From the NCBI GenBank assembly GCA_052055015.1, contig JBQJIT010000007.1: a DNA stretch of 64,000 nucleotides; one strand, given 5' to 3'. The notes under the pieces were generated by a model, which saw only the letters and a program-made list of their open reading frames with translations, did no database searches and was not told the DNA's origin. This document shows, piece by piece, positions 1 to 64,000 of the stretch. How positions within the stretch are numbered: the stretch's first letter is position 1; every line of letters starts with the position of its first letter. The stretch is from Malassezia furfur. Lineage: Eukaryota. Made by a program: the position numbers and the translations under genes.

Positions 1-636
1 CGGCGCAGCACGCGCCAGCTGCTCCTCGACGCGCAGGTCACCTCGACGCCGACGCGCACCGCTCGCAGCGTGACGCTGCCCTCGCCGCCGCCCGCACTGC
101 TCGACTCGCAGCCGAGCGCCAGCCCGCCGCGCCGGCGCACGCTCAAGGGCAGTGCGTCGGTGCGCGACTTCCGCGAGCTGCTCCGCCACGAAAAGACGCT
201 CCCGACGCTCACCGACACATCGCCGCCCGCACCGCAGCGCATGCGCACGCAGTCGCAACCAGACACCGACGGCGCCAAGTGGGCGCCGTCCGACTCGCAC
301 CGCACGCTGTCCGAGTACCGCCGCGGGCTGCGCCCGCCGCCGACGCCGCGCACCGCCGAGCCGTGCGCCGAGGACGCCTTTGGGCGGCCCACGGGGCTGC
401 GGCGCCCAACGCTGCGCAGCTGGGACCGCGCGGCGCGGCGCATGCAAAGCTCGCTCGGGCTCTCGAGCGCGTACCGCCACACGGCGAGCGCCGCGCCTGC
501 CGCGCACGGCGAGTCGAGCAAGGAAAACGTGCTGCAGCGCATGTCCTCCGAGCACCGCGGCATCCAGCGCTCCGTGACGCACCTCGAGCACGAGCTGGAT
601 GCGCTCAAGCACCGCGTAAACCATGTAGAGCTATAG
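1..636 (+). CDS. 3' part of a hypothetical Pro/Ser/Arg-rich protein with a C-terminal coiled coil; 5' end lies outside the window
   Basis: The frame is open from the window edge to TAG at 634-636, ends in a heptad-like segment (IQRSVTHLEHELDALKHRVNHVEL) and is followed by a short AT-richer spacer. Confidence 0.55.
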   Translation, partial: RRSTRQLLLDAQVTSTPTRTARSVTLPSPPPALLDSQPSASPPRRRTLKGSASVRDFRELLRHEKTLPTLTDTSPPAPQRMRTQSQPDTDGAKWAPSDSHRTLSEYRRGLRPPPTPRTAEPCAEDAFGRPTGLRRPTLRSWDRAARRMQSSLGLSSAYRHTASAAPAAHGESSKENVLQRMSSEHRGIQRSVTHLEHELDALKHRVNHVEL

Positions 637-675
637 TATAGAGTGGGAGGAAACACCGTGTAGCTATCAACGGCG

Positions 676-2460
676 TCAGCGCGCGTCGCGTGCGCGCCAC
701 GCAGACACGACCGACGCAGGCGTCGCCACCGCGCCGGGCGCACCGCGCAGGTCCGACAGGTCCGGCAGGTGCTTGGCCTCGACGCCATCCGGCGCGTGAA
801 GGGGTGTGGTGGAGTAACCCGTGTCCTCGTACGGCGCATCGGAGAGCATGCGCGAGGCGTGCAGCGCGTCGGCCTCGCCCAAGTCACCCGGCGACGCCTT
901 GCGCATGCGTGGCGCGGGGTAGCGCATCCGCCGCGCATCGGCAAGCGCCATTTCCGTGCGTTCCAGCACGTCGTTCAGCCGGCTCCGCTCGAGATACAGC
1001 TCGTCGCGCAAGCGCTCGAGCTCCGACAGGCGCACTGCGTGGGAATAGGGTATCGCGCCGGCCGCGTACGCACCCGAAGGAGGATACATACGCGCATGCA
1101 TGCCCATCGCGTTCGAGTGTGCGATACTCGCCGCGTACTCCGCCTCGGACGCCAGGCGCCGGTCGGCGTGCACAGGCGACTGGCCGGCAAACGCGGGCGA
1201 ATGCTCCGCGGCGCGCTGCTGCAGCAGTGCCGCTTCCTCAGCCTCGTCCAGCGCGTACGCTGCGGCGCTGTTCGGCGCACCGCGCGATGCACCAAACGCA
1301 CTCGACGCCGGCGGCGCCGACGGCGGCGGCGCACGCACGCCGTGCCGCGCCTGCACTGGTGGCTTGCCCCAGCGCGTCGTGCCAACCTCCATGAGGACCA
1401 TGGCCGCCTCACGATCGCGCTCGGCACGCGCGTAGGCGCCAGCGTCGCTTGTGTGCGCCGGCGTGCCACGCATACTCGCCGGCGAGACGCCAGCCGTCGG
1501 CGTATTGCGCGCAGGCACCCCGGCGGAGCCGCTGCCACTGCCGCCGGCATTCGGCGAGGCAGACGCATTGCTCGTGTTCGTATTCGAGTGGTGTCCATGC
1601 GCATTGCCATGATTCGCGCCGCTATTCGTAAGGCGTTTGCGCCGCTTGATCACTGTTTTGCGCATCCCGATCGGGCGATGCGTGCCGTGCAGCTTGTGGT
1701 AGAGACCACACGCATTGCAGATGTTGTTGCCGTCCTCGTCGCGGCGCCACAGCGGTGTCGTGGTCGTCTGGCAGTTGGTGCAGCGCAGCGCCTCGATGGT
1801 CGGGCGCGCAGCCTGCTCCGCCTTATCTGCAACGCTGCTGGATGTATCAGGTGTGGGCGCCGTACGGTTCGACGACTGGCTCGTGCCGCGCGACTCGGCA
1901 CCTGGCCGCGGGGCAGGCGCAGACTTCTTGTCAGCCGACTCGGGCGCCGTCGCACCACCCTCCTGGCCATTCGCCGAGCCAGGTGGCGGCGTGGAGGACT
2001 GCCCGATAACGTTGTTGTATGTGGGACACCCATCGCAGCTCGAGGCGCCGCCCATGCCGTTGCACAGCCCGTCGCCGGGGCACGAGCCAACGGGGGGATG
2101 CGTGCCGTCGTCACGACGCGTCGTCGATGGCGAGCAATGCGCGCGCTTCGCGCGCGGCTCCTCCCGTTCGGGCGGTGTTCGCGACAGGCGGCGCTGGGGT
2201 GGTGGGGAGTCCTCCTCGCTGGATACGGAACTTTGGTCGTGTTTCATCTCGTGGTGAGGCCAAATCGGTGCTAGCTTCTCCCCCGATGGGCGCTGCGGGA
2301 GAGAGGCAGACTCACGGCTGTGTGAATGGTGAACCAAAGGAGAGAGGGCGTCGCGCTCGTGACCGTAGTCCGTTTTGGACGGAAAATCATAACGAGAAGG
2401 CAGCGCTGGATGAGCAGATTCCAGGACTGAATCTCGATGCTGGTGACTTGTAATGGCCAT
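676..2460 (-). CDS. Iron-responsive GATA-type transcription factor (SreA/Urbs1/Fep1/Cir1 family)
   Basis: Contains a GATA finger [33 protein letters not shown], preceded by the Cys-rich motif [19 protein letters not shown] (C-X5-C-X8-C-X2-C) typical of fungal iron-sensing GATA repressors, plus a C-terminal coiled coil. Confidence 0.88.
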
Positions 2461-3262
2461 ATGTCACGAAGGTAGGCGGATCACCTGCGAGATCGCGGTA
2501 GAGACAGGCCGTTATCGTAAACAAAGAATGGCGGCAATTTTGTTGACCCAAAAAAAAAACTTTAGTCTGGCTCACGTCTCTGGAAAGAGGAATAAGATCG
2601 CGTGAAGAGCAACACTTGGAAGACAGATGGAGGGAGAAAGCCACCAGCTCCAAAGAAGTGTGCTACAAGCGTCTGAAGAAACGAGAGGGTCGATTCGGAT
2701 AGGAGCGAATATGCCGCTAATCCCCAAGTTTTAGCTTTGCCCTTGCCACGATAAGAAGGCGGCAGTGATAGCAATACTTGACAAGAACCACGTTTCTTTC
2801 CTTTTGCTTACGGTGATTCGCGCAGCCTATGAGATAGCAGATATGAAAACCCCGTGGACTTGCCCTGTTCTCCACACCCATTGGACCTCGTCGCGCGTGT
2901 TGATGATTATCGGGTGGACGTACGCCACGTGCTGAGGCAATTCGGCCGCGGTGCGGCACTCCTCTCGCCCAGCCAGTGTGGCGCAAGTTTACCCCCGGTG
3001 TCGGATCCCCGTATCTGCTAAGCGTGACGTGTACGTCATCGCGCACACCACCATGGCCAGCGCGTGTGGAGCCTGTGGAACAATTTGTTTCTATCACAGG
3101 CACTAGCCGATTACGAGACACTACCCAAGCCTTGGGCAGATATACCCACGCCTGGTCTCCGACCGTAGAAGTCCTCCGCCGCGTATATCCGCATTAAATC
3201 ATTTATCGACAACAGACACACGGGCAGACTCTAGGCGAGTCAGATACGTGCTATTCCTAGAC

Positions 3263-3573
3263 TTAGGCCCGGCTGCGGTTCTCGCGCTCCGCCTGCCGGA
3301 TACGCTCCTCGAGCGTCCTAGACTTGTGCACCTGCGACGCCGTCAGACGGTCACGGTCGACGGACGCCGACGCGTTATCCGAGTAGCGCATGCCGTCAGC
3401 CACCGAGCCCTGGTAGGAGGACGTGGTGCGGTGAAGCTCGTTGCCACGGTTGGTGTCGGTGCGGCTGAGCTTCTTGCCCTTGTCGCCGCCGCTCATAGAA
3501 GAGAAACAGGATCCCTACATGGTTAGTATCCAATCCCTCGCGGTATCGTATTGATGCCACGCCTACGCACCAT
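3263..3573 (-). CDS. 84-aa hydrophilic protein with N-myristoylation/palmitoylation motif (MGSCFS...); exon 1 is the ATG alone
   Basis: ATG at 3573-3571 is followed by intron 3570-3515 (GTGCGT...TACTAAC...TAG, 56 nt), then GGA TCC TGT TTC TCT in frame with ORF 3263-3496. Confidence 0.72.
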
Positions 3574-3784
3574 GTTGATTAAGAGTACGAAACAATACTA
3601 GGGCAAGACGGAGCCCGCGCCCTGACTGGTTTTGGGTACGCCTGCCATCGGCTGCAAGGACCACGTGGTTTGTGCATGCCAATCCACGAAACGCACCGAA
3701 TGTGGGCGAACTTTCGACTGGCATCGGGTGCGCGCACGCCTAGACACAAAAAGATGGGCGCGCACGGATCGGCAGACGTACACC

Positions 3785-4906
3785 ATGTCTGGCAACAAGA
3801 ACGCAGACGAACTTCTCAAGTGGGGTTTGCAAAATGCCCCGATGGCTAACAATGGCCAGTCGTCCGTCGCGCAAGTCTCGGACGATATTGCCGCGGGGCG
3901 GCGTCCCGATCTTCAAGACCCGGCGCTGTACGAAGCGTTAATGGGCAAAAGCGAGGCGCAGATGATGCAGGAAGAGTTGGGCGTGGCCGTCGATCGCTCG
4001 AGGCCGGAGGCGGACCGCCTTACCGCGCTCGACAACTTTGAAATGCTGGTCGAGCAGGTGGACAATGCGAACAACATGGAGTCGCTACAAATGTGGGCGG
4101 CGTTGCTCAAGCTGCTGCAGTCAAGCGACGAGCCGCAGATTCAGCTGAACGCGGCGTGGATCGTGGGTACGGCGATGCAGAACAACGACAAGGCCCAAGT
4201 TGTGGCGCTTGGACATGGCATCCTGCCAATCCTGCTTTCACTGCTCGAGGCGCCGACACCTGAGCTGCGGAGCAAGGCGATGTATGCCATCTCTTCGCTG
4301 CTCGGACACTACCCCGCGGCCGTCGCCCAGTTTGCCGAAGCAAATGGCTGGGCAAAGTTTGCAGGTGCATTGCAAGACTCGAGCATCGTGGTGCGCCGCA
4401 AGGTGGCCTTCCTACTGAACCAGCTCCTGGTCCAGGACCCGATGGACTCCTCGGAGCCAATGCAAGACGGGCCGCCAGCTCCAGAGACTGCTGTGACGGC
4501 GAAGGACGCCGGCAACAGCCACATGCCCCCCGTTCCCCTGGAAGAAGGGCCAGCGACGAAGCGCGTCAAGGTGCGGCATCCGGACGTGGCCCAAGCGCTG
4601 GTGGAAAGCGGCATCTTTGACGCGCTGCTCACCTCGCTGCTCCCCGGTGCGGCGGGTGCGGCGGCCGAGTGCAATGGGCAGCCGACACGGAATGACGTCG
4701 ACTATGATGAAAAGGCGCTGCAGGTTATCATGACGCTCGTCGACAAGCGCCGACCGACGCTCCCGCTGCCCAAGGACAAGCTCACTGCACTGGTACAGGC
4801 GCTTCAGGGCCCACCCGTGGACGCAAGCGCTGGGGTCGCGACGTTTGCCGAGGAGCTCGGCGTGGACAAGCGGGCATTGGATGCGTTCCTGGCGCACCTT
4901 GCGTAA
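3785..4906 (+). CDS. FES1: Hsp70 nucleotide exchange factor Fes1/HspBP1
   Basis: N-terminal ELLKWGLQNA, the motif ALDNFEMLVEQVDNANNM and ARM repeats (AAWIVGTAMQNN; KAMYAISSL); start taken at MSGNK (3785). Confidence 0.9.
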   Translation: MSGNKNADELLKWGLQNAPMANNGQSSVAQVSDDIAAGRRPDLQDPALYEALMGKSEAQMMQEELGVAVDRSRPEADRLTALDNFEMLVEQVDNANNMESLQMWAALLKLLQSSDEPQIQLNAAWIVGTAMQNNDKAQVVALGHGILPILLSLLEAPTPELRSKAMYAISSLLGHYPAAVAQFAEANGWAKFAGALQDSSIVVRRKVAFLLNQLLVQDPMDSSEPMQDGPPAPETAVTAKDAGNSHMPPVPLEEGPATKRVKVRHPDVAQALVESGIFDALLTSLLPGAAGAAAECNGQPTRNDVDYDEKALQVIMTLVDKRRPTLPLPKDKLTALVQALQGPPVDASAGVATFAEELGVDKRALDAFLAHLA

Positions 4907-4945
4907 TACATACATAGCTACACATACGTGATACCCCCTAAGCTT

Positions 4946-7641
4946 CTATCCAGACTCGTCCATCACCGAGGAGCCTTGTGTCCTGTTTAGGAAGCTGCTG
5001 GCGTGTGAAACACTGGCATCGTGCGCGCCTTCGGGTGCTACACCAGCCAAGGCCGACTCGTCGCTCTCCTCCGATGGAGGCACCAGGCCGGGGGGAAGGC
5101 CCTGGTCCAAGCGCGCCTCCAGTGCCATGGTCAACAATTCCGTGCCCACGGGGTCGCGTGGATCGATGCCCAGCCCCTCGTGGTACCAGTCAATGGCCGT
5201 GGCCAAGTCGCCCTCGCGCTGGGCACACATGCCGAGTGCAATGTACGCAGTTGCACAGCTCGGGTCGCTCTCGATCACGCGCAATAAACTCGTGCGGGCT
5301 TCGTCGTTGCGGTGCAGCCGGTTGTATGCGAGGCCCAGATTGAGGTGCACATGCACCCATGCGCCCGCGGGCTGCTGCGTAGCCTCGGCCGCCCGGATGG
5401 CTGCGTGAAAGAAGCCGAGTGCCTCATCGATCTGCTCGCCCAAAAACGCAGCGACGCCGCGTTCGTTAGCACACAACGGGTCATCGCCGAGCTCCTCAGC
5501 GCTGCTGTCCAGGAAGAGCACAGCGAGATTTTTGTTGCCCTGCAGCAGGTGCTCCATGCCGATAAACAGGCGCGGCAAGCCGCTGAAGGGGAATTTGCGC
5601 GCGGCGGTGGAATACGCCGTGACTGCCTGGTCCGATTCGCCCTCGAGCGAGAAGCTGTGTCCGAACGCGATCCACGACGGCGCGAAGCGGGGGTCCAGCA
5701 GCGAGGACTTGCTGAAGTACCGCCGTGCCTCGGCCCAGCGTGACGCGCTCGCATACCAGACGCCCACGGCGTACCAAGCCTCGCAACTTTCCGAATCCGC
5801 CTCGGTGAGCTGGTGCGCCAGCAAGAACAGGGCCGGTCGCAGACGCGGCAGGTAATACATGCACGCGATGTGAATGGGTAGTGAGAGTGTGTAGGACGGG
5901 TCGAGTTTCAAGATGTGGCTCGTCACGGCGTAGGCATCGTCGTACCGCAGCCCGGTGTAGAGCGCCTCGGCGAGACTCAGGAGCACGTCGGGGCTGGCAC
6001 CAAGCGCCTTATGCTGCCGCAGGAGCGTCTGCCGTGCGTGCGCTGCGCGCTGGGCCATCGCCGCAGTCTGCTTCGAGAGCCGTGCGGTGTACATCCAGCG
6101 GATCCACTCGAAATCGTCCTTCGCACTGGGCTCGTCGCCCGCCTGGGACGCGAACTCAAGCGCCTGGACAAAGTCCCACTGCTCGTCGGCGCCAAGCAGG
6201 TTGCCATCGACCAGCGCCGAGAAACTGTCGTAGTTTTTCACGTCGAGGCTCAATGCGAGCATGAACGACTCTTTTGCCTTGGCGACTTCGTCGAGCCGCA
6301 GGTAGATTTGGCCGCGCAGGTGACACACCGACGACCCCAGTTTCAGGCCATCGTCTCGCGCCGGCATCTTGGTCGAGTGCGTGCCACCCCCCGTCCACCG
6401 CGTGTGGTCCTCACCCGTGAGTTCGAGCGCCTCGTAAAACTTGCCGAGCCGCACCTGGCACTGCGCCGCCAGATAGCGGCAGGGCGTGCTCCAGTTTACC
6501 AGGCACGGGCCCTGGGCTAGCACGTCGGACCCAGTCTGGAGTACCTGCTCCGCCTCCTCGTCGGTCGTCAGGAAGGTGGGCGGCAGGCGCGCGTCCGCCT
6601 GGAAAATGTCTTCTGTCGCGTCAAATGACGAAGACCGCTCGCGTTTGCCGCTGGGCGCCGCGACGCGCGCGGGGCGGGTCCCTTGGATGCCCAGTAGATG
6701 ATCGACCTGCGCATCGTCCTCACTGGAGTCGTCCTCCTGCGCGGCTTGTCGACGCAGCGACTCGGGGAGGATGCTGTGCGCGCGCGTCGATGCAAGCGCC
6801 TCGTGCAGTGCGTCCGTCGGCGGGGCTGTCCGGGGCGATGTGGCACGGCCATGGGACTCAGCAGGGGCGTCCACAGCACCGCACCGCAGCGGCGTAGTGA
6901 GCAGCTGCTCAGCGCGTGAATACTGGTGCGTCAGGAAGTACGCCTGGGCAAGCCAGTACGCGTCGTTGTAGACCATCTCGGTAGCTGGGTAAGTCAACGA
7001 GGGGTTTACGCACGCTCGAGGGCAACAACATGCCGGCCCCAAAAAATGGCTGTCTCGTACATGTGCTGTTTCATCGCGTCGTGCATCCACCGCCGCATTC
7101 GCGCGGGCAGACGCGCGGCCGGTGCGTCCTGGGGGGGCGGAGGCGGTACGGGCGCACCGGGCAAGCTTTTGTCCGGCAGCTGCTGCCACTTGGTAGGTGG
7201 GCTCTCTTCGTGAATTATCACGCTGTGATTCGATTCGCCTGACGAGGCGCGCGTGTCCGAGATGCTGCGCGGCGCGCCGAGGGACGGCTGCGGCCACGAT
7301 GCGTCCAGGGAGGAGCGCCGCGGCAGCCGTTTCGACTTGCCCCGGAGCGGTGGCAATTGAAGGAGCTGTGCATCGCTCTGCGGCCCTAGGACGGGCGTCC
7401 CTATGTTCATATGGCGCGCAGGGACTCCGTGTCGGGCCATGGGCAGCATGGGGTCGAGGTCAAGAAGCCCGCTGTTGCTGGCCTCGTCGTCCTGTCGCAC
7501 CATACTCATACTCCCGTCCGTAGTAAGCATGCCTGGGTTCCTTGACCCGAGCATAAGGGGGCTCCCAGCTGGCCCAAACCCCGCCAGCGGCGAGCCTGCA
7601 CTCAGACCCGACGTCTCCGCCGACGTCCGGCGCTTTTTCAT
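4946..7641 (-). CDS. CDC16: Anaphase-promoting complex subunit Cdc16/Cut9 (APC6), TPR protein
   Basis: Motifs MRRWMHDAMKQHMYETAIFWG, DAYWLAQAYF, ARRYFSKSSLLDPRFAPSWIAFGHSF and AYSTAARKF; the two ORFs are joined by a 29-nt intron at 7013-6985 (GTGCGT...TTGAC...CAG). Confidence 0.92.
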
Positions 7642-7745
7642 GGTGTTGGTCGACGCGTTCCCGATACGACGCCCGATTCGAGAAATGTGACCAAATCGGA
7701 GAAACCACGCGGACGCGCTCCACTAAATGGGCCTCGCGAGCGTCC

Positions 7746-9572
7746 ATGGCCAAGTCGAATGCGCTGCCGCGGACCAAGAAGGCGAGCAGCAAGAATTTTG
7801 CGTTCCTGCAGAAGTCGCCATGGGGCCAGTCCACCCAGGCACCCGCGCTGCTTCCCCTGCGCCAACATCATGTGCACTACCATCGGCCACAGCTCCTCGA
7901 TCACCCCGAGGGGTTTGGCCGTCTTCTGAGCTGGTTCGAGAAAGAGGAGCACAGCCGAAACATGCCATGGCGGCGCGAATGGATAGACATAAACGAGCGA
8001 CGCGCGAAACGCGCCCGTACAGACAACAAGGAGCTGCCGATGGACGTTCACGAAGAGCTCAAACGTCGAGCGTACCAGGTCTGGATCTCGGAAATTATGC
8101 TCCAACAAACCCGCGTCGAAACTGTGCGCGACTACTGGCAAGCATGGATGGAGCGATGGCCATCCATCGAGGCACTCGCCGAGGCCGCACCCGACGACGT
8201 GCTAGCTGCCTGGCGTGGGCTCGGATACTACAGTCGTGCCACGCGGATTCACCAGGCGGCCAAGTCGGTCGTGCAAGACCCCAAATTGAAGGGGATGCTG
8301 CCGGACCACATCGAAGACTTACAGCGCAAAGTTCCAGGCGTCGGGCCTTACACAGCGGGTGCCATCTCGTCGATCGTGTTTGGTCATGCGGTGCCGATTT
8401 TGGACGGCAACGTCGCGCGTGTTCTCAGCCGCCAAATTGCGCTGTATGCTGACCCCAAGACAAAACAAACCACTGACCTTCTCTGGGAGACAGCACGGTT
8501 GCTTGTTGTGCGGGCAGCCACATCATTAGGGGCAACATGCGACGGCAACGACGGTGCTCCTGAGCCGAGCGCCATCCCTGGCAAATGGAATCAGGGCCTT
8601 ATGGAGCTCGGCAGCACACTGTGTACCCCTACCAAGCCTGACTGCTCATCTTGTCCCATTCAGGCAACGTGCATGGCGTATGCGGAGGGCATGGCCAACA
8701 TTGCTCAGCCCGCTGCGCCATCCGAGCTCCCCGACATCGAGGATCTATGTACCTATTGCGACGACATCCCCGAAGCCGTGCCGGAAGCGACGGACCCAAA
8801 GAAAGGAGAGGATAGCCCCCAAACGAGCGCACCGGGCGGCCCAGAAAAGAAGGCAATGAAGCAGACAACGCTGTTTGGAACAGCCCTCACGCCCAAGCCT
8901 GGGCCAAAATCCTCGGCAGCGACGGCACCAAAATCCCCTCCCGATGGCCTGGCAGCGCAAAAGTATGTACAGCAATTTCCCCGCAAGGCTATCAAGCAGA
9001 ATGTCCGAGTTGAGGGTCGGCTGGTCTGCATCCTCCGCCTGTGCACAAGTTCGCCGACACAACCTAATCTATCAGAAAACGAGGACGGTACCCTCTTTTT
9101 GGTGCATCAGCGCCCCGAAAAAGGGTTGTTGGCGAGCCTATGGGAATTTCCTACAGCAGTCCTACCAAATCTGACAGAAGAGCCCGCGGAGGACCAAGTC
9201 TTATCGCAAGCACAAGATTTTGTGCGAGATTTGTTGCTGCCGACATGGAATGGGGGACAGGGCTATATGCAATGCGCTACCGAACGTCCAGGAACGGCAC
9301 GGTTCCTGGGACGCATCAAGCACACGTTCAGCCACCTCCAGTGGGACATGCATGTTTGTCTAATTGACTTGCATAAGGGCGATTTGACCAGGGCGGACGC
9401 AGCCCATCCATCGGGCGGAATCGCACGTGGCGCACAGTGGCTCCGGCGCGACGCGGTGGAACGCTTGACTATGGGCACTGGACTACGCAGGTGTTGGACA
9501 CTCGTTTTGTCCAACACACCCTTGCCCGATTCGCACGAGCCCATGTCTCTTCCAAGCACAGCCTTGGGCTGA
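7746..9572 (+). CDS. MYH1: A/G-specific adenine DNA glycosylase MutY/Myh1
   Basis: Motifs YQVWISEIMLQQTRV and WRGLGYYSRA, HhH motif VPGVGPYTAGAI, DGNVARV, 4Fe-4S motif CTPTKPDCSSCPIQATC and NUDIX-like QRPEKGLLASLWEFP. Confidence 0.95.
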   Translation: MAKSNALPRTKKASSKNFAFLQKSPWGQSTQAPALLPLRQHHVHYHRPQLLDHPEGFGRLLSWFEKEEHSRNMPWRREWIDINERRAKRARTDNKELPMDVHEELKRRAYQVWISEIMLQQTRVETVRDYWQAWMERWPSIEALAEAAPDDVLAAWRGLGYYSRATRIHQAAKSVVQDPKLKGMLPDHIEDLQRKVPGVGPYTAGAISSIVFGHAVPILDGNVARVLSRQIALYADPKTKQTTDLLWETARLLVVRAATSLGATCDGNDGAPEPSAIPGKWNQGLMELGSTLCTPTKPDCSSCPIQATCMAYAEGMANIAQPAAPSELPDIEDLCTYCDDIPEAVPEATDPKKGEDSPQTSAPGGPEKKAMKQTTLFGTALTPKPGPKSSAATAPKSPPDGLAAQKYVQQFPRKAIKQNVRVEGRLVCILRLCTSSPTQPNLSENEDGTLFLVHQRPEKGLLASLWEFPTAVLPNLTEEPAEDQVLSQAQDFVRDLLLPTWNGGQGYMQCATERPGTARFLGRIKHTFSHLQWDMHVCLIDLHKGDLTRADAAHPSGGIARGAQWLRRDAVERLTMGTGLRRCWTLVLSNTPLPDSHEPMSLPSTALG

Positions 9573-9977
9573 GACTCGCACGCCCCGAACTGATGCCCGT
9601 ACACCATTGGATTGGGGGCAGGCATAGCCCACATGAGGCATGTCACATTCTATGCAAATATCTCACGCACATGCATTACCTAATCACACCAACACACGTT
9701 CTACGCACGATGATTGGACAAAACCGTGTTACATAGCCAAATTCTAGCGCCTAGCCCTTTCCCCATTTGCAGCGGCGATTGCGTTCGCTTGCAGTGCGAT
9801 CCAAAGGACCACGGCTCGGTTAAATAAGGGCAAAGGCTGGATCACACCGACTCTTACCGCCCGTCCGCTCCTCAAGTCACAGAGCCCTTCCCACCTTCAC
9901 CACCCATCGAAACACGACTGGTCGTGTTTTTTCCTCAAATCCTCAAGACCTATCCACTAACCTGAACATATTCGCAA

Positions 9978-10391
9978 ATGAAGTTTACCTCTGTCTTCGT
10001 TGCTGCCCTGGCCGTGGCTGGCCTGGTCTCTGCCGAGGCTCCTCTCCGCTCGCACGAGCTCAAGGCGCGCCACGCGTCTGAGAACGGCATGGAGAAGCGC
10101 AACAACGGCAAGCTGACCTGGTACGCCGGCTACATGCTTGACAACCCCGCGTGCGGTGGTCCCACCCCGTCGGACTCGGACCTGATCGTGGCCGTCGCTC
10201 AGAACGGTGGCTATGGCAGCTGCAACCAGGAGGTTGAGCTGTCGTACCGCGGCAAGTCGGTCAAGGCCAAGATCCGTGACTACTGCGATGGTTGCGGTTA
10301 CGGCCACTTCGACGCCACTAAGGGTCTCTTCTCGCACTTTGCTGACCTTGATGAGGGTGTCCTCACCGGTCTCAACTTCAAGCTTCTGTAA
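9978..10391 (+). CDS. Secreted RlpA-like double-psi beta-barrel protein (expansin/loosenin-like)
   Basis: Signal peptide, Kex2-like KR site before NNGKLTWY, and motifs ACG, LIVAV, DYCDGC and HFDAT; strong codon bias; TATA-like TAAATAA at ~9821. Confidence 0.85.
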   Translation: MKFTSVFVAALAVAGLVSAEAPLRSHELKARHASENGMEKRNNGKLTWYAGYMLDNPACGGPTPSDSDLIVAVAQNGGYGSCNQEVELSYRGKSVKAKIRDYCDGCGYGHFDATKGLFSHFADLDEGVLTGLNFKLL

Positions 10392-10810
10392 AGAGGCTCG
10401 GGGTCTGTTTATGAAAGCGCAAGACTTTGTATGATTTGTTCCAGGTTTCCTTTGTTATGGGTTTTATGGTGTTGGTGCCTTGCCGCACGGCGAGCCATTT
10501 CTTGATGTTCTTCTTTGCACGCACGCTCCGTGCAGAGTCCGAATACCCAGCGTTGACACGTTCAAAATTGTTGGCATTTCAGACTCGTTCTGTGACTCGC
10601 ACAACTTGAATGATGGGCTCATCAAGTTGCCTTCTGTTTCTGTTGTCTTCTTTTTTATGCCTCTCTTATAGTTTGCTTCAGTTGATCCATGGTTGCTGGT
10701 CGGTCATGGGTCCTTTGTTCAATGCCAACCTTTTCTTATTCTACACGTTGAAACGATGTCTACGATTGCGGATTGGATGCGTAGGCCCAAGGTATCGAGG
10801 ACCTCGCCGT

Positions 10811-11761
10811 TTACATCCACGTTGACCGGTTGCGGGGGAGGTTCCCGCTTGGCGAGCTCCAATAACTACTCCCCGCTTGTTGCAGGGCACCCAATGCGCT
10901 TGTTCCCCGTTCCGCGAGGCTACCAAGCGAGACGTTGCCCAATTGTTGCATAATGGACTGCGGGTTCAAGTAGGCGGAGGCATTCTGAGCAGCGCCCAAA
11001 GCACCCAGTGCACCAATTCCGGACCCCATTGATGCTTTGCGTGCTTGCAGAACAGCACGAGCTATTGGTGTCAGCATCCATATGCGAACGTACCTCCAGA
11101 GACGATCTCAGTAATGTTGGTATCCAGCACCAGGCCTCCTTGAATGACTTGGTCAATGATTGCATGCACCTAAACGGGTAAGACAAGGTTAAACGTACTT
11201 GGTCGAAATGGAAGATCAAGTCGAGTTCACAGACATTCTCGAAACATTGATCCAACGCTTCCACGATGACCTTGGTGTCAGTTCCGCTCATGCTGTACAT
11301 ACCTGGATCAAGTCGAGGATGCCTAGTTCGCTCTCGCTTTGATCCACAACAAGAACGAAGTATAGCGTTGCATAATGCCGATAAATCACGCGAAGCTCGT
11401 CTTCAGGACGCCATCGCATATTTGCCTTTTTCGTGGGGGCGGTCTGCGTCTTTGAATAGTTAATCCAAGGATCGTAGTCTTGGTCTGCGTTGTCTTCGGG
11501 TGAGACGGAGTCTGAAATTCCCGAAGCAGATAACGGCATGGTGGACGTCTTGGACCACGCGTCAGCCGTCATCGGGGGCAACAGTGGCGTCAATTCTGGC
11601 GCATCGAGAAAGTTGCACACGGTTTTGTCGTCGCGCCGACTGACTAGCTGGAAAATTAGCTGAATCAAGGCCTGCTGGCGATCGACAGGGAGATGCGAAT
11701 AGAACTTTGAGATCCTTGGATTCCCATAGTTGTTGAATATAAGAACTGCGCGAATCGTCAT
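10811..11761 (-). CDS. APS3: AP-3 adaptor complex sigma subunit
   Basis: Motifs IRAVLIFNNYGNPRISKFY, YRHYATLYFV, ESELGILDLIQV and LDQCFENVCELDLIFH; introns 11302-11271, 11198-11170 and 11093-11062. Confidence 0.9.
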
Positions 11762-11842
11762 CGCATGCGAGAGCGCGCACGGCAGCCAAGAGCGACGTTG
11801 CGGTGATGCTGATCTCAGCAGCGCTATGAGCCTCCACATAGG

Positions 11843-12617
11843 TTACGCGCTTAAGCAAACCTCTGGCGTGGTCCCGTAATAGTACAACCGCGAAGCGATG
11901 TCCTGCAAGAGCCAGTCTAGGCCCTTGTCCAGGTTTTCGCCGGTATAGGCACTGGTGGCCTGAATTCTCCAGGAATGCGTCCGAATATCGTTCAGATGCA
12001 GGAGCTGCGGCGGTCAATCAAATAGATGGCTCATACCTTTTTTATTTGCTCAGGCGTGAGTGCACCGGGTATATCTTGCTTGTTCGCAAAAATCAGAATG
12101 GTCGTTCCAATGAGCCGCTGATATCAGTTACTGCGATCTTCCACACCTCTTCACCAAGAAGGGACCATAGTTCCTGTCGGCAATCTTCCATCCGCAATGG
12201 GTCGCTGCTGTCCACAACCCACACGATTGCATCGGTCTTCTCGAAATAGTTGCGCCAATATGGCCGGAGTGACCGCTGCCCACCAACGTCCCCTGGCGAG
12301 TGTTAGTTTCCCCCAATTCACTGTGCCAATGCAGCGAAACGTACAGACATTAAGCGTATACCTGTAAATGATCAGTCATACAATCTCTCTTTACGAACCC
12401 TTGACGTGTGAATGTCTTTATTGCAAATCCAAACGTGGGGCTGACTGTATCGACGCGTTCATTCATGAGATATTTAAGTGTGGTGGTTTTTCCTGCATTA
12501 TCCAGGCCCAGAAAGAGAACGCGAATCTCCCTGTCCTTGTCTTCCATGAATGTCAGCATCTCTCCAAAGATAAATAAGCGTACACTTGTTCTTTTGGATC
12601 ACGGTGAGCAGCCCCAT
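11843..12617 (-). CDS. ARL2: ADP-ribosylation factor-like GTPase Arl2/Cin4
   Basis: MGLLTVI N-terminus, [15 protein letters not shown] and C-terminal [14 protein letters not shown]; introns 12583-12541, 12398-12362, 12344-12293 and 12036-12005. Confidence 0.9.
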
Positions 12618-12910
12618 GCGCGTGCGTGTGTTGGATCGCGTACGCGACTTTATCCACGCGAGCAACGCAGGGGGGCCCCTCCACTTCGCCCACGTGGGGC
12701 TCCATGCCGGCTGAGCGGCGAGTAGACTTGCCGGACGCTGCGCGCAACTGTGCTAAACTCAAACTTCGGCCGACGTGCTGGCCAACGAGCGCAGTTGCAA
12801 TTGCATTTTGAGGCCGGACAACGGCGCATTACCCCACTTCCCTCACGCCACTAGAAGTGCTCTTTGGTGATCACCTATTCGTGCTCGGTTGAAATCGAAT
12901 CATTCACACG

Positions 12911-14558
12911 ATGTCTACTCAAGAGTCGAAGAAGGAATTGAAGCGGTTTTCGCGCGACGAGGTTGCTAAGGTGCGTGCTCCTATCGACGTGCGCGTGGAG
13001 CAAAGCTAACTCTTACAGCATAACAAGACCGATGATCTGTGGATTATCATCGACAGCTATGTCTACGATCTGTCGGACTTCGTGGAAGCTCACCCTGGTG
13101 GTGAGGCTGTGCTCCTCTCGGAGGAGGTTGCTGGCCAGGATGCGACCGAGACATTCTTGTACGTTGTTTGCAGCAAGTCGTGTGCTAACTATCAGTGGTC
13201 TCCACAACATGGCCGTCCTCCAGCGCTACGAAAAAATGATCATTGGCCAGATTGAAGGCGAGGAGTCGGAGGTGCACTACCCCCAACCCGGCGAACTGTC
13301 CAAGGTGCCGTATGCCGAGCCGTCTTGGCTGGTGGAGCCGTTTGCTTCCCCGTACTACAAGGAGTCGCACCGTCGTTTGCAGCACGAGATGCGCAAGTTC
13401 ACTGATACCTACGTCACCCCTGTTGCGCAGCGGTGTGAGCTGGACGGCAAGCGCCCCGACGTGGAGTTGGTCAAGCGCATGGGCGAGAACGGGCTGAACG
13501 CGATGCGCCTTGGCCCTGGCAAGCACCTCAAGGGCCGCAAGCTCTTTGCTGACATCAAGCCCGAGGAGTTTGACTACTTCCACGAGTTGATCATCACGCA
13601 AGAGCTCTCGCGGTGCGGCCAGCGCGGCTTTATGGACGGTCTCAATGGCGGTATGGTGATTGGTCTGCCGCCGATTCTCAACTTTGGCTCGGACGACCTG
13701 AAAGAGGAGATTGTCGAGCCCGTGTTCCGCGGTGACAAGTTTATTGCTCTGGCCGTGACCGAGGCCTTTGCCGGCTCCGACGTTATGGGTCTCAAGACAT
13801 ACGCCCAAAAGACCGAAGATGGCCAGCATTACATCGTCAACGGTACGAAGAAGTGGATCACCAACGGCCACTTTGCCGACTACTTCACGACCGCGGTCCG
13901 CACGGACGACGGCTTTGGTGTGATTGTCATCCCCCGCTCGCTCGGTGTTGAGACGCGCCAGCTCCACACGTCGTACTCGACGACCGCCGGTACGGCCTTT
14001 GTGATGTTCAACAACATCAAGGTGCCTGCCCGTAACCTGGTGGGCCAGGATGGCATGGGTATCCCCATCGTCCTGTCTAACTTTAACCATGAGCGCTGGG
14101 TCATGGTGTGCGGTATCGCCCGCGGCGCGCGTGGCATCATCGAGGTGCTCCTCAAGTGGATCAACCAGCGCAAGGTGTTCGGCCGTCCGCTGAGCTCCCA
14201 GGCAGTCGTGCGCCAAAAGATTGCCTTCTTGATCGCTCAGGTCGAGGCGCTCCATGCCTACCTCGAGCACATCACTCACCAGATGAACCAGATGTCCTAC
14301 AAGCAGCAGGCTAAGTTCCTTGCAGGCCAGATCGCCTTCCTCAAGGCCTGGTCAACGCGCGTTAGCGAGCAGGTTGCAGACAGTGCGGTCCAGATCATGG
14401 GTGGCCGTGGCCTTACCCGGACGGGCCTGGGCGCGCCCGTCGAAATGTACCACCGCACGTACAAGTTCGACGCTGTCCTTGGTGGTTCGGAGGAGATTCT
14501 TGCCGACCTCGGTCTCAGGCAGGCACTGCGTTTCTTCCCCAAGAACGTCAAGCTCTAA
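12911..14558 (+). CDS. Acyl-CoA dehydrogenase with N-terminal cytochrome b5-like domain
   Basis: The spliced N-terminus gives EVAKHN..DLWIIID..VYDL...HPGG (introns 12971-13018 and 13159-13195); ACAD motifs ALAVTEAFAGSD, NGTKKWITNG and GGSEEI. Confidence 0.92.
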
Positions 14559-14736
14559 GAAAACCCTGCTTGCGCACAGGCTGCTGCGGATTCACGACCG
14601 AAAGCCCTTGAAGCATGTCATATACTAGAAAACAGATAGTGCAGTCGCTTTGATCCGAATTTATTGGATATACCACTCATCCTCCTCCACATTGACGCCT
14701 TGGGCGAAATTTTAGTCTAGCTCGTTTGAAACGACG

Positions 14737-15048
14737 ATGGCCAAATTGCGCTCCAGCAAGATCTCGCCCCACGCGCCCAAACCAGGCACCTTATCCGCGC
14801 ACAAATTCACTAAAGATATTAAGCGTGCTCATGTTAAGGCACGGCAGCGTCTCTCTTCCAATAAGGCACGCGACGCGAAACAGCGGGAGGAACTCGATGG
14901 CCTACTTCCCCAGCTCGCGCAAACCGAGCCGCTGCCGGCGAATCCAGTACGTGCGCCGACTTACGTGCAGTTGCGTGAAACCAAGAAAAGCCGGCGACGA
15001 ACGGACGTCTCCAAGGCCTTGGATGGTCTAGAGAACCTACACACCTGA
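14737..15048 (+). CDS. Small basic hypothetical protein (~95-103 aa)
   Basis: Lys/Arg-rich ORF filling the gap between two genes; contains an in-frame 24-nt intron-like segment at 14947-14970 (GTACGT...CTTAC...CAG). Confidence 0.55.
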   Translation: MAKLRSSKISPHAPKPGTLSAHKFTKDIKRAHVKARQRLSSNKARDAKQREELDGLLPQLAQTEPLPANPVRAPTYVQLRETKKSRRRTDVSKALDGLENLHT

Positions 15049-15084
15049 GTGATGGCGTATGAGCTATGCTTTCAAGATACTTGA

Positions 15085-16620
15085 TTACATCTTTGCCTTG
15101 ATCGCATCGGATTCCAGATACGACTCTGGGTTGGGGGCTTCCTCGCCGACCCGGATGGAATCGGTCGACTTCCGGTTCGGGTTTGCCGGATCGTTCATTT
15201 CCAGGTGGTGCGCAAACGAAAAGACGCGACGTTGGTGAGACGACAGGCCAAAGTCGGGCACGAGCTCGTCTGTGCCACTCTCCAAGTGGAGCAGGCGCGC
15301 CGAGATCAGACGGCCAAGAACGGGCAAGAACTAGGCGTCAGTGTGTCACGTACCTTGAAACCGTGGCCCGAGTCACCAGAGGCAACCAAGAGACCATCGA
15401 CCCCCGGGTAAAAGTCGATCAGGAAGTTCTCATCCACTGAGTCGCTGTACCAGCACATACGTGTATAAAGAATCTCGGCATTCTTGTGGGGACCTTCGAG
15501 CTGGAGGATGGGGTATTGCGAACGCAGTTCCGCGATCATGTGGTTCAACTGCTTTTCCGTACCGACGTTGGCGAAGTTGGTACCTGGGTAATTTGCAGGG
15601 TCAAAGTCCAACGATCCAATCTGCAAGGTTAGTGTAGGAAACGTACACCGTGGATGGCACACTTGAGGATGCCATCTGCGTTCGGCTCAAACGTGTAGAA
15701 GCCACTGTGGTTAGCAATAGCGCATGCAGCGAACATACCTGTACATATTGAATGTCACGGGCGTATCCTTGAATTTTTGAGCGACTTCGGGGTCCAACTT
15801 GAGCGTCAACACACAGTGCGCCGTCGCCTTCAAAACTGGTCGTGGCAAGGAAAGTTTGAGTTGGTCCAGCAGCGATGACGTCCAACAACCAGCCGTCAAC
15901 ACAACACGGTCAGCAAGGAATGTACGACCATCTGCGGTCTTGACACCAATGACCTTGGGCTTGGTCTGATCGTACTTGGGCTCTGCGTAGACCAACGAGG
16001 TGACACGCGCATTGCCCACGACCTCTGCACCCATACGCCTTGCTTCATTCAGCATCGAAAAAGTGGCGTTCTTGGCCTTTGCCCAACCACCCTGGGGGTT
16101 GAAGTAGCCTACTTGGCCATCATACGACTTGTATGCATGGCCAAGATGGGGCTGCAGCGCGGGAGGGAAAACACCCACCGCATGTTCACTATCCGTGACA
16201 GCGTAAGCCGTTGGCAATTCAACCTTGTCCACATTGTCGCCCATACCAGTGACAGGGGCCATGGCGTTTTTCACGCTATCTTCAACCCATTGAGCGACCT
16301 TGCTGAGATGCATGCCTGATCGGAAGAATACGCCGGTCTCATGGTAGTAGTCCCTCAAGATTGGGTTGGTGCGCCAGTGGTGGATAGCTTTCTTGCAGAG
16401 ATCGCGATAATGCTGGTCCTTACCGTGAGCTTGGGTCACTCACCTCGTAGTCTGCACGGATGATCTTGTTCAAATCGTTCGAAGCAGCATTGTCCGCCGC
16501 ATTTCCGTCTGCCGATTTCTCAAGCACCGTGACTTTGTGGCCCAGACGCGCGAGCTCTAGGGCTGTTGAGGCGCCAAAGGCGCCTCCTCCGACGATTAGC
16601 ACATGCGTGAACGTGCTCAT
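15085..16620 (-). CDS. FAD-dependent oxidase of the sarcosine/pipecolate/fructosyl-amino-acid oxidase family
   Basis: Motifs VLIVGGGAFG, ASNDLNKIIRADY, RMCWYSD (Cys at the covalent-FAD position in this family) and SGDSGHGFKF; introns 16443-16419, 15738-15705, 15646-15621 and 15353-15331; ends in AKM. Confidence 0.9.
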
Positions 16621-16725
16621 GCCAGGCGTGTAAACAGGTTTCAGATGAGATAGTGAATTCTAAAGAAATATTTTATCTAGGGTATTGCATCGAAACCGTC
16701 CGATTCTTTCGATAAACCAAGGGTC

Positions 16726-16734
16726 ATGAGTCAT
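16726..16734. promoter_or_regulatory. Perfect Gcn4/CpcA (AP-1-like) site ATGAGTCAT
   Basis: Motif ~105 nt upstream of the oxidase ATG in the divergent promoter; motif match only. Confidence 0.35.
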
Positions 16735-17046
16735 CGGGCGATATTCCCCTAGTGATAGCGAAACTAAGGTCCTGTACATAGCCTATGTGTGCCATGCCAT
16801 CATACTAGGTAAGGGCGTGCGCCTACACTTATAGGATAGGCACGGCGTGTTCCATTTTATGCGCTTGCAAGCACAAATTCTTGTAGACGAACATAACGAT
16901 ACCATTTGTTTAAATGCCCGATCGATGTGGCCGAACGCAGTGTTGGATGGAGGCGTGACACGTCCGGAAGTGCCGCGCCGATCGCGCACCGTGAATCCTA
17001 AATTTCGTGTTTCCTCCCATTTTGGGTAATGCAGTGACGTGCTGCT

Positions 17047-19489
17047 ATGGAACCCGATCTCAACATGAGCATGGGTCCTCCGACACAACATAGAGGGTCT
17101 TCTGACCCTCCAGCTCGTTTATCCCCCATGGCCGAAGACCATACGTCTTCCCAGTCCAATGGACCAAAAGCCGACAACGACCATACGCGCGCGCCGACCA
17201 GCCCACCGACTCCCCTAAGCGAAGCAAGCCAACCTGAGCCCAAGGAACTACCAAATAATACACCAGATGAGCTAACTGCAACGCGAACTGAGCCAACCTC
17301 GGCGAGAGAGAAGCCATCCGCCGATGCGGAGTCAACCTCAAGTATAAATACGTTGTTCCCGCCGGGAGTGCAGGAAGCAGGGCAAGCCGAAGGCGAAAAG
17401 ACATTGAACGCTAGCTCATCCATGCCAGAGGCGAGGATAAGTGAGCCTACGCACGGCCCAAATACCCAGGAGCGTCCTAAACCCTCACACGCACCCGGCA
17501 AACCGCGTCGCGTCGCACTGCAGACCGCTCCCCTCGGCTCTGTATCCAAAGAGCCTGAGCTGTCATCAGCCAAGGCGAGGGAGGAGCAGACATCACCCAC
17601 CGCGCCTGACACCGTGTCGTCATCGCATTCAAATCCTATGCCGTCATCAAGCATGCGCAGTAACGAGTCCAAACAAGGCGACGATGCTCCCGAAAGAATG
17701 GAAGAAGACGAGCCAGAGAAGTTCGAGAAAGAGCCAGATTCTGTGTCTCGCAAGCGGCCTCGGAGTCCTACTCCGGACGACGACGATGTCGATGCAACGC
17801 CGACAACGCTCCCCCGGCCGACCATCCGGCTCCAGGTGGACATTCACCCGGGCAGCCTCAGTAAGAGCGACTACATCGCGTCGATTCCCAAATTATCGGT
17901 TGAACGACTGGAGTCCAAATACCCCAAATGGGCTGCATGGTATCGCTCGACCTATCTGGAAACAGAAATGGCACATTCAAGCTACCAAAGTGTGGGCCTC
18001 TCCCAGCAAGAACTCGAAGATCTGGGCGACCTGGCCAAACTCTTACAGAAATATCCACCACAAAGCAGCGGCGGTCCTCAACGCAAGCGGCGAATGGACG
18101 AATACGATGTGGGTTCGTACGATACCAAAGACCCCTTTGTGGACGATTCCGAGCTAGGACTGGACGAGCCTACCCATATTGTCAAGACGCGCTCGGACGG
18201 TTTCTACGTGGCGCAGGGTCCTGTTGAACTTGCTCGTGCCAAATCCAACCAGCTCGCCTCTCGGTCTGCGTCGGCGTTCCGCTCGAGCATCAACGGGTCG
18301 GGTATGGGTGGGGGGTGGTCCGGCTATGCGCGCCAGACCAACAAGCTCTTGGCCAAGCGTGCAGCGTCGCGCAAAAGCCAAAGCACTGCACCGCCCGTGC
18401 CCAAGGCCAAGACCCCCCAGGAGGAATCCATGCCAACCGACCAAGCGACGCCGGCGCCGCAGTCTGAGCCGGACAAGGATACCAGCGTTGTTCCTCCTAC
18501 ACCCCAAGAGCCGAGCCAACCGAGGGAAGCGACTCCTACGCAGCCGAACTCAGGCTCGTCTGCGGATAAGGCGGACAAGAAGAAGAGCAAATACCCTACG
18601 CGTCCTGTCCACCCTCAACTGCAAGCAATGTTCGATCATCTCAAGACTTTGGTCCAGCGGGCGAGTTTTGCGGTCAAAACCAAGTTCCCTCCCGAGCTCA
18701 AACCTCCGCTGATCGATACGGCGAAGTTGGCCGTGGAGCTGGACGAGTACAACGACAATTTTTTCAACTACTTGCCGTCCATCTTCCCATATAATCGGTT
18801 CACCATGATGGTACGCTTGTTTCTCGTGGGACGCTAACCCTAGAAATTGACCAAGCGCGAGTTCTTCCATAAACACATGGAGTACTACCGCGAACTGCAG
18901 GAAGAACAGCTTGATGTCCTGTACAAGCTCATTCAGGACTCATTCCCCCAACAAGCCGCCGAGTATGCGGCTTTGGAAAAGGGCCGGTTGAAAGCAACCG
19001 AGGAAAACAAGTCGGAGACGTCATTCGAGAATACCACAACTGCCTCCGCCTCAGGCTCAGGCTCAGGCTCCGACGACGACAAGGACGACGAGGACGACAA
19101 AGATGATGATGACCGCGAAGTCGATCTCACCGAGAAGGAAGATGGGACAAGCACGAATGATGGTAAGTGGCAGCACTTACAGCAGTCCACGCAAAACGGT
19201 TCCGATGGACCGACGAGATGCGCGACGAGCTCTTCACCATTGTCACTGTCGAGAATGCGATGAGCGAGATCCGGAACGAAAAGCTGAAGCTCGAGAATTC
19301 GCCCGAGACCTACAGCGAGATCAACGCGCGCAAGGCATTGTACAAACGCGTACGTACTTGCTATGCTTATGCCAGATCGCCGAGTTTGTCCCCGAGGGAT
19401 GGATGAATACGACGCAGGTTTCGCGCGAGTACGGACTAGTGAAGAAACGGCGCGACCGCGAGGCATTAATGGAGCTAGAGGGGTCATAA
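17047..19489 (+). CDS. HPC2: HIR histone chaperone complex subunit Hpc2/ubinuclein-like
   Basis: HUN motif YDTKDPFVDDSE...DGFYV and ubinuclein middle region FFNYLPSIFPYNRFTM...KRFRWTDEMR...GWMNT; introns 18811-18843, 19163-19182/19185 and 19350-19375. Confidence 0.82.
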
Positions 19490-20282
19490 TTACTCTTCCA
19501 TAGCCACTTCCTGTTGATCAACAATGCAGACATACCCCTTGGTCCGACTGTGCTGCCGGGGCATTCATAAACGCGTCCAACTCTGCATCCAAATCTGCCG
19601 CCGATGCTGGCGCGCGACGTGCGTTGCGCTCGCGGCGTGCACCCTTTGGTTTTGGTGGGGGCACTCTGTGGTCAGGAGCATGCCCGGCGAGTCGGTCGGC
19701 GAGGGACGGGGCGCGGCCGGCTGTGCCCTTTTTGGACGGACCCGAGTTCAGACGCGTGGTTCCAAGCACCTTGACTTGGATCGTTTCGCCCTTGGCTTTG
19801 GCGCCATCAAACTCGTCCACGGCGGCTTGGGCATCCGCCTCAGAGCGGTACCACACCAAGGCGGACCCAGTGGACCTCCCTGATGCGTCGAACTGGCGTG
19901 AGAAGCGCGAGGCTTACTTTGATCGACGGTCCCTTGACGATTGATCCGATCTGGCTGAACAGGTCCTGGCGTCAGCTACACGCCATGTGCATGCGTACCT
20001 TCAGTTCCTGCTCTGAGACCTCGTAGTGTAGCCCATCAATGGCTACCTTCGTGGCGATCTGCTCGGCGTGTGATGCTGACGAGGGACCGCGACGTGGCGC
20101 GCCGCGTCGCTCGGTAAACTTGTCGTGCTTCCACGTCTCCTCGGAAGCGCGCTGAGGACGCTGTAAAGTTAGCCGAGAGTACCTACGCTTACCTCGTATG
20201 GTGCGGCGCGAGCGCTACTACCCGATGTCCTGCGTTCGCGGCGCACGTCCGCGAGCGACTGGTCCAGCAGCCGCGACGCCAT
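19490..20282 (-). CDS. RRM mRNA-export adaptor (Yra1/ALYREF-like)
   Basis: N-terminal LLDQSL motif, RRM (GLHYEVSEQELKDLFSQIG...FDASGRSTG) and C-terminal DLDAELDAFM; introns 20192-20161, 19998-19966, 19917-19893 and 19535-19511. Confidence 0.8.
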
Positions 20283-20493
20283 GAGGTGGATCGTGCGCGG
20301 TGGTGTTGCTTACGTGGACAAGTGTCATCACAACAGGAGAACACCGTGGAAGCTGGAAGATTACGTGTTGTGGCTGCAGGTTGCGCGTGTGGCGACGTGG
20401 AAGGCCAGCGCACGCGGTGTACAGGACGCTTTCCCATTGAGCATATAATTGCCAGACTCCCCCACGTCTCGCACCGACGTTCCAGTTCCAACC

Positions 20494-22512
20494 ATGCTCT
20501 TGCAAGTAAAGCCGGCACTGCTTAGTGTGGTGTTTGCGCTCCTGTCTCTGCTGTCTGTGTCGCTCCTGCTCTCTGCACCTTACGGAGGCACGGGTGTGGC
20601 CGCGCAGGATAAGCGCAGCGACTATGGCACGGTGATTGGTATCGACTTGGGTACGACCTATTCGTGTGTGGGTGTCCAGCGCAGTGGTCGCGTTGAGATT
20701 ATCGCAAACGATCAGGGCAACCGTATCACGCCGTCGTACGTGGCCTTCACCAAGGATGGCGAACGTCTGATTGGTGACGCTGCCAAGAACCAGGCTTCGC
20801 AGAACCCCGACAACACCATCTTTGACGCCAAGCGTCTGATTGGTCGCAAGTGGGGTGAGGCGGACGTCAAGAAGGACATCAAGCATTTCCCCTTCAAGCT
20901 CGTTGAGAAGAAGGGCAAGCCCGCGATCCAGGTCGAGGTGAACGGCGAGAAGAAGGTCTTCACTCCCGAGGAGATCAGCGCCATGATCCTGCAAAAGATG
21001 AAGGAGACCGCCGAAGCCTACCTGGGCCACAAGGTGTCGCACGCCGTCGTGACGGTGCCCGCCTACTTCAATGACGCGCAGCGCACGGCAACCAAGGATG
21101 CCGGCACCATCGCGGGTCTTGAGGTGCTCCGCATTGTCAACGAGCCCACGGCTGCTGCGATTGCCTACGGTCTTGACAAGAAGGACGGCGAGTCGCAGAT
21201 TATCGTGTACGACCTGGGCGGTGGTACCTTTGACGTGTCGCTCCTGTCGATTGACTCGGGTGTGTTCGAGGTGCTGGCGACTGCCGGTGACACGCACCTG
21301 GGTGGTGAGGACTTTGACAACCGCGTTTCGGAATACATGCTCAAGCAGTTCAAGAAGAAGACGGGTCTCGACGCCGCAAGCAACAAGCGCAGCGTCGGTA
21401 AGCTGAAGCGCGAGGTCGAGCGCGCCAAGCGCACGCTCTCGAGCCAGATGAGCACCAAGATTGAGATCGAGAGCTTCTTCGACGGTCAGGATCTCTCGGA
21501 GACGCTCACCCGCGCCAAGTTTGAGGAGCTCAACGCCGATCTCTTCCGCCGCACGCTCAAGCCCGTTGAGCAGGTGCTCAAGGACGCCGGCGTGAAGAAG
21601 GATGAGGTGGACGACGTGGTGCTCGTGGGTGGTTCTACGCGTATCCCGAAGGTGCAGCAGATGCTCAAGGACTTCTTCAACGGCAAGGAGCCCTCCAAGG
21701 GCATCAACCCCGACGAGGCCGTTGCCTGGGGTGCCGCCGTCCAGGGTGGTGTGCTCAGCGGTGACGAGTCGCTCGGCGGTGTGGTGCTGATCGACGTTAA
21801 CCCGCTCACGCTCGGCATCGAAACGACCGGCGGTGTGATGACCAAGCTGATCCCCCGCAACACGGTCGTGCCCACCAAGAAGAGCCAGATCTTCTCGACG
21901 GCTGCCGACAACCAGAACACGGTCATGATCCAGGTGTACGAGGGTGAGCGCTCCATGACGCGCGACAACAACATGCTCGGCAAGTTTGAGCTGAACAACA
22001 TCCCTCCTGCGCCGCGCGGTGTGCCGCAGATCGAGGTTACGTTCGAGATCGACGCGAACGGCATCATGAAGGTGTCGGCCGCGGACAAGGGTACGGGCCG
22101 CAGCGAGTCGATTACCATCACCAACGACAAGGGTCGTCTGAGCAAGGAGGAGATCGATCGCATGGTCCAGGAGGCCGAGGAGTACGCTGAACAGGACGAG
22201 GCGGTGCGCCGCCGCGTCGAGGCGCTCAACAACTACCAAAACTTTGTCTCGACGCTCCGCACCCAGATCACCGACAAGGAGGGCCTGGGTGGCAAGTTGA
22301 GCAAGGAGGACAAGGAGACCATCCAGCAGCACCTCAAGGACGCTGACAAGTGGCTTGAGGAGAACGGCGAGAACGCCGAGGCGCAGGACATTGAGGAGCA
22401 GATCTCCGAGCTCCAGAGCGCCGTGACGCCCATCACTGCCAAGGTCTACCAGGACAGCGGTGCGGCGGGCAGCAGCGGTGACGAGGAGCCCAACTACCAC
22501 GACGAGCTCTAA
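20494..22512 (+). CDS. KAR2: ER Hsp70 chaperone BiP/Kar2
   Basis: Signal peptide, [20 protein letters not shown] and C-terminal HDEL. Confidence 0.98.
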
Positions 22513-22914
22513 ATAGTCGGTCTTTGTTACCATAATGCCATACTAATTCGGATCCTACACGTTCCGCGCCTCAACGAACCCGGTCCGTGCGCATCGTAGC
22601 GGGGACGGACAAGGGCGGAAGCACAGCGCACGGCCGCGCCTCGTACGCGGTCCTTGCGCGCGCCGCCGCGCTCCGTTCGTACCTCCCCGCCTCGGTGCAC
22701 TGCGCGCGGCAAGGCCAATCCGTGCGTGGGGCCGGTTGGCGCACAGGCCGCGCAAGATCCGGCCCAACGCGTCCAATAACCTTATCGCTAGACACAGCTT
22801 CGACCTCCGCACTCGAACAGGCCTTGCACTTCCGCGACACAAAGGCGCGGCGTGGCCAGACTCAAAAAGCGCGCGAGGTTGTCGTACGTAGCACCACCCA
22901 CTTTTTCTCCAGCT

Positions 22915-23553
22915 ATGTACACCAAACCATTTTCAGTTCTTGTCGCGCTCTCCGTGGTCGCCGCTGCCGCCAAAACGAGTCTGAAGATCGATGCGCCCTC
23001 CTCGGTTTCGCAATGCCAGCCCTTTGATGTCTCTTGGAGTGGCGGCGAAGGCCCGTACCACTGCGAACTCGTCCCGGAGGGCGGCAGCCAAGGCGCGGCT
23101 CATGCGCCGCAGAAGACATCGGCCATGCGTTTAACCTGGAAGCCTCAGCTCCAAAAGGGTCAGAAGTTCACCGTACGCGTCACCGACAAGGCGGGCAACT
23201 CGGTGAAGTGCCAGCCCGTCACGGTTATCAACGGGCCGGACGACTGCCTCGGCGATAGTATGGGTGGTGATGGCATCATCCCTGGTGATGGCATCGGTAT
23301 TGGCCCCGACGGTCAGTCGGTGCCCCTGGATGGTGGCAATCCTAACGCTCCGTTTGACGGTTCGGGCTCGGACGGATCGATGCCCGACGAACCGTCGGGT
23401 GCCATGCCAATGCCTTCCTCGTCCGCCAAACCCTACGTTACCGGCCACTCCAGTAACTCATCCTCGTCAGGTAGCCAGTCCGGCAACATGACGCGTACGA
23501 CGCTAGGCAGTTCGAGTGGGATGCGTACGGTGCACCCCACGAGCGCGTTTTGA
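22915..23553 (+). CDS. Secreted Gly/Ser-rich protein with N-terminal Ig-like domain (paralog of 26164-26853)
   Basis: Signal peptide and motif IDAPSSVSQCQPFDVSWSGGEGPY...LTWKP...GQKFTVRVTD; low-complexity tail without a clear GPI signal. Confidence 0.75.
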   Translation: MYTKPFSVLVALSVVAAAAKTSLKIDAPSSVSQCQPFDVSWSGGEGPYHCELVPEGGSQGAAHAPQKTSAMRLTWKPQLQKGQKFTVRVTDKAGNSVKCQPVTVINGPDDCLGDSMGGDGIIPGDGIGIGPDGQSVPLDGGNPNAPFDGSGSDGSMPDEPSGAMPMPSSSAKPYVTGHSSNSSSSGSQSGNMTRTTLGSSSGMRTVHPTSAF

Positions 23554-23929
23554 ACGTCGACCCCATGGATGTGGTGACGCTTGGGTGGAATTTCATTGTA
23601 TGATGCCATTTTTGGGACTGACTGACGTGTCTAGCCGCTTTACATCAGCTGAGGTGCATCGCCATGGGGACAGACAAAATGTGAGATACAACACTGTGAT
23701 CCATGGGCGGATCCATGGGCGGAATTCTCAGGCCAATGGTGTACGACTGCGCGGCATCTTCTCGCGCCGCAACTTATGATAAGCTCTTGGCAAGCCTGCC
23801 ATCCGACGCCTAACTGCGCCTTTTCGGCGTGGCAGGACTGCCGAGGAGTTTGTGACACAAGGGCGTAATTGACGGCCAAGCTTTAAAGCGCGCTCCGAGC
23901 TCGCACGATCCACATCGTTCAGTGTGCCC

Positions 23930-24178
23930 ATGTTCATCAAGTCGCCTGTTATCCTCTCTGCGCTTGTCATTGCTGCTGTCGCTGCCCAGGCAGATCCAAG
24001 CAACATCGCCGCGAGCGCCTCGAGCTCACAACCAAATCTCTTTGAAAAGCCGCCAGTGAAAAGAGCCGCGACTTTTTCGGACATCGGTTCCTTGCTTCCC
24101 AAGAGCAGCATGTCGGTTGACCAGCCACCTAGCAGCGTGAACGACCCCACCCCTTCCGTGTCGCTCCCCGCGAACTAA
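23930..24178 (+). CDS. Small secreted protein (82 aa) with dibasic KR site
   Basis: Signal peptide MFIKSPVILSALVIAAVAAQA, PVKR site and Ser/Pro-rich body; TTTAAA ~45 nt upstream. Confidence 0.65.
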   Translation: MFIKSPVILSALVIAAVAAQADPSNIAASASSSQPNLFEKPPVKRAATFSDIGSLLPKSSMSVDQPPSSVNDPTPSVSLPAN

Positions 24179-24312
24179 ACCGACGTGGTTCCCTTGTTAT
24201 AGGGTCGAATGACCATGCGGCATCTGTATCACACCCACCCAGTGATGCCTGGATACATCCATGCTTTCCTTCAGAGTCTTTCACCGTTCAATACACGAAT
24301 CTTGTGCGGTTC

Positions 24313-25639
24313 TTACAAATTGTAGATCGGAATAAGCTTATTTGCCTGCACCGCTTGACGACAGAGCGGACACTCGGGTTTCTCTTTGATCCAACCCGTG
24401 ATACAGTCCCAGCAGAAGACATGTCCGCATTCTGTTACTGCACTGTTGCCCATTTCGGGCGTGCGCCGGTCCATGCACAGCGTGCATCGCAGCACCTCAT
24501 CGGCCACAGCCTCAAGCTGGGTGGTCTTTGCACGGCACGCAGCCTGCGCCGCTTCAAAACGAGACCGATCTGATGCGTCCAACTTGCGTGGAAAACCCAA
24601 GTGCTCTGGACTCAGCGGCGCACTCGCATCAGGGTAGTCTAGAGGAACACCTGCCGGCTGCTTGTGACCCCATGGAGCGGACGCTTGGTCAGTGTGCGAA
24701 ACATAAGTCTCGTCGAGCTGCACAGACATTGCAGGGCGCCCGGAACTCAATGGATCGGCTGCATTCGTCATTGTGTCGTTCCCTGGGGCCTGTAATGTGA
24801 TTTCCTTGTGTTTCTTGTAGGCTGCATGGACTGTCATCCCCAATTTGACGAGTAGTTGTGTTCCAAGGAGTACACCCAATACTTCATACGATTGTGGCCG
24901 CGAGTTGGGACGATGTGCGCTCGCGTATAGATAGTCCACTTTCGCAAGGCGATGGGCTAACGTGTAATACCGACCAAACAGGTAGAACACGGTGAGCTGG
25001 GCAGCGGATATATAGGCCACCAGGCCGTTGGATGCTTCGAGCACATGTGATCCTGGCAACACTAGGGCTAGCCGTTGCACCGTTGCCTCATACTTTCGTT
25101 GCATACGCGTATACCAGTTGTGGTGCACAGGTTCGACCGGTTTCTCTTGTGCAGCTGCAATCTGTGCATGAATAAGTTCGCGCTGGTTCCGCTGGGCAAT
25201 TTGTTGGTCTTTGCGCGTAATGTAAAGGCGCAATACACCGTATGTCTTTTTAAGCACAAAGGGCGCGACAATGTGCAAGATAATGAAAACGGCGCGTCGC
25301 TTTCCCATTAGTATTGCAACGTACCTTGGCGTGAATGATTCGGCCTGTTGGACGGTATCGCATCATTGCATTTACATACTCTTCACCAAGGGACTGGACA
25401 CCTCCCAGGGTACTCAGCCCGAAATAAGCGACGCTTGCAATAAGCGACAGCAGCTCTCCATAGACATGGCTGCGTCGTGAGCCCAACAAGTCGCTTGCAA
25501 CCTCTTTTATTTGTGCATAGAATTGGTCACGATAGTATACATCTTTTTGGTGCGCACGGACTATCTCCGACTGAGCGGCATGAGGATACGAGAATCGTTC
25601 TGGCGTCGCCAAAGGGTTCTGCACTTCGGTACCCCGCAT
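24313..25639 (-). CDS. PEX10: Peroxin Pex10 (RING E3 ligase)
   Basis: Motifs AAQSEIVRAHQKD and SLGEEY; C-terminal RING CTLC...CGHVFCWDCI...CPLCR; 25-nt intron 25324-25300. Confidence 0.92.
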
Positions 25640-26163
25640 GGACGCGAACTGTGCCCGACGGCTTCGATCGATCTCCACTTGGCAACAAGAACACGTGCCT
25701 GTGCCTTTCTCACGCGGTCCGTGGACATGGGCCGCTGGTGCTATTGTCACGCGAGGGCCGTTAGTGAATATGCGGACTGCGCATGGACCTAACTCCACGG
25801 CTCGTTGAGATGTTCAGCGGGCACTGCCACAGTGTTGGGTCGAATCCACGACAGGCCAAAACATCGTTAAGCCCGTGCACGATGTTGCATTGACTGACAC
25901 TCGAGTTTGAATCTAGCCAATCACACAATATTACGTATGCATGACTGCGACTTCGGTCCAATGTAGCCACTCGGATGAGTGCCACGTAAACGCTGGGTTG
26001 CAAATATCAGGCATTGACTTGCTCGAATGGAAATAACACGGACATTCTGCCCGCGTAAGAACACATCTACCCAGCCGCAGCCGCCACGCGGGCGTGGCCC
26101 GCTCGAGACTCAAAACGAGCGCACACACCGCCCTCTCTTGTCCCATACCCACATTACCCAAAG

Positions 26164-26853
26164 ATGTTCGCTAAGACGATTGCTGCCTTCGCCGCTGTCT
26201 CTGCCGCCGTCGTCACGGCGCAGAGCTTCCAGGTCGACACCCCCATGTCGGCCTCGCAGTGCCAGCCCCTGAAGATCTCGTGGCACGGTGGTCAGGCTCC
26301 TTACTACCCCAAGATCACTGCCGCCGGCAACACTGCCGATGTCATCAAGACCGACCTTCCCAGCCAGACCTCGGACACCAGCGTGACCTGGTCGCCCACC
26401 GTCTCGGCTGGTGACAAGTTCACCATCTACGTGACCGACAGCACCGGTGCCGGTGCTGCCTCGGCCCCTGTCACTGTCGGCCAGGGCTCGACTGACTGCT
26501 CCAACGGCAGCAGCTCCTCGAGCGGCAGCAGCAGCTCGAGCGGCGGCAGCGGTGGCGCTGCTGGCGGTGCTGCCTCGACCTCGGGCAGCTCGTCGCACCG
26601 CTCGCACAGCTCGTCCTCGGAGAAGTCGTCGTCGGCGGCCTCGTCCGACTCGAGCTCCTCGTCGGCTGCTGGTGGCGCCGACTCGTCGAGCTCGGAGTCG
26701 AGCAGCCCCACCTCGTCGGACAGCGCCTCGTCGGCTGCTGAGAGCTCGTCGGCTCCCAGCTCGTCGTCGTCGCACAACGGTGCTGCGACCTTCTCGGGTC
26801 TCCCCGCGATGGTTGCCGGTGTCGTTGGTGTCGCCGTCGCTGCTCTCATCTAA
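26164..26853 (+). CDS. Ser-rich GPI-anchored cell-surface protein
   Basis: Signal peptide, Ig-like domain (VDTPMSASQCQPLKISWHGGQAPY), poly-Ser stalk, omega-site-like NGA and hydrophobic C-terminus; strong codon bias. Confidence 0.88.
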   Translation: MFAKTIAAFAAVSAAVVTAQSFQVDTPMSASQCQPLKISWHGGQAPYYPKITAAGNTADVIKTDLPSQTSDTSVTWSPTVSAGDKFTIYVTDSTGAGAASAPVTVGQGSTDCSNGSSSSSGSSSSSGGSGGAAGGAASTSGSSSHRSHSSSSEKSSSAASSDSSSSSAAGGADSSSSESSSPTSSDSASSAAESSSAPSSSSSHNGAATFSGLPAMVAGVVGVAVAALI

Positions 26854-27230
26854 ACTCCGCATTAATCGTGTTGTGGTTTGGTAGAACCAGTATATTTCGT
26901 TCTTAAGGGTCACTATCCCACACATACTTAGCGGTTAATGAGGAAGGTTTATGCTGTTCGATAGATGTTTGGTAATACACTTGTTTGACGTTCGCACAAT
27001 AGAGTCGTTGGAAGGAAAATCACTGTGGCGATGTGTGAACTACTTGGGCGCCTACGGGTGTGGTCGAGACGAGTTCTTGTCTAGCCTTTGGCGTACTGGA
27101 GCGACACCGCCACGATCTGGGGAGTTATGAGCATGACTCTATAGCAGTACAAGAGCAAAACCATCTTAAGAGAGCCGATGGAGGGTATGGATGGGAAGCG
27201 GTCGAGCCGCGAGGAGAGAGCGGCTCGTAG

Positions 27231-27973
27231 TTACACGATGACACAGCCTTTGCAACCCTTGGAGACCACGTCGGGGTCGGGCACGTTCGATGTGTGTGCG
27301 ACGCCCTGTGCGCTGGCATTCATGCCATACGGTCCAATATGACCGTAGGTCTGTTCCTTGTTGTACCGGCGGATTTCGCGCACGAGGTCGTTGAAAGCCT
27401 CGTCGACGTTGACGCGCTGCTTGGCCGATGTCTCGACGAATGGGCAACCGAACCGTTTTGCGACATCGTAGCCCTCTAAGGCGTCAGTTACATTCGCCCC
27501 ACGTACCTGCGGTGCTGACCTGTCGTTCGCCTTCCAAGTCGCACTTGTTGGCAACCATGACCACAGGGAAGTAGTCCCGGTCCTTTACGCGGAGCACCTG
27601 CTGGTAGAAGGTGCTAACTTCCTCAAATGAGCTTCGGCTAGTGATGCTGTACACCAGGAGGAACCCTTCGCCGGTGCGCATATACTGCTCGCGCATTGCG
27701 CTGTACTCTTCCTGGCCTGCCGTGTCAAGCACATCGAGCAATGCGGGCTCCTCGTCGATGACACTTTGTTTCCTGTAGGAATCTGCCTGTCAGAATGCAT
27801 GCGGATGCGTACCCTCGATGGTCGGGTCGTATTCGTCCACAAATTGGTTCTGCATGAACTGGATGGTGAGGGCGGACTTTCCGACACCACCCCCGCCGAC
27901 CACGACGAGTTTGTATTCACGCAGGATTTGGGCCTGGTGTCAGGGGCGGGCGCTTCCCGCTTACCTTTGACAT
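27231..27973 (-). CDS. RAS1: Ras GTPase
   Basis: Motifs [38 protein letters not shown] and ETSAK, and CAAX box CVIV; introns 27964-27934, 27812-27783 and 27506-27476. Confidence 0.95.
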
Positions 27974-28243
27974 AGAATTCCGCTGCTCTGTTGCTTTGGT
28001 GCTCGAAGGATCCTCGTGCGTAATAAGCTTCCGCGTGCTACCGACAACGTGCTCGCTCGTGTTGGCCTGGCGCCTGGCGCACGGCGCCTGGGGTGTGGAG
28101 ATTCACGTGACAAATTCCCCTAACGAAGGTGTCGCTCGTGATTGGCCAGTGTCCGATTTTGGAAGCGACGTTGCGACACGGCGGCGTACAACGAGCCTTG
28201 TTTGCCCACGCACCGGCGCTGGCGGACGGATGGCGCTTGTGGG

Positions 28244-30721
28244 ATGAGCACCGAGACGAGTTCGCGTGGAACCGAACGTCGTGCAGATGCACGGCTGCAG
28301 AAGCGCAAGCCGATCATTTTCCCTCCCTCGGGCCAGAGCCCCGAGGAGGCCGAGTGGCAGGCGCATCGACACTATGCTGTGATCGTGGACGCCGGTTCCT
28401 CGGGCTCGCGCCTGATGGTGTACTCGTGGCGCGACGTGGAGCGTGAGCGACGCTTCCGTGTAGAGAAGAACATGCCCCTGGACGTTCTGCCCGTCGTCGA
28501 AAAGGGCACTTGGGAGGGCTCGCGGCGGCCATGGCAGGTCAAGCTCGAGCCGGGCTTGTCGTCGTTTGCCGGGCGCGTCGACGACGTGCGTGCGTACCTC
28601 GAAGAGCTATTTTCGCACGTGCAGAGCGTCGTGCCGCCCGAGGCGTGGGCGCGCACGCCGATCCACGTGCTGGCGACCGCCGGCATGCGTATGCTCGACC
28701 CGACAGCGCGCAAGGCCGTGTTGCAAGAGACCTGCCGTGTGCTGCATACGCTGCCGTTTGCCTTGCGCAACAGCACGGCGACAGAAGACGCGGACAGTGC
28801 GTGTGGTGGGCAGGTGCGTGTCATCTCGGGCGAGGAAGAGGGCCTGTTTGGATGGATCGCGATCAACTACCTTATGGACGGCTTCCGGTCGCTCCCCGCC
28901 GACGGCGCACGCGACGAGGCAACCGAGACGATGAACGGCACCACGACGTACGGCTTCCTGGACATGGGTGGCGCGAGCACGCAGATCGCCTTCGAGCCCT
29001 CCGCCAAGGCGCTCGCGGTGTCGGATGCAACGTCGGCGGAGGCCAGCACGCCGCTCCAGAAGGACTTGTTTGATGTGCACTTCCGGCGGCTCGATGCGTC
29101 CACGGTGAAGCACCAAGTGTTTGTCACGACGTTTCTCGGGTTTGGCACGAATGCGGCGCGCACGCGCTACCTTACGTCGCTCGCCGAGGCGCATGGCCCC
29201 GCGGCGCCGATGCGCGACCCATGCCTGCCCAAGAATCTGCGCATCAGCCACGAAGAGGTGGGTGACGTGGTGGGCACGGGCAGCTTCTCGCAGTGCCTAG
29301 CGCTGCAGCAGCCGCTGCTCGACCGCGAGGCGGAATGTGCGCGCCCGCCGTGCCTTTTCCACGGCGTGCATGTGCCGGCCATCGACTTCACAAGCAACCA
29401 GTTCATCGGGGTGTCCGAGTACTGGTACAGCTCGCACGACGTGTTTGACCTCGGCGGCGCGTACGACTACACCACCTACCAGCAGGCCGCGCAAGAGTTC
29501 TGCGCAGAGGAATGGACGACGCTCGAGGCGAAGCTTTCGCAGAAACATTACAAGGAGCAGGTTACGCTCTCGCGCCTGCAGATGCAGTGCTTCAAGGCTG
29601 CGTGGGTCATTACCGTGCTCCACGAGGGCCTCCGCCTGCCGCGCCTTGGCGAGGGTGACGCGCGCTGGAACGCCACCGACGAGACGCACGACCTGCCGGA
29701 CAAGGCGAGCGACAAAAACCTGTTCCAAAGCATCAATGACGTGCACGGTGTCTCGGTGAGCTGGGCGCTCGGCAAGGCGATTCTGGAGGCAAGCGCCCAC
29801 ATCCCCGATGCGCCGTGCACGACATGCACCGCCGACGCCGCGGCACTGCCCATCGGCGGCCCGGGCAGCGCAGTATCTACGCTTGGCGGCGCATGGTCGG
29901 CGGCCGCGGTATGGCCCCCGTGCCTCGTGCTACTCGCTGTGGTGTGCGGCCTGGTGTGGCGCTGGCGCACACGCAACGACCGCACAGCCTGGACGCCGCT
30001 TCCCACCAACGACACGAGCCGCGACAAGCCGCTGGACGGCACTGCGGTCGAGGATGCATGGACCGACACCGGCGATGCGCTCGAGCGTGTCCCACTGCGT
30101 ACGCGGCGCTCGCTGCGGCGCAAGCAGGCGCGTAAGGCACGGCGCAGCGCACTGTCCGCCATGGTGCACGATACGGCCGCCTACGCCCAGCATCAGTTCA
30201 AGCGATTCGTGCGTGGGGGGGCGCCGGTGCCCATGTCGAAGCGCGACGCGGAGCCGGCGCTGAGCGTGCGCGTCGTACCAAGCCGCCTGCATGACCAGCA
30301 GCCCGAGCAACTGACGCGCGAGGGCTACCCGCGCGTGCCGGCGCCGTGGGCGTCGGCTTTGGTGCGCGAGCATTCCCCGTCGCCGCACACGCCTGTTTTT
30401 TCGCCGTCGCAGCCCTCGACGCCGCTCGGCTCGGGGCGTCTGTCGCGCGCTGTTTCGCCGCTGGGTGATGCGCGTTGCGACACGCCCAGCGCACCGCGCA
30501 CACCCTATGCCCCGTCTGCCGCGGTGGCCTCCGGCTCGCGGTTTGGGTCGCGGCCGCCGTCGCGGGGTCCCTCGCCCATGATGCTTGAGTCGCGGCGCCC
30601 ATCACTGGTGGCCACCACTTCACTGCCCAATCACTTGTTCCCCGTGGACACACGTCTGCGTTCGCCCATCGATCCACACCTGGCGCCTCGCGCACCGTCG
30701 CCGGCGCCGGACGCCCCGTAG
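28244..30721 (+). CDS. YND1: Golgi apyrase (GDA1/CD39 family, Ynd1-type)
   Basis: Apyrase conserved regions DAGSSGSR, ATAGMR, GEEEGLFGW, DMGGASTQ and SWALG; C-terminal TM and cytosolic tail. Confidence 0.9.
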   Translation: MSTETSSRGTERRADARLQKRKPIIFPPSGQSPEEAEWQAHRHYAVIVDAGSSGSRLMVYSWRDVERERRFRVEKNMPLDVLPVVEKGTWEGSRRPWQVKLEPGLSSFAGRVDDVRAYLEELFSHVQSVVPPEAWARTPIHVLATAGMRMLDPTARKAVLQETCRVLHTLPFALRNSTATEDADSACGGQVRVISGEEEGLFGWIAINYLMDGFRSLPADGARDEATETMNGTTTYGFLDMGGASTQIAFEPSAKALAVSDATSAEASTPLQKDLFDVHFRRLDASTVKHQVFVTTFLGFGTNAARTRYLTSLAEAHGPAAPMRDPCLPKNLRISHEEVGDVVGTGSFSQCLALQQPLLDREAECARPPCLFHGVHVPAIDFTSNQFIGVSEYWYSSHDVFDLGGAYDYTTYQQAAQEFCAEEWTTLEAKLSQKHYKEQVTLSRLQMQCFKAAWVITVLHEGLRLPRLGEGDARWNATDETHDLPDKASDKNLFQSINDVHGVSVSWALGKAILEASAHIPDAPCTTCTADAAALPIGGPGSAVSTLGGAWSAAAVWPPCLVLLAVVCGLVWRWRTRNDRTAWTPLPTNDTSRDKPLDGTAVEDAWTDTGDALERVPLRTRRSLRRKQARKARRSALSAMVHDTAAYAQHQFKRFVRGGAPVPMSKRDAEPALSVRVVPSRLHDQQPEQLTREGYPRVPAPWASALVREHSPSPHTPVFSPSQPSTPLGSGRLSRAVSPLGDARCDTPSAPRTPYAPSAAVASGSRFGSRPPSRGPSPMMLESRRPSLVATTSLPNHLFPVDTRLRSPIDPHLAPRAPSPAPDAP

Positions 30722-30788
30722 GATTTGTATTATAACATGTTGTGTACCTAGTAGGTCCTCTCCACTGCAGCGCACGTACCCTCCCGCC

Positions 30789-33234
30789 ATGGCGTGGAAC
30801 GCGACGAATCCGGCGGGCCTCGTTGCCGAGCACCTCAAGTCGCCGGACGACCTCGCGAAGATCACGGCGCTGCGTCGCAAGCTCACGCGTGAGCACGCGA
30901 CGCTCTCAGCCAAGCTCAAGGTCGGCGCTAAGGACCAGCTTGAGGCGGTACGCGAGGGTCTCCTCCAGCTGCAGTCGACGCGCCGCGAGGCCGCGGGCAT
31001 CCACGAAGTCTTTTCACAGATCGAATCAGTGTGCAATGATGCACACAACGAGGGCGGTGCCGCCACCAAAGATGCGCGGGGTGGCAGCAGCTTCCGCACG
31101 ATCAGCGAGCTGTCTCAGGTGCGCCGCACGCTCGTCCAAACGACGGCGCTCCTCGCCAAGCTTGAGCAACTGCCCGTCGAGGTGCGCGAGCTCGCGCAGA
31201 TGCTCGGCGAGTACCACACACATCTGCTCGGTCCCGCGCCTGAGCTGCTCTCGCTGCACCACCGCATCATGCAGTGGGAGGCGTTCCGCAACGAGACGCT
31301 GCACCTCGCCGCGGGGAGCAGCGAAGTGGTGCAGCAGCAGCTCGTTCAGATGCTCGAGCCACTCGAGACGCTCCTGTCTTCGTTCGAGACGTACCTTATG
31401 CTCCTCTGTGCCAACGTTCTGAATCTTGTGCGTGCGGGGCAGCAGGGCGTCGTGGTGCGCCTCGTGGCCATCCTTGAGCGTGAGAACCGCGAGGACGAAA
31501 AGACCGCGGCGATCCGCCTGGCGAAACGCGCCAACATTGAAGGCTCGGCGCGCTTCCGCAGCATGGCCACGTACGGCCACACGATCAAGTTGTACCGCAT
31601 CAAGCTGCAAGACACGCTGCTCCTCACCACACAGCGCCGGCTGGAGGCGAGCTGGGAGGAGGCACAGGAGCCGACGCCGCTGAGCTTCTTCGAGCAGGCG
31701 CAATGGATGTACGCGGACCTCGACTTGGTACGCACGCAGGTCGTGTCACTTTTCCCTGAGTCCTACCACATCTACCGCACCTACGTCCAGACCTACCACC
31801 GCGCGCTCGGTCAACTGCTGCAGGACAAGGTCGCGATTCAGGACGCGGGTGCCACGGAGCTTCTCGAGCTATACCAGGTGGCGCAGCAGCACCAGTCGCG
31901 CCTGCTCGACCCCGCACGTGCGATTGACGAGGCCTGGCTCCAGCCGTCGCTGCTCGGAGGGCGCGAGGAAAACATCATGGACGACTACCTCTCGCTGCTC
32001 ACGCGCAAGATGGACGAGTGGACTGCGACACTGATGCACGACGAGATCACTGCGTTTGTCACCCGCGAAAAAGCGCCGGACGAAGACGCGAACGGCATGT
32101 ACCTCTTGTCGTCGTGCGTCATCCTTTTCCGCATGATCAACCAACAGATCGACACAGCGGCGCATGCGGGCGACGCCGAGCTACTTGTGCGCGTGATTGA
32201 CCATGCATGCACGGTGATGCGCAACTGCCAGGCCTCTTGGCTCCAGATCGTGCAGCAGGAGTTCAAGAAGCAGACCACAGCGAAGCGCCCCGAGGAGGTC
32301 AATGGCGGCCTCGTCGAGTACATGATCGCCCTCGCGAACGATCAGCTCGCGAGCGCCGACCAGAGCGAGGCGCTCCTCGCGCGCGTCGAGCCGCTCGTCG
32401 CGGCGCAGTACAAGGCCCATGTGCGCGAAAACATCGACAATACCCTCAACGGCTTCTTGGACATTAGCAAGCACTGCACGCAGCTGCTCGTTGAAATTGT
32501 GCTGTTCGACCTGCGCCCGGCGTTCCATGACTTGTTCACGTTCCCCGCGTGGTACGTCGAGGGCACCACGGCGACCATCTGCGAAACGGTGCGCGACTAC
32601 AGCGCCGACTACGCAGCGCGGCTCGAGCCCAACCTGTTCGACGTGCTCTCGGACGACTTAGTGTCGCGCCTACTGGTCGCCTATCTCACAACGCTGCGCC
32701 GCTCGGCACGCTTGCGTATGCCCAAGGCCGCCGAGCGGTTCATGACCGACATTGGAGAGCTCACGCAACTTATCGCGTCGATGCGCCCACCGGAAGAAGC
32801 CACGAGCCGCGTCGAGGTCCTCCACATGATGTACGTCCCCTCTGCCCCCCTGACCCAGCCATGCGATCCTCTCGTCCTCGCCCGCGATGGTCTTCTTGCC
32901 GTACTGGACGTTTGCCAAGGCACATGGACCAAACCTCGCCTTCCTCGAGGCGCTGCTGCGCGCGCGCGACGACATGGAAAAGGCCGACGTCACTGCGCTC
33001 ATGGAGAGCGCCCGGCGCAAGGTCAAGCAGGAGGCGATGCCCGACATTCCCGAGAGCGGCCCGACCATCATGTCCGCTGTGTCGCAGACCCAGACAGGCG
33101 GCCTGCTCAGTACCGCGCTCCACCACTGGACGAACGCAGGCGGTGGCGAGGGCATCGCCTGGAGCGCCCTGGCGCAGAGCGCGCAAAACTACCTCGGCAA
33201 CGCCGGCTGGCGCGGCGGTGCAAGTCGTGCGTGA
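30789..33234 (+). CDS. SEC6: Exocyst subunit Sec6
   Basis: Motifs LKSPDDLAKI...LKVGAKDQL, ILFRMINQQID and GGLVEYMIALANDQ; 28-nt intron 32831-32858 joins to ORF 32887-33234. Confidence 0.9.
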
Positions 33235-33299
33235 GAGCGCGCAGCGGCGCCTTTTGTATTCATATACTACGTCGATCCCCGCGCGGTGTGCGCCTCGCA

Positions 33300-34344
33300 T
33301 TACTCCACCCGCATCTGCTCCATCTCCTCCGTAGGCGCCTCCTCGTCACGCCCCTGCTCCCACCCCGAGGGCATGTAGGAGGTCATGTCCAGTGCGCCAT
33401 CGTCGTCGCCATCGTCTTCGTCGCCGAACATGTCGGGGTTCAGCGCGAACATCTCGCGGCCGCTCAGGCCTGCCAGCTTGTTGGCCTGGGCCTGCGTTGC
33501 CTTCTTCTGGCGCTGCGCCTCCTCCTCGGCGACGCGCTTGTCTTGCCGCTCCTTCTTCCACTTGGCAAACGACTCGGGCGTCACGGGCGTCAGATTCGAG
33601 CCGAGCTTGTGACGCGCCGACTCCAAAAACTCTTCCAAGGAGATCTCGCTGGCCTTTTCGAGCGCCTCACGCTCCTTGCGCTCCGACTTGAGCACATAGC
33701 CCGGCGGCAGGCAGTGGCGGTACATGCACTTTTCACCACCGTTGGGGCACTCCCAGAACCAGCCGTACTTGCCATCCTCGACAGCCTGGAGGAAGTATTT
33801 GCACACCTTGTCGGTGGTCGTGCGCGGGTTGCCGTGCTTCATATTGATAACCTTGTTCAGCCGCTCCTGGTCCCATTTGTCCATCGTATCTTCATTCTTG
33901 TCCTTTTCCTCCTCCTTCTGGTCCCGGGTGTCGGTGTACAGGTCCTTTTTCTGCTGCTTGCGCTGGGCATCGTTGGAGTGCGCAAATTTGCACTTGGAGC
34001 CCTTGTCACAGCGGCCGGCCTTCCAAAAGTTGCACGTAATGCTCTTCGGGTCCACACCGAACGGCACGCGCGGCTGCACGATTGGCGGCCCCTCGGCCTT
34101 GAGCTTCTTCTCGGCCTCGGCCTTGAGCCGCTTCTCCTCCTCCTTCTGCTTTTGCTTGGCGAGCGCCTCACGGCTCTTGCCCGCCTGCTGTTGCTGCTGC
34201 TGGATAATCTTGACCTGCTGCTGGGCCTTGGCTCCTTTCTTGTTCTTCATACCGAACGTCTGTATCAGTCTAGACACGTACCTTGTCGATCTTCACCTTG
34301 GGGGCGCCGCTGCCGCCCCCACCCCCTCCTTTCTTGGGCGGCAT
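33300..34344 (-). CDS. TMA46: Translation machinery-associated protein Tma46/ZC3H15 (two CCCH fingers)
   Basis: MPPKK...DK|TFGMKNK, QPRVPFGVDPKS, two CCCH fingers and the DFRP-like C-terminus; 22-nt intron 34281-34260. Confidence 0.93.
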
Positions 34345-34396
34345 CGTGGTAAGGGCAAATGAAAATGACGTCGGCCGACACTTGTCGCTCCACACG

Positions 34397-35005
34397 ATGC
34401 TGTCTCGTGCGCCGCACGCGGCCGAGCAGGGGCCCGGTGAGGGGGTCGCGGAGCTGGCGAGCCTCCCCGCATGGGCGAATCCCGCGATGCAGTCGGCATT
34501 CGACGATGCAGCGACTGAGGGCGAGCTCGTCGCGGAGGAGGCGGAGGAAGCGGCGCGCGACGAAATGGCCGCCGAGGAAACGGCCGCTCATGACGTGGAG
34601 ATGGACGAAAAGGCCTCCCTTCCAGAAGACGACATCAGCATCTCGGACGGCGAATCGGAGGAGGAGACTGTCGAGCCAGCGCCCACGGGAGAGCTGACGC
34701 TCGCGGCATTGTGTGCGCCCAACGTCCCGTGGACCCGCCGCTTACTCCTGATCTCGGCGTCGGTCGCAATTAATGTGGGGCTGCCGTTCATCAACGGCGT
34801 TTTTCTCGGGTTCGGCGAGATCTTTGCCCGCGCGTTTGTGGCACCGTGGATTGGTCTGGCCCCGCCCTTGCTCAACTACAACCCCTACTCGCCGTCGCCT
34901 GCTGACGTGCCTCCATTGGATACCATCCCGCCCGGCGGCATGCGCGCCTGGGCCAAGGGCGTCCGGGAGCGGTCCGCGGAGAAGCGCGAGGATCCTCATG
35001 CATGA
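34397..35005 (+). CDS. MIM1: Mitochondrial import protein Mim1/Tom13
   Basis: Signature AINVGLPFINGVFLGFGEIFA after an acidic N-terminus. Confidence 0.85.
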   Translation: MLSRAPHAAEQGPGEGVAELASLPAWANPAMQSAFDDAATEGELVAEEAEEAARDEMAAEETAAHDVEMDEKASLPEDDISISDGESEEETVEPAPTGELTLAALCAPNVPWTRRLLLISASVAINVGLPFINGVFLGFGEIFARAFVAPWIGLAPPLLNYNPYSPSPADVPPLDTIPPGGMRAWAKGVRERSAEKREDPHA

Positions 35006-36378
35006 TCGGTTCCTGTACATTCCCAAAACGCGAGCAAGTCGGGACTCGTGTGGTCCGGCGGGCTCGTGTCCGGCAGCGCTCGCTGCCAGTCGATCCATTC
35101 TCCGTACCAATTTCGTGGCCGCGAACGCGTCGCGAAACACTCGGCCCACGACCACGGCGGCACGGGCAACACCATCTCGGCAGGTGGCGCAGCATCGACA
35201 GGGTAGTCTACCTGCCGCAGTCCGTAGCCCAGGGTGCTGGGTTCACACGCATAGCGTACCACATCTGTCCATTGCGTGTGGCGCAGCTCGGGCGCGATAT
35301 ACGCGAGAATCATACCGCGCAGCTCGGGGGGCAGACGAAGGATCGGGAAGGAGTGCACGTCCATGGGTTCCCCTGCATCGCGCGATCGGCATCCGACAAT
35401 GCGCGCGACGGGAAGCAGTCGTGTGGCGGCTTTGCGACACGCCGCACGATTCTGCTCGTTCGCCTCGAGCTGGTTGCTCAGCAGCGCGGACCAGTTGAAC
35501 GGGGTCAGTCGCGACGCCGCTTCCCATGCAAACGCGTACGTCGCCTCTGCGTCCGACGTGGGCACGAGCGAATCGATCCCATTCGAAAAGAGGTCGAGGA
35601 ACAGCAGCGAACGGTTCGGCGGCGAGGCATCCACTATTTCAAGGGGGAGCTCGGTATCGCACTCGTACGTGCATGCTGTGCGCGAGCCCACCACAGCGTC
35701 CACAATGATGCGAACGCCCTGCCAGCCAAACTGGTTGCCGTTTAGATGCACGCGCTCGAGGCCCCGGCTTGCCTGTGGGTCGCTGAGAAACCGCGCAATG
35801 CTTTTCGCAGCTGCAAGACACTCGGACGCGTCATCAAACGTGTTTACCGAGAGATACAGCGTCTTGAGCGTCGTGCCAGTACGGGGCAGTGCATCAAAAA
35901 ACGCCGCCAGACCGGCATCGCCCAACCGATTGGCAGTGATATTGAGCGTACGTAGCGTCGAAGTACCCACAGCCTGTGCAAAGCGGCGAATCTCGTCGAG
36001 GCGGGCTTCGGCGGGCGCGCCGCTCCCAAGCTCGTTGCCCTGCAGCTCGAGGATCGAGAGGGTTGCGTTGTTCTCCACGGCAGCTGTGAGCCCACTGCGT
36101 TCGAACGACGTAAACTGATTGGAGGAGAAGTCCACTTCGCGTATCCCGGGCTCGATCAGCACGCCACCAGCGTGCGGGATACGGTCGCTGCGATCGCCTG
36201 GCTGAAGGCGGCGCCAGTGCGCATGGGGTGTGATCTCCTCGAGGAACTTGCGGCACCCGATATCGTTGAGCTCGGCAAATGATACCGTCAGCATGCAAAC
36301 GCTGTGAGACTCCCGTGCAATGCTTGGCAGCAGCTTGTCCAGCGGCATGTCCTCAACATCGTACGACACATGGTGCAT
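34996..36378 (-). CDS. RNI-like leucine-rich-repeat protein with C-terminal F-box-like motif
   Basis: Repeats LxxLxLxxNxL ([42 protein letters not shown]) and [15 protein letters not shown]. Confidence 0.75.
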
Positions 36379-36455
36379 GGCCTTGGACGCTCACTGCACG
36401 CAGCGCCCGTGCGCCCCACGCGCTGAGTCAGCACCGACTGGGTTTTTTCCATACC

Positions 36456-38289
36456 ATGGACAGCACGGTGGTGGGCGTGCTGGGCGGCGGCCAGCTAGGC
36501 CGCATGTTTGCTGAAGCGGCCGCGCGTCTGAATGTGACTGTGCGCTTCTTGGATGTGGGTGACAACACGCCCGCGAAGCAGATCACCAACGTGCCCGCCT
36601 CGGTGGGAGGGCCGCAGCACGTGGACGGCGCCTTCTCGGACGCGGACAAGATTGCCGAGCTTGCCAAGCAGGTCGATGTGCTCACGGTCGAAATCGAGCA
36701 TGTGGATGCGGACCAGCTTCAGGCAGTGCTCGACCAGGGCCTTGTCAAGGCGGTGCACCCGTCGCCCGCGACGATCAAGCTGATCCAGGACAAGTACCAG
36801 CAAAAGGTACATCTGCAGCGCGAAAAGGTGCCCGTGGTTGACTTTGTCGCGATCGAGAACGGAAACGTGGATGCAGCCATTGAGAAATTTGGTCTCCCGT
36901 TGATGCTCAAGTCACGCACGCAGGCCTACGACGGTCGGGGCAACTACGTACTCCGCTCCAAGGACGACGTCCCCGCGGCGCTCGAGGCGCTCGGCGGCGG
37001 CAAGCGCGAGTTGTATGCAGAGAAGTGGGCGCCGTTTGACAAGGAGGTGGCTGTGATGGTGGTGCGCAGCGTCGAGGGCCAGGTCGTGGCGTACACGGCC
37101 GTGGAGACGATCCACGAGAACAGCATCTGCCACCGCGTCTATGCACCGTTGCGCGATGCAATTCCGGGTCTCGATGAGCGTGCGCGTGAGGTCGCGGAGC
37201 GTGCCATTGCCACGTTCAGTGGTGCGGGTATTTTTGGCGTCGAGCTTTTCTTGATGCCCGACGGGGAACTGCTCATCAATGAGATTGCGCCGCGACCGCA
37301 CAACAGCGGGCACTACACGCAGGAGGCATCGGACACGACGCAGTTTGAGAATCATCTGCGCGCCGTCGTCGGCCTGCCGCTCGGCAGCACGGCACTCAAA
37401 GTGCCTGCGGCGGCGATGATCAACATCCTGGGTCTCGCCGACCTGAGCAAGGACGGTGACGCGATCGCCAAGACGCTGGCGATGGCCAAGCGTAGCCTGA
37501 GTGTGCCAGGCACGACGGTGCATCTGTACGGAAAGGAAGGATGCCGTCCCGGCCGCAAGATGGGCCATATCAACATCGTGGGCGAGTCGGACGCCGAAGT
37601 TGCCGAGCGTGTGCAGTTGCTGCTGGACGAGCTAGAGATTGCCAAGGAGTCGGCCAAAGCCGGCACGCCCTGGGACACCGCGGCCGCCGAGGCCCGCGCA
37701 CAGGCGACGCGCACTGCCGGTGGTTACGCGTCGAGCGACTTTTCACACCCGCATCCTCTCGTGGGAGTGATCATGGGCTCTGACAGCGACTTGCCGGTGA
37801 TGCTGCCAGCCGCCCAGATCCTGAAGCAGTTCAATGTGCCGTTTGAGCTGACGATTGTGAGTGCACACCGCACACCGGATCGGATGAAGACGTACGCAAA
37901 CGACGCGCGGGCCCGTGGGCTGCGTGTGATCATCGCTGGTGCAGGTGGTGCGGCGCACCTGCCCGGCATGGTGGCGGCACAAACGCCCCTGCCAGTAATT
38001 GGCGTGCCTGTGAAAGGCAGTACGCTTGACGGCGTCGACTCACTGCACAGTATCGTGCAGATGCCGGTACGTATAACCTACTAACTTCTAGCGTGGTGTA
38101 CCTGTCGCGAGCGTGGCGATTAACAACGGCATGAATGCCGGGTTGCTCGCCGTGCGCATGCTCGGAACCGGCATTCCTACATACATGGACAAGCTGGAGG
38201 CATACCAGCGCGAGATGGAGCGTGGTGTCCTGGACAAGGTCGACCGCCTGCGCACGCAGGGGTGGGACTACCAGGTGCCTGGCAAGTAG
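36456..38289 (+). CDS. ADE2: Phosphoribosylaminoimidazole carboxylase (PurK-PurE fusion)
   Basis: Motifs [36 protein letters not shown] and [13 protein letters not shown]; 25-nt intron 38067-38091. Confidence 0.97.
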
Positions 38290-38394
38290 GCCTGCCCCGG
38301 ATTGATCCGCCCACCTCCACGTGATTTTTTTGACAGGCGACGTAACGCGCGTTCGGCCGTGCGCAAGTTTTTTTTTCCCATTCTTCTTGCCAAA

Positions 38395-40105
38395 ATGTCC
38401 GCCCAGAACCGGTTGAAAGCCGTGGCATCGCACCTTTCCGATAGCAAGCCGGAAGAGTATGACTATGTGATCGTTGGTGGCGGCACGGCCGGATGCGTGC
38501 TGGCCAACCGTCTAACCGAGGACAGCGGCGTGACCGTCGCCGTCATCGAGGGCGGCAAGTCAGACGAGGACGAGGACCGGTATGTGGAGTATGGGCTAAC
38601 TCAGCGTCCTGAACCTGCGCCGCTGGCTTGAGCTGCTCGGAAGCGAGCTTGACTATGACTACACCATCACTGAGCAACCGCGGGGCAACTCGCACATCCA
38701 CCACTCGCGCGCCAAGGTGCTGGGCGGCTGCTCGTCGCACAACACCCTGATCTCCTTCTTCCCCTTCAATGAGGACCTGAACATCTGGCGTGACCACCAC
38801 GGATGCCCCGACTGGGGTGCAGGCACGCTTCAGCCGTACGGCTCGCGTCTGAAGATGAACGTGACGCCGATCGCGCCGCAGCAGCGCAACCATGTCGTGT
38901 GGGACTGGGTCGAGGCGTGCCAGACGGCGACGGGTGCGCCCATCATGGAGGACATGAATTCCCAGATCGTGTACCGTGGCGGCTTTGACAAGGCGGTGGG
39001 CTTCTTCAACATCTCGTACAACCCGTACAATGGCTACCGCAGTAGTGCGAGCACGGCGTACATGCACCCGATCATGAAGAACGGGTCGATGCCGCGCAAG
39101 AACCTGCACCTCTTCCTCGAGACGTGGGTGAACTGCCTCGAGTTTGATGCCGAGGACCCCAAGCGCGTGCGTGGCGTGTTTGCCGAGTCCAAGGACGGTC
39201 ACCGCAAGGTGATCCGTGCGCGCCGCGAGGTGATCCTCGCGGCCGGTGCGTTCGACACGCCGCGGCTGATGCTGCTATCGGGCATTGGTCCGCGCGCCGA
39301 TTTGGAGCGCGCCGGCATCCCCTGCCGGCACGATCTGCCGGGTGTGGGTGCGAACCTGAACGACCACCCCGAGACGATCATTATTTGGGAGACGGCTGAG
39401 ACCCCACAGGAGACGGTCATGGCGTCTGATGCCGGTCTTTTCCTGCGTGTCTTGCCGCAGGATGCGGAGCCCGTGCCGCACCCTGGTCCGGACCTGATGT
39501 TCCACATCTACCAGGTGCCGTTTGTGGAGAATACGGAGCGCCATGGCTACGATGTGCCGAAGCACGCGATTTGTATGACGCCCAACGCGATGCGCTCGCG
39601 CGGCCGCGGCAAGGTGTGGCTTGAGAGCAACGACCCCCGCGCCAAGCCGCACATCGACTTCCGCTACTTCCAGGACTCGGACAACTACGACGAGCGCCTG
39701 TTTGTGGAGGGCATCAAGATTGCGCGCAAGGTGGCGCAGCAGCAGCCGTTCGCCAAGCACCTCCTGCGCGAGGTGGCGCCCGGCCCTGCGTGCCAGACGG
39801 ACGAGGAGATTTCGGAATACGCGCGCAAGGTGGCGCACACTGTGTACCACCCCGCGGGCACGTGCCGGATGGGCACGCCGCCAAGCTATGGCAAGGGCAA
39901 CGCGGACGCCGACACGGTGGTCGTGGACCAAAAGGACCTGAGTGTTGTGGGCCTGACGGGCCTGCGTGTGTGTGACGCGAGTGTTCTGCCGACGATCCCG
40001 TCGGTGAATCCGATGTTGACGATTCTCATGATCGCCGAGCGCGGCGCGGAGCTGATCCGCAAGGATGGATGGGAGCGCGAGAAGCGCAAGCCGTTCCGTC
40101 CGTAG
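38395..40105 (+). CDS. Choline oxidase-type GMC oxidoreductase with PTS2 signal
   Basis: [18 protein letters not shown] (His at the covalent-FAD position of choline oxidase), TVYHP and VNP; 25-nt intron 38580-38604; N-terminal RLKAVASHL. Confidence 0.88.
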
Positions 40106-40120
40106 CGAGTCTATTTACAA

Positions 40121-42955
40121 TTACACTTTACGCCACACTTCGGAGCCGAATGTGAGCAGCAGATTGAATGCGTCGTCGCGGTGCGTCATGTTTTGGAACT
40201 GGAGCGAGCCGCGGTTGCGCAGCGACACCTTGAGCCCGTTGCTGCTCCACAGCCAAAGCCGCAGTGAATGCGTCTTGCGCAGACCGACAATGTCGTCGAG
40301 GCGCGTCAGGTAGTGCTTGCCGGAGCCGACAATGTGCAGCGGGCTAAAGTAGAGGTGCGTCGGCGTGATGATCAGGTGGCCGGGCATGCCGTGGTGTTGG
40401 CACAAAAAGCTGCCGAGGCGCTTGTTGCTCAGCGGCCGCTTGTCATGCACGGGCGACGCGTCCAGCTCCTCGCGGCGCACCTCGTGCATGTGCGACGGCG
40501 AGAGCGGCTCGTCGTAGGCATGCTTGCCCGGCTCGCCGGCGCTGGCATCGGTTGTCTGGTACTGCTGCAACCAGTTCTGCTGGCGCTGGTGGCGCTCGCG
40601 CAGCAGCTGCACGGCGTATTGCGCGTCGGTGGGCGAGCCAAGCACGAGCCACCAGAGCGGGTTGAGTGGGCGGCGGTAGCGCGGGTAGTGCGCCTGGAGC
40701 GGCATCAACGCAAAGAAGGTGAAGCCCAGCAGAAACATGAACGACTTGAACACAACATGCGCGGAGCACACCATTGTGAACGCGGTCAGCGCCGAGAGCA
40801 TCGCCACCGTGCTGCGGCTCGCGCGCGGGTTGCGCCACAGCAGGATGTTTTTCACCTTTTCGTGGAAGTCGGCAATGTCGCCCGTCATCACCTGGCTCGC
40901 GATGCCGTACGTATTCTGCCAGCGCTTGTAAATGTCGAGGATGTCGAGACGGCTGCGGCGCTTCAGCCGCTCGGCAAGACGGTTCGCGTCCATGCCACGC
41001 TGCATGCGCTGCTGCACCTTTTGGTGTAGGTACGACTCGTCCGGCGGCATGTAGCGGAACTGCAGCACGTAGTACAGCAGCATCGCAAAGAATGCCGTAG
41101 GCAACATGTCGGTGTACCACAGCACGAAGTAGATCATTGCCGCTCCGGCAGTCCGTCGCGGGTTCTCCCAGCAGTAGAGATCACGCAGGCGGTGGATGAG
41201 CTGCTCCCAGAAGGGCGCAATGATGTACAGGCGCTCCAGATGCGACCGCGCGCGCGACTCGCGGTACTCGGTGATCGGCGCCTCGTCCAAATCGTTCGGC
41301 GCATACTGCTCAATGATCGCGAGAATGTACGCGATACAGAACGCCAAGCCGTCCACACGGTCTTCGCGCAGGCCGCGCTCGGCCCGCGGGCGCTTGCGCC
41401 GCTTCGGTTCGGGCAGCACATTGCTCGCGCTCTCGTACGCGTCCGTGTCGTCGTTGGTCGAGTACATGTGGTGCGGTGTGTCGCTTGCCGACTCCTCGGT
41501 GGTGTGGCGCGGCAACGCCGGCGCAATCACTGGCGAGTTGGGACACATTTCGTGCACCAGCTCTGCGCGGCCATTGTCTTCGGAGTCACCACAAAAGACG
41601 GCGTACCCAGACGTGCCCTTGGACGGCAGCACGCACGCCGTCGTCTTGGCGAGGCGGTCTGGGCCGCCCGGCTCCGTGCCCTGCTCGGGAACCGCATTCG
41701 GCAGCCCCTCAGGCTGCAGCTGCTGCAGGCCACGGTCGATGTGCATAAGCAGGCGCGAGCGTCGGTGTGGGTCGGCGTGGGAGGCAGTGGCATCGTCGTC
41801 GCCCTGCTCCTCGTCCTCGTCAGAGGAGTAGGCAAAGTCGCTCCACTGCGGCATGCGCGCAAAGTGCTGCGTATTGCCCAACAGCCGCACCTCGCGCGTG
41901 TGCCGCCCAAAGTTTTGCAGAAACATGTTGATTTCCACCTCGTCGAGCTCCTGCAGCTTCTTGCTGAGCGAGCGCGAGCCCGGCGCACTGGGATGGAACT
42001 CGGGCGCACCGTTGTCCGCCGACGCGATCGGCGTCTCGGCGGCGCTGATCAAGTTCCACGTCTCGTCCTCTTTGGGCGGCGGCGCCTCAGGCGCCTTGGC
42101 GTGCTTACTCTTGCGGTGCCGCGAAAAAGGATGGCTCAGCGGCGTGCCCGCGTGCCAGTGCCGCTTTTTGCTAGCGCGATGCGTGGGGTAGGAGAAGTAG
42201 TCGTCCTTGGCACCCGTATGGTCGTCCTTGGCACCCGCATGCGCCTCGTCACCGGCTTCGGGCGTGGTTTCAATCTCCACCTCAGACTCGATGAACGGGA
42301 ACTCGGTGTCGGTGCGCTGGCTCTCGGACGCCGACGCGTGCTCCTCGCGCAGGTGCTGCAGAAAGTGAGGGTGATGCAGGTGATGAGGCTGGTGCGGATT
42401 GCCACCCAGATGCAAGCCCTCCCACGTCCAGCCGGACAAAAACGGAATGTTCTGCGTCAAGAACGAGAACCATGACTCATTTTCTTCATCGTCATCGTCG
42501 TCATTGTCGCCAGGAAACTGCCCCGGCGCCTGCGGCTCGTCCCAGCCCCGTGGCGGTTTTTCGCGCGCGGGCGACACGGGCGCCGAGATCGCATTGCGTT
42601 CTGCCGCGGGCACTTCAAGCCCGACTGGATGCGCGGGCATCGTCGGCGACGACACTAGCGGCGTCTGTGGTAGCGACCGCTCTGTGTGCAACGGTGCACG
42701 GGTGTTCGATGAAAGTCGCTGCGTCAGTTCATCGGGGCGCAGCATATGCGACCGCGGCTGGGTCGACTCGGACGGCGTCGCAAGGCCGCTGCGTATGAGT
42801 GCCCTAGCATGTAGCGAGCGCTCGTGGGGCCGCTCGGTATCGAGCGAGGGCGGCACAGACGTGCTGGGACGCTTGTGGAGCCGCTGGTTCAACGTGTCTA
42901 CAAACGACTTGATGCTCTTGCGCCGCGCCGATCGCGGCTGCGGGAGTGTGTCCAT
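40121..42955 (-). CDS. Membrane protein with TM hairpin region and C-terminal GRAM/PH-like domain (GRAMD4-like)
   Basis: WENPRRT...YFVLW and EKVKNILLWRNP TM blocks; C-terminal PGHLIITPTHLYF...RDDAFNLL; long disordered N-terminus. Confidence 0.7.
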   Translation of the reverse strand: MDTLPQPRSARRKSIKSFVDTLNQRLHKRPSTSVPPSLDTERPHERSLHARALIRSGLATPSESTQPRSHMLRPDELTQRLSSNTRAPLHTERSLPQTPLVSSPTMPAHPVGLEVPAAERNAISAPVSPAREKPPRGWDEPQAPGQFPGDNDDDDDEENESWFSFLTQNIPFLSGWTWEGLHLGGNPHQPHHLHHPHFLQHLREEHASASESQRTDTEFPFIESEVEIETTPEAGDEAHAGAKDDHTGAKDDYFSYPTHRASKKRHWHAGTPLSHPFSRHRKSKHAKAPEAPPPKEDETWNLISAAETPIASADNGAPEFHPSAPGSRSLSKKLQELDEVEINMFLQNFGRHTREVRLLGNTQHFARMPQWSDFAYSSDEDEEQGDDDATASHADPHRRSRLLMHIDRGLQQLQPEGLPNAVPEQGTEPGGPDRLAKTTACVLPSKGTSGYAVFCGDSEDNGRAELVHEMCPNSPVIAPALPRHTTEESASDTPHHMYSTNDDTDAYESASNVLPEPKRRKRPRAERGLREDRVDGLAFCIAYILAIIEQYAPNDLDEAPITEYRESRARSHLERLYIIAPFWEQLIHRLRDLYCWENPRRTAGAAMIYFVLWYTDMLPTAFFAMLLYYVLQFRYMPPDESYLHQKVQQRMQRGMDANRLAERLKRRSRLDILDIYKRWQNTYGIASQVMTGDIADFHEKVKNILLWRNPRASRSTVAMLSALTAFTMVCSAHVVFKSFMFLLGFTFFALMPLQAHYPRYRRPLNPLWWLVLGSPTDAQYAVQLLRERHQRQQNWLQQYQTTDASAGEPGKHAYDEPLSPSHMHEVRREELDASPVHDKRPLSNKRLGSFLCQHHGMPGHLIITPTHLYFSPLHIVGSGKHYLTRLDDIVGLRKTHSLRLWLWSSNGLKVSLRNRGSLQFQNMTHRDDAFNLLLTFGSEVWRKV

Positions 42956-43608
42956 CTTGGCTCACAGCGCCTCGCTGGCACCAACAAGAGGCAGATCAAG
43001 ACGTTCTTTCCGAGAGAATCGCCAGCGTACGTGGGACCGTCAGCGTGAAAAATTGCAACGCCCGTGCGCTCAACCAGCGTGACGCGCGTGCCACATCCGG
43101 TCTGGTCCGCAATCAGGTCATGTGGTTTCTCAGCCTACGGTTTCCGCGAATCGGGTCCATAACCCATAATGATTGGCCGGAAATTCATGAGCGGCGTTCG
43201 CGCCACGCAGCGCGGCCACGCCGCCAGGGCACACGGCTAGGCTGGAGGCTGCCGCGCCCACGGCGATCACTCCGTAAGGTGCTCAAGGGCCACTTCCCCT
43301 TACCGGCACCGCACGGTACTGCCCCGTCACCGATGCATAGCACCATAGACCGTATGGGCCATCCCATTACGTACACACGCCATGCGGACGGACCCACACG
43401 TCCAATGCACTCCCCACGCTAATCGGGAGCGATCAGCGCCCGCGATCAGCATTCGCGTCCGACGCGCGCGGGGCACTGAGCCCACTGCTTTCCATCCACA
43501 TTGCAGAGCAAGGCATCGAAACACCCATACATGACACTATCTCTTTGCACAACGGTCAAAAAGTGCGATGAATGGGCCGCCATGCAGGGTCCGAGCCATA
43601 CATCGCAT

Positions 43609-44475
<867 letters not shown>

Positions 44476-44722
44476 CTACTAGGTCCCTCCACGGCACATG
44501 CACGCGCGTCCTGCGCTGGCGGTGCCGCAGCTGCTTATGTGAGCGCGCGCCGCACGCAGGTTTCTTCAACTCTCCGTTCCGCTATACCAAGTTGGTGGGT
44601 CGTCCGTGTGGCTCTTCGACATGGACGCGGAACTAGACGGATAAGGGAGGCCACTAATGCGTGCCGAGAGAGCTCGTCTCTATGCTTGGGGCTGCTTCGC
44701 TGCCTCCCGACAATTTTCTCGA

Positions 44723-45571
44723 TTAGAATGGTCGACCTGATACAGGTCGCTGGCGGTACCAGCGCTGCTCGAGCGCGTACAGCTCAGTTTGTCGCCGCGG
44801 TGTGAGACTCGGCGAGATAGCTGAGGGGTCGGGTGTTTGCTGCATCGCCGCGCATACGCGCGCAATGCGCGCCTCGCTCGCGAGCGCATACTGCACGAAC
44901 CAAGACATTGCGTCCGCATCGTGGGGAGCATGCGTCAATGGGAGGCGCGTCTGCGTGTGGGTGCTGCGGCGTGTGTGCGGATGGTGCTCTGACTGCTCAA
45001 CCGCAATGGTCTTCCGGTCGCGCTCGACGCGCACACATAGTGCGGTCTGTTGTTGAGACGCTAGTGTCCCCTGGATGTGCAACGCATAATCACTCGCGTG
45101 GCCGGGTGGCGCCGCGTACACAGTCCAAGTCGCGCGGCACTGAACGTATGGTGCATATGTGCAGATTTGCGCGGCGGCGCAGGGGTCGCGCCACCGCGCC
45201 ACGGGTGTGTGTGCGTGCAGGCGCACAAGCCAACGCATGCCCAACCGGAATGCAGCGCGTGCCCATCGAGGGACGGGCGTGTCAGTGGGCTGCGGTACAT
45301 CGTGCTCCGTATCTGGGACGTCCTCATGACGGTCTATATGCCGTGCGAGTGCCCACCGTCCTGGTCGGATGCGCACGTACGTGCCTGGTCCCCCTGACGC
45401 GTCGCGTTGGGCGACGGTGAGAATGTGGTGCGCGTCCAATACCAAGTAGCCGTCGGAGAGATCGTGCCTCGTAGGTGACACGGCGTCCCATTCTGGTAGC
45501 GCCAAGCGCGTACGAACGAGGAACGCATGCGTCCACACGCCATCCGCGACCGCGGTGCCTGCACGTCGCAT
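44723..45571 (-). CDS. Hypothetical protein (possible diverged cryptic polo-box)
   Basis: 282-aa ORF filling the space between ARF1 and NBL1; family assignment is weak. Confidence 0.5.
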   Translation of the reverse strand: MRRAGTAVADGVWTHAFLVRTRLALPEWDAVSPTRHDLSDGYLVLDAHHILTVAQRDASGGPGTYVRIRPGRWALARHIDRHEDVPDTEHDVPQPTDTPVPRWARAAFRLGMRWLVRLHAHTPVARWRDPCAAAQICTYAPYVQCRATWTVYAAPPGHASDYALHIQGTLASQQQTALCVRVERDRKTIAVEQSEHHPHTRRSTHTQTRLPLTHAPHDADAMSWFVQYALASEARIARVCAAMQQTPDPSAISPSLTPRRQTELYALEQRWYRQRPVSGRPF

Positions 45572-45620
45572 GGCTCCTGGCTACGCGACATCTCACGTGA
45601 CTGGTGTTGTTGTCCTCACC

Positions 45621-45939
45621 ATGAGCAGCAAGCGTGCGCGTCCGGCGACGCGGCTGACGGAGGAGCAGATTGACGAGGTACTTGCCAACTACGACCTCGA
45701 ATGTACGTGCCGATCTCATTCCAGGTGAAAAACTGCTCACACGGCTCGAGCGCGGCGCATACCGCTGCGTCGAGGCGGCGCGTGCGCAGATGGAGGCGCG
45801 TCTGCACAAGATCCCCCAGGACGTGCGCAACGTCTCGCTCCAGACGTACTACGACATGCACGCGTCCACTGCGGGCTCTGAGCGTGGGCGCCAGCTCCCG
45901 CCGCTTGCTATGGCCAGTCTGCCGGATGCCATGGAATAA
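45621..45939 (+). CDS. NBL1: Nbl1/Borealin N-terminal-domain protein (chromosomal passenger complex)
   Basis: After the 22-nt intron 45703-45724 the protein reads VLANYDLECEKLL...RAQMEARLHKIPQDVRNVSL, matching the Borealin-N pattern (F/Y)D.E...(R/K)IP...R. Confidence 0.75.
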
Positions 45940-45952
45940 GGTGCCTACGAAC

Positions 45953-47434
45953 CTAGCGCCGTGGAGGGCCTCGCTTCCGCTGCTGGGGGAACACGAGCGG
46001 GATCTTGAGGCGCCACCGCTTGACGGCATGAGACACCGCCTGTCCATCTTCCACCTCATGCTGCGTCGACTGCGATGAGGTGCATCCCAGCGAACGATAC
46101 AGTTCGCTGACCCTGCATGTGAGAGTTTGGCAACGTACCGTTGGGTCGGCACGCTGAGTTCCTGCGCGAGCTGCTGCGGTGCGACACTAAAGTTGTCCAT
46201 ATACAGCGCAAGGACCAAAATAACCGCAAACAGCTTGGTGTCGCTCGTGGCCGTCATCATCGGTCTGGGTGAGTGCGGGTACATACGCTTGGGAGCCGCG
46301 TGGCATTTCGGCGAAGCGCGACAACAAGTCGTCCAACACCACCTCCTTCTCGCGCTCAGGAAGGCGCATTTTGTGCGCCAACGTTGCGCGCGGGTCCTCG
46401 GTGCCCTTACCCAAGACGCGTGCTTGCCGACGGAAGGCAAGAAGCAGTGCCATATAGTAGCCCACCTGGACCAATTCAGCCGCCTTGGATCCCGAGCCGT
46501 CCCGCTGGGCGGTCTGCACCACTTCCCACAGCCGCGGCAGCAGCCAGGGCGAAGGGTGCGGCAAGGAGCGCAGCGCCTTGCCCAGCTCAGACTGCGACTG
46601 GCACGCAAGCAATGGCTTAGTCGAGAGCGCTTTGCGCACGGTCGGTGGCAGAATGGTGTCGAGCGCATATACCTCGGCCGGTTCCTCAGCCTCCAGATTT
46701 GCGCGCGGCAGCGCACGACTCACGTTCAACGCGGCCGCCAGCTCGTTCTCAGACGGGAGCGCACTGACCGACTCGTCGATGCCGCTGGCGACATGCTCGA
46801 GCACATCGTCCATATTCTCGGTGTTGACTTTCATACGATCCATATTGCGGGCAGCCTGCTTCTGCTTCTTGTTGCCAAACGCCTCGCCAAGGTCGCGTCG
46901 CGCACGCGAGTAGTCGAACCCAGCCTCGGCGCCACTTTCGGCCGCCATGGCACTGACGTTGGCCAACGCCTTGATCGAGCGGTTGATCGTAAAGACAGGC
47001 ACCGAGCGCAGCGTTACCTGTTTCTTCTTTTTGTCGTACACACCAAGCAGGTACTCGCCCGCATATCCGCGTGTCTCACGACGCAGGTCGGGCGGGGCCT
47101 GCGACGATGCACCCCAACCCCAGTTGCTCGACAGGTACTGGATCTTGGGTGTTTCTCCCGCAAGCAGTAGACGATCGTTCATCGAAGCACCCTTTTCTAG
47201 TTCCGAAGTATTCGATCCGTCGCTCGGCGCGTTGTACAGCGCAAAGTCGGTCGAGGATGGCTCAAACTCGGCCATCTCTGCTAGCACGGGACCGACTGGC
47301 GCATCGTCGCTCTCAACACGAAACACGACTTGTCCTTGTTCCGGCTCTGACTGCGTCTTGGCCTTCTTTTTGGATGGCTCCGCATCACCGTCTTTTGCAC
47401 GGCGTTTGGAGGAACCGTCCTTGGCGGCCGCCAT
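45953..47434 (-). CDS. RPA49: RNA polymerase I subunit A49
   Basis: Motifs YLLGVYDK, ARRDLGEAFGNKKQK and LPRANLEA..PAEVY, and C-terminal LYRSLGC...LKIPLVFP; introns 46286-46265 and 46138-46113. Confidence 0.88.
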
Positions 47435-47528
47435 GGTGCACCGAACCCAGAACGATGCGCACGCTGCTTTTTTTTGTCGCGCCCTGACTAAACAGGCCGC
47501 CTTGCCTCCACCCTTCCTGGACGACGCC

Positions 47529-48992
47529 ATGTTGGCAGCACGAGCCGGCCTCTTGCGCGTGGCGGCACGCATGTCTGTGCGCCCACGCATGCCTGTGCGT
47601 GTGCTCAGCAGCGCCACGACGAACAACGACGAGGGAAAGGGAGCACTCCTGCGTGTCCTAGCCGACTCCATCAAGGCGAACGGACCCATGACAGTGCCAA
47701 CGTACATGCAGGCGTGCCTGACGAACCCAGACCACGGCTACTACGCCGGCAAGCTTCAGCAAGATACGCACGGCATTCTTGGTTCTGGAGGTGACTTTAT
47801 TACGAGCCCTGAAATTAGCCAGGTGTTTGGCGAGCTGCTCGCCGTGTTCTTCGTGTCACGGTGGCAGGCCGCAGGGTCGCCGGAGCGCATTCGCATCGTG
47901 GAGCTCGGGCCGGGCCGCGGCACACTCCTGAGCGATATGCTGCGCACGTTTTCCGCGTTCCCCCAAATGTTCAATGCAATCAAGACACTCGAGATGGTGG
48001 AGGCATCGCCGGCTCTGCTGGCGCAACAGGAGCAGAGTATCTCCACGGCGCTCCGTCGTGCGAACAAAAAGATTGTGTCGCCGGCGACACCCGTTGCTGA
48101 ACTCGAGGCGGATCAAATCCGGGCTGAGTGGTTCCCGTCGTACCACGGCGTGAACGTCGACCCCGAGTCGTGGACGATTGTGATTGCGCACGAATTCTTC
48201 GACGCGCTTCCGATCCACATCTTTGAAAAGAAGCTCGAAGGCTGGCGTGAAGTGCTCGTGGACGTCGACCATGGTGAGAAGCCCAACGTAACGGTGCTCA
48301 AAGCTGCAGATCTTTTGAAAGAGAAGCAACCGAACACGGAGCCCAAGCTGCGCTTTGTCGTCTCGCCAGGCGCCACGCCTTGGTCGCAGCTGCTCGCCGC
48401 TCGGAACGAGCGGTTCAAGCACTTCCAACCCGGCCAGCGTGTCGAGGTGAGCCCGGTGAGCTGGGCCGTGGCGCGGCGCATGGGTGAATGGATTTCGGGC
48501 TACGACGCTTTGCGTGTGAACAACGAAGGGGGCACGGAGGAGCCCAGCGAGGAGCTACGCCGTGCGCGCGCGTCTCCGTCGCTTGGCGGGTGCGGTCTGG
48601 TGGTCGACTATGGTGCGGCGCGCTTCTTTAGCGAGAGTTTCCGTGCGTTCCGCCAGCACAAGATTGTCAACCCGCTGGAGTTGCCTGGCCAATCGGACCT
48701 GACAGCAAACGTCGATTTCTCCTTCCTGAGCCATGCTATCAGCACAACCGATGCACGCAGCTACGGTCCCATGACGCAGCGTGAGTTCCTCGCCGGCCTC
48801 GGCCTGAACCTCCGCGTGAAGAAGCTCGTGGAGGACAATTCTGCGGACCGGACCAAGGACATTGAGCAAGCCGCGGCGCGTCTGGTTGATGCGACGGGGA
48901 TGGGCACGCAGTACAAGGTGATGTGCGTCTCTGCAGAGCGCGCCGAGCACGCAGGCGAGCGTGAGCCCGAGGAGATCTATCCGTTCCTGTAG
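47529..48992 (+). CDS. NDUFAF7: Mitochondrial complex I assembly methyltransferase NDUFAF7/MidA
   Basis: Arg-rich presequence; motifs GDFITSPEISQVFGE, VELGPGRG, AHEFFDALP and PGQSDLTANVDF. Confidence 0.92.
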   Translation: MLAARAGLLRVAARMSVRPRMPVRVLSSATTNNDEGKGALLRVLADSIKANGPMTVPTYMQACLTNPDHGYYAGKLQQDTHGILGSGGDFITSPEISQVFGELLAVFFVSRWQAAGSPERIRIVELGPGRGTLLSDMLRTFSAFPQMFNAIKTLEMVEASPALLAQQEQSISTALRRANKKIVSPATPVAELEADQIRAEWFPSYHGVNVDPESWTIVIAHEFFDALPIHIFEKKLEGWREVLVDVDHGEKPNVTVLKAADLLKEKQPNTEPKLRFVVSPGATPWSQLLAARNERFKHFQPGQRVEVSPVSWAVARRMGEWISGYDALRVNNEGGTEEPSEELRRARASPSLGGCGLVVDYGAARFFSESFRAFRQHKIVNPLELPGQSDLTANVDFSFLSHAISTTDARSYGPMTQREFLAGLGLNLRVKKLVEDNSADRTKDIEQAAARLVDATGMGTQYKVMCVSAERAEHAGEREPEEIYPFL

Positions 48993-49046
48993 CGATCATA
49001 GGGTACCACATGGGTGCACTTTTGCCCTCCTACACTATTGTATCGA

Positions 49047-50543
49047 CTATGCCTCAGCGGTGGGCGTCTCAGCAGCGTGCGTCTCAGCAGCAGGCGCCTC
49101 CGGCTCGGGCGTAGCGGACTTGTTGCCGCTCTTGCGACGTGCGTCGCCATTCGCCTGCGCCGGGTGTGCACGGCGGTCCATGGCCTGCGTGAGCGCCGAG
49201 GTACGGAAGGTGATCCCCCGCGTCTTGTCGATCACCGACTGGTATACGATCGGACGCGGCTGGTTCATGCGCACGACACCCTCCTTGAAGTCGATCTTGC
49301 TGTCGGTCTTGGACTCGGAAATGACCTTCACGATCCATTTCTCGCCCTCCTCCTTGGACAAGTTAAGGCGCTTGGACAGGTCCGCAATGTCCACGTTTTG
49401 GTGGATACGGCAATACACCTCGCTCACCAAGAAGCGCGCGTTCTCCACGAACTCGTCCGCGTGCTCCTGGAGGAAGAAGTCCTGCTTGGCCACCTGCTCG
49501 GCCTTGGCCAGCTCCTCGTGCGCGCGGTCAAAGTCGAGCTCAAGGTAGAGGTGGTGGAAGAAGTCGACAAACGGATCCGGGTCGCGGCGGTACGACTCCA
49601 TCTGGATCGCCTTCGACAGCTCACGCAGTGCGGCCTGCGTCGACATCTTGTTCGTTCCGCTACTCTGTTGCCCCGTTGGGTTGCTGCTGGTCTCCAGGAC
49701 GTATCCACGCGATACCTGCCGCCGGGTAATGACGAGCGCCACGACGAGGTAACGCAGGAGCCACCAGCAGGACATCTGCATGGTCGCGAGATATGCAGGA
49801 CTCATGAACAGCTCGACCAGCTTGACGCGCCCAGCAGGATGGTTGAAGAACACAAACAGGCTCCAGTGCAGCAGCCAAATGCGCTTCTGCAGGATGTCTT
49901 CGTGCGCAACTTCGTTGCCAGCGCCGGCAACCGCCGAGGTCGTCGCGCGCTGCGCATCGATGTGCTCGCGCAGCTGGCGCACATCCTCCATCGCACGCTC
50001 CCATTCGCCCGTGAGCGTGTCACAGGCGAGCTTGCCCCACAGCGAGGACGCAGTGAGTTTGTTGTCGGTCGCCAGCACGCAATAGTGGTATAGGTACGAC
50101 GATGCCTCCTTGTAGTTGCCGCAGGAGAATTGGAAATAACCGTAGCGGAACAGCGCATCAATCTGGTCCAGGGTCAGCTTGTAGTTCTGCTGGAGCCACT
50201 CGAGGTTGTGCGCCTTGTCCTGCTTCAGCGCCTGCGCGACGTTAGGGTCCTCGATCACCGAGAGCACCTTTTCGGACTCCTTCTCAAGAGCCGCGTTCTT
50301 TTCCGCGAGCTGCTCACGACGCTCAAGCAGCTCCTTGGGCTCGGCCTCGCTCGGGAATGCCTGCTTGTGGAACTGGAGCGAGTACTCGACCATATTCGTG
50401 TGCCTCGCAAGCTCATATTGTGCCTTGGCGAGGTCGCTCGCATCGAACAGGTTCGTCGAGCTCAGATGCGACAGCAGAGGGAACCCAAGATGGGGGTCCA
50501 AGTACGCAAGAAGTTTTTGCGTCAAGTCGTACTGTGCCGTCAT
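49047..50543 (-). CDS. INT6: Translation initiation factor eIF3 subunit e (Int6)
   Basis: Motifs YDLT..L..YLDPHL.FPLL, SLWGKLA and RIWLLHWSLFVFFN; PCI domain ARFLVSEVYCRIH. Confidence 0.95.
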   Translation of the reverse strand: MTAQYDLTQKLLAYLDPHLGFPLLSHLSSTNLFDASDLAKAQYELARHTNMVEYSLQFHKQAFPSEAEPKELLERREQLAEKNAALEKESEKVLSVIEDPNVAQALKQDKAHNLEWLQQNYKLTLDQIDALFRYGYFQFSCGNYKEASSYLYHYCVLATDNKLTASSLWGKLACDTLTGEWERAMEDVRQLREHIDAQRATTSAVAGAGNEVAHEDILQKRIWLLHWSLFVFFNHPAGRVKLVELFMSPAYLATMQMSCWWLLRYLVVALVITRRQVSRGYVLETSSNPTGQQSSGTNKMSTQAALRELSKAIQMESYRRDPDPFVDFFHHLYLELDFDRAHEELAKAEQVAKQDFFLQEHADEFVENARFLVSEVYCRIHQNVDIADLSKRLNLSKEEGEKWIVKVISESKTDSKIDFKEGVVRMNQPRPIVYQSVIDKTRGITFRTSALTQAMDRRAHPAQANGDARRKSGNKSATPEPEAPAAETHAAETPTAEA

Positions 50544-51075
50544 TCTCGCAGCACGCCGGTCTCGTTGCGCAAGAGACTGGGCAAAACGCGCGCCGACTTT
50601 TCTTCTAACGAGAGCAGGGGCCTACTAGGCCAAGCTCCTAACACGTGATCAGCGCCTCCGGCAGAAGGTGAGACGCTTCGCAGGCGCCGTACGCGGCTGG
50701 TCGCGCGTCAATGAGCCAAGCTCCGAAGCATAAGACACCATGCCTTGCATTTCACCGGCAGACTACTCGCTCCTGAGAGCACCATAGCCATGAGTTAATG
50801 GGGAATGCACACAAAATTCCTTATTCTCTCCGCTATGTATGCCACCAAGCCACCAAGCCTCACGAGCCTAACGCAAAAGACATGCAACGGCGTTTTAGGG
50901 GTAGCGGCATAGGGACACGTCACAGCTACCCTAGATGTACAAGTACATCACACTGGCCGCTTCGAGTAAGTAGGCTGCTGCTTGCAAATGGTAGAGAAAA
51001 CACAGGGAATATCGTCATGCTGTGTGCTTTTTTGACCACTACGTGGCTAATGTGACAGGAACAGGGTGAGCTCCA

Positions 51076-51589
51076 TTAGTGACCAGCGCGGCGCTGCTCC
51101 GCAATGACGTTGGTAAGGATCTCCATCTTACTGACAGTTAGTACACAGTGGATTCAGTTCGGTACGTACACCTTCGCCCGGCGCATGGTGCCAACGCGGC
51201 GCTTGATGAACTTGCGGGCACGCTTGTCCTGGACGTTAGACCTGTTCATGCAAACCAAGGTCGTTCCGCACGACACATAGGAAGTGTCATACGGGACGAA
51301 GTCGAACGTACCTTCGAGTTGCGAATCAGCTCCATGGCGCGGCGCTCGTAGGGAGCAAAGCCGGTGACCTCGCGCACAATGCTGCGGATGGTCTTGACGC
51401 GCTCGCTCGCGACGCCCTTCTTGTTGACGCGCCGGGCGGGCAGCACACGGCGGGTGGTGGGGTGACCACGGTTAATGCCCCAAACGATACCTGCACAATG
51501 TGTTAGCGTCTGTCTCCCGCCTGCATCGTCAAATACGCACCAGTGCGAGGGACGCCTGCCTTGTGAGCCGGGTTCGAAGAGCTGCCCAT
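51076..51589 (-). CDS. RPL36: 60S ribosomal protein L36 (eL36)
   Basis: Motifs GINRGHPTT and [28 protein letters not shown]; introns 51540-51491, 51311-51229 and 51169-51131. Confidence 0.93.
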
Positions 51590-51727
51590 CTTGATCGCTT
51601 GACGGTTAGTGTAGGAGCAGGGACGGAGCTACTCTTCGCCCCTAGACTCTGCCTGAAAAAATCACGTGATAGACTACAATTGTGTGAATGGCTTAGTCAG
51701 ACGACCGTGCGCGCTCCTCCACACACC

Positions 51728-52424
51728 ATGCCGCCGGTCGCCCGGCTCGAGGCACCGCCGACGTACGTCGTGCAGGAAGAGCACATCAAGCTCCAGTCGT
51801 CGACCCGGAACTCATTTAGCGACTTGCCGCCGCTACTTATTTCTGAGCTGGAGCATGTGCTTGTCAAGCTGCAACCCGTGCCCGCTGCGCTGAATGAGGA
51901 CGCGAAGGACGAGCTCGTGTTGGAGGGCCGCCTTTGGGTCACGGAGCAGAGTCTATCTTTTTTGCCATCTTCTGGGAAAAGCACTGGTTTTCAAATCCCA
52001 TTTCCTTCGATTGCGCTCCATGCGGTATCACGGTCCGTGCCTGACGACATTCAGGCCAAGGTCGCGGATGCGAGCGCGTATAGTACCGAGTCTTGCATCT
52101 ACTGCCAGCTCGATGACCACCCCGAGCGCGACGAGGAAGAAGAAGAGGAGGAGGCCATCTTTGAACTGTGGATTCTGGTCCGTGATTCGGACAAACGTAA
52201 GTGGCGCTGCTGATCCAGTGGAGAAATTGTTCGATGCGCTGTCACACTGTGCAGGACTGTACCCCTCGGCAAACGGCGCGGAGAGCGGAGATGCGCACCC
52301 GTTCTCCGGGATTGCGCCATTTGGTACAGGTGCCGACTCGGATGACGACGAAGAAGGCACCGAAGATGCCGAAGAGCCCGCAGTGGACAACCGGGAAACC
52401 AAAAGGGTGAGGACTGAGAACTAG
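51728..52424 (+). CDS. pICln/Lot5-like (Voldacs) Sm-assembly chaperone
   Basis: Motifs GRLWVTE, GFQIPFPSIALHAV, CIYCQL and LFDALSHCAGLYP; 22-nt intron 52197-52218. Confidence 0.85.
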
Positions 52425-52474
52425 ACGCCTCGATGCTCGGTGCAGTCCGACTTGTCGTGGGTCTGCATAGAACA

Positions 52475-53263
52475 ATGCTTACCTGGCAACAGACTCCTGA
52501 ACCATCGAATACACTCATGTTCGCCAATCTCCCACACGGATTCTTTGCCTCCGAGGAGCTGGTGGAGCAACTGCTGCACCTGCTGCAGAGCTACGGTCCT
52601 ATGGTAGACTGGACGGCCCTGCCGGCGTTTGGGCGTGGCGTCGCTGTGTTTGAGCGCGCCGACGATGCAGCGCGCGTTAAGTATGCACTTGACCATCTTC
52701 TTCTGCTGTACGAAGACGACCAAGTGCGCGTGCACACGAGCGATACGCCGATCCGAGCGAAAAACCGCGACGAGTACGTCTTCTGTGACTCATTCAGTGT
52801 ATTGCGCGTGTACTTCTGTGTACCGACGCCGCTAACGCTCCTGCCCGATGGCGACTACGTCGTGGCTCGGAGTGCCGAGGCGTATCAGCAGTACTTGGCA
52901 CCACCCGCACCCGAGCGCGAGTTTCTCATCAGCCCGCCCGGCAGTCCACCAGTTGGCTGGGAGCCACGTGAGGAGGACGGGCCAAACAAGACGACGCTGG
53001 CGCAGGACCTGATTGATGCGCTGCAAAAACTGGTGGAGGAACCCCGCACGGACTCGGCGGCGCAGGCCGACGCGGCCCCATCCACCGATCCCGTGGTGGT
53101 TGTGGAGCCGGGGACCGACGCGGCGCGACATCCTGGCCTAGTGGTGCATCATGCTGAGGATACGGGCCTGTTGCCTCCTCCGACGCAACCTATCTCTTCC
53201 ATCAAAGCAGGCGTAGATAGCCTGCACGGGCGGCCGGCACCGACGGCGCGCCCTCCTATGTAA
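52475..53263 (+). CDS. RCN1: Calcipressin (regulator of calcineurin, RCAN)
   Basis: FLISPPGSPPVGWE signature, N-terminal RRM-like region and C-terminal PTARPP; probable in-frame 24-nt intron 52774-52797. Confidence 0.92.
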   Translation: MLTWQQTPEPSNTLMFANLPHGFFASEELVEQLLHLLQSYGPMVDWTALPAFGRGVAVFERADDAARVKYALDHLLLLYEDDQVRVHTSDTPIRAKNRDEYVFCDSFSVLRVYFCVPTPLTLLPDGDYVVARSAEAYQQYLAPPAPEREFLISPPGSPPVGWEPREEDGPNKTTLAQDLIDALQKLVEEPRTDSAAQADAAPSTDPVVVVEPGTDAARHPGLVVHHAEDTGLLPPPTQPISSIKAGVDSLHGRPAPTARPPM

Positions 53264-53267
53264 ATAT

Positions 53268-54185
53268 CTATTCCTTGGACTCCTTGGACGCGACCGCGGG
53301 TGCCGTTGTCTCGGTGTCGGCCGATGGCGCCGCGGGCGTCTCCTTATGCTGTTCCTCGCTGGCCTCGTAGGCCTCAGCGGCGTACATCGGCTCCTGGTTG
53401 TTCTGCACCGGGTGCGTGCGATGGCTCGAGTTCGGGTACGCGGCACGCAGGAAGGCTGTCTCGTCCAAGTCTTCGGCGGCCTCGATGACCTCGTACATAG
53501 CCGAGGCAGCCTCAGGCGCGGGTACCTTGCCAAGCAGCAGGTCCATTGCAGGGATCGGTTGCCCGTAGAACTCGCGGTTGGCATCCTTGCGCTCCATGAG
53601 CGCTGTGCCCTCGAGCGAGATGCCAACGTACAGACCCTTGCTGCGCGAGTAGGAGAACATGGGCGCCATGTGCCCCACCGACATCATCGCGGCGCTACCC
53701 CGGCCGATCGGCCCTGCGGCTGCACTCATGTTGCCGCCAAACGCCATGTTGCCCGACAGCCCAAACGAGCGAACGGCCTCCTCTGTATTCATTACCACCA
53801 CAAACTCGGTCAGGTCTGCCCCGATCTGCCAGCCGAAGCCGACGCCGCCCGTAGCAATGCACGACGGTGCGGACCACGAGCCGTCCGGGAGGCGTGCTGT
53901 CACCACGCCGCTGCCGGCCTTGGCCGACCATCCAAACCCGGCCTTGGCAACCGTGAAGATGGCCAGGCCCTTGGCGCGCAGCAACACGCGCTTCGGGATC
54001 GAGTTCAACACAGTATCGGGGCGTGTGGGATCGGCGAGGAAGCTCCTGAGGATCTTGGCCGCTCGGTTGCACTCGCTCGGGAGGTTGAAGCCGGACTGGA
54101 ACTGAGAGGTGGCATTCTGTGCATACATGTTCGCCTGTTGCCCCGTGCGACGGGCCATCGCCTTGATCTCCTCAAAGCTCGGCAT
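53268..54185 (-). CDS. Ysc84/Lsb3-like SYLF (YAB) domain protein without SH3
   Basis: Motifs ECNRAAKILRSF, AKGLAIFTVAKAGF..S, GSWSAPS, AAGPIGR and SYSRSKGLYVGISLEG. Confidence 0.88.
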   Translation of the reverse strand: MPSFEEIKAMARRTGQQANMYAQNATSQFQSGFNLPSECNRAAKILRSFLADPTRPDTVLNSIPKRVLLRAKGLAIFTVAKAGFGWSAKAGSGVVTARLPDGSWSAPSCIATGGVGFGWQIGADLTEFVVVMNTEEAVRSFGLSGNMAFGGNMSAAAGPIGRGSAAMMSVGHMAPMFSYSRSKGLYVGISLEGTALMERKDANREFYGQPIPAMDLLLGKVPAPEAASAMYEVIEAAEDLDETAFLRAAYPNSSHRTHPVQNNQEPMYAAEAYEASEEQHKETPAAPSADTETTAPAVASKESKE

Positions 54186-54236
54186 GGTGGTAAGTGGGGA
54201 AGTGTCCCCTCCCCCCTCCACAATAACCACGCCGGC

Positions 54237-57200
54237 ATGGCGCGCAGCGGGGCGATGGGCACAGCGCCCGTGCTGCTCATGCTCACGAGCGCGGTGCTGC
54301 TGTGTTACGCGCTGCTTTCGTTTCTGGCACTGCCCCGGCTCCTAGACCTACAGCCGGGGTGCCGTATGGCATACATGCGGCCGTCTTATGTGTCGCACAA
54401 TGCGGCGCTGCGCATGCACTCACGGTCGTCGTCCCCCATGATGCACAAGTACTCGCTGCTCGAGTACCGCGAGGGCGGCGTAAAGCATGGGATCGGACGG
54501 CGCAGTGCTATGCCCGCGCTGTTCATCCCGGGCAACGCGGGCAGCTACGGACAGGTGCGCAGTCTGGCCAGCAGCGGTGCGAACCAATACTACCGGTCGA
54601 ACGTGCCTGCGAGCGGCCCCGGGCGCGACGACCCAACCGACGAATGGAAGGAGGCACCAGGACCCATTGACTGGTACGCACTCGACTTCAACGAGGACTT
54701 TTCCGCGTTCCATGGCCAAACGCTGCGCGACCAGGCGTTTTTCGTAAACGAAGCGATCCACTACCTGCGGTCGCTGTATCCGGGCCAGGACGACCAGATG
54801 CTGCGAGGTGAAGAGAAGAACGTCACAGTCGCGCTCGTCGGACACAGCATGGGCGGTATTGTGGCGCGCCTCACCCAGCGTCTGCCCAACTATGTGCCGC
54901 GCAGCGTCGACACGATCGTGACGCTCTCGACGCCGCACGCTTTCCCCCCCGTGCCCTTTGACCGCTCCGTGGAGCGCGTGTACAATATGGTGAATGACAA
55001 ATGGACGCTCCCGGAAGAGGAGCCGCTGCTGCTGTCGATCGCGGGCGGTGTGTTGGACACGCAGTTGTCGTCGGACGCCTCGTCGCTGAGCCTCGCGCAC
55101 ATCCAGGCCCCTGTGGCGCAGCTGTCGACCTTTACGACGGCGCTGGCGATGTTGTGGAGCAGCGTCGACCATCTTGCTGTGGTGTGGTGCGACCAGCTGC
55201 GGTATAAGATCGCGCGTGGGCTTCTGCTCGACTACAGGTTTTTTGGCAAGGAGTCGGAGCGCCGTGCAGAGCCCCTCGTGCGCATCGAGCGGCGCGAGAT
55301 GTGGCGCAAGCTGCTGGGTGTGTCGAACGATGCGGCGTCGCCCGAAGAGCGGCACATGGAGGCGCAGGTTGCCCAGCAGGGGCCGATGCGCCTGCGAGAT
55401 CTGTCGCCATCCATGGGACGCGACACGGAGGGCAAGGAGGGCGTACTGATGCACCAGCCTGGCGCGGAGCTGCACGCTGTGCTCACCTCGCCGGGCCCCC
55501 GCGCGACGCACGACTGGCGCGTGCAGCCAGACGAGACGCTGTCGTTTGAGTTGCTGACGAACCTGTGCGTCGGCACGAGCGCGAACCGAGGCGCGCCTGT
55601 GCAGCAGGATATCGAGCTGGTGACGCAGGTGTGCTTCCGTTCGATCCTGCCGAGCAACCCCACGCAGCTGAAAAAGGCGTACTGCCAGGTGGTGCTGCCC
55701 AACGCGTACGAGACGCTGCCCGCCTCGCCGCCGCCGCGCGACCCGAGCATCGATTCGGGCCCGTTCCCGAATGCGTCGCTGCTGTACGAGGTGCCAAGCA
55801 CCTCGATCAAGCGCCTGCACTTCAGCGCCGACTACTTGCGCGAGAACCATGTCACGTTCATTCGCCTGGAGCGCAGCCTGAATGCGGCCATGTACAGCGG
55901 CGACCACACGCTGCACCGCCAGACGCTGCTCACCTCGGGCTGGGTCGAGGAGGAAGCCATCCCGCTGCGCGGAGTCCCCTGGCTTGGCCGGCGCGCGTGG
56001 GAACTGCCAGGGACCGATGTGACGAAACTGCTCTCTTTCTTCACCTCAGACGGCCATGGGCCACGCTGGCAGTGGCTCTGGCCGGACGTCGACTCGTCGC
56101 TCGTTGCCTACGACCTTGAACTCGAGCCGGCGCCGTGTGCGCTGCGCTTCAACTATACCATGGCGCCGCGTACTGCGCCCATGCTGCGCGTCTCCAACCG
56201 CGCAACCAGGGACGCACGCACCTACCCATCCCTCGATGTCCTGTCGACCGTCCGCGTGCCTGTCGCGCTGCACGGCAGCGCTCCGTTCATGCCGCGCGCG
56301 GCACGCACGCAGCGCGGCACTTTGCTCGAGCTGTGGGTGCCCGACGACTTCCGCGGCACCGTATTTACCAGCACGTACGGTCGCACATGCCCCCTGCCGT
56401 ACCGGCGCGTGCAGCTGCGCGTCAACTGGCGCAGCAGCGCCGCACTGCTGGTGCTGCGGTACCGCTTCGCGTTGCTCATCTGGCCGGTTGCGGTGCTCGC
56501 CGCGGCACACGCGCTCTTCTTTACGGGGACCCACGCGATGCCAATCGACGCGCTGTGTGCGCTGACGACGCGCCGGACGTTCGGCATGCTCCTCGGCGCC
56601 CCCCTTCTCCTCCAAGTGGTAGCGCGTATCGCCGAGGCGCTGCACCTGCCCGGCCATTGGTACGCGGCAGGGATCGGCACAACCGATGCGCGCTTTGCGC
56701 TGCTGGGCCCCGTGCTGATGCTCGTTGCGTATGGCATGACGCTCGTCGTCGCGCTGCTCACCGAGCTTGGTTTGCACCTCGCATACGTGGGCTTGGCGCG
56801 CTTCGTCCCGCGCTGGGTGTCGAGCTGGGCGGTATCCTCAGCGCTGCCCGAGAAGTCGCTGCCCAGCCGTACGGAGATGGTGCAGTGGGCGACGCAGCGC
56901 CGCACGCTTCTCTCGGCAGGCCTGCTGGTGTCATGCTGGGTGCTGCTGCCGTACCAGGTGCTGATCCTCGCGTGCTTTTTGGTGCACTGCGCGACGCTTC
57001 TCAGCTCGTATATCGCGTGCCAAGAAGCCGAGCACCAGCCGCGGCGCATCGAGGAATGGGAGGCACGCGTTGCCCCGCACGAGACGCAACAGGTGCGCAC
57101 GATTCGCGCGCTCCAGACGCGCTATGCGCAGCACTCCTGGCTGCACCTCTTTCTCGTGTGGATGTTGCCGCTGCACCTCCCTGCGCTCGTCGTGTGGGTG

Positions 57201-58235
57201 CGCAACGTCAACATCGGTGTTCGCATGGGCCTCTCACGCACACAGCACAGCATCGTCGCGAGCCTTGCAGTGCTGGCCATCGTCTATCTCTACGCCAGCA
57301 CCAAGGTCTACGAGCGGCCGCAAAACGAGCAGTACACGCGCGTGACACGCGGCCTGTACTTTGCCCTCTTCCTTGCGTCGCTGGTGTACGGCATCCGCTT
57401 TGCCTACATTCAGTACGAGGTCTTTCAGGTGGTGCTGGCATGGGAGGTCGTGCATCGCCTGTATGCGCTACACACGCGCCCGGCACCGGTGCAGGCCACA
57501 CAGGAGGAGCGCGAGATTTTCGTGCTCGAGCCACTGCACCTGGCCCTGCCCCGTGCATTGCAGGAAGCAGGTACTGTGCCAAACGAGCAGGCCTCTGAGC
57601 CTGTTAGCACCACCCCGATGCCCACGGATGACACCGAGCGGTGCGCACTGCAGGAGCAGCTTGAACAAACTCTGGAAACCTACCTCGCGACGCTCGAGGT
57701 GTACATGGACGTGCGCACGCGCACCGCCGCGGCCCTCGCCGCCGGATTCGTCCAACTCGCGCGCGCCAAGTTTGTGCTGGGTGGTGCATTTGGACAGCGC
57801 GTCAGCCAGGATGCCTACGATGCACGGATGAAGGCGTCGGTGCGGTGGGTTGACGGCCGACTGCAGCGGACGGATCCCTCGGCATCCCCGGCCCAGCTCT
57901 TGGAGTCCGCCGGTGCCAAGGATGAGCGCTCCGCGGGACTGCGGCGCCGCACTGCCAGCAAGGACTTGTCCGGCCAAACGGCCGAAAACGACACCGAAAA
58001 GAGCCAAGACAACCCCGCGCCACACGGCTTCGACGCGTTGTACCAGTTCAGCGGCCTCCCTCCGCCTGCCCTGCGCGCGTCACAGCAACACTTCCGCGAC
58101 GCCCTTGCAATGCTGCTGGATGCACAGGGAATTACAAAACCGGGCGCAGATGAGCACGCCGTGTTGCCACTGCAGCGCCGTCTCCAAGCTCTCGAAGCGC
58201 AAATTACCGAGTATCGCAAGGCTCTACGTACATAG
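54237..58235 (+). CDS. BST1: GPI inositol-deacylase Bst1/PGAP1; the ORF continues in frame into a Vma22/CCDC115-like domain
   Basis: Motifs GCRMAYM, LFIPGNAGSYGQVRS, GHSMGG and DHLAVVWCDQL, then a multi-TM region; no stop codon before 58233. Confidence 0.88.
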   Translation: MARSGAMGTAPVLLMLTSAVLLCYALLSFLALPRLLDLQPGCRMAYMRPSYVSHNAALRMHSRSSSPMMHKYSLLEYREGGVKHGIGRRSAMPALFIPGNAGSYGQVRSLASSGANQYYRSNVPASGPGRDDPTDEWKEAPGPIDWYALDFNEDFSAFHGQTLRDQAFFVNEAIHYLRSLYPGQDDQMLRGEEKNVTVALVGHSMGGIVARLTQRLPNYVPRSVDTIVTLSTPHAFPPVPFDRSVERVYNMVNDKWTLPEEEPLLLSIAGGVLDTQLSSDASSLSLAHIQAPVAQLSTFTTALAMLWSSVDHLAVVWCDQLRYKIARGLLLDYRFFGKESERRAEPLVRIERREMWRKLLGVSNDAASPEERHMEAQVAQQGPMRLRDLSPSMGRDTEGKEGVLMHQPGAELHAVLTSPGPRATHDWRVQPDETLSFELLTNLCVGTSANRGAPVQQDIELVTQVCFRSILPSNPTQLKKAYCQVVLPNAYETLPASPPPRDPSIDSGPFPNASLLYEVPSTSIKRLHFSADYLRENHVTFIRLERSLNAAMYSGDHTLHRQTLLTSGWVEEEAIPLRGVPWLGRRAWELPGTDVTKLLSFFTSDGHGPRWQWLWPDVDSSLVAYDLELEPAPCALRFNYTMAPRTAPMLRVSNRATRDARTYPSLDVLSTVRVPVALHGSAPFMPRAARTQRGTLLELWVPDDFRGTVFTSTYGRTCPLPYRRVQLRVNWRSSAALLVLRYRFALLIWPVAVLAAAHALFFTGTHAMPIDALCALTTRRTFGMLLGAPLLLQVVARIAEALHLPGHWYAAGIGTTDARFALLGPVLMLVAYGMTLVVALLTELGLHLAYVGLARFVPRWVSSWAVSSALPEKSLPSRTEMVQWATQRRTLLSAGLLVSCWVLLPYQVLILACFLVHCATLLSSYIACQEAEHQPRRIEEWEARVAPHETQQVRTIRALQTRYAQHSWLHLFLVWMLPLHLPALVVWVRNVNIGVRMGLSRTQHSIVASLAVLAIVYLYASTKVYERPQNEQYTRVTRGLYFALFLASLVYGIRFAYIQYEVFQVVLAWEVVHRLYALHTRPAPVQATQEEREIFVLEPLHLALPRALQEAGTVPNEQASEPVSTTPMPTDDTERCALQEQLEQTLETYLATLEVYMDVRTRTAAALAAGFVQLARAKFVLGGAFGQRVSQDAYDARMKASVRWVDGRLQRTDPSASPAQLLESAGAKDERSAGLRRRTASKDLSGQTAENDTEKSQDNPAPHGFDALYQFSGLPPPALRASQQHFRDALAMLLDAQGITKPGADEHAVLPLQRRLQALEAQITEYRKALRT
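57618..58235 (+). CDS. V-ATPase assembly factor Vma22/CCDC115-like (fused domain or separately initiated gene)
   Basis: From ATG 57618: YLATLEVY...AGFVQLARAKF...YDARMKA...ALYQFSGLPPPALRASQQHF plus a terminal coiled coil, matching the recalled CCDC115 pattern. Confidence 0.78.
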   Translation: MPTDDTERCALQEQLEQTLETYLATLEVYMDVRTRTAAALAAGFVQLARAKFVLGGAFGQRVSQDAYDARMKASVRWVDGRLQRTDPSASPAQLLESAGAKDERSAGLRRRTASKDLSGQTAENDTEKSQDNPAPHGFDALYQFSGLPPPALRASQQHFRDALAMLLDAQGITKPGADEHAVLPLQRRLQALEAQITEYRKALRT

Positions 58236-58253
58236 AACGAATGCTCGGACGAT

Positions 58254-58691
58254 TTACTCGTCCGTCTTGCGCATCTTGTGCGGGTCGGCCTTTTCTTCTT
58301 CATCTTCGTCATCATCATCGTCCTCATCGTCGTCCTCGTCGTCCTCATCAACTTTCCGCTTGTGGCCATGCTCGCTGCGTCAATCGAAACACGTACGCTT
58401 CGGCCTCATCGTCTTCGTCGTCGTCGTCCTCTTCGTCCTCTTCATCTTCGTCCTCTTCCTCTTCGTCCTCCTCATCATCGGTCTCCTCTTCCACCTAGGT
58501 CAGAGTAGCACACGTACGAAATCCTCGTCTTCCTCCTCGTTGTACTCATCCTCCTCGTCTTCCTCGTTGGTGGGCTGCTCGTCCGTCGCACGCGCTTTTC
58601 CAGACTTCACCTCCGAGACGGTCGTCTCATTCTCAGGGACTTCCGTCGATGATGCAGCAGCTTTGCCTTTCTCAACGGGATCCGCGCTCAT
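58254..58691 (-). CDS. Small, highly acidic (D/E-rich) protein with basic NLS-like patches
   Basis: Three exons joined by 23-nt (58517-58495) and 22-nt (58396-58375) introns; KRK and KMRK patches; stop at 58256-58254. Confidence 0.72.
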
Positions 58692-59155
58692 GTTGGGCAA
58701 TCGAGTACGGGAGTATGCGCTGCACCACCCGATCGACGCGCTTGGGTCCGTGCGGGCTTGCTTACATACGCACATTCTCGTGCTCGAGTCGATAGGGAGA
58801 GTGGGGTGGGGCGCGAGTGAATAGGTCCAACGCTCTCGTAATGGCAGCACGCAAGGGCTCATCCTTCTTGTGTTCGACATAGAACACTGTGCATCGATTG
58901 ACTGTGAACGCTTGCCGAATGATGTCATGGCCCTTTACCGCACACCGACCAGGCTTGTCTCTCACGCACCAGCCACCGAGTCGCCCTAATCTCCCACTAT
59001 GATCGTGGCCCACTGCCAACAACACCATTCAAGCTCGTAGATCGCATTAGCACTTCAGCCGGATTTGTACCATAGTGCCAGCGCTTTGGTCGTCGACTTT
59101 CCTCGCCAAGCTATTACCAGCTGAGCTCCACTGTGGAAATTTGGTCTAATTTTGG

Positions 59156-61107
59156 CTACTCCGACTTTTGCCCTTCGCGGTACTGGGTCAGTCATACAAC
59201 GCACCTTGGAGAACTTGGAGAGAAGATAGCGAATTGAGCGTGTGACACCAGCCGTAAACAAGCCTTTGAGCGACTGAATCTCTGCAGGCTTTTTCACCGT
59301 CGTAGCAATGAGCTCCATCAGCACCTCTTTGAAATTGTCCTGTTGCACGACTGCGAGCCAAAACCGCGTAATGAGCGGTGGCAGCTGGTCCTCGTTCGAG
59401 GTAGCCCCTGATGCAAGGTTTTCAATCTTGGCTTCTTCTTCACTCAAATCGTGGCTCTGAGGAAGTGTCTGCGGGGTCGTTGCGCTTCGATCAAACGCTT
59501 CCACTCCCATTTCAGCCAGCTCTTTAAACAAGGGGTGCTCCGACGGCGTCGAAAGGTAGTGCTTGATGATGCGCTTGCGAAGGGTCTTGGGAAGGTTGGA
59601 TGCGATGGAGGCGCGCATGCTGGGCGCGACGTTTTGCTGGGTCAATGCAGACTGCGTACCTTAAACTGGAGCCATTCCTTGTCCGGATTTGATTCCACCG
59701 TCACGAATCGGAAGCGCGTAATCAAATCCGCACACATGAAACGGAACCAAGTGTGCTGGTTTTCCACAATGTTGCGGATCTTGTTCTTGTTCTCACCACC
59801 CGGAACACGCATGCGGAAGTCGCCCATGTAACTCAGCGATGCCATTTTGGTGTACAGCTCTCGCTCACTGAAGCGCTCGGGCAGCAGCAGAAACGACACA
59901 CGCAGAGCAGACGCCAAGTTGGCCTGTTCCGCGAGCGGCACACGACCTTCTGTGGAGTCAAACAGAGTCGCGACCGGTTTCTGCATACGCCCGCTCAGGT
60001 ACAGGCTGTCCCACTGGAGGAGATCCTTGCACATCCGATCCACAGACACGACACCGTACTTAACAATCTGCGTGAGGCCTTGCAACATACCTTGTCTTCC
60101 ACCTTCACATAGGGGATGTACCACACACCGGCCCCCATGTTTTGCACCCGCCGAAGCACCCACCACGGCGCCACACGTACCCACCATGGATAGTGCGAGG
60201 GGTTGTTGATTATATTCCGGCTGTGCCAATGCACAGGATTCTGCACAGAAATGACCATGTCGATCATGGGCGGCGTTCCGTTCGGCTGACGCTTGGCCGT
60301 CGCGGTCTGGCTGAACACACCCGAACCATAGGCAAATGCATGCAAAAATTGCGGTAGATTCATCAAGTTGAGCAAGTGCAAAAGCTTTTGGCGGTGGTGT
60401 GCCTCGGATTTGGTGAGGCGATCAATGTGAGGCACCGTCGTCGGCAGAACAAACGATGCGGGGTATCGATTGAAGCCCCGCCTCCGAGCTGCAGCATCAT
60501 TCTCTTGGTCTGCTTCGCGCTCCGCCAGCGCATCCTCGCGGAAATCGTCGCGCATTTTGTCTTGGTCACTTTCGCCGCTCTTCTCGTAGTCGGCAGGGTT
60601 GTATCCACGCTTCTCAGCTGCGGCCAGGTCTTTTGCATCGGCTTCGTATTCAGCGGCTGCATCCTGTTGAAAGTCTTTGCGAACAGCCTCCTCACTGGGA
60701 CGCTTCTTGTAGTCATCTGGTTTGTACCCTCGTCGTTCCGCGGCGTCGACGTTCTGTGCATCGGCCACGCGCTCCGCCGAAGCTTCCTCACGGAAGGTTA
60801 GTCGCTCGTTGAGCTCGTCGCCGTCCTGAGAATTGTACTTGGAGGGATCAAACCCCCGTTTCTCGGCCTCCTTTTCGTCCTTGGCATCGGCCTCACGCTC
60901 GGCCAAGCCGTCCTCGCGGAACTGCTGCCGAGCGTGTCCGGACTTATTCGGCAGCACGGATGAGGAGGTCAGCAGTCGGTGCGCCGCCCAGCAAGAAGGT
61001 GCTAGGACTCGCGCATGACTTCCATGGATCCCAGGTGCTCGTGCCCAAGCATGGCTACGGGTTGCGGAGCTGACCGCCCGCATGCATTGCACTGTTGCCC
61101 ACGTCAT
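59156..61107 (-). CDS. TAM41: Mitochondrial phosphatidate cytidylyltransferase Tam41/Mmp37
   Basis: Motifs AFAYGSGVFSQ, MIDM, KYGVVS, LYLSGRMQKPV, LSYMGDFRM and ENKNKIRNIV; introns 60090-60068, 59659-59637 and 59204-59183. Confidence 0.92.
60461..60921 (-). repeat. Four tandem 41-43-aa protein repeats in the TAM41 N-terminal region
   Basis: Units start at 60921, 60795, 60672 and 60543; consensus F[RQ][EQ][DE]xxAExxADxx[DN]xxxAx[KR]RG[FY]. Confidence 0.9.
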
Positions 61108-61178
61108 GGTATTCCCGGTACAGTTCGGTCCGCTAAGTGGAGGTGGGGACTTCCGGGTATGCACTATGTGGAGAAAAA

Positions 61179-62844
61179 TTACGCGGTCTTGGCACCGCGG
61201 CTCGCCAGGCGTTCGTCGAGCACGCCCTGGTTTTGCAGATGGGCCATGAACCCGCCCACTAGGTGCAGACTGCCTGCCACAAAGACGTTTGGAGTATTGT
61301 GCAAATCTTTGACGGCGCGCATGACATGCTCAATGCTCGGCATCACTTGCAAAACCGACGACTCACCGATGCTCACCGACAATTGACCAGCTGCCGGCTC
61401 AGGAAGCTGCAACAATGAGCACCAGGCGCGAAGTAGCTCCTGCTGTAGCTTCATGCTTTCCAAGTCTTTGCTGTCCACGGCGCGCGATACCAAGTCTGGG
61501 TCAGTTTCCTTACGTACCGCTTGCAGAGCCACCGTCCGCAAAAGTATTGTTGGTGCAGAAGTAGACACGCGAAAAGAAGGTAGCGGTGTCGACTTTGGCA
61601 ACTCTGTGCTCCAGTTCCTTGATCAGTGCACCCAACAACGTGGCGCCGGACCGCATATTGGTGCAGTTAAACACAAGCACGCGCTTCTCCGGCGCGTCGA
61701 GCACCTGATCGAGGTACCATCGCACACAGAACTGAATACTTTCGATCGTATGCGCACCGTCGAGAAAGTATGTCGCACCGGCGGTTTCGGACGCTGGTAC
61801 CACTTGACAGCGGCCGGGCCAGAAGGCCGTCTCAAGTGCCTTGATCGCCTTGTTCGACAGCTGGCTGTCGTTGGTCTGCAACGCTTCGACTGCGCCCGGC
61901 ACCACAGTTTTCCCAGCCTCCGATTCGGCAAAGGCACGGACTAATGCGAGGGCAAGGCTTGCATTGGTGCGCTGGTGTATGCCAGGCAGACCAAGCGCGA
62001 CCGACTTTAAGCACGCAAGTTCGGGGACAACCTCAAATTTCGACACACACACTTTCTCGGCATACGCACGCATGGCAGCCAACGCATTCTCCGGTTGTTC
62101 GGTGGTCAGGGCCGGCACACCGCTTTTGAAAATACCGGCCTTTTGTACGGCGATCTCTTCGATGGTATTACCGAGAATGGCGGTATGATCCAGTCCCAAA
62201 GGCGTCACACCCGTCACTACAGGGTGGCGCACGATATTGGTGGAGTCGTACATTCCGCCAATCCCCACCTCGAGCAGTGTCGCAGCAACACGCTCGGTAA
62301 TGAAGACGTGGAATGCCAGCAGGGTCATGAAACGAAAGTAGACAGGCCGGAGTGGGGTCACCTCAAGCTTGCGCTTGGAGTTGCTCTCCAAGCGGTCCCA
62401 GACCTCCCAGAAATAACGAGCAAAGTCGTCTTCTGACAGTGGCACACCATCGATGCGGATGCGCTCGCGCGCGGCGACCATGTGAGGCGAGGTATACAGG
62501 CCGATCTTGTGTTTCTCGTTTGTGCGGAACTCGCGAAGGAGCGAATCACAAAAGGAACCAGTGGATCCTTTTCCCTTCGTGCCGGTGATGTGCACGACGT
62601 TGATCTGGTCGAGCTCATTGCGGTGGTGGCCGATGCGCTCCAAGTACTCGGTCATCTCTGGCTCATTGAGCTCATTTACCGTCTTTCCGCTCTTGCGTAT
62701 CGCTTCAATTGTTGCTGCATTCGACTGAAGCGAGTTGAGCGCGTCAACTGCTTCTGCATAGCCACGGCGTGCGCTGCTCATGGATGCGTATCCCCTGCGA
62801 AGCCACAGCACTCCACACCTGGCCCAAGCTGCGCCGATGCGCAT
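61179..62844 (-). CDS. MET7: Folylpolyglutamate synthase
   Basis: Motifs HITGTKGKGS, YTSPH, EVGIGG, WPGRCQ, LDGAHT and GSLHLVGG; 22-nt intron 61517-61496. Confidence 0.95.
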
Positions 62845-62881
62845 GGCACGCCGGCGGTGGACCCTGCGTTTGGACCAAATG

Positions 62882-62890
62882 ATGACTCAT
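62882..62890. promoter_or_regulatory. Perfect Gcn4/CpcA site ATGACTCAT next to CACGTG in the MET7/RPL6 divergent promoter
   Basis: Motif match only; ~40 nt upstream of the first FPGS ATG. Confidence 0.35.
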
Positions 62891-63055
62891 CCCACGTGGT
62901 CTCGGCCGGGTCACTATCTAGTTTTACACAGTGCACGTGATATCATGGATGGGGGTCGCCGCCAGTTCTTCGGACGCGCTCAGGGAAAGCAGTGGAGCCG
63001 CTGCGGCCGATTTCTGCTCTTAACCATCAAGGCCAACTGAGTGGATTCACTTTTG

Positions 63056-63185
63056 GTACGTGTGCAATTGCGCGAAGGCGCGCGCGATACATCCTTTGCG
63101 TGGGAACATCATTGTTCTACGTGCTGGCTGTTTCAAAGCCCGCTTTTCGTCGCGACCTGAGAGCCCAGATACTAACACTGAACAG
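63056..63185 (+). other. 5'-UTR intron of RPL6 (130 nt)
   Basis: GTACGT donor, TACTAAC branch and CAG acceptor 6 nt before the ATG; no in-frame ATG upstream. Confidence 0.75.
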
Positions 63186-63191
63186 CCAACC

Positions 63192-63905
63192 ATGGCCCGC
63201 AACAGCACGATTAGCCCCTACGTTGGCCGTCTCGGTCGCAGCAAGCTCTACTCGAAGAAGGGTGGTTACAAGCACGCCGAGCGCAAGCCCGTTGCCAAGG
63301 CTGCTGAGGAGCCCGCTGCCACCAAGGAGAAGACGGTTGGCGGTGCCAAGAACGCTGGCAAGCGTGTGGTGCCGACCAGCAAGGCGCAGCGCTTCTACCC
63401 GGCCGATGACGTGCGTGCCAAGAAGGTGAACCGCAAGACGCCCAAGCCTACCAAGCTGCGCGAGAGCATCACCCCCGGTACGGTGCTGATCCTCCTTGCC
63501 GGCCGCTTCCGTGGCAAGCGCGTGGTGTTCCTGAAGCAGCTCGAGAGCGGTCTGCTGCTGGTTACGGGCCCCTTCAAGCTGAACGGTGTTCCTCTCCGCC
63601 GTGTCAACCAGGCGTACGTGATCGCCACCAGCACCAAGGTCGACCTGAGCAACGTCCAGGTTGATGCCAAGCTTGACGACGCATACTTCCGCCGCGAGAA
63701 GGCTGCGAAGACCAAGGCGGAGGCCTCGTTCTTCGCTGACCCCGCCAACAAGGCCCCGCTGCCGGAGAACAAGGTGGCGGACCAGAAGGCGATCGACAAG
63801 GAGGTCGTTGCTTCGGTCAAGAAGCAGGGCCCGATCCTTGCCAAATACCTGGCTGCTACCTTCTCCCTCTCCAAGGGCGACAAGCCGCACGCCCTCCGCT
63901 TCTAA
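63192..63905 (+). CDS. RPL6: 60S ribosomal protein L6 (eL6)
   Basis: Motifs [29 protein letters not shown] and [24 protein letters not shown]; strong codon bias. Confidence 0.97.
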
Positions 63906-64000
63906 GCGAGTATGCTGCAAGTGATGTCCACCTCGCGATTTGTATTTGAATCGCACGGTACGGTGCTGCACCCGCTCGGTCTGGATGCACCGCGTATGTA

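Follow-up and report, generated by a model that had tools for sequence, protein, structure and literature searches.

Ultrashort U2-type introns of Malassezia furfur appear to end at a sharp floor of 21 nucleotides

The genes of Malassezia furfur are interrupted by segments that, judged from their sequence, are real U2-type spliceosomal introns, real but tiny, and whose shortening appears to stop at a floor set by the distance between donor and branch site, not by total length. The introns and the 21-nt floor, taken together, are almost certainly genuine, and the former are very probably ordinary U2-type introns that have shrunk against a hard geometric limit. Short introns are already known from Malassezia; new is the sharp 21-nt limit, of which no report was found. 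As the analysis deals with DNA only, splicing efficiency and branch sites are deduced indirectly; for excision from RNA, a public M. furfur gene model and RNA-seq in M. sympodialis provide indirect support.

The original prediction described a population of ultrashort introns in a stretch of 64,000 nucleotides (the window), and this was confirmed. Each of the 11 segments for which coordinates had been stated has the length claimed for it, starts with GTRYG, and ends with YAG, and a YTNAY branch motif lies 5-6 nt from its 3' end. When the window was scanned for the motif without regard to length, seven matches of 22 nt (0.63 expected) and six of 23 nt (0.73 expected) were obtained, both against a Markov-3 null with 30 shuffles. 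The source genome is that of a hybrid and contains a second copy of the window at 87% identity, where donor, branch, and acceptor are kept in 11/11 of these introns with lengths drifting by 1-2 nt. Of the 16 informative sites whose length is not divisible by three, 15 show the predicted shift of codon phase (chance being one in three), and identity between the subgenomes is lower in introns than in their flanks (0.79 vs 0.90; lower in 33 of 39). Among 86 introns paired across subgenomes, the length differs in 29 and none is shorter than 21 nt. A search that made no use of the branch motif led from 284 conserved donors to 32 frame-shifting sites, none below 22 nt, in a test that is blind to lengths divisible by three; the branch motif is present at most of these 32 sites.

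The donor consensus GTAYGT with GT...AG ends, the branch consensus RCTNAY, complementary to U2 GUAGUA and modally 5 nt before the end, and the restoration of a conserved frame at positions that are common to, or missing from, orthologues are all as expected of U2-type introns. That the segments are spliceosomal introns of Malassezia was borne out by subgenome conservation, frame, and orthologues. Their GC content is about 56%, and the donor and branch signals are strong. It is extremely unlikely that they instead represent assembly errors, frameshifted pseudogenes, or introns of the Ire1/tRNA-ligase type (Hac1/XBP1), a reading that the comparative data already refute. Their size overlaps the Hac1/XBP1 class (20-26 nt), and one public gene model, P0187, ends at a retained stop in FPGS; yet GT, branch, and AG are kept in two independently diverged subgenomes, hundreds of the segments have unrelated middles, and orthologues lacking them correspond exactly to the spliced junction, as at the FPGS junction in five other Malassezia loci. 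Ire1/tRNA-ligase-type introns have non-GT-AG ends within paired stem-loops and are known from one gene only, whereas GT-AG ends are found here in hundreds of genes. U12-type introns carry an RTATCCTT donor and a CCTTAAC branch, which the observed donor and branch profiles do not resemble.

In the upper part of the window, the gene assigned to FPGS (MET7) through its homologues contains a 22-nt intron (61496..61517, minus strand, branch A at nt 17). Among 81 open alternative splice models, the one that removes this intron scored best when compared with the first 60 out of 120 homologues. Retention creates a stop; the intron is 22 nt long in the second subgenome, 31 nt in locus L127, and spliced in the public M. 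furfur model P0186. TAM41 has three introns on the minus strand. The first (60068..60090, 23 nt; 22 nt in the second subgenome, phase agrees) separates Pfam matches 9-95 and 94-218 in different frames, is missing from five other Malassezia loci, and measures 31 nt in L127. Across the second (59637..59659, 23 nt; conserved, phase agrees) the Pfam match goes on in the next frame, and the last (59183..59204, 22 nt; 24 nt in the second subgenome with signals kept) closes a 627-aa ORF, its final exon being too short for the phase test. The neighbouring acidic protein gene (minus strand) has an intron at 58495..58517 (23 nt; 24 nt in the second subgenome, phase agrees), which starts at the same place in four other Malassezia loci, and another at 58375..58396 (22 nt; conserved, phase agrees, spliced frame open). 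A 24-nt intron at 52774..52797 (plus strand) keeps its ends at 54% internal identity and leaves the frame open when spliced. The conserved pICln (Voldacs) intron (52197..52218, plus strand, 22 nt) has orthologues of 24 nt in L133, 26 nt in L142, and 32 nt in L127, and a small ORF is interrupted at 51131..51169 (minus strand, 39 nt) by an intron of 40 nt in the second subgenome and 35-40 nt in three other loci. RPA49 (minus strand) contains introns at 46265..46286 (22 nt; 24 nt in the second subgenome, Pfam 1-294 then 293-333) and 46113..46138 (26 nt; 25 nt in the second subgenome), for both of which the phase agrees. The 22-nt intron of the NBL1-like gene (45703..45724, plus strand) is conserved and uninformative in the phase test, and its downstream exon weakly matches the Nbl1 profile (19-56, E 3e-4, below cut-off). 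An ARF-type gene (minus strand) yields a spliced ORF after removal of introns at 43732..43768 (37 nt; 35 nt in the second subgenome) and 43639..43673 (35 nt; second-subgenome comparison). Pfam supports the names TMA46, TAM41, RPA49, pICln, ADE2, HPC2, and PEX10.

Introns of 25-26 nt had been named without coordinates in ADE2, a GMC oxidoreductase, PEX10, a YRA1-like gene, HPC2, and RPA49, and all of them could be located. The 25-nt intron of the GMC oxidoreductase (38580..38604, plus strand) is supported by the second subgenome, an agreeing phase, Pfam, and the branch-blind test, and that of ADE2 (38067..38091, plus strand, 25 nt; 26 nt in the second subgenome) lies where the AIRC domain breaks and was likewise recovered by the branch-blind test. 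In PEX10, the intron (25300..25324, minus strand, 25 nt, branch A at nt 17, Pfam) uses an AAG acceptor in both subgenomes. The YRA1-like gene (minus strand), also among the evidence of the branch-blind test, has four introns supported by the second subgenome and the spliced ORF, at 20192-20161 (32 nt), 19998-19966 (33 nt), 19917-19893 (25 nt), and 19535-19511 (25 nt), the last being the sole disagreement in the phase test, with an acceptor that could lie 4 nt further on. Three introns of HPC2 (plus strand), at 18811-18843 (33 nt), 19163-19185 (23 nt), and 19350-19375 (26 nt), are supported by the second subgenome, Pfam, the spliced ORF, and phases that all agree.

The remaining introns of the window cover a wider range of lengths. 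The conserved TMA46 intron (34260..34281, minus strand, 22 nt) has identical 18-nt flanks and offers the phase test too few substitutions, and its removal gives a 340-aa ORF. SEC6 is interrupted at 32831..32858 (plus strand, 28 nt; second subgenome, phase agrees, Pfam), and a Ras-type gene (minus strand) at 27964-27934 (31 nt), 27812-27783 (30 nt), and 27506-27476 (31 nt), as supported by the second subgenome, the phase test, and the spliced ORF. A DAO-family oxidoreductase (minus strand; second subgenome, phase test, Pfam, spliced ORF) has introns at 15738-15705 (34 nt), 15646-15621 (26 nt), and 15353-15331 (23 nt). The second subgenome and a spliced ORF support a 24-nt intron at 14947..14970 (plus strand) and, together with the phase test, two introns of an acyl-CoA dehydrogenase (plus strand, 12971-13018, 48 nt, and 13159-13195, 37 nt). 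A gene which we take to be adaptin small-chain-like (11062..11302, minus strand) has three introns supported by the second subgenome, at 11302-11271 (32 nt; AAG acceptor here, TAG in the second subgenome), 11198-11170 (29 nt), and 11093-11062 (32 nt). Finally, a TPR/ANAPC3 gene contains an intron at 6985..7013 (minus strand, 29 nt; 28 nt in the second subgenome, phase agrees, Pfam), and a 56-nt intron found by motif at 3515..3570 (minus strand) keeps its signals with a 1-nt indel in the second subgenome. Several candidates were rejected: 16817-16839, one of the six 23-nt motif matches, is not conserved in the second subgenome, and 16425-16450, 40355-40375, 59988-59950, 38020-38050, and a nested donor at 12989 either lose a signal there or lie inside coding sequence.

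The original prediction placed the floor near 22 nt, which holds for the shortest supported length in the window; the floor of the genome is 21 nt, and the nearest intron of that length lies just beyond the window (C7:65765-65745). Genome-wide, a strict motif, which misses AAG/GAG acceptors and weak donors, gave 746 matches at 21 nt (control 0) and two at 20 nt (control 1), one of them nested inside a 24-nt intron and the other reading through as coding. The branch A essentially never occurs before intron nt 16 and the tail is essentially never shorter than 5 nt, and the floor of 21 nt follows as 16 + 5. In 794 kb, three matches had the branch at nt 15 (null 2.0) and 84 at nt 16 (null 1.5); with the branch at nt 16, a 4-nt tail was seen once vs 43 times for a 5-nt tail. 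When the branch lay at nt 15 and the tail measured 6-8 nt (21-23 nt in total), there was one match, as in the control, and a longer intron fits that match better. At branch nt 12, matches are slightly in excess (9 vs 2.8 in 794 kb), mostly through nested donors. The first AG that can be used serves as the acceptor, in most cases 5 nt past the branch A, and lengths range from 21 to >40 nt, most being 21-26 nt, with an estimated median of about 24 and a mode of 21-23. Donors are stronger at the wall, where +3 A is found in 78/80 vs 152/187, +7 G in 49/80 vs 52/187, and +7 A, which is depleted, in 7/80 vs 43/187.

Introns of 21 nt cause no frameshift when retained, and in-frame stops in retained introns (5/26 at 21 nt, 12/40 at 22 nt, and 8/42 at 23 nt) show no clear enrichment at 21 nt. 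Searches of the PDB with two intron-retaining 21-nt cases add little, because the matches are weak, stop at the insertion, and do not align across it. Below 21 nt, some motif matches are left over at background level. Nine such candidates without an obvious upstream donor, read in context, showed no convincing frame-restoring junction; candidate C1 (18 nt) keeps the frame and has an alternative upstream donor. In the window, a 20-nt segment (51540-51521) keeps GT..AG in the second subgenome. One 21-nt match, whose branch falls at nt 13 in each subgenome, proved to be the start of a longer intron with a snoRNA-like element.

Relatives with short introns had already been documented, as the original prediction allowed for. 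The 5350 curated introns of M. sympodialis average 30 bp, and 99% of them have RNA-seq support (PMC5389616 Table 2), those of M. restricta have a median of 30 and a mean of 37 (PMC9241646 Table 1), and a review speaks of "very short introns" in Malassezia (PMC7426719); older M. globosa annotations give means of 76-79 nt (PMC4634964). Both M. sympodialis and M. restricta share genus and intron type with M. furfur, for which the estimated median is about 24 and the mode 21-23. The available portions of PMC5389616, PMC9241646, and PMC7426719 give no minimum, mode, or branch-distance limit, with the plot in Fig. S8 of PMC5389616 possibly showing the M. sympodialis floor; those of PMC3560662 and PMC8476143 hold nothing on intron minima in Malassezia, and the word "intron" does not occur in four supplements of PMC10410736 or in the main texts of PMC9040865 and PMC13448219. 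A 21-23 nt mode or floor was thus found nowhere in the accessible parts of this literature.

In small samples of 9-35 kb each from other Malassezia loci, L131/L142 had a minimum of 26 nt and the M. sympodialis cluster locus one of 23 nt; introns measure 28-45 nt in L135 and mostly 26-36 nt in L127, which also has one 21-nt match. These longer minima, together with one orthologous intron whose length in four lineages is 22, 24, 26, and 32 nt, favor the view that the wall is a lineage-specific threshold of quality or efficiency, kept by selection on a standard machine while deletion bias pushes lengths down; shorter introns would still be spliced, though not well enough to be maintained. We consider this unlikely: the count falls from 746 to 2 within a single base, more abruptly than one would expect of a graded efficiency cost, and samples of this size cannot fix a floor. 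Should the steric limit be subject to evolution, this view and the geometric explanation would be compatible.

The limiting quantity in human short introns is also the donor-to-branch distance, with a Smu1/RED-dependent minimum of about 50-52 nt (PMC6692369), whereas M. furfur reaches 16 nt with no match to RED. As 16 nt is far below the distance in the human B complex, some departure from human geometry must exist. Among ciliates, the tiny introns of Paramecium tetraurelia have a mode of 23.4 (PMC6157073 supplement) and those of Stentor coeruleus measure 15-16 nt and have their branch A at nt 10-11 (PMC9505925); like those of M. furfur, they are U2-type GT-AG introns of similar size in the presence of a largely conserved spliceosome, and Stentor also shares the 5-nt tail. 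Unlike M. furfur introns, those of Stentor are AU-rich, of near-fixed length, and without a strong branch consensus. A fixed-length ruler of this kind does not describe M. furfur, whose wall is one-sided with a tail of longer lengths. Introns below 30 nt in compact host-associated genomes are likewise known from Rozella allomycis (mode 26; PMC6157073 supplement), microsporidia, and Dicyema and myxozoans (median 22-27; PMC13644364), all of them obligate parasites, whereas M. furfur is a culturable basidiomycete. Splice motifs are reduced in myxobolids and Dicyema, and a splicing efficiency of about 25% has been reported for microsporidia (PMC13644364).

A modified assembly route had been proposed along with lost or truncated early factors. 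The short donor-to-branch distance speaks for the former; loss or truncation of early factors is so far unsupported, with U1-70K, Luc7, SF1/BBP, U2AF65, and a canonical U2 all present. Seven of nine protein families searched were found (these four, MFAP1, Cwc2, and Slu7), and the U2, U4, U5, and U6 snRNAs were recovered, with U2 GUAGUA and U6 ACAGAGA intact. It is doubtful that the spliceosome has been rebuilt through a divergent U1 snRNA and the loss of RED/Smu1 or other spacer-binding parts, for example with a branch-first route in which the donor is bound after U2 is seated and of which the 16-nt wall would be the footprint. Such rebuilding is suggested by U6 ISL changes (one extra loop base and a C-to-U change), by the +7 G bias, and by blank searches: the RED_N and Aquarius_N profiles gave no candidate, and U1 snRNA was not found with Rfam U1 at cut-offs of E 0.001 and 10, among 21 ATACTTACC sites scanned, with a stem-loop I pattern, with TATA plus ACTTAC (the best-looking match being mitochondrial rRNA), or with a shared snRNA promoter pattern, which returned U2 and U5 only. 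However, blank profile searches do not show absence, and the assembly is split into 1856 contigs; the presence of U1-70K, in two copies, and Luc7 implies that a U1 snRNP exists, and SF1, U2AF65, and Cwc2 have normal domains. Ustilago maydis, with longer introns, also appears to lack an AQR orthologue, going by Table 1 of PMC12511879, and budding yeast lacks Smu1/RED and has long introns.

An intron thus consists of the donor GTAYGT, a short spacer, the branch RCTNAY, and the first usable AG. In the geometric explanation, the 16 nt would comprise 6-7 donor bases (bound by U1, then U6), about four free bases, and six in the U2 branch helix, and the wall would mark the point where donor and branch helices collide or the lariat fails to close. 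We lean slightly toward this steric reading of the wall. Such introns could accommodate neither the 15-nm gap of the human B complex nor its long U6/intron and U2/intron helices, and donor and branch would therefore be engaged through short helices, compacted or sequentially, by a spliceosome whose core components are retained. Against the explanation, Stentor branches at nt 10-11 indicate that no universal chemical limit lies at 16 nt, and the +7 G preference with A depletion is not accounted for by simple pairing to a U of U1 or U6. We infer, rather than demonstrate, a modified assembly route; that it avoids the textbook state with donor and branch about 15 nm apart, by means of an altered U1 snRNP, compact or sequential engagement, and a footprint of exactly 16 nt whose size changed between Malassezia lineages, is offered tentatively.

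In practice, gene finders and aligners with a minimum intron above 20 nt miss these introns. The truncated public FPGS model is one outcome, and missed 21- and 24-nt introns lead to silent insertions of 7-8 residues inside conserved motifs. The known cases in which spliceosomes handle introns of 15-25 nt come from ciliates, microsporidia, nucleomorphs, and parasitic animals, all of which are difficult to study experimentally. In M. furfur, a culturable, transformable fungus for which publications on transformation and CRISPR tools are listed, hundreds of introns lie at a one-base-sharp limit that arises from two additive distances. Such a limit offers a direct test, which is to shift the branch by one base, and if the footprint does differ between Malassezia lineages, the parts responsible could be mapped by species comparison and tested genetically.

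The M. furfur genome comprises 13.7 Mb in 1856 contigs, and a second contig aligns to the window from position 1109 onward with an identity of 87%, while three further contig pairs show 88-89%. Such a two-copy genome fits the published M. furfur hybrids, for which the available text of PMC9040865 gives ~14 Mb and parents that are ~89% alike. The second subgenome, i.e., the other copy, served as an internal control for the introns. One contig (G000:C86, locus L092) is mitochondrial and carries a large-subunit rRNA and group I introns.

All 11 introns of 22-23 nt for which the original prediction gave positions (including those in FPGS, TAM41, RPA49, and pICln) match their description, and the window holds seven 22-nt motif matches versus 0.63 by chance. 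From the window, 44 candidates were taken into the subgenome comparison. Donor, branch, and acceptor are all kept in the second subgenome for 11/11 of these introns, four of which differ in length between the copies (22/24, 22/24, 23/22, and 23/24). Six other motif matches were dropped, and one 20-nt match remains a candidate. For the 39 candidates carried forward, mean identity between the subgenomes is 0.79 in introns versus 0.90 in flanks, and of the 16 non-3n sites that were informative, 15 show the predicted shift in the phase of third-position substitutions. The 22-nt splice model of FPGS (61496..61517, minus strand) scores highest among 81 open alternatives (60 of 120 homologues used) and aligns gap-free to homologues; this intron is spliced in one public M. 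furfur model and unspliced in another. The closest named relatives of the largest FPGS exon are Malassezia proteins, and its top hit, at 90% identity, falls in a cluster with M. furfur records.

As to acceptors, the PEX10 intron (25300-25324) has AAG fixed in both subgenomes, an intron in an adaptin-like gene (11271-11302) has AAG versus TAG between them, and GAG is present on contigs C31/C37. The AAG and GAG acceptors fit a model in which the first suitable AG past the branch serves as acceptor. Elsewhere in the window, a stop-free frame of 1672 codons (53217-58235, plus strand) contains a PGAP1/Bst1 gene together with a Vma22/CCDC115 domain, which may be a fusion or two in-frame genes. At 18811-19535, HPC2 (plus strand, stop 19489) and a YRA1-like gene (minus strand, stop 19490) adjoin at their 3' ends with zero gap, so that their transcripts must overlap.

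A floor for the short introns had been predicted near 22 nt; the floor stands, but its value is 21 nt, as the strict pattern finds 746 matches of 21 nt versus two of 20 nt in the whole genome. A weight-matrix scan of 664 kb of contigs gave 1, 1, 56, 70, 70, 38, 43, and 28 introns at 19-26 nt. Against a shuffled null in 794 kb, there was one match of 20 nt (null 2.5) and 65 of 21 nt (null 1.8); after null subtraction, ~541 introns of up to 120 nt were left, 52% of them ≤24 nt and 69% ≤26 nt. In both samples, some regions are represented by each of the two subgenomes, and introns with strong signals are favoured. Judged from sequence, the 21-nt introns are a genuine class whose predicted removal closes conserved motifs: 45 cases are listed, 13 of which have a stop if retained. 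The junctions closed include W|FQNRR (presumably a homeodomain), GLGK|T and VVL|DEAH (which we take to be SNF2), and HASTT|RL (presumably Rad51).

This floor is composed of two separate distances, a branch A at intron nucleotide 16 or later and a tail of at least 5 nt. Total length is not the limit, because a branch at nucleotide 15 with a longer tail, which would then be allowed, is near-absent (one match genome-wide, control one); with the same longer tails, a branch at nucleotide 16 gave 15 matches in 664 kb alone. The minimum tail follows from one match at 4 nt versus 43 at 5 nt. When one subgenome was used per known pair, donors at the wall were more uniform (+3 A, p = 2e-4; +7 G, p = 5e-7). 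The anatomy of the intron motifs and both distance limits are shown at sequence level.

A long intron at loci L219 and L220 (homeologues), in what we take to be an MRD1-like RRM gene, holds a C/D-box snoRNA-like element (L219:8510-8597, plus strand; Rfam Afu_335, 28.5 bits, under the gathering score of 50). In both subgenomes its first 21 nt resemble a complete mini-intron and are followed by a donor-like GT; the long intron may be removed in two steps.

Of 80 metagenome loci, 12 were classed by identity as other Malassezia, and the FPGS intron is missing or longer at the same point in 11 of these: eight where the junction can be seen and the intron is lacking, plus L136, and three near-identical loci with 31 nt. 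Five of six representative loci lack both the FPGS and the first TAM41 intron, and the sixth carries both at 31 nt; one 21-nt intron is missing from the corresponding junction in 5/5 aligned loci of other Malassezia. The introns at 61496-61517, 60068-60090 (first TAM41 intron, minus strand, 23 nt), and C7:65745-65765 are present in M. furfur (and locus L127) and missing in other Malassezia lineages, which shows intron loss or gain inside the genus.

Short introns were already partly known for the genus. Available text reports 'very short introns' in Malassezia (PMC7426719), an average of 30 bp in M. sympodialis (PMC5389616), a median of 30 in M. restricta (PMC9241646), and an annotation run with a minimum intron of 15-20 (PMC6473144). 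Modes of 36 (M. globosa, old annotation), 26 (Rozella), and 23 (Paramecium) are given in PMC6157073, and short introns of Stentor in PMC9505925; the accessible part of PMC13644364, on animals, does not have Malassezia among its listed sub-30 exceptions. No published statement of a 21-nt floor or branch-distance wall was found in a search of mainly open-access text. The tiny introns of M. furfur are real, and the new element is the unusually sharp quantitative rule on their length.

The spliceosome appears mostly intact. U2 was found in one copy and U4, U5, and U6 in two each, along with U1-70K, Luc7, SF1/BBP, a U2AF65-like protein, MFAP1, Cwc2, and Slu7; the domains expected of SF1, U2AF65, and Cwc2 are present. 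The U2AF65 match (216 of 310 bits) lies under the NCBIfam cut-off because it was scored exon by exon. Genome searches did not find U1 snRNA, RED_N, or Aquarius_N, which is weak evidence of absence. A loss of early factors, raised as a possibility in the original prediction, is so far unsupported for U2, SF1, and U2AF65, with U1 snRNA as a weak blank.

A single gene each was found for U2 (G000:C27:12840-13032) and SF1, although most genes have two copies; either loss of heterozygosity or collapse of the two copies in the assembly could account for this. Compared with the Rfam consensus, the internal stem-loop of U6 (L045:1501-1605, L046:1295-1399) differs in its 6-nt loop (GCAGUA) and in a C-to-U change next to the bulged U. 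An AACGGCCR element lies upstream of the U2, U4, U5, and U6 genes (loci L001, L045, L046, and L106-L109), with a TATA box 35-66 nt beyond it in U2, U4, and U5; a genome-wide search with this shared promoter pattern returned U2 and U5 only.

The human B complex takes up ~52 nt in total, with 17 nt in the U6 helix, 14 nt in the U2 helix, and a gap of 15 nm (PMC6692369, in its available text). Sixteen nucleotides would fit just the core donor pairing and the core branch helix with ~4 free bases between them, a spacing so tight that M. furfur would lack the human geometry when both sites are bound. To this extent the altered assembly route that the original prediction suggested from intron size is plausible, and donor and branch are probably engaged via short helices in a compacted or sequential way. 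Ciliates present the same conflict with the human geometry, so the problem is old, and M. furfur offers a new, tractable instance of it.

Follow-up and report, generated by a model that had tools for sequence, protein, structure and literature searches.

A continuous reading frame in Malassezia furfur joins the GPI inositol deacylase Bst1/PGAP1 to a Vma22/CCDC115 domain

INTRODUCTION

Bst1/PGAP1 and Vma22 are both well-studied proteins of the endoplasmic reticulum (ER); the former is the enzyme that trims GPI anchors, and each has a disease-linked human homologue (PGAP1 and CCDC115, respectively). We know of no described link between the two, and a literature search found no paper naming both Bst1/PGAP1 and Vma22. 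The solved PGAP1 has, in the description given in its structural report, 10 membrane helices and a lipase domain at the lumenal face, and the first of these helices (TMH1) is an anchor ahead of the lipase domain (PMC10761859). The corresponding account of yeast Vma22p describes a soluble protein, bound to Vma12p, that occupies the V1 subunit D site on V0 subunit d (PMC9963935); acting from the cytosolic side, it keeps V1 from binding prematurely. CCDC115 is mentioned in the same account as a glycosylation-disorder gene (PMC9963935).

RESULTS

One stop-free frame encodes both proteins

The window analyzed here is a 64,000-nucleotide stretch of Malassezia furfur DNA, in which the ORF listing gives 53346..58235 on the plus strand as one stop-free frame. 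Translation from the ATG at 54237 yields 1332 residues, followed by a TAG at 58233-58235 (Table 1). In a Pfam search of the whole product, PGAP1, PGAP1_TMD, and Vma22_CCDC115 each scored above the curated cutoff, which bears out the claim of the first-pass annotation, made from the letters of the window, that Bst1/PGAP1 and Vma22 share a single uninterrupted ORF. The stop-free stretch upstream of the ATG (53346-54236) lies on the antisense strand of a Ysc84 gene and does not belong to the fused gene; it is open because the DNA is 60% G+C and stops make up approximately 2% of the codons in any frame. Chance openness is not the real issue for the gene itself, because a separate Bst1 gene requires its own stop and has none; the fusion question is settled by the conservation of the join among relatives.

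Table 1. Features of the fused gene and its product, in window coordinates
Feature	Residues	Position	Strand	Basis
Fused gene, single exon, 1332 codons + TAG		54237..58235	+	ORF; collinear with 1332-aa M. brasiliensis protein P0003, 91% identity
N-terminal hydrophobic segment, counterpart of PGAP1 membrane helix 1	4-38	54246..54350	+	Hydropathy scan
PGAP1 lipase (alpha/beta hydrolase) domain, lumenal by homology	91-330	54507..55226	+	PF07819
GHSMGG serine-hydrolase motif	202-207	54840..54857	+	Alignment (n = 7); 8k9q_A
PGAP1 transmembrane domain (last helix ends at ~1080)	813-1072	56673..57452	+	PF25140
Linker, ~48 residues, low model confidence	1081-1128	57477..57620	+	Between last membrane helix and first Vma22 helix, model
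Conserved linker motif P-x-H-x-A-x-P (PLHLALP)	1099-1105	57531..57551	+	Alignment (n = 7)
In-frame ATG, one residue before first predicted Vma22 helix	Met1128	57618..57620	+	Translation, model
Vma22/CCDC115 part	1129-1332	57621..58232	+	PF21730, profile match, AlphaFold2 model

The Bst1/PGAP1 half

The lipase domain matches PF07819 with 224.6 bits (cutoff, 24.3), and residues 31 to 333 align to the solved PGAP1 of Chaetomium thermophilum (8k9q_A) with an E value of 1.6e-66. The serine-hydrolase motif pairs with GHSMGG of 8k9q_A, and its residues His203, Ser204, Met205, Gly206, and Gly207 are invariant in 7/7 aligned sequences. Asp311-His312, which are likewise invariant in all seven, are matched by Asp-His in 8k9q_A; His312 probably corresponds to the catalytic His443 of the PGAP1 paper, with the chain numbering offset by approximately 2. 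The PGAP1-like hydrolase domain exceeds its gathering score and both GxSxG and the later D-H are present; by domain and motif, the Bst1 half is a member of the PGAP1/Bst1 family and is predicted to deacylate GPI inositol in the ER.

The transmembrane domain matches PF25140 (PGAP1_TMD) with 78.5 bits (cutoff, 25.3) in an alignment that reaches profile position 321 of 324, and residues 616 to 1072 align to residues 713 to 1147 of 8k9q_A, as far as the final helix covered by the alignment. The AlphaFold2 model contains helices at residues 1031-1051 and 1056-1080. A crude hydropathy scan found 8 hydrophobic segments, not 10, two of which are long enough for two helices each. Since the solved PGAP1 combines 10 helices with a lumenal lipase, the chain should exit its last helix on the cytosolic side, and the tail of the fusion is accordingly predicted by homology to be in the cytosol, where Vma22 acts.

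The Vma22/CCDC115 half

PF21730 (Vma22_CCDC115) matches residues 1144 to 1288 with 55.7 bits in the whole product (cutoff, 28); the HMM search suggested along with the original claim gave 60.8 bits and an E value of 2.5e-16 for the 205-residue tail alone. One profile (A2), built from junction fragments, matches both the last PGAP1 helix (8k9r, 1117-1153; E = 4e-4) and residues 6 to 180 of the 181 residues of solved yeast Vma22p (8eas_A; E = 6.8e-14). The predicted model of this part has a long helix (1129-1182), strands at 1201-1205 and 1208-1212, a disordered loop (~1224-1266), and C-terminal helices (1277-1331). A subunit-D-like fold, which consists of a helical pair and two antiparallel strands, may be present: Foldseek returned 8eas_A first, followed by V-ATPase subunit D chains, as weak matches with E values of 0.28 or worse.

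The tail thus has the domain above its gathering score and homology over the full length of a characterized Vma22p. A canonical Vma22p is also a separate soluble polypeptide in an obligate heterodimer with Vma12p, and here no stop parts the Vma22 sequence from Bst1; for this reason, the tail is classed as a Vma22 domain and not as free Vma22p. The statement that the two are normally separate genes holds for yeast, whose solved Vma22p is a 181-residue chain, but not for the clade of the window, in which they are fused.

The join is conserved across lineages

All close relatives that were recovered, and many distant ones, have the three-domain protein. All six matches of one protein search (1225-1350 aa) carry PF07819, PF25140, and PF21730, as do 7/7 matches of a second search, which adds P0158, P0159, and P0160; the named sources are Malassezia brasiliensis, M. 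equina, and M. nana. The public records found name these fused proteins only "GPI inositol deacylase," so a name search for Vma22 in these genomes would wrongly report its absence.

An exhaustive phmmer search with the 205-aa tail gave 184 matches, the best four of which are all proteins of 1170-1340 aa with the match at the C terminus. The other matches above 40% identity are P0013, P0028, and P0051 (109-143 aa) and, over short stretches only, the weak matches P0066, P0091, P0105, and P0110 (E = 1.4e-6 to 4.8e-5); no full-length stand-alone relative above 40% identity was found among the 184. Pfam analysis of 28 of these matches identified 12 full-length proteins with PGAP1 and Vma22 and 6 fragments with PGAP1_TMD and Vma22. 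In the nearest ESM Atlas cluster (220 members), PGAP1 is present in 100%, PGAP1_TMD in 99%, and Vma22 in 77%.

At the DNA level, the metagenome contigs L001 and L002, from a 47%-identical lineage, each contain an uninterrupted 1264-codon frame (2 differences in 3795 bases between them), with the same calcipressin and Ysc84-like neighbors. In the distant contig L003, one frame runs from PGAP1 across the join and as far as the first Vma22 helices; a single frame change lies inside the Vma22 loop. The proposal to look for a stop codon at the join in relatives thus has its answer: none was found there in L001, L002, or L003, and the same in-frame join is found in proteins and, as DNA, in two further lineages. 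Public protein predictions are no proof of translation, and NCBI protein models could in principle hide spliced stops, yet the M. brasiliensis protein P0003 is collinear with the uninterrupted frame of the window.

These data also bear on an assembly or sequencing error that erased the Bst1 stop or shifted the linker frame. Nothing specific points to such an error, although a single genome taken alone could not exclude one; the same continuous frame is present in P0003, P0004, L001, L002, L003, and 12 further full-length fusions. An artefact is refuted in practice by this cross-species evidence, and its probability is negligible.

A 154-row tree of Vma22 domains places 31 of the 32 rows labeled fused on one side of a single split (SH-aLRT, 86). 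Nine rows without that label fall within the fused side: P0098 and P0033 are pieces of fusions, P0116 is a join of Vma22 with Rgp1, and six resemble stand-alone Vma22. The presence of the last six within the fused clade implies that some fusions were split later or that some gene models begin at internal methionines.

The linker and its internal ATG

The linker was given in the first-pass annotation as EQASEPVSTTP. The absence of a stop before the Vma22 part stands, but the linker is longer, approximately 48 residues. The AlphaFold2 model has pLDDT block means of 48-68 in this region (model residues 101-150). The span from the last helix to the YL anchor, which is wider than the linker itself, is 67 residues in the window and 13-129 residues across 33 fused sequences; linker length is therefore variable among fused sequences, and the frame is always kept. 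P1099, H1101, A1103, and P1105 are invariant in 7/7 sequences, and H-x-h-x-h-P-like strings were seen by eye in distant fused sequences. The second half of the linker, which contains the segment 57571-57590, is fast-evolving in the same seven-sequence alignment. The G+C fractions at codon positions 1/2/3 of the linker (0.77/0.46/0.71) are coding-like, which is weak evidence for the fusion.

The ATG at 57618 is in frame as residue 1128 and heads the Vma22 part, as had been reported. Its position immediately ahead of the first predicted Vma22 helix would suit a scheme in which most functional Vma22 is a separate protein of ~205 residues made from this codon, either by internal initiation or from a promoter or start site that lies within the Bst1 coding sequence, with the fusion being minor or incidental. 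M. brasiliensis has a methionine two residues further on, so a separate short product in this subclade is conceivable, and the six stand-alone-like rows of the fused clade start near the first helix. Met1128 is, however, not conserved: the column is Met in 1/7 sequences (the window only), a Met lies within two residues in 2/7, and none is at or near the site in P0004, P0005, P0006, P0007, and P0008. As the linker lacks methionine altogether in 12/33 fused sequences, an internal start cannot be the general mechanism. Furthermore, the phase survives indels, the extremes of which are a deletion of 10 residues and an insertion of 18, whereas uncoupled frames would drift, and the linker motif is conserved. 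We consider this dual output improbable.

Cleavage of a single chain by a protease within the linker, releasing free Vma22 into the cytosol, is less probable still. The predicted disorder of the linker and the rapid evolution of its second half would be compatible with cleavage, as would the published account of yeast Vma22p, which is soluble and acts while bound to Vma12p (PMC9963935). The linker yielded no cleavage motif, and P-x-H-x-A-x-P could just as well serve for docking or have a structural role.

A splice switch is not supported

The segment GTACTG...GAGCAG is at 57571-57590, as originally placed; with its removal as a 20-nt intron, Bst1 would terminate at a TGA that precedes the Vma22 ATG by 19 nt, and two proteins would result. 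It begins with GT and ends with CAG, and introns are very short here: two that are fixed by the exon structure of Tam41 are 23 nt each, and the mean intron in the curated annotation of M. sympodialis is given as 30 bp (PMC5389616, Table 2). Against this, the donor and branch are non-consensus, a reservation already voiced in the first-pass annotation: GTACTG has no G at +5, and CAAAC stands where a YTNAY branch motif is expected. At 20 nt, the segment is shorter than all of the ~14 consensus-like introns of the window (22-33 nt), which were picked by eye and have the 5' ends GTATGT, GTACGT, GTACGC, GTAAGT, or GTGCGT. The ORF contains 236 GT..AG segments of 18-40 nt, this one included, and 26 of them, again with this one among them, shift the frame so that a stop follows within 10 codons. 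P0006, P0007, P0008, and P0158 lack the stretch and are still fused, and splicing would leave the conservation of frame over the join unexplained. The suggested switch is therefore extremely unlikely.

DISCUSSION

The continuous frame, the passing of both family models, and the conserved join favor the true fusion that had been listed among the possible readings. We regard it as very probable that this is a genuine, anciently fixed fusion in which one mRNA gives one primary product, Bst1/PGAP1 followed by a complete Vma22 domain on a flexible linker of ~48 residues. The product is predicted from the reading frame to be a single polypeptide. With a cytosolic tail and a cytosolic site of action, Vma22 would be permanently tethered to the ER membrane on its cytosolic side; its anchor would be the ER-resident enzyme Bst1, and the two would be made in a 1:1 ratio.

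Retention of the fusion across a large clade would mean that Vma22 is able to work while tethered to an ER membrane enzyme, and permanent tethering has implications for the release of the assembly factor from the finished V0. The fusion would also be independent support for a cytosolic C terminus of Bst1/PGAP1, and it gives a testable hypothesis, i.e., that GPI-anchor remodeling is coupled to V-ATPase assembly. In a bolder, rather unlikely form of this idea, the fusion is a Rosetta stone: Bst1 takes over or shares the anchor role of Vma12, V0 assembly and its release checkpoint are physically coupled to the enzyme whose action clears GPI-anchored proteins to leave the ER, and P-x-H-x-A-x-P is part of the coupling. 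If so, there would be an unnoticed connection between Bst1/PGAP1 and V-ATPase assembly where the genes are separate, including the human PGAP1 and CCDC115/TMEM199 disorders of glycosylation. Should it instead be no more than a neutral joining of two neighbors resident in the ER, the fusion is a minor point of annotation.

The fusion shares with Bst1p of Saccharomyces cerevisiae and with PGAP1 (human; C. thermophilum, 8K9Q, 8K9R, and 8K9T) the anchor helix, the lumenal GHSMGG lipase, and a membrane domain with multiple helices. Solved PGAP1 is aligned up to its residue 1147, in the last aligned helix, and a fluorescent protein was fused at the end by the depositors, as their report describes (PMC10761859); beyond this helix, the fusion has ~250 extra residues, which are the linker and the whole Vma22 domain. 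This tail belongs to the same Pfam family as yeast Vma22p (8EAS/8EAT, chain A) and human CCDC115, and its predicted long helical pair, two short strands, and disordered loop after the strands fit the published description of Vma22p (PMC9963935), to which the Foldseek match is weak. Vma22p is separate and soluble and is at the membrane only via Vma12p, whereas the Vma22 domain of the fusion is attached covalently to an ER enzyme with several membrane passes. [quoted passage not shown] Vma22 is also a domain of a longer protein in P0116 (with Rgp1) and P0144 (with A_deamin); these are single rows in the sample that could be merged gene models, whereas the join with Bst1 is found in dozens of divergent sequences and at the DNA level.

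Fused reading frame and its domains

The first-pass annotation described a Bst1/PGAP1 sequence continuing into a Vma22/CCDC115 sequence without an intervening stop, and both the coordinates and the content of this joined ORF are right. In the ORF listing, the stop-free frame extends from 53346 to 58235 on the plus strand. Translation from ATG 54237 yields 1332 residues, followed by a TAG codon at 58233-58235, and this start matches that of relatives, as the database proteins P0003 and P0004 begin with MARSGAMGTAP. All three Pfam domains are located within the one product (see the table), and the tail read from ATG 57618, which had been taken for a complete Vma22-like sequence, matches Vma22_CCDC115 with 60.8 bits.

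The G+C content of the window is 60.5%, and stops account for only approximately 2% of codons in any plus-strand frame. Upstream of the fusion ATG, the frame is open for a further 297 codons (53346-54236). This stretch is non-coding on the plus strand and runs antisense to the Ysc84-family gene, and it illustrates the ease with which long spurious ORFs appear at 60% G+C. Chance read-through was rejected as an account of the join.

Features of the fusion gene, its upstream neighbors, and the reference introns (nucleotide numbers are window positions; residue numbers refer to the 1332-residue product)
Feature	Position	Strand	Remarks
PGAP1 domain	residues 91-330	+	Pfam, 224.6 bits
PGAP1_TMD domain	residues 813-1072	+	Pfam, 78.5 bits
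Vma22_CCDC115 domain	residues 1144-1288	+	Pfam, 55.7 bits in the whole product
P-x-H-x-A-x-P motif	57531-57551	+	same motif in P0003-P0008
Calcipressin-like neighbor	52433-53260	+	upstream of the fusion
Ysc84-like neighbor	53271-54185	-	upstream of the fusion
Tam41 intron, 23 nt	60090-60068	-	GTATGT..CTCAC..CAG
Tam41 intron, 23 nt	59659-59637	-	GTACGC..TTGAC..CAG

Conservation of the fusion in relatives

The join is real and conserved, and it is made of ordinary parts. When the C-terminal 243 residues were used as the query against proteins of 732 to 2331 residues, all six matches contained the three Pfam domains. Their whole-protein identities to the window product are 91, 90, 61, 47, 47, and 48%, and the named sources among them are Malassezia brasiliensis (P0003, 1332 residues), M. 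equina (P0006), and M. nana (P0008). These identities place the window sequence in a Malassezia close to M. brasiliensis. When longer proteins were searched with a profile, all seven matches carried the three domains, and the database proteins P0158, P0159, and P0160 were new among them. In the nearest ESM Atlas cluster (220 members), PGAP1 is present in 100%, PGAP1_TMD in 99%, and Vma22 in 77% of the members; the tag "commonest Zoopagomycota" on this cluster comes from only three members with a record and is a lead rather than a range.

In an exhaustive search, phmmer compared the 205-residue tail with 1.84 billion representatives and yielded 184 matches, the top four of which are proteins of 1170 to 1340 residues with the tail aligned to their C-terminus. 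The only remaining rows with more than 40% identity are P0013, P0028, and P0051 (109 to 143 residues) and four weak rows aligned over short stretches (P0066, P0091, P0105, and P0110); no full-length stand-alone relative above 40% identity was found among these matches. A word-based search found no stand-alone Vma22 of 112 to 359 residues, although this search is word-limited and phmmer is the better test.

Pfam domains were assigned to 28 of the 150 listed phmmer matches, i.e., the 21 longest (all at least 460 residues) and 7 of approximately 300 to 380 residues with an N-terminal extension. PGAP1 and Vma22 occur together in 12 of the 28, and 6 others are fragments with PGAP1_TMD and Vma22. 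One protein, P0156, has PGAP1 and PGAP1_TMD, and its Vma22 falls below the 1e-5 cut. Four proteins show Vma22 only, yet each begins with a stretch that aligns with the last PGAP1 helix; a further two show Vma22 only, two are other joins (Rgp1 and A_deamin), and one is a false match (a PKD-repeat protein). In the other joins, the Vma22 domain is joined with the C-terminal part of Rgp1 (P0116) or lies behind an adenosine-deaminase (editase) domain (P0144); both are represented by one row apiece and may be merged gene models.

Three loci, L001, L002, and L003, were obtained from a scan of metagenome DNA. L001 and L002 are on separate contigs, with 2 differences in 3795 bases across the gene. The related locus had been suggested as the place to look for an intervening stop codon, and each of these two copies contains an uninterrupted frame of 1264 codons. 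Upstream of the fusion in L002 (1432-3295), calcipressin-like and Ysc84-like ORFs, matched by eye, have the same order and orientation as in the window. Because this arrangement is shared with a lineage of 47% identity, local synteny is kept. In L003, which is from a much more distant organism (30% identity), one frame runs from the PGAP1 lipase through the membrane domain and the linker into the first Vma22 helices. A single frame change at approximately 4080-4130 lies within the low-complexity Vma22 loop; the stretch has no GT, and no GT..AG accounts for the change, which is either a real frameshift or an error in the contig. Since proteins and contigs from other species share the join, an assembly error in the window is excluded in practice.

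Junction and linker

The ATG at 57618, proposed as the start of the Vma22 part, encodes Met1128. In the alignment of seven Malassezia-type sequences, this column is Met only in the window sequence. P0003 carries a Met two positions further on, no Met occurs there in P0004 or P0005, and the whole stretch is absent from P0006, P0007, and P0008, which have no Met ahead of the conserved YL..LE.Y helix. We took the junction span to begin where the last PGAP1 helix ends and to run as far as the YL anchor within the first Vma22 helix. Among 33 fused sequences, its length varies from 13 to 129 residues (67 in the window), and it lacks a Met in 12 of the 33.

Within its first half, the otherwise disordered linker is conserved: Pro1099, His1101, Ala1103, and Pro1105 of the P-x-H-x-A-x-P motif are invariant in all seven sequences. 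By eye, similar H-x-h-x-h-P strings are seen in distant fusions, often followed by L-P-x-S-h-x-A-S. The second half, on which the first-pass annotation focused, is fast-evolving: P0004 carries an insertion of 18 residues, the M. nana group has deletions, and the frame is always kept. A profile of natural junction fragments matches both the last helix of the solved PGAP1 (8k9r, residues 1117-1153; E = 4e-4) and Vma22p (8eas_A, residues 6-180 of 181; E = 6.8e-14).

Introns and the proposed splice switch

The Tam41/Mmp37 gene (59058-61107, minus strand) is spread over three frames that match abutting Pfam profile positions (9-95, 94-218, and 238-322); the two gaps between them correspond to the 23-nt introns listed in the table. 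In an ORF-joining scan, a YTNAY-N(1-8)-YAG 3' end is present in 52 of 1127 GT..AG candidates, and approximately 14 of these 52 (22 to 33 nt) that also start with GT[AG]NG[TC] were picked by eye, a choice that is partly circular. These candidates share the pattern of the Tam41 introns, and introns in this genome are therefore extremely short.

The 20-nt GT..AG segment at 57571-57590 (GTACTG...GAGCAG) had been proposed as such an intron, the removal of which would end Bst1 ahead of the Vma22 ATG. We regard this splice switch as extremely improbable. The segment has no G at position +5, carries CAAAC where the YTNAY branch motif is expected, and is shorter than every Tam41 intron and consensus-like candidate. 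It is 1 of 26 GT..AG segments in the ORF that shift the frame and meet a stop within 10 codons, and the stretch is missing from P0006, P0007, P0008, and P0158.

Downstream of the fusion, a convergent gene on the minus strand (58255-58930) encodes long acidic (Glu/Asp) repeats from GAA/GAC-type runs and appears to end approximately 20 to 30 nt from the fusion stop codon. Within it lies an intron candidate of 22 nt with a consensus-like sequence (58375-58396), and its 142-residue ORF (58503-58928) has no Pfam match.

Origin of the fusion

A quick maximum-likelihood tree of the Vma22 domain was built from 154 rows, without P0029, P0105, and P0002, which were left out beforehand, and three rows with fewer than 80 filled columns. 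The fused/unfused label changes at least seven times on this tree. One split (SH-aLRT = 86) has 31 of the 32 labelled fused rows and 9 others on the same side, with P0012 as the outlying fused row. Two of the nine are pieces of fusions, i.e., P0098 (carrying the membrane-helix tail) and P0033 (starting inside the linker), and the rest are six stand-alone-looking proteins and the Rgp1 join. The tree fits a single old fusion followed by some fissions or mis-modelled genes, although the domain is short and the quick-tree support is weak.

Structure, topology, and comparison with known proteins

In the excerpted text of PMC10761859, PGAP1 has ten membrane helices, of which helix 1 leads into the lipase domain on the lumenal face, and the authors fused a fluorescent protein to its C-terminus. 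By analogy, ten helices would place the tail of the fused product on the same side as the N-terminus, in the cytosol. Residues 616-1072 align with the solved PGAP1 chain as far as residue 1147, which lies in the last of the aligned helices; a hydropathy scan gave eight hydrophobic segments, two of them long, and the helix count is ambiguous.

The AlphaFold2 model of residues 984-1332 (mean pLDDT = 77) contains four membrane-domain helices, a low-confidence linker, and a Vma22 part with a long helix (1129-1182; pLDDT blocks over most of it average approximately 96), strands at 1201-1205 and 1208-1212, a disordered region at approximately 1224-1266, and C-terminal helices. For Vma22p itself, the excerpts of PMC9963935 describe a pair of helices, two strands, and a disordered loop of 35 residues. 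In a Foldseek search of the PDB, 8eas_A ranked first, followed by V-ATPase subunit D chains, at a non-significant E of 0.28; no match was found at E <= 0.001. GHSMGG and the D-H pair behind it do not vary among the seven aligned sequences, and the Vma22 part keeps its conserved motifs YDARM, LRRR, and FQFSGLPPP, on account of which both halves look functional at the sequence level.

Public protein databases already contain this architecture, in entries named "GPI inositol deacylase", and precomputed Pfam hits show it as well. We found no paper pairing Vma22 with Malassezia, with a Bst1 fusion, or with "GPI inositol deacylase", and Vma22 was absent from the listed matches in the Basidiomycota, Cryptococcus, and Ustilago literature. 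PGAP1 and CCDC115 appeared together, among the matches listed, only in two human gene-panel papers, neither of which linked the two proteins. The join is apparently undescribed. It may plausibly be a neutral fusion of two proteins residing in the ER; a role for Bst1 in anchoring V0 assembly, with GPI remodelling and V-ATPase assembly functionally linked, seems unlikely.

According to the excerpts of PMC9963935, Vma22p is soluble and obligately heterodimeric, with the membrane protein Vma12p as its partner. It sits on subunit d of V0, where V1 subunit D has its site, and is let go once V0 is complete. In our best reading, the Malassezia protein would be made as a single polypeptide in which Vma22 is held covalently at the cytosolic face of the ER by an ER-resident enzyme, and Vma22 would function while tethered.
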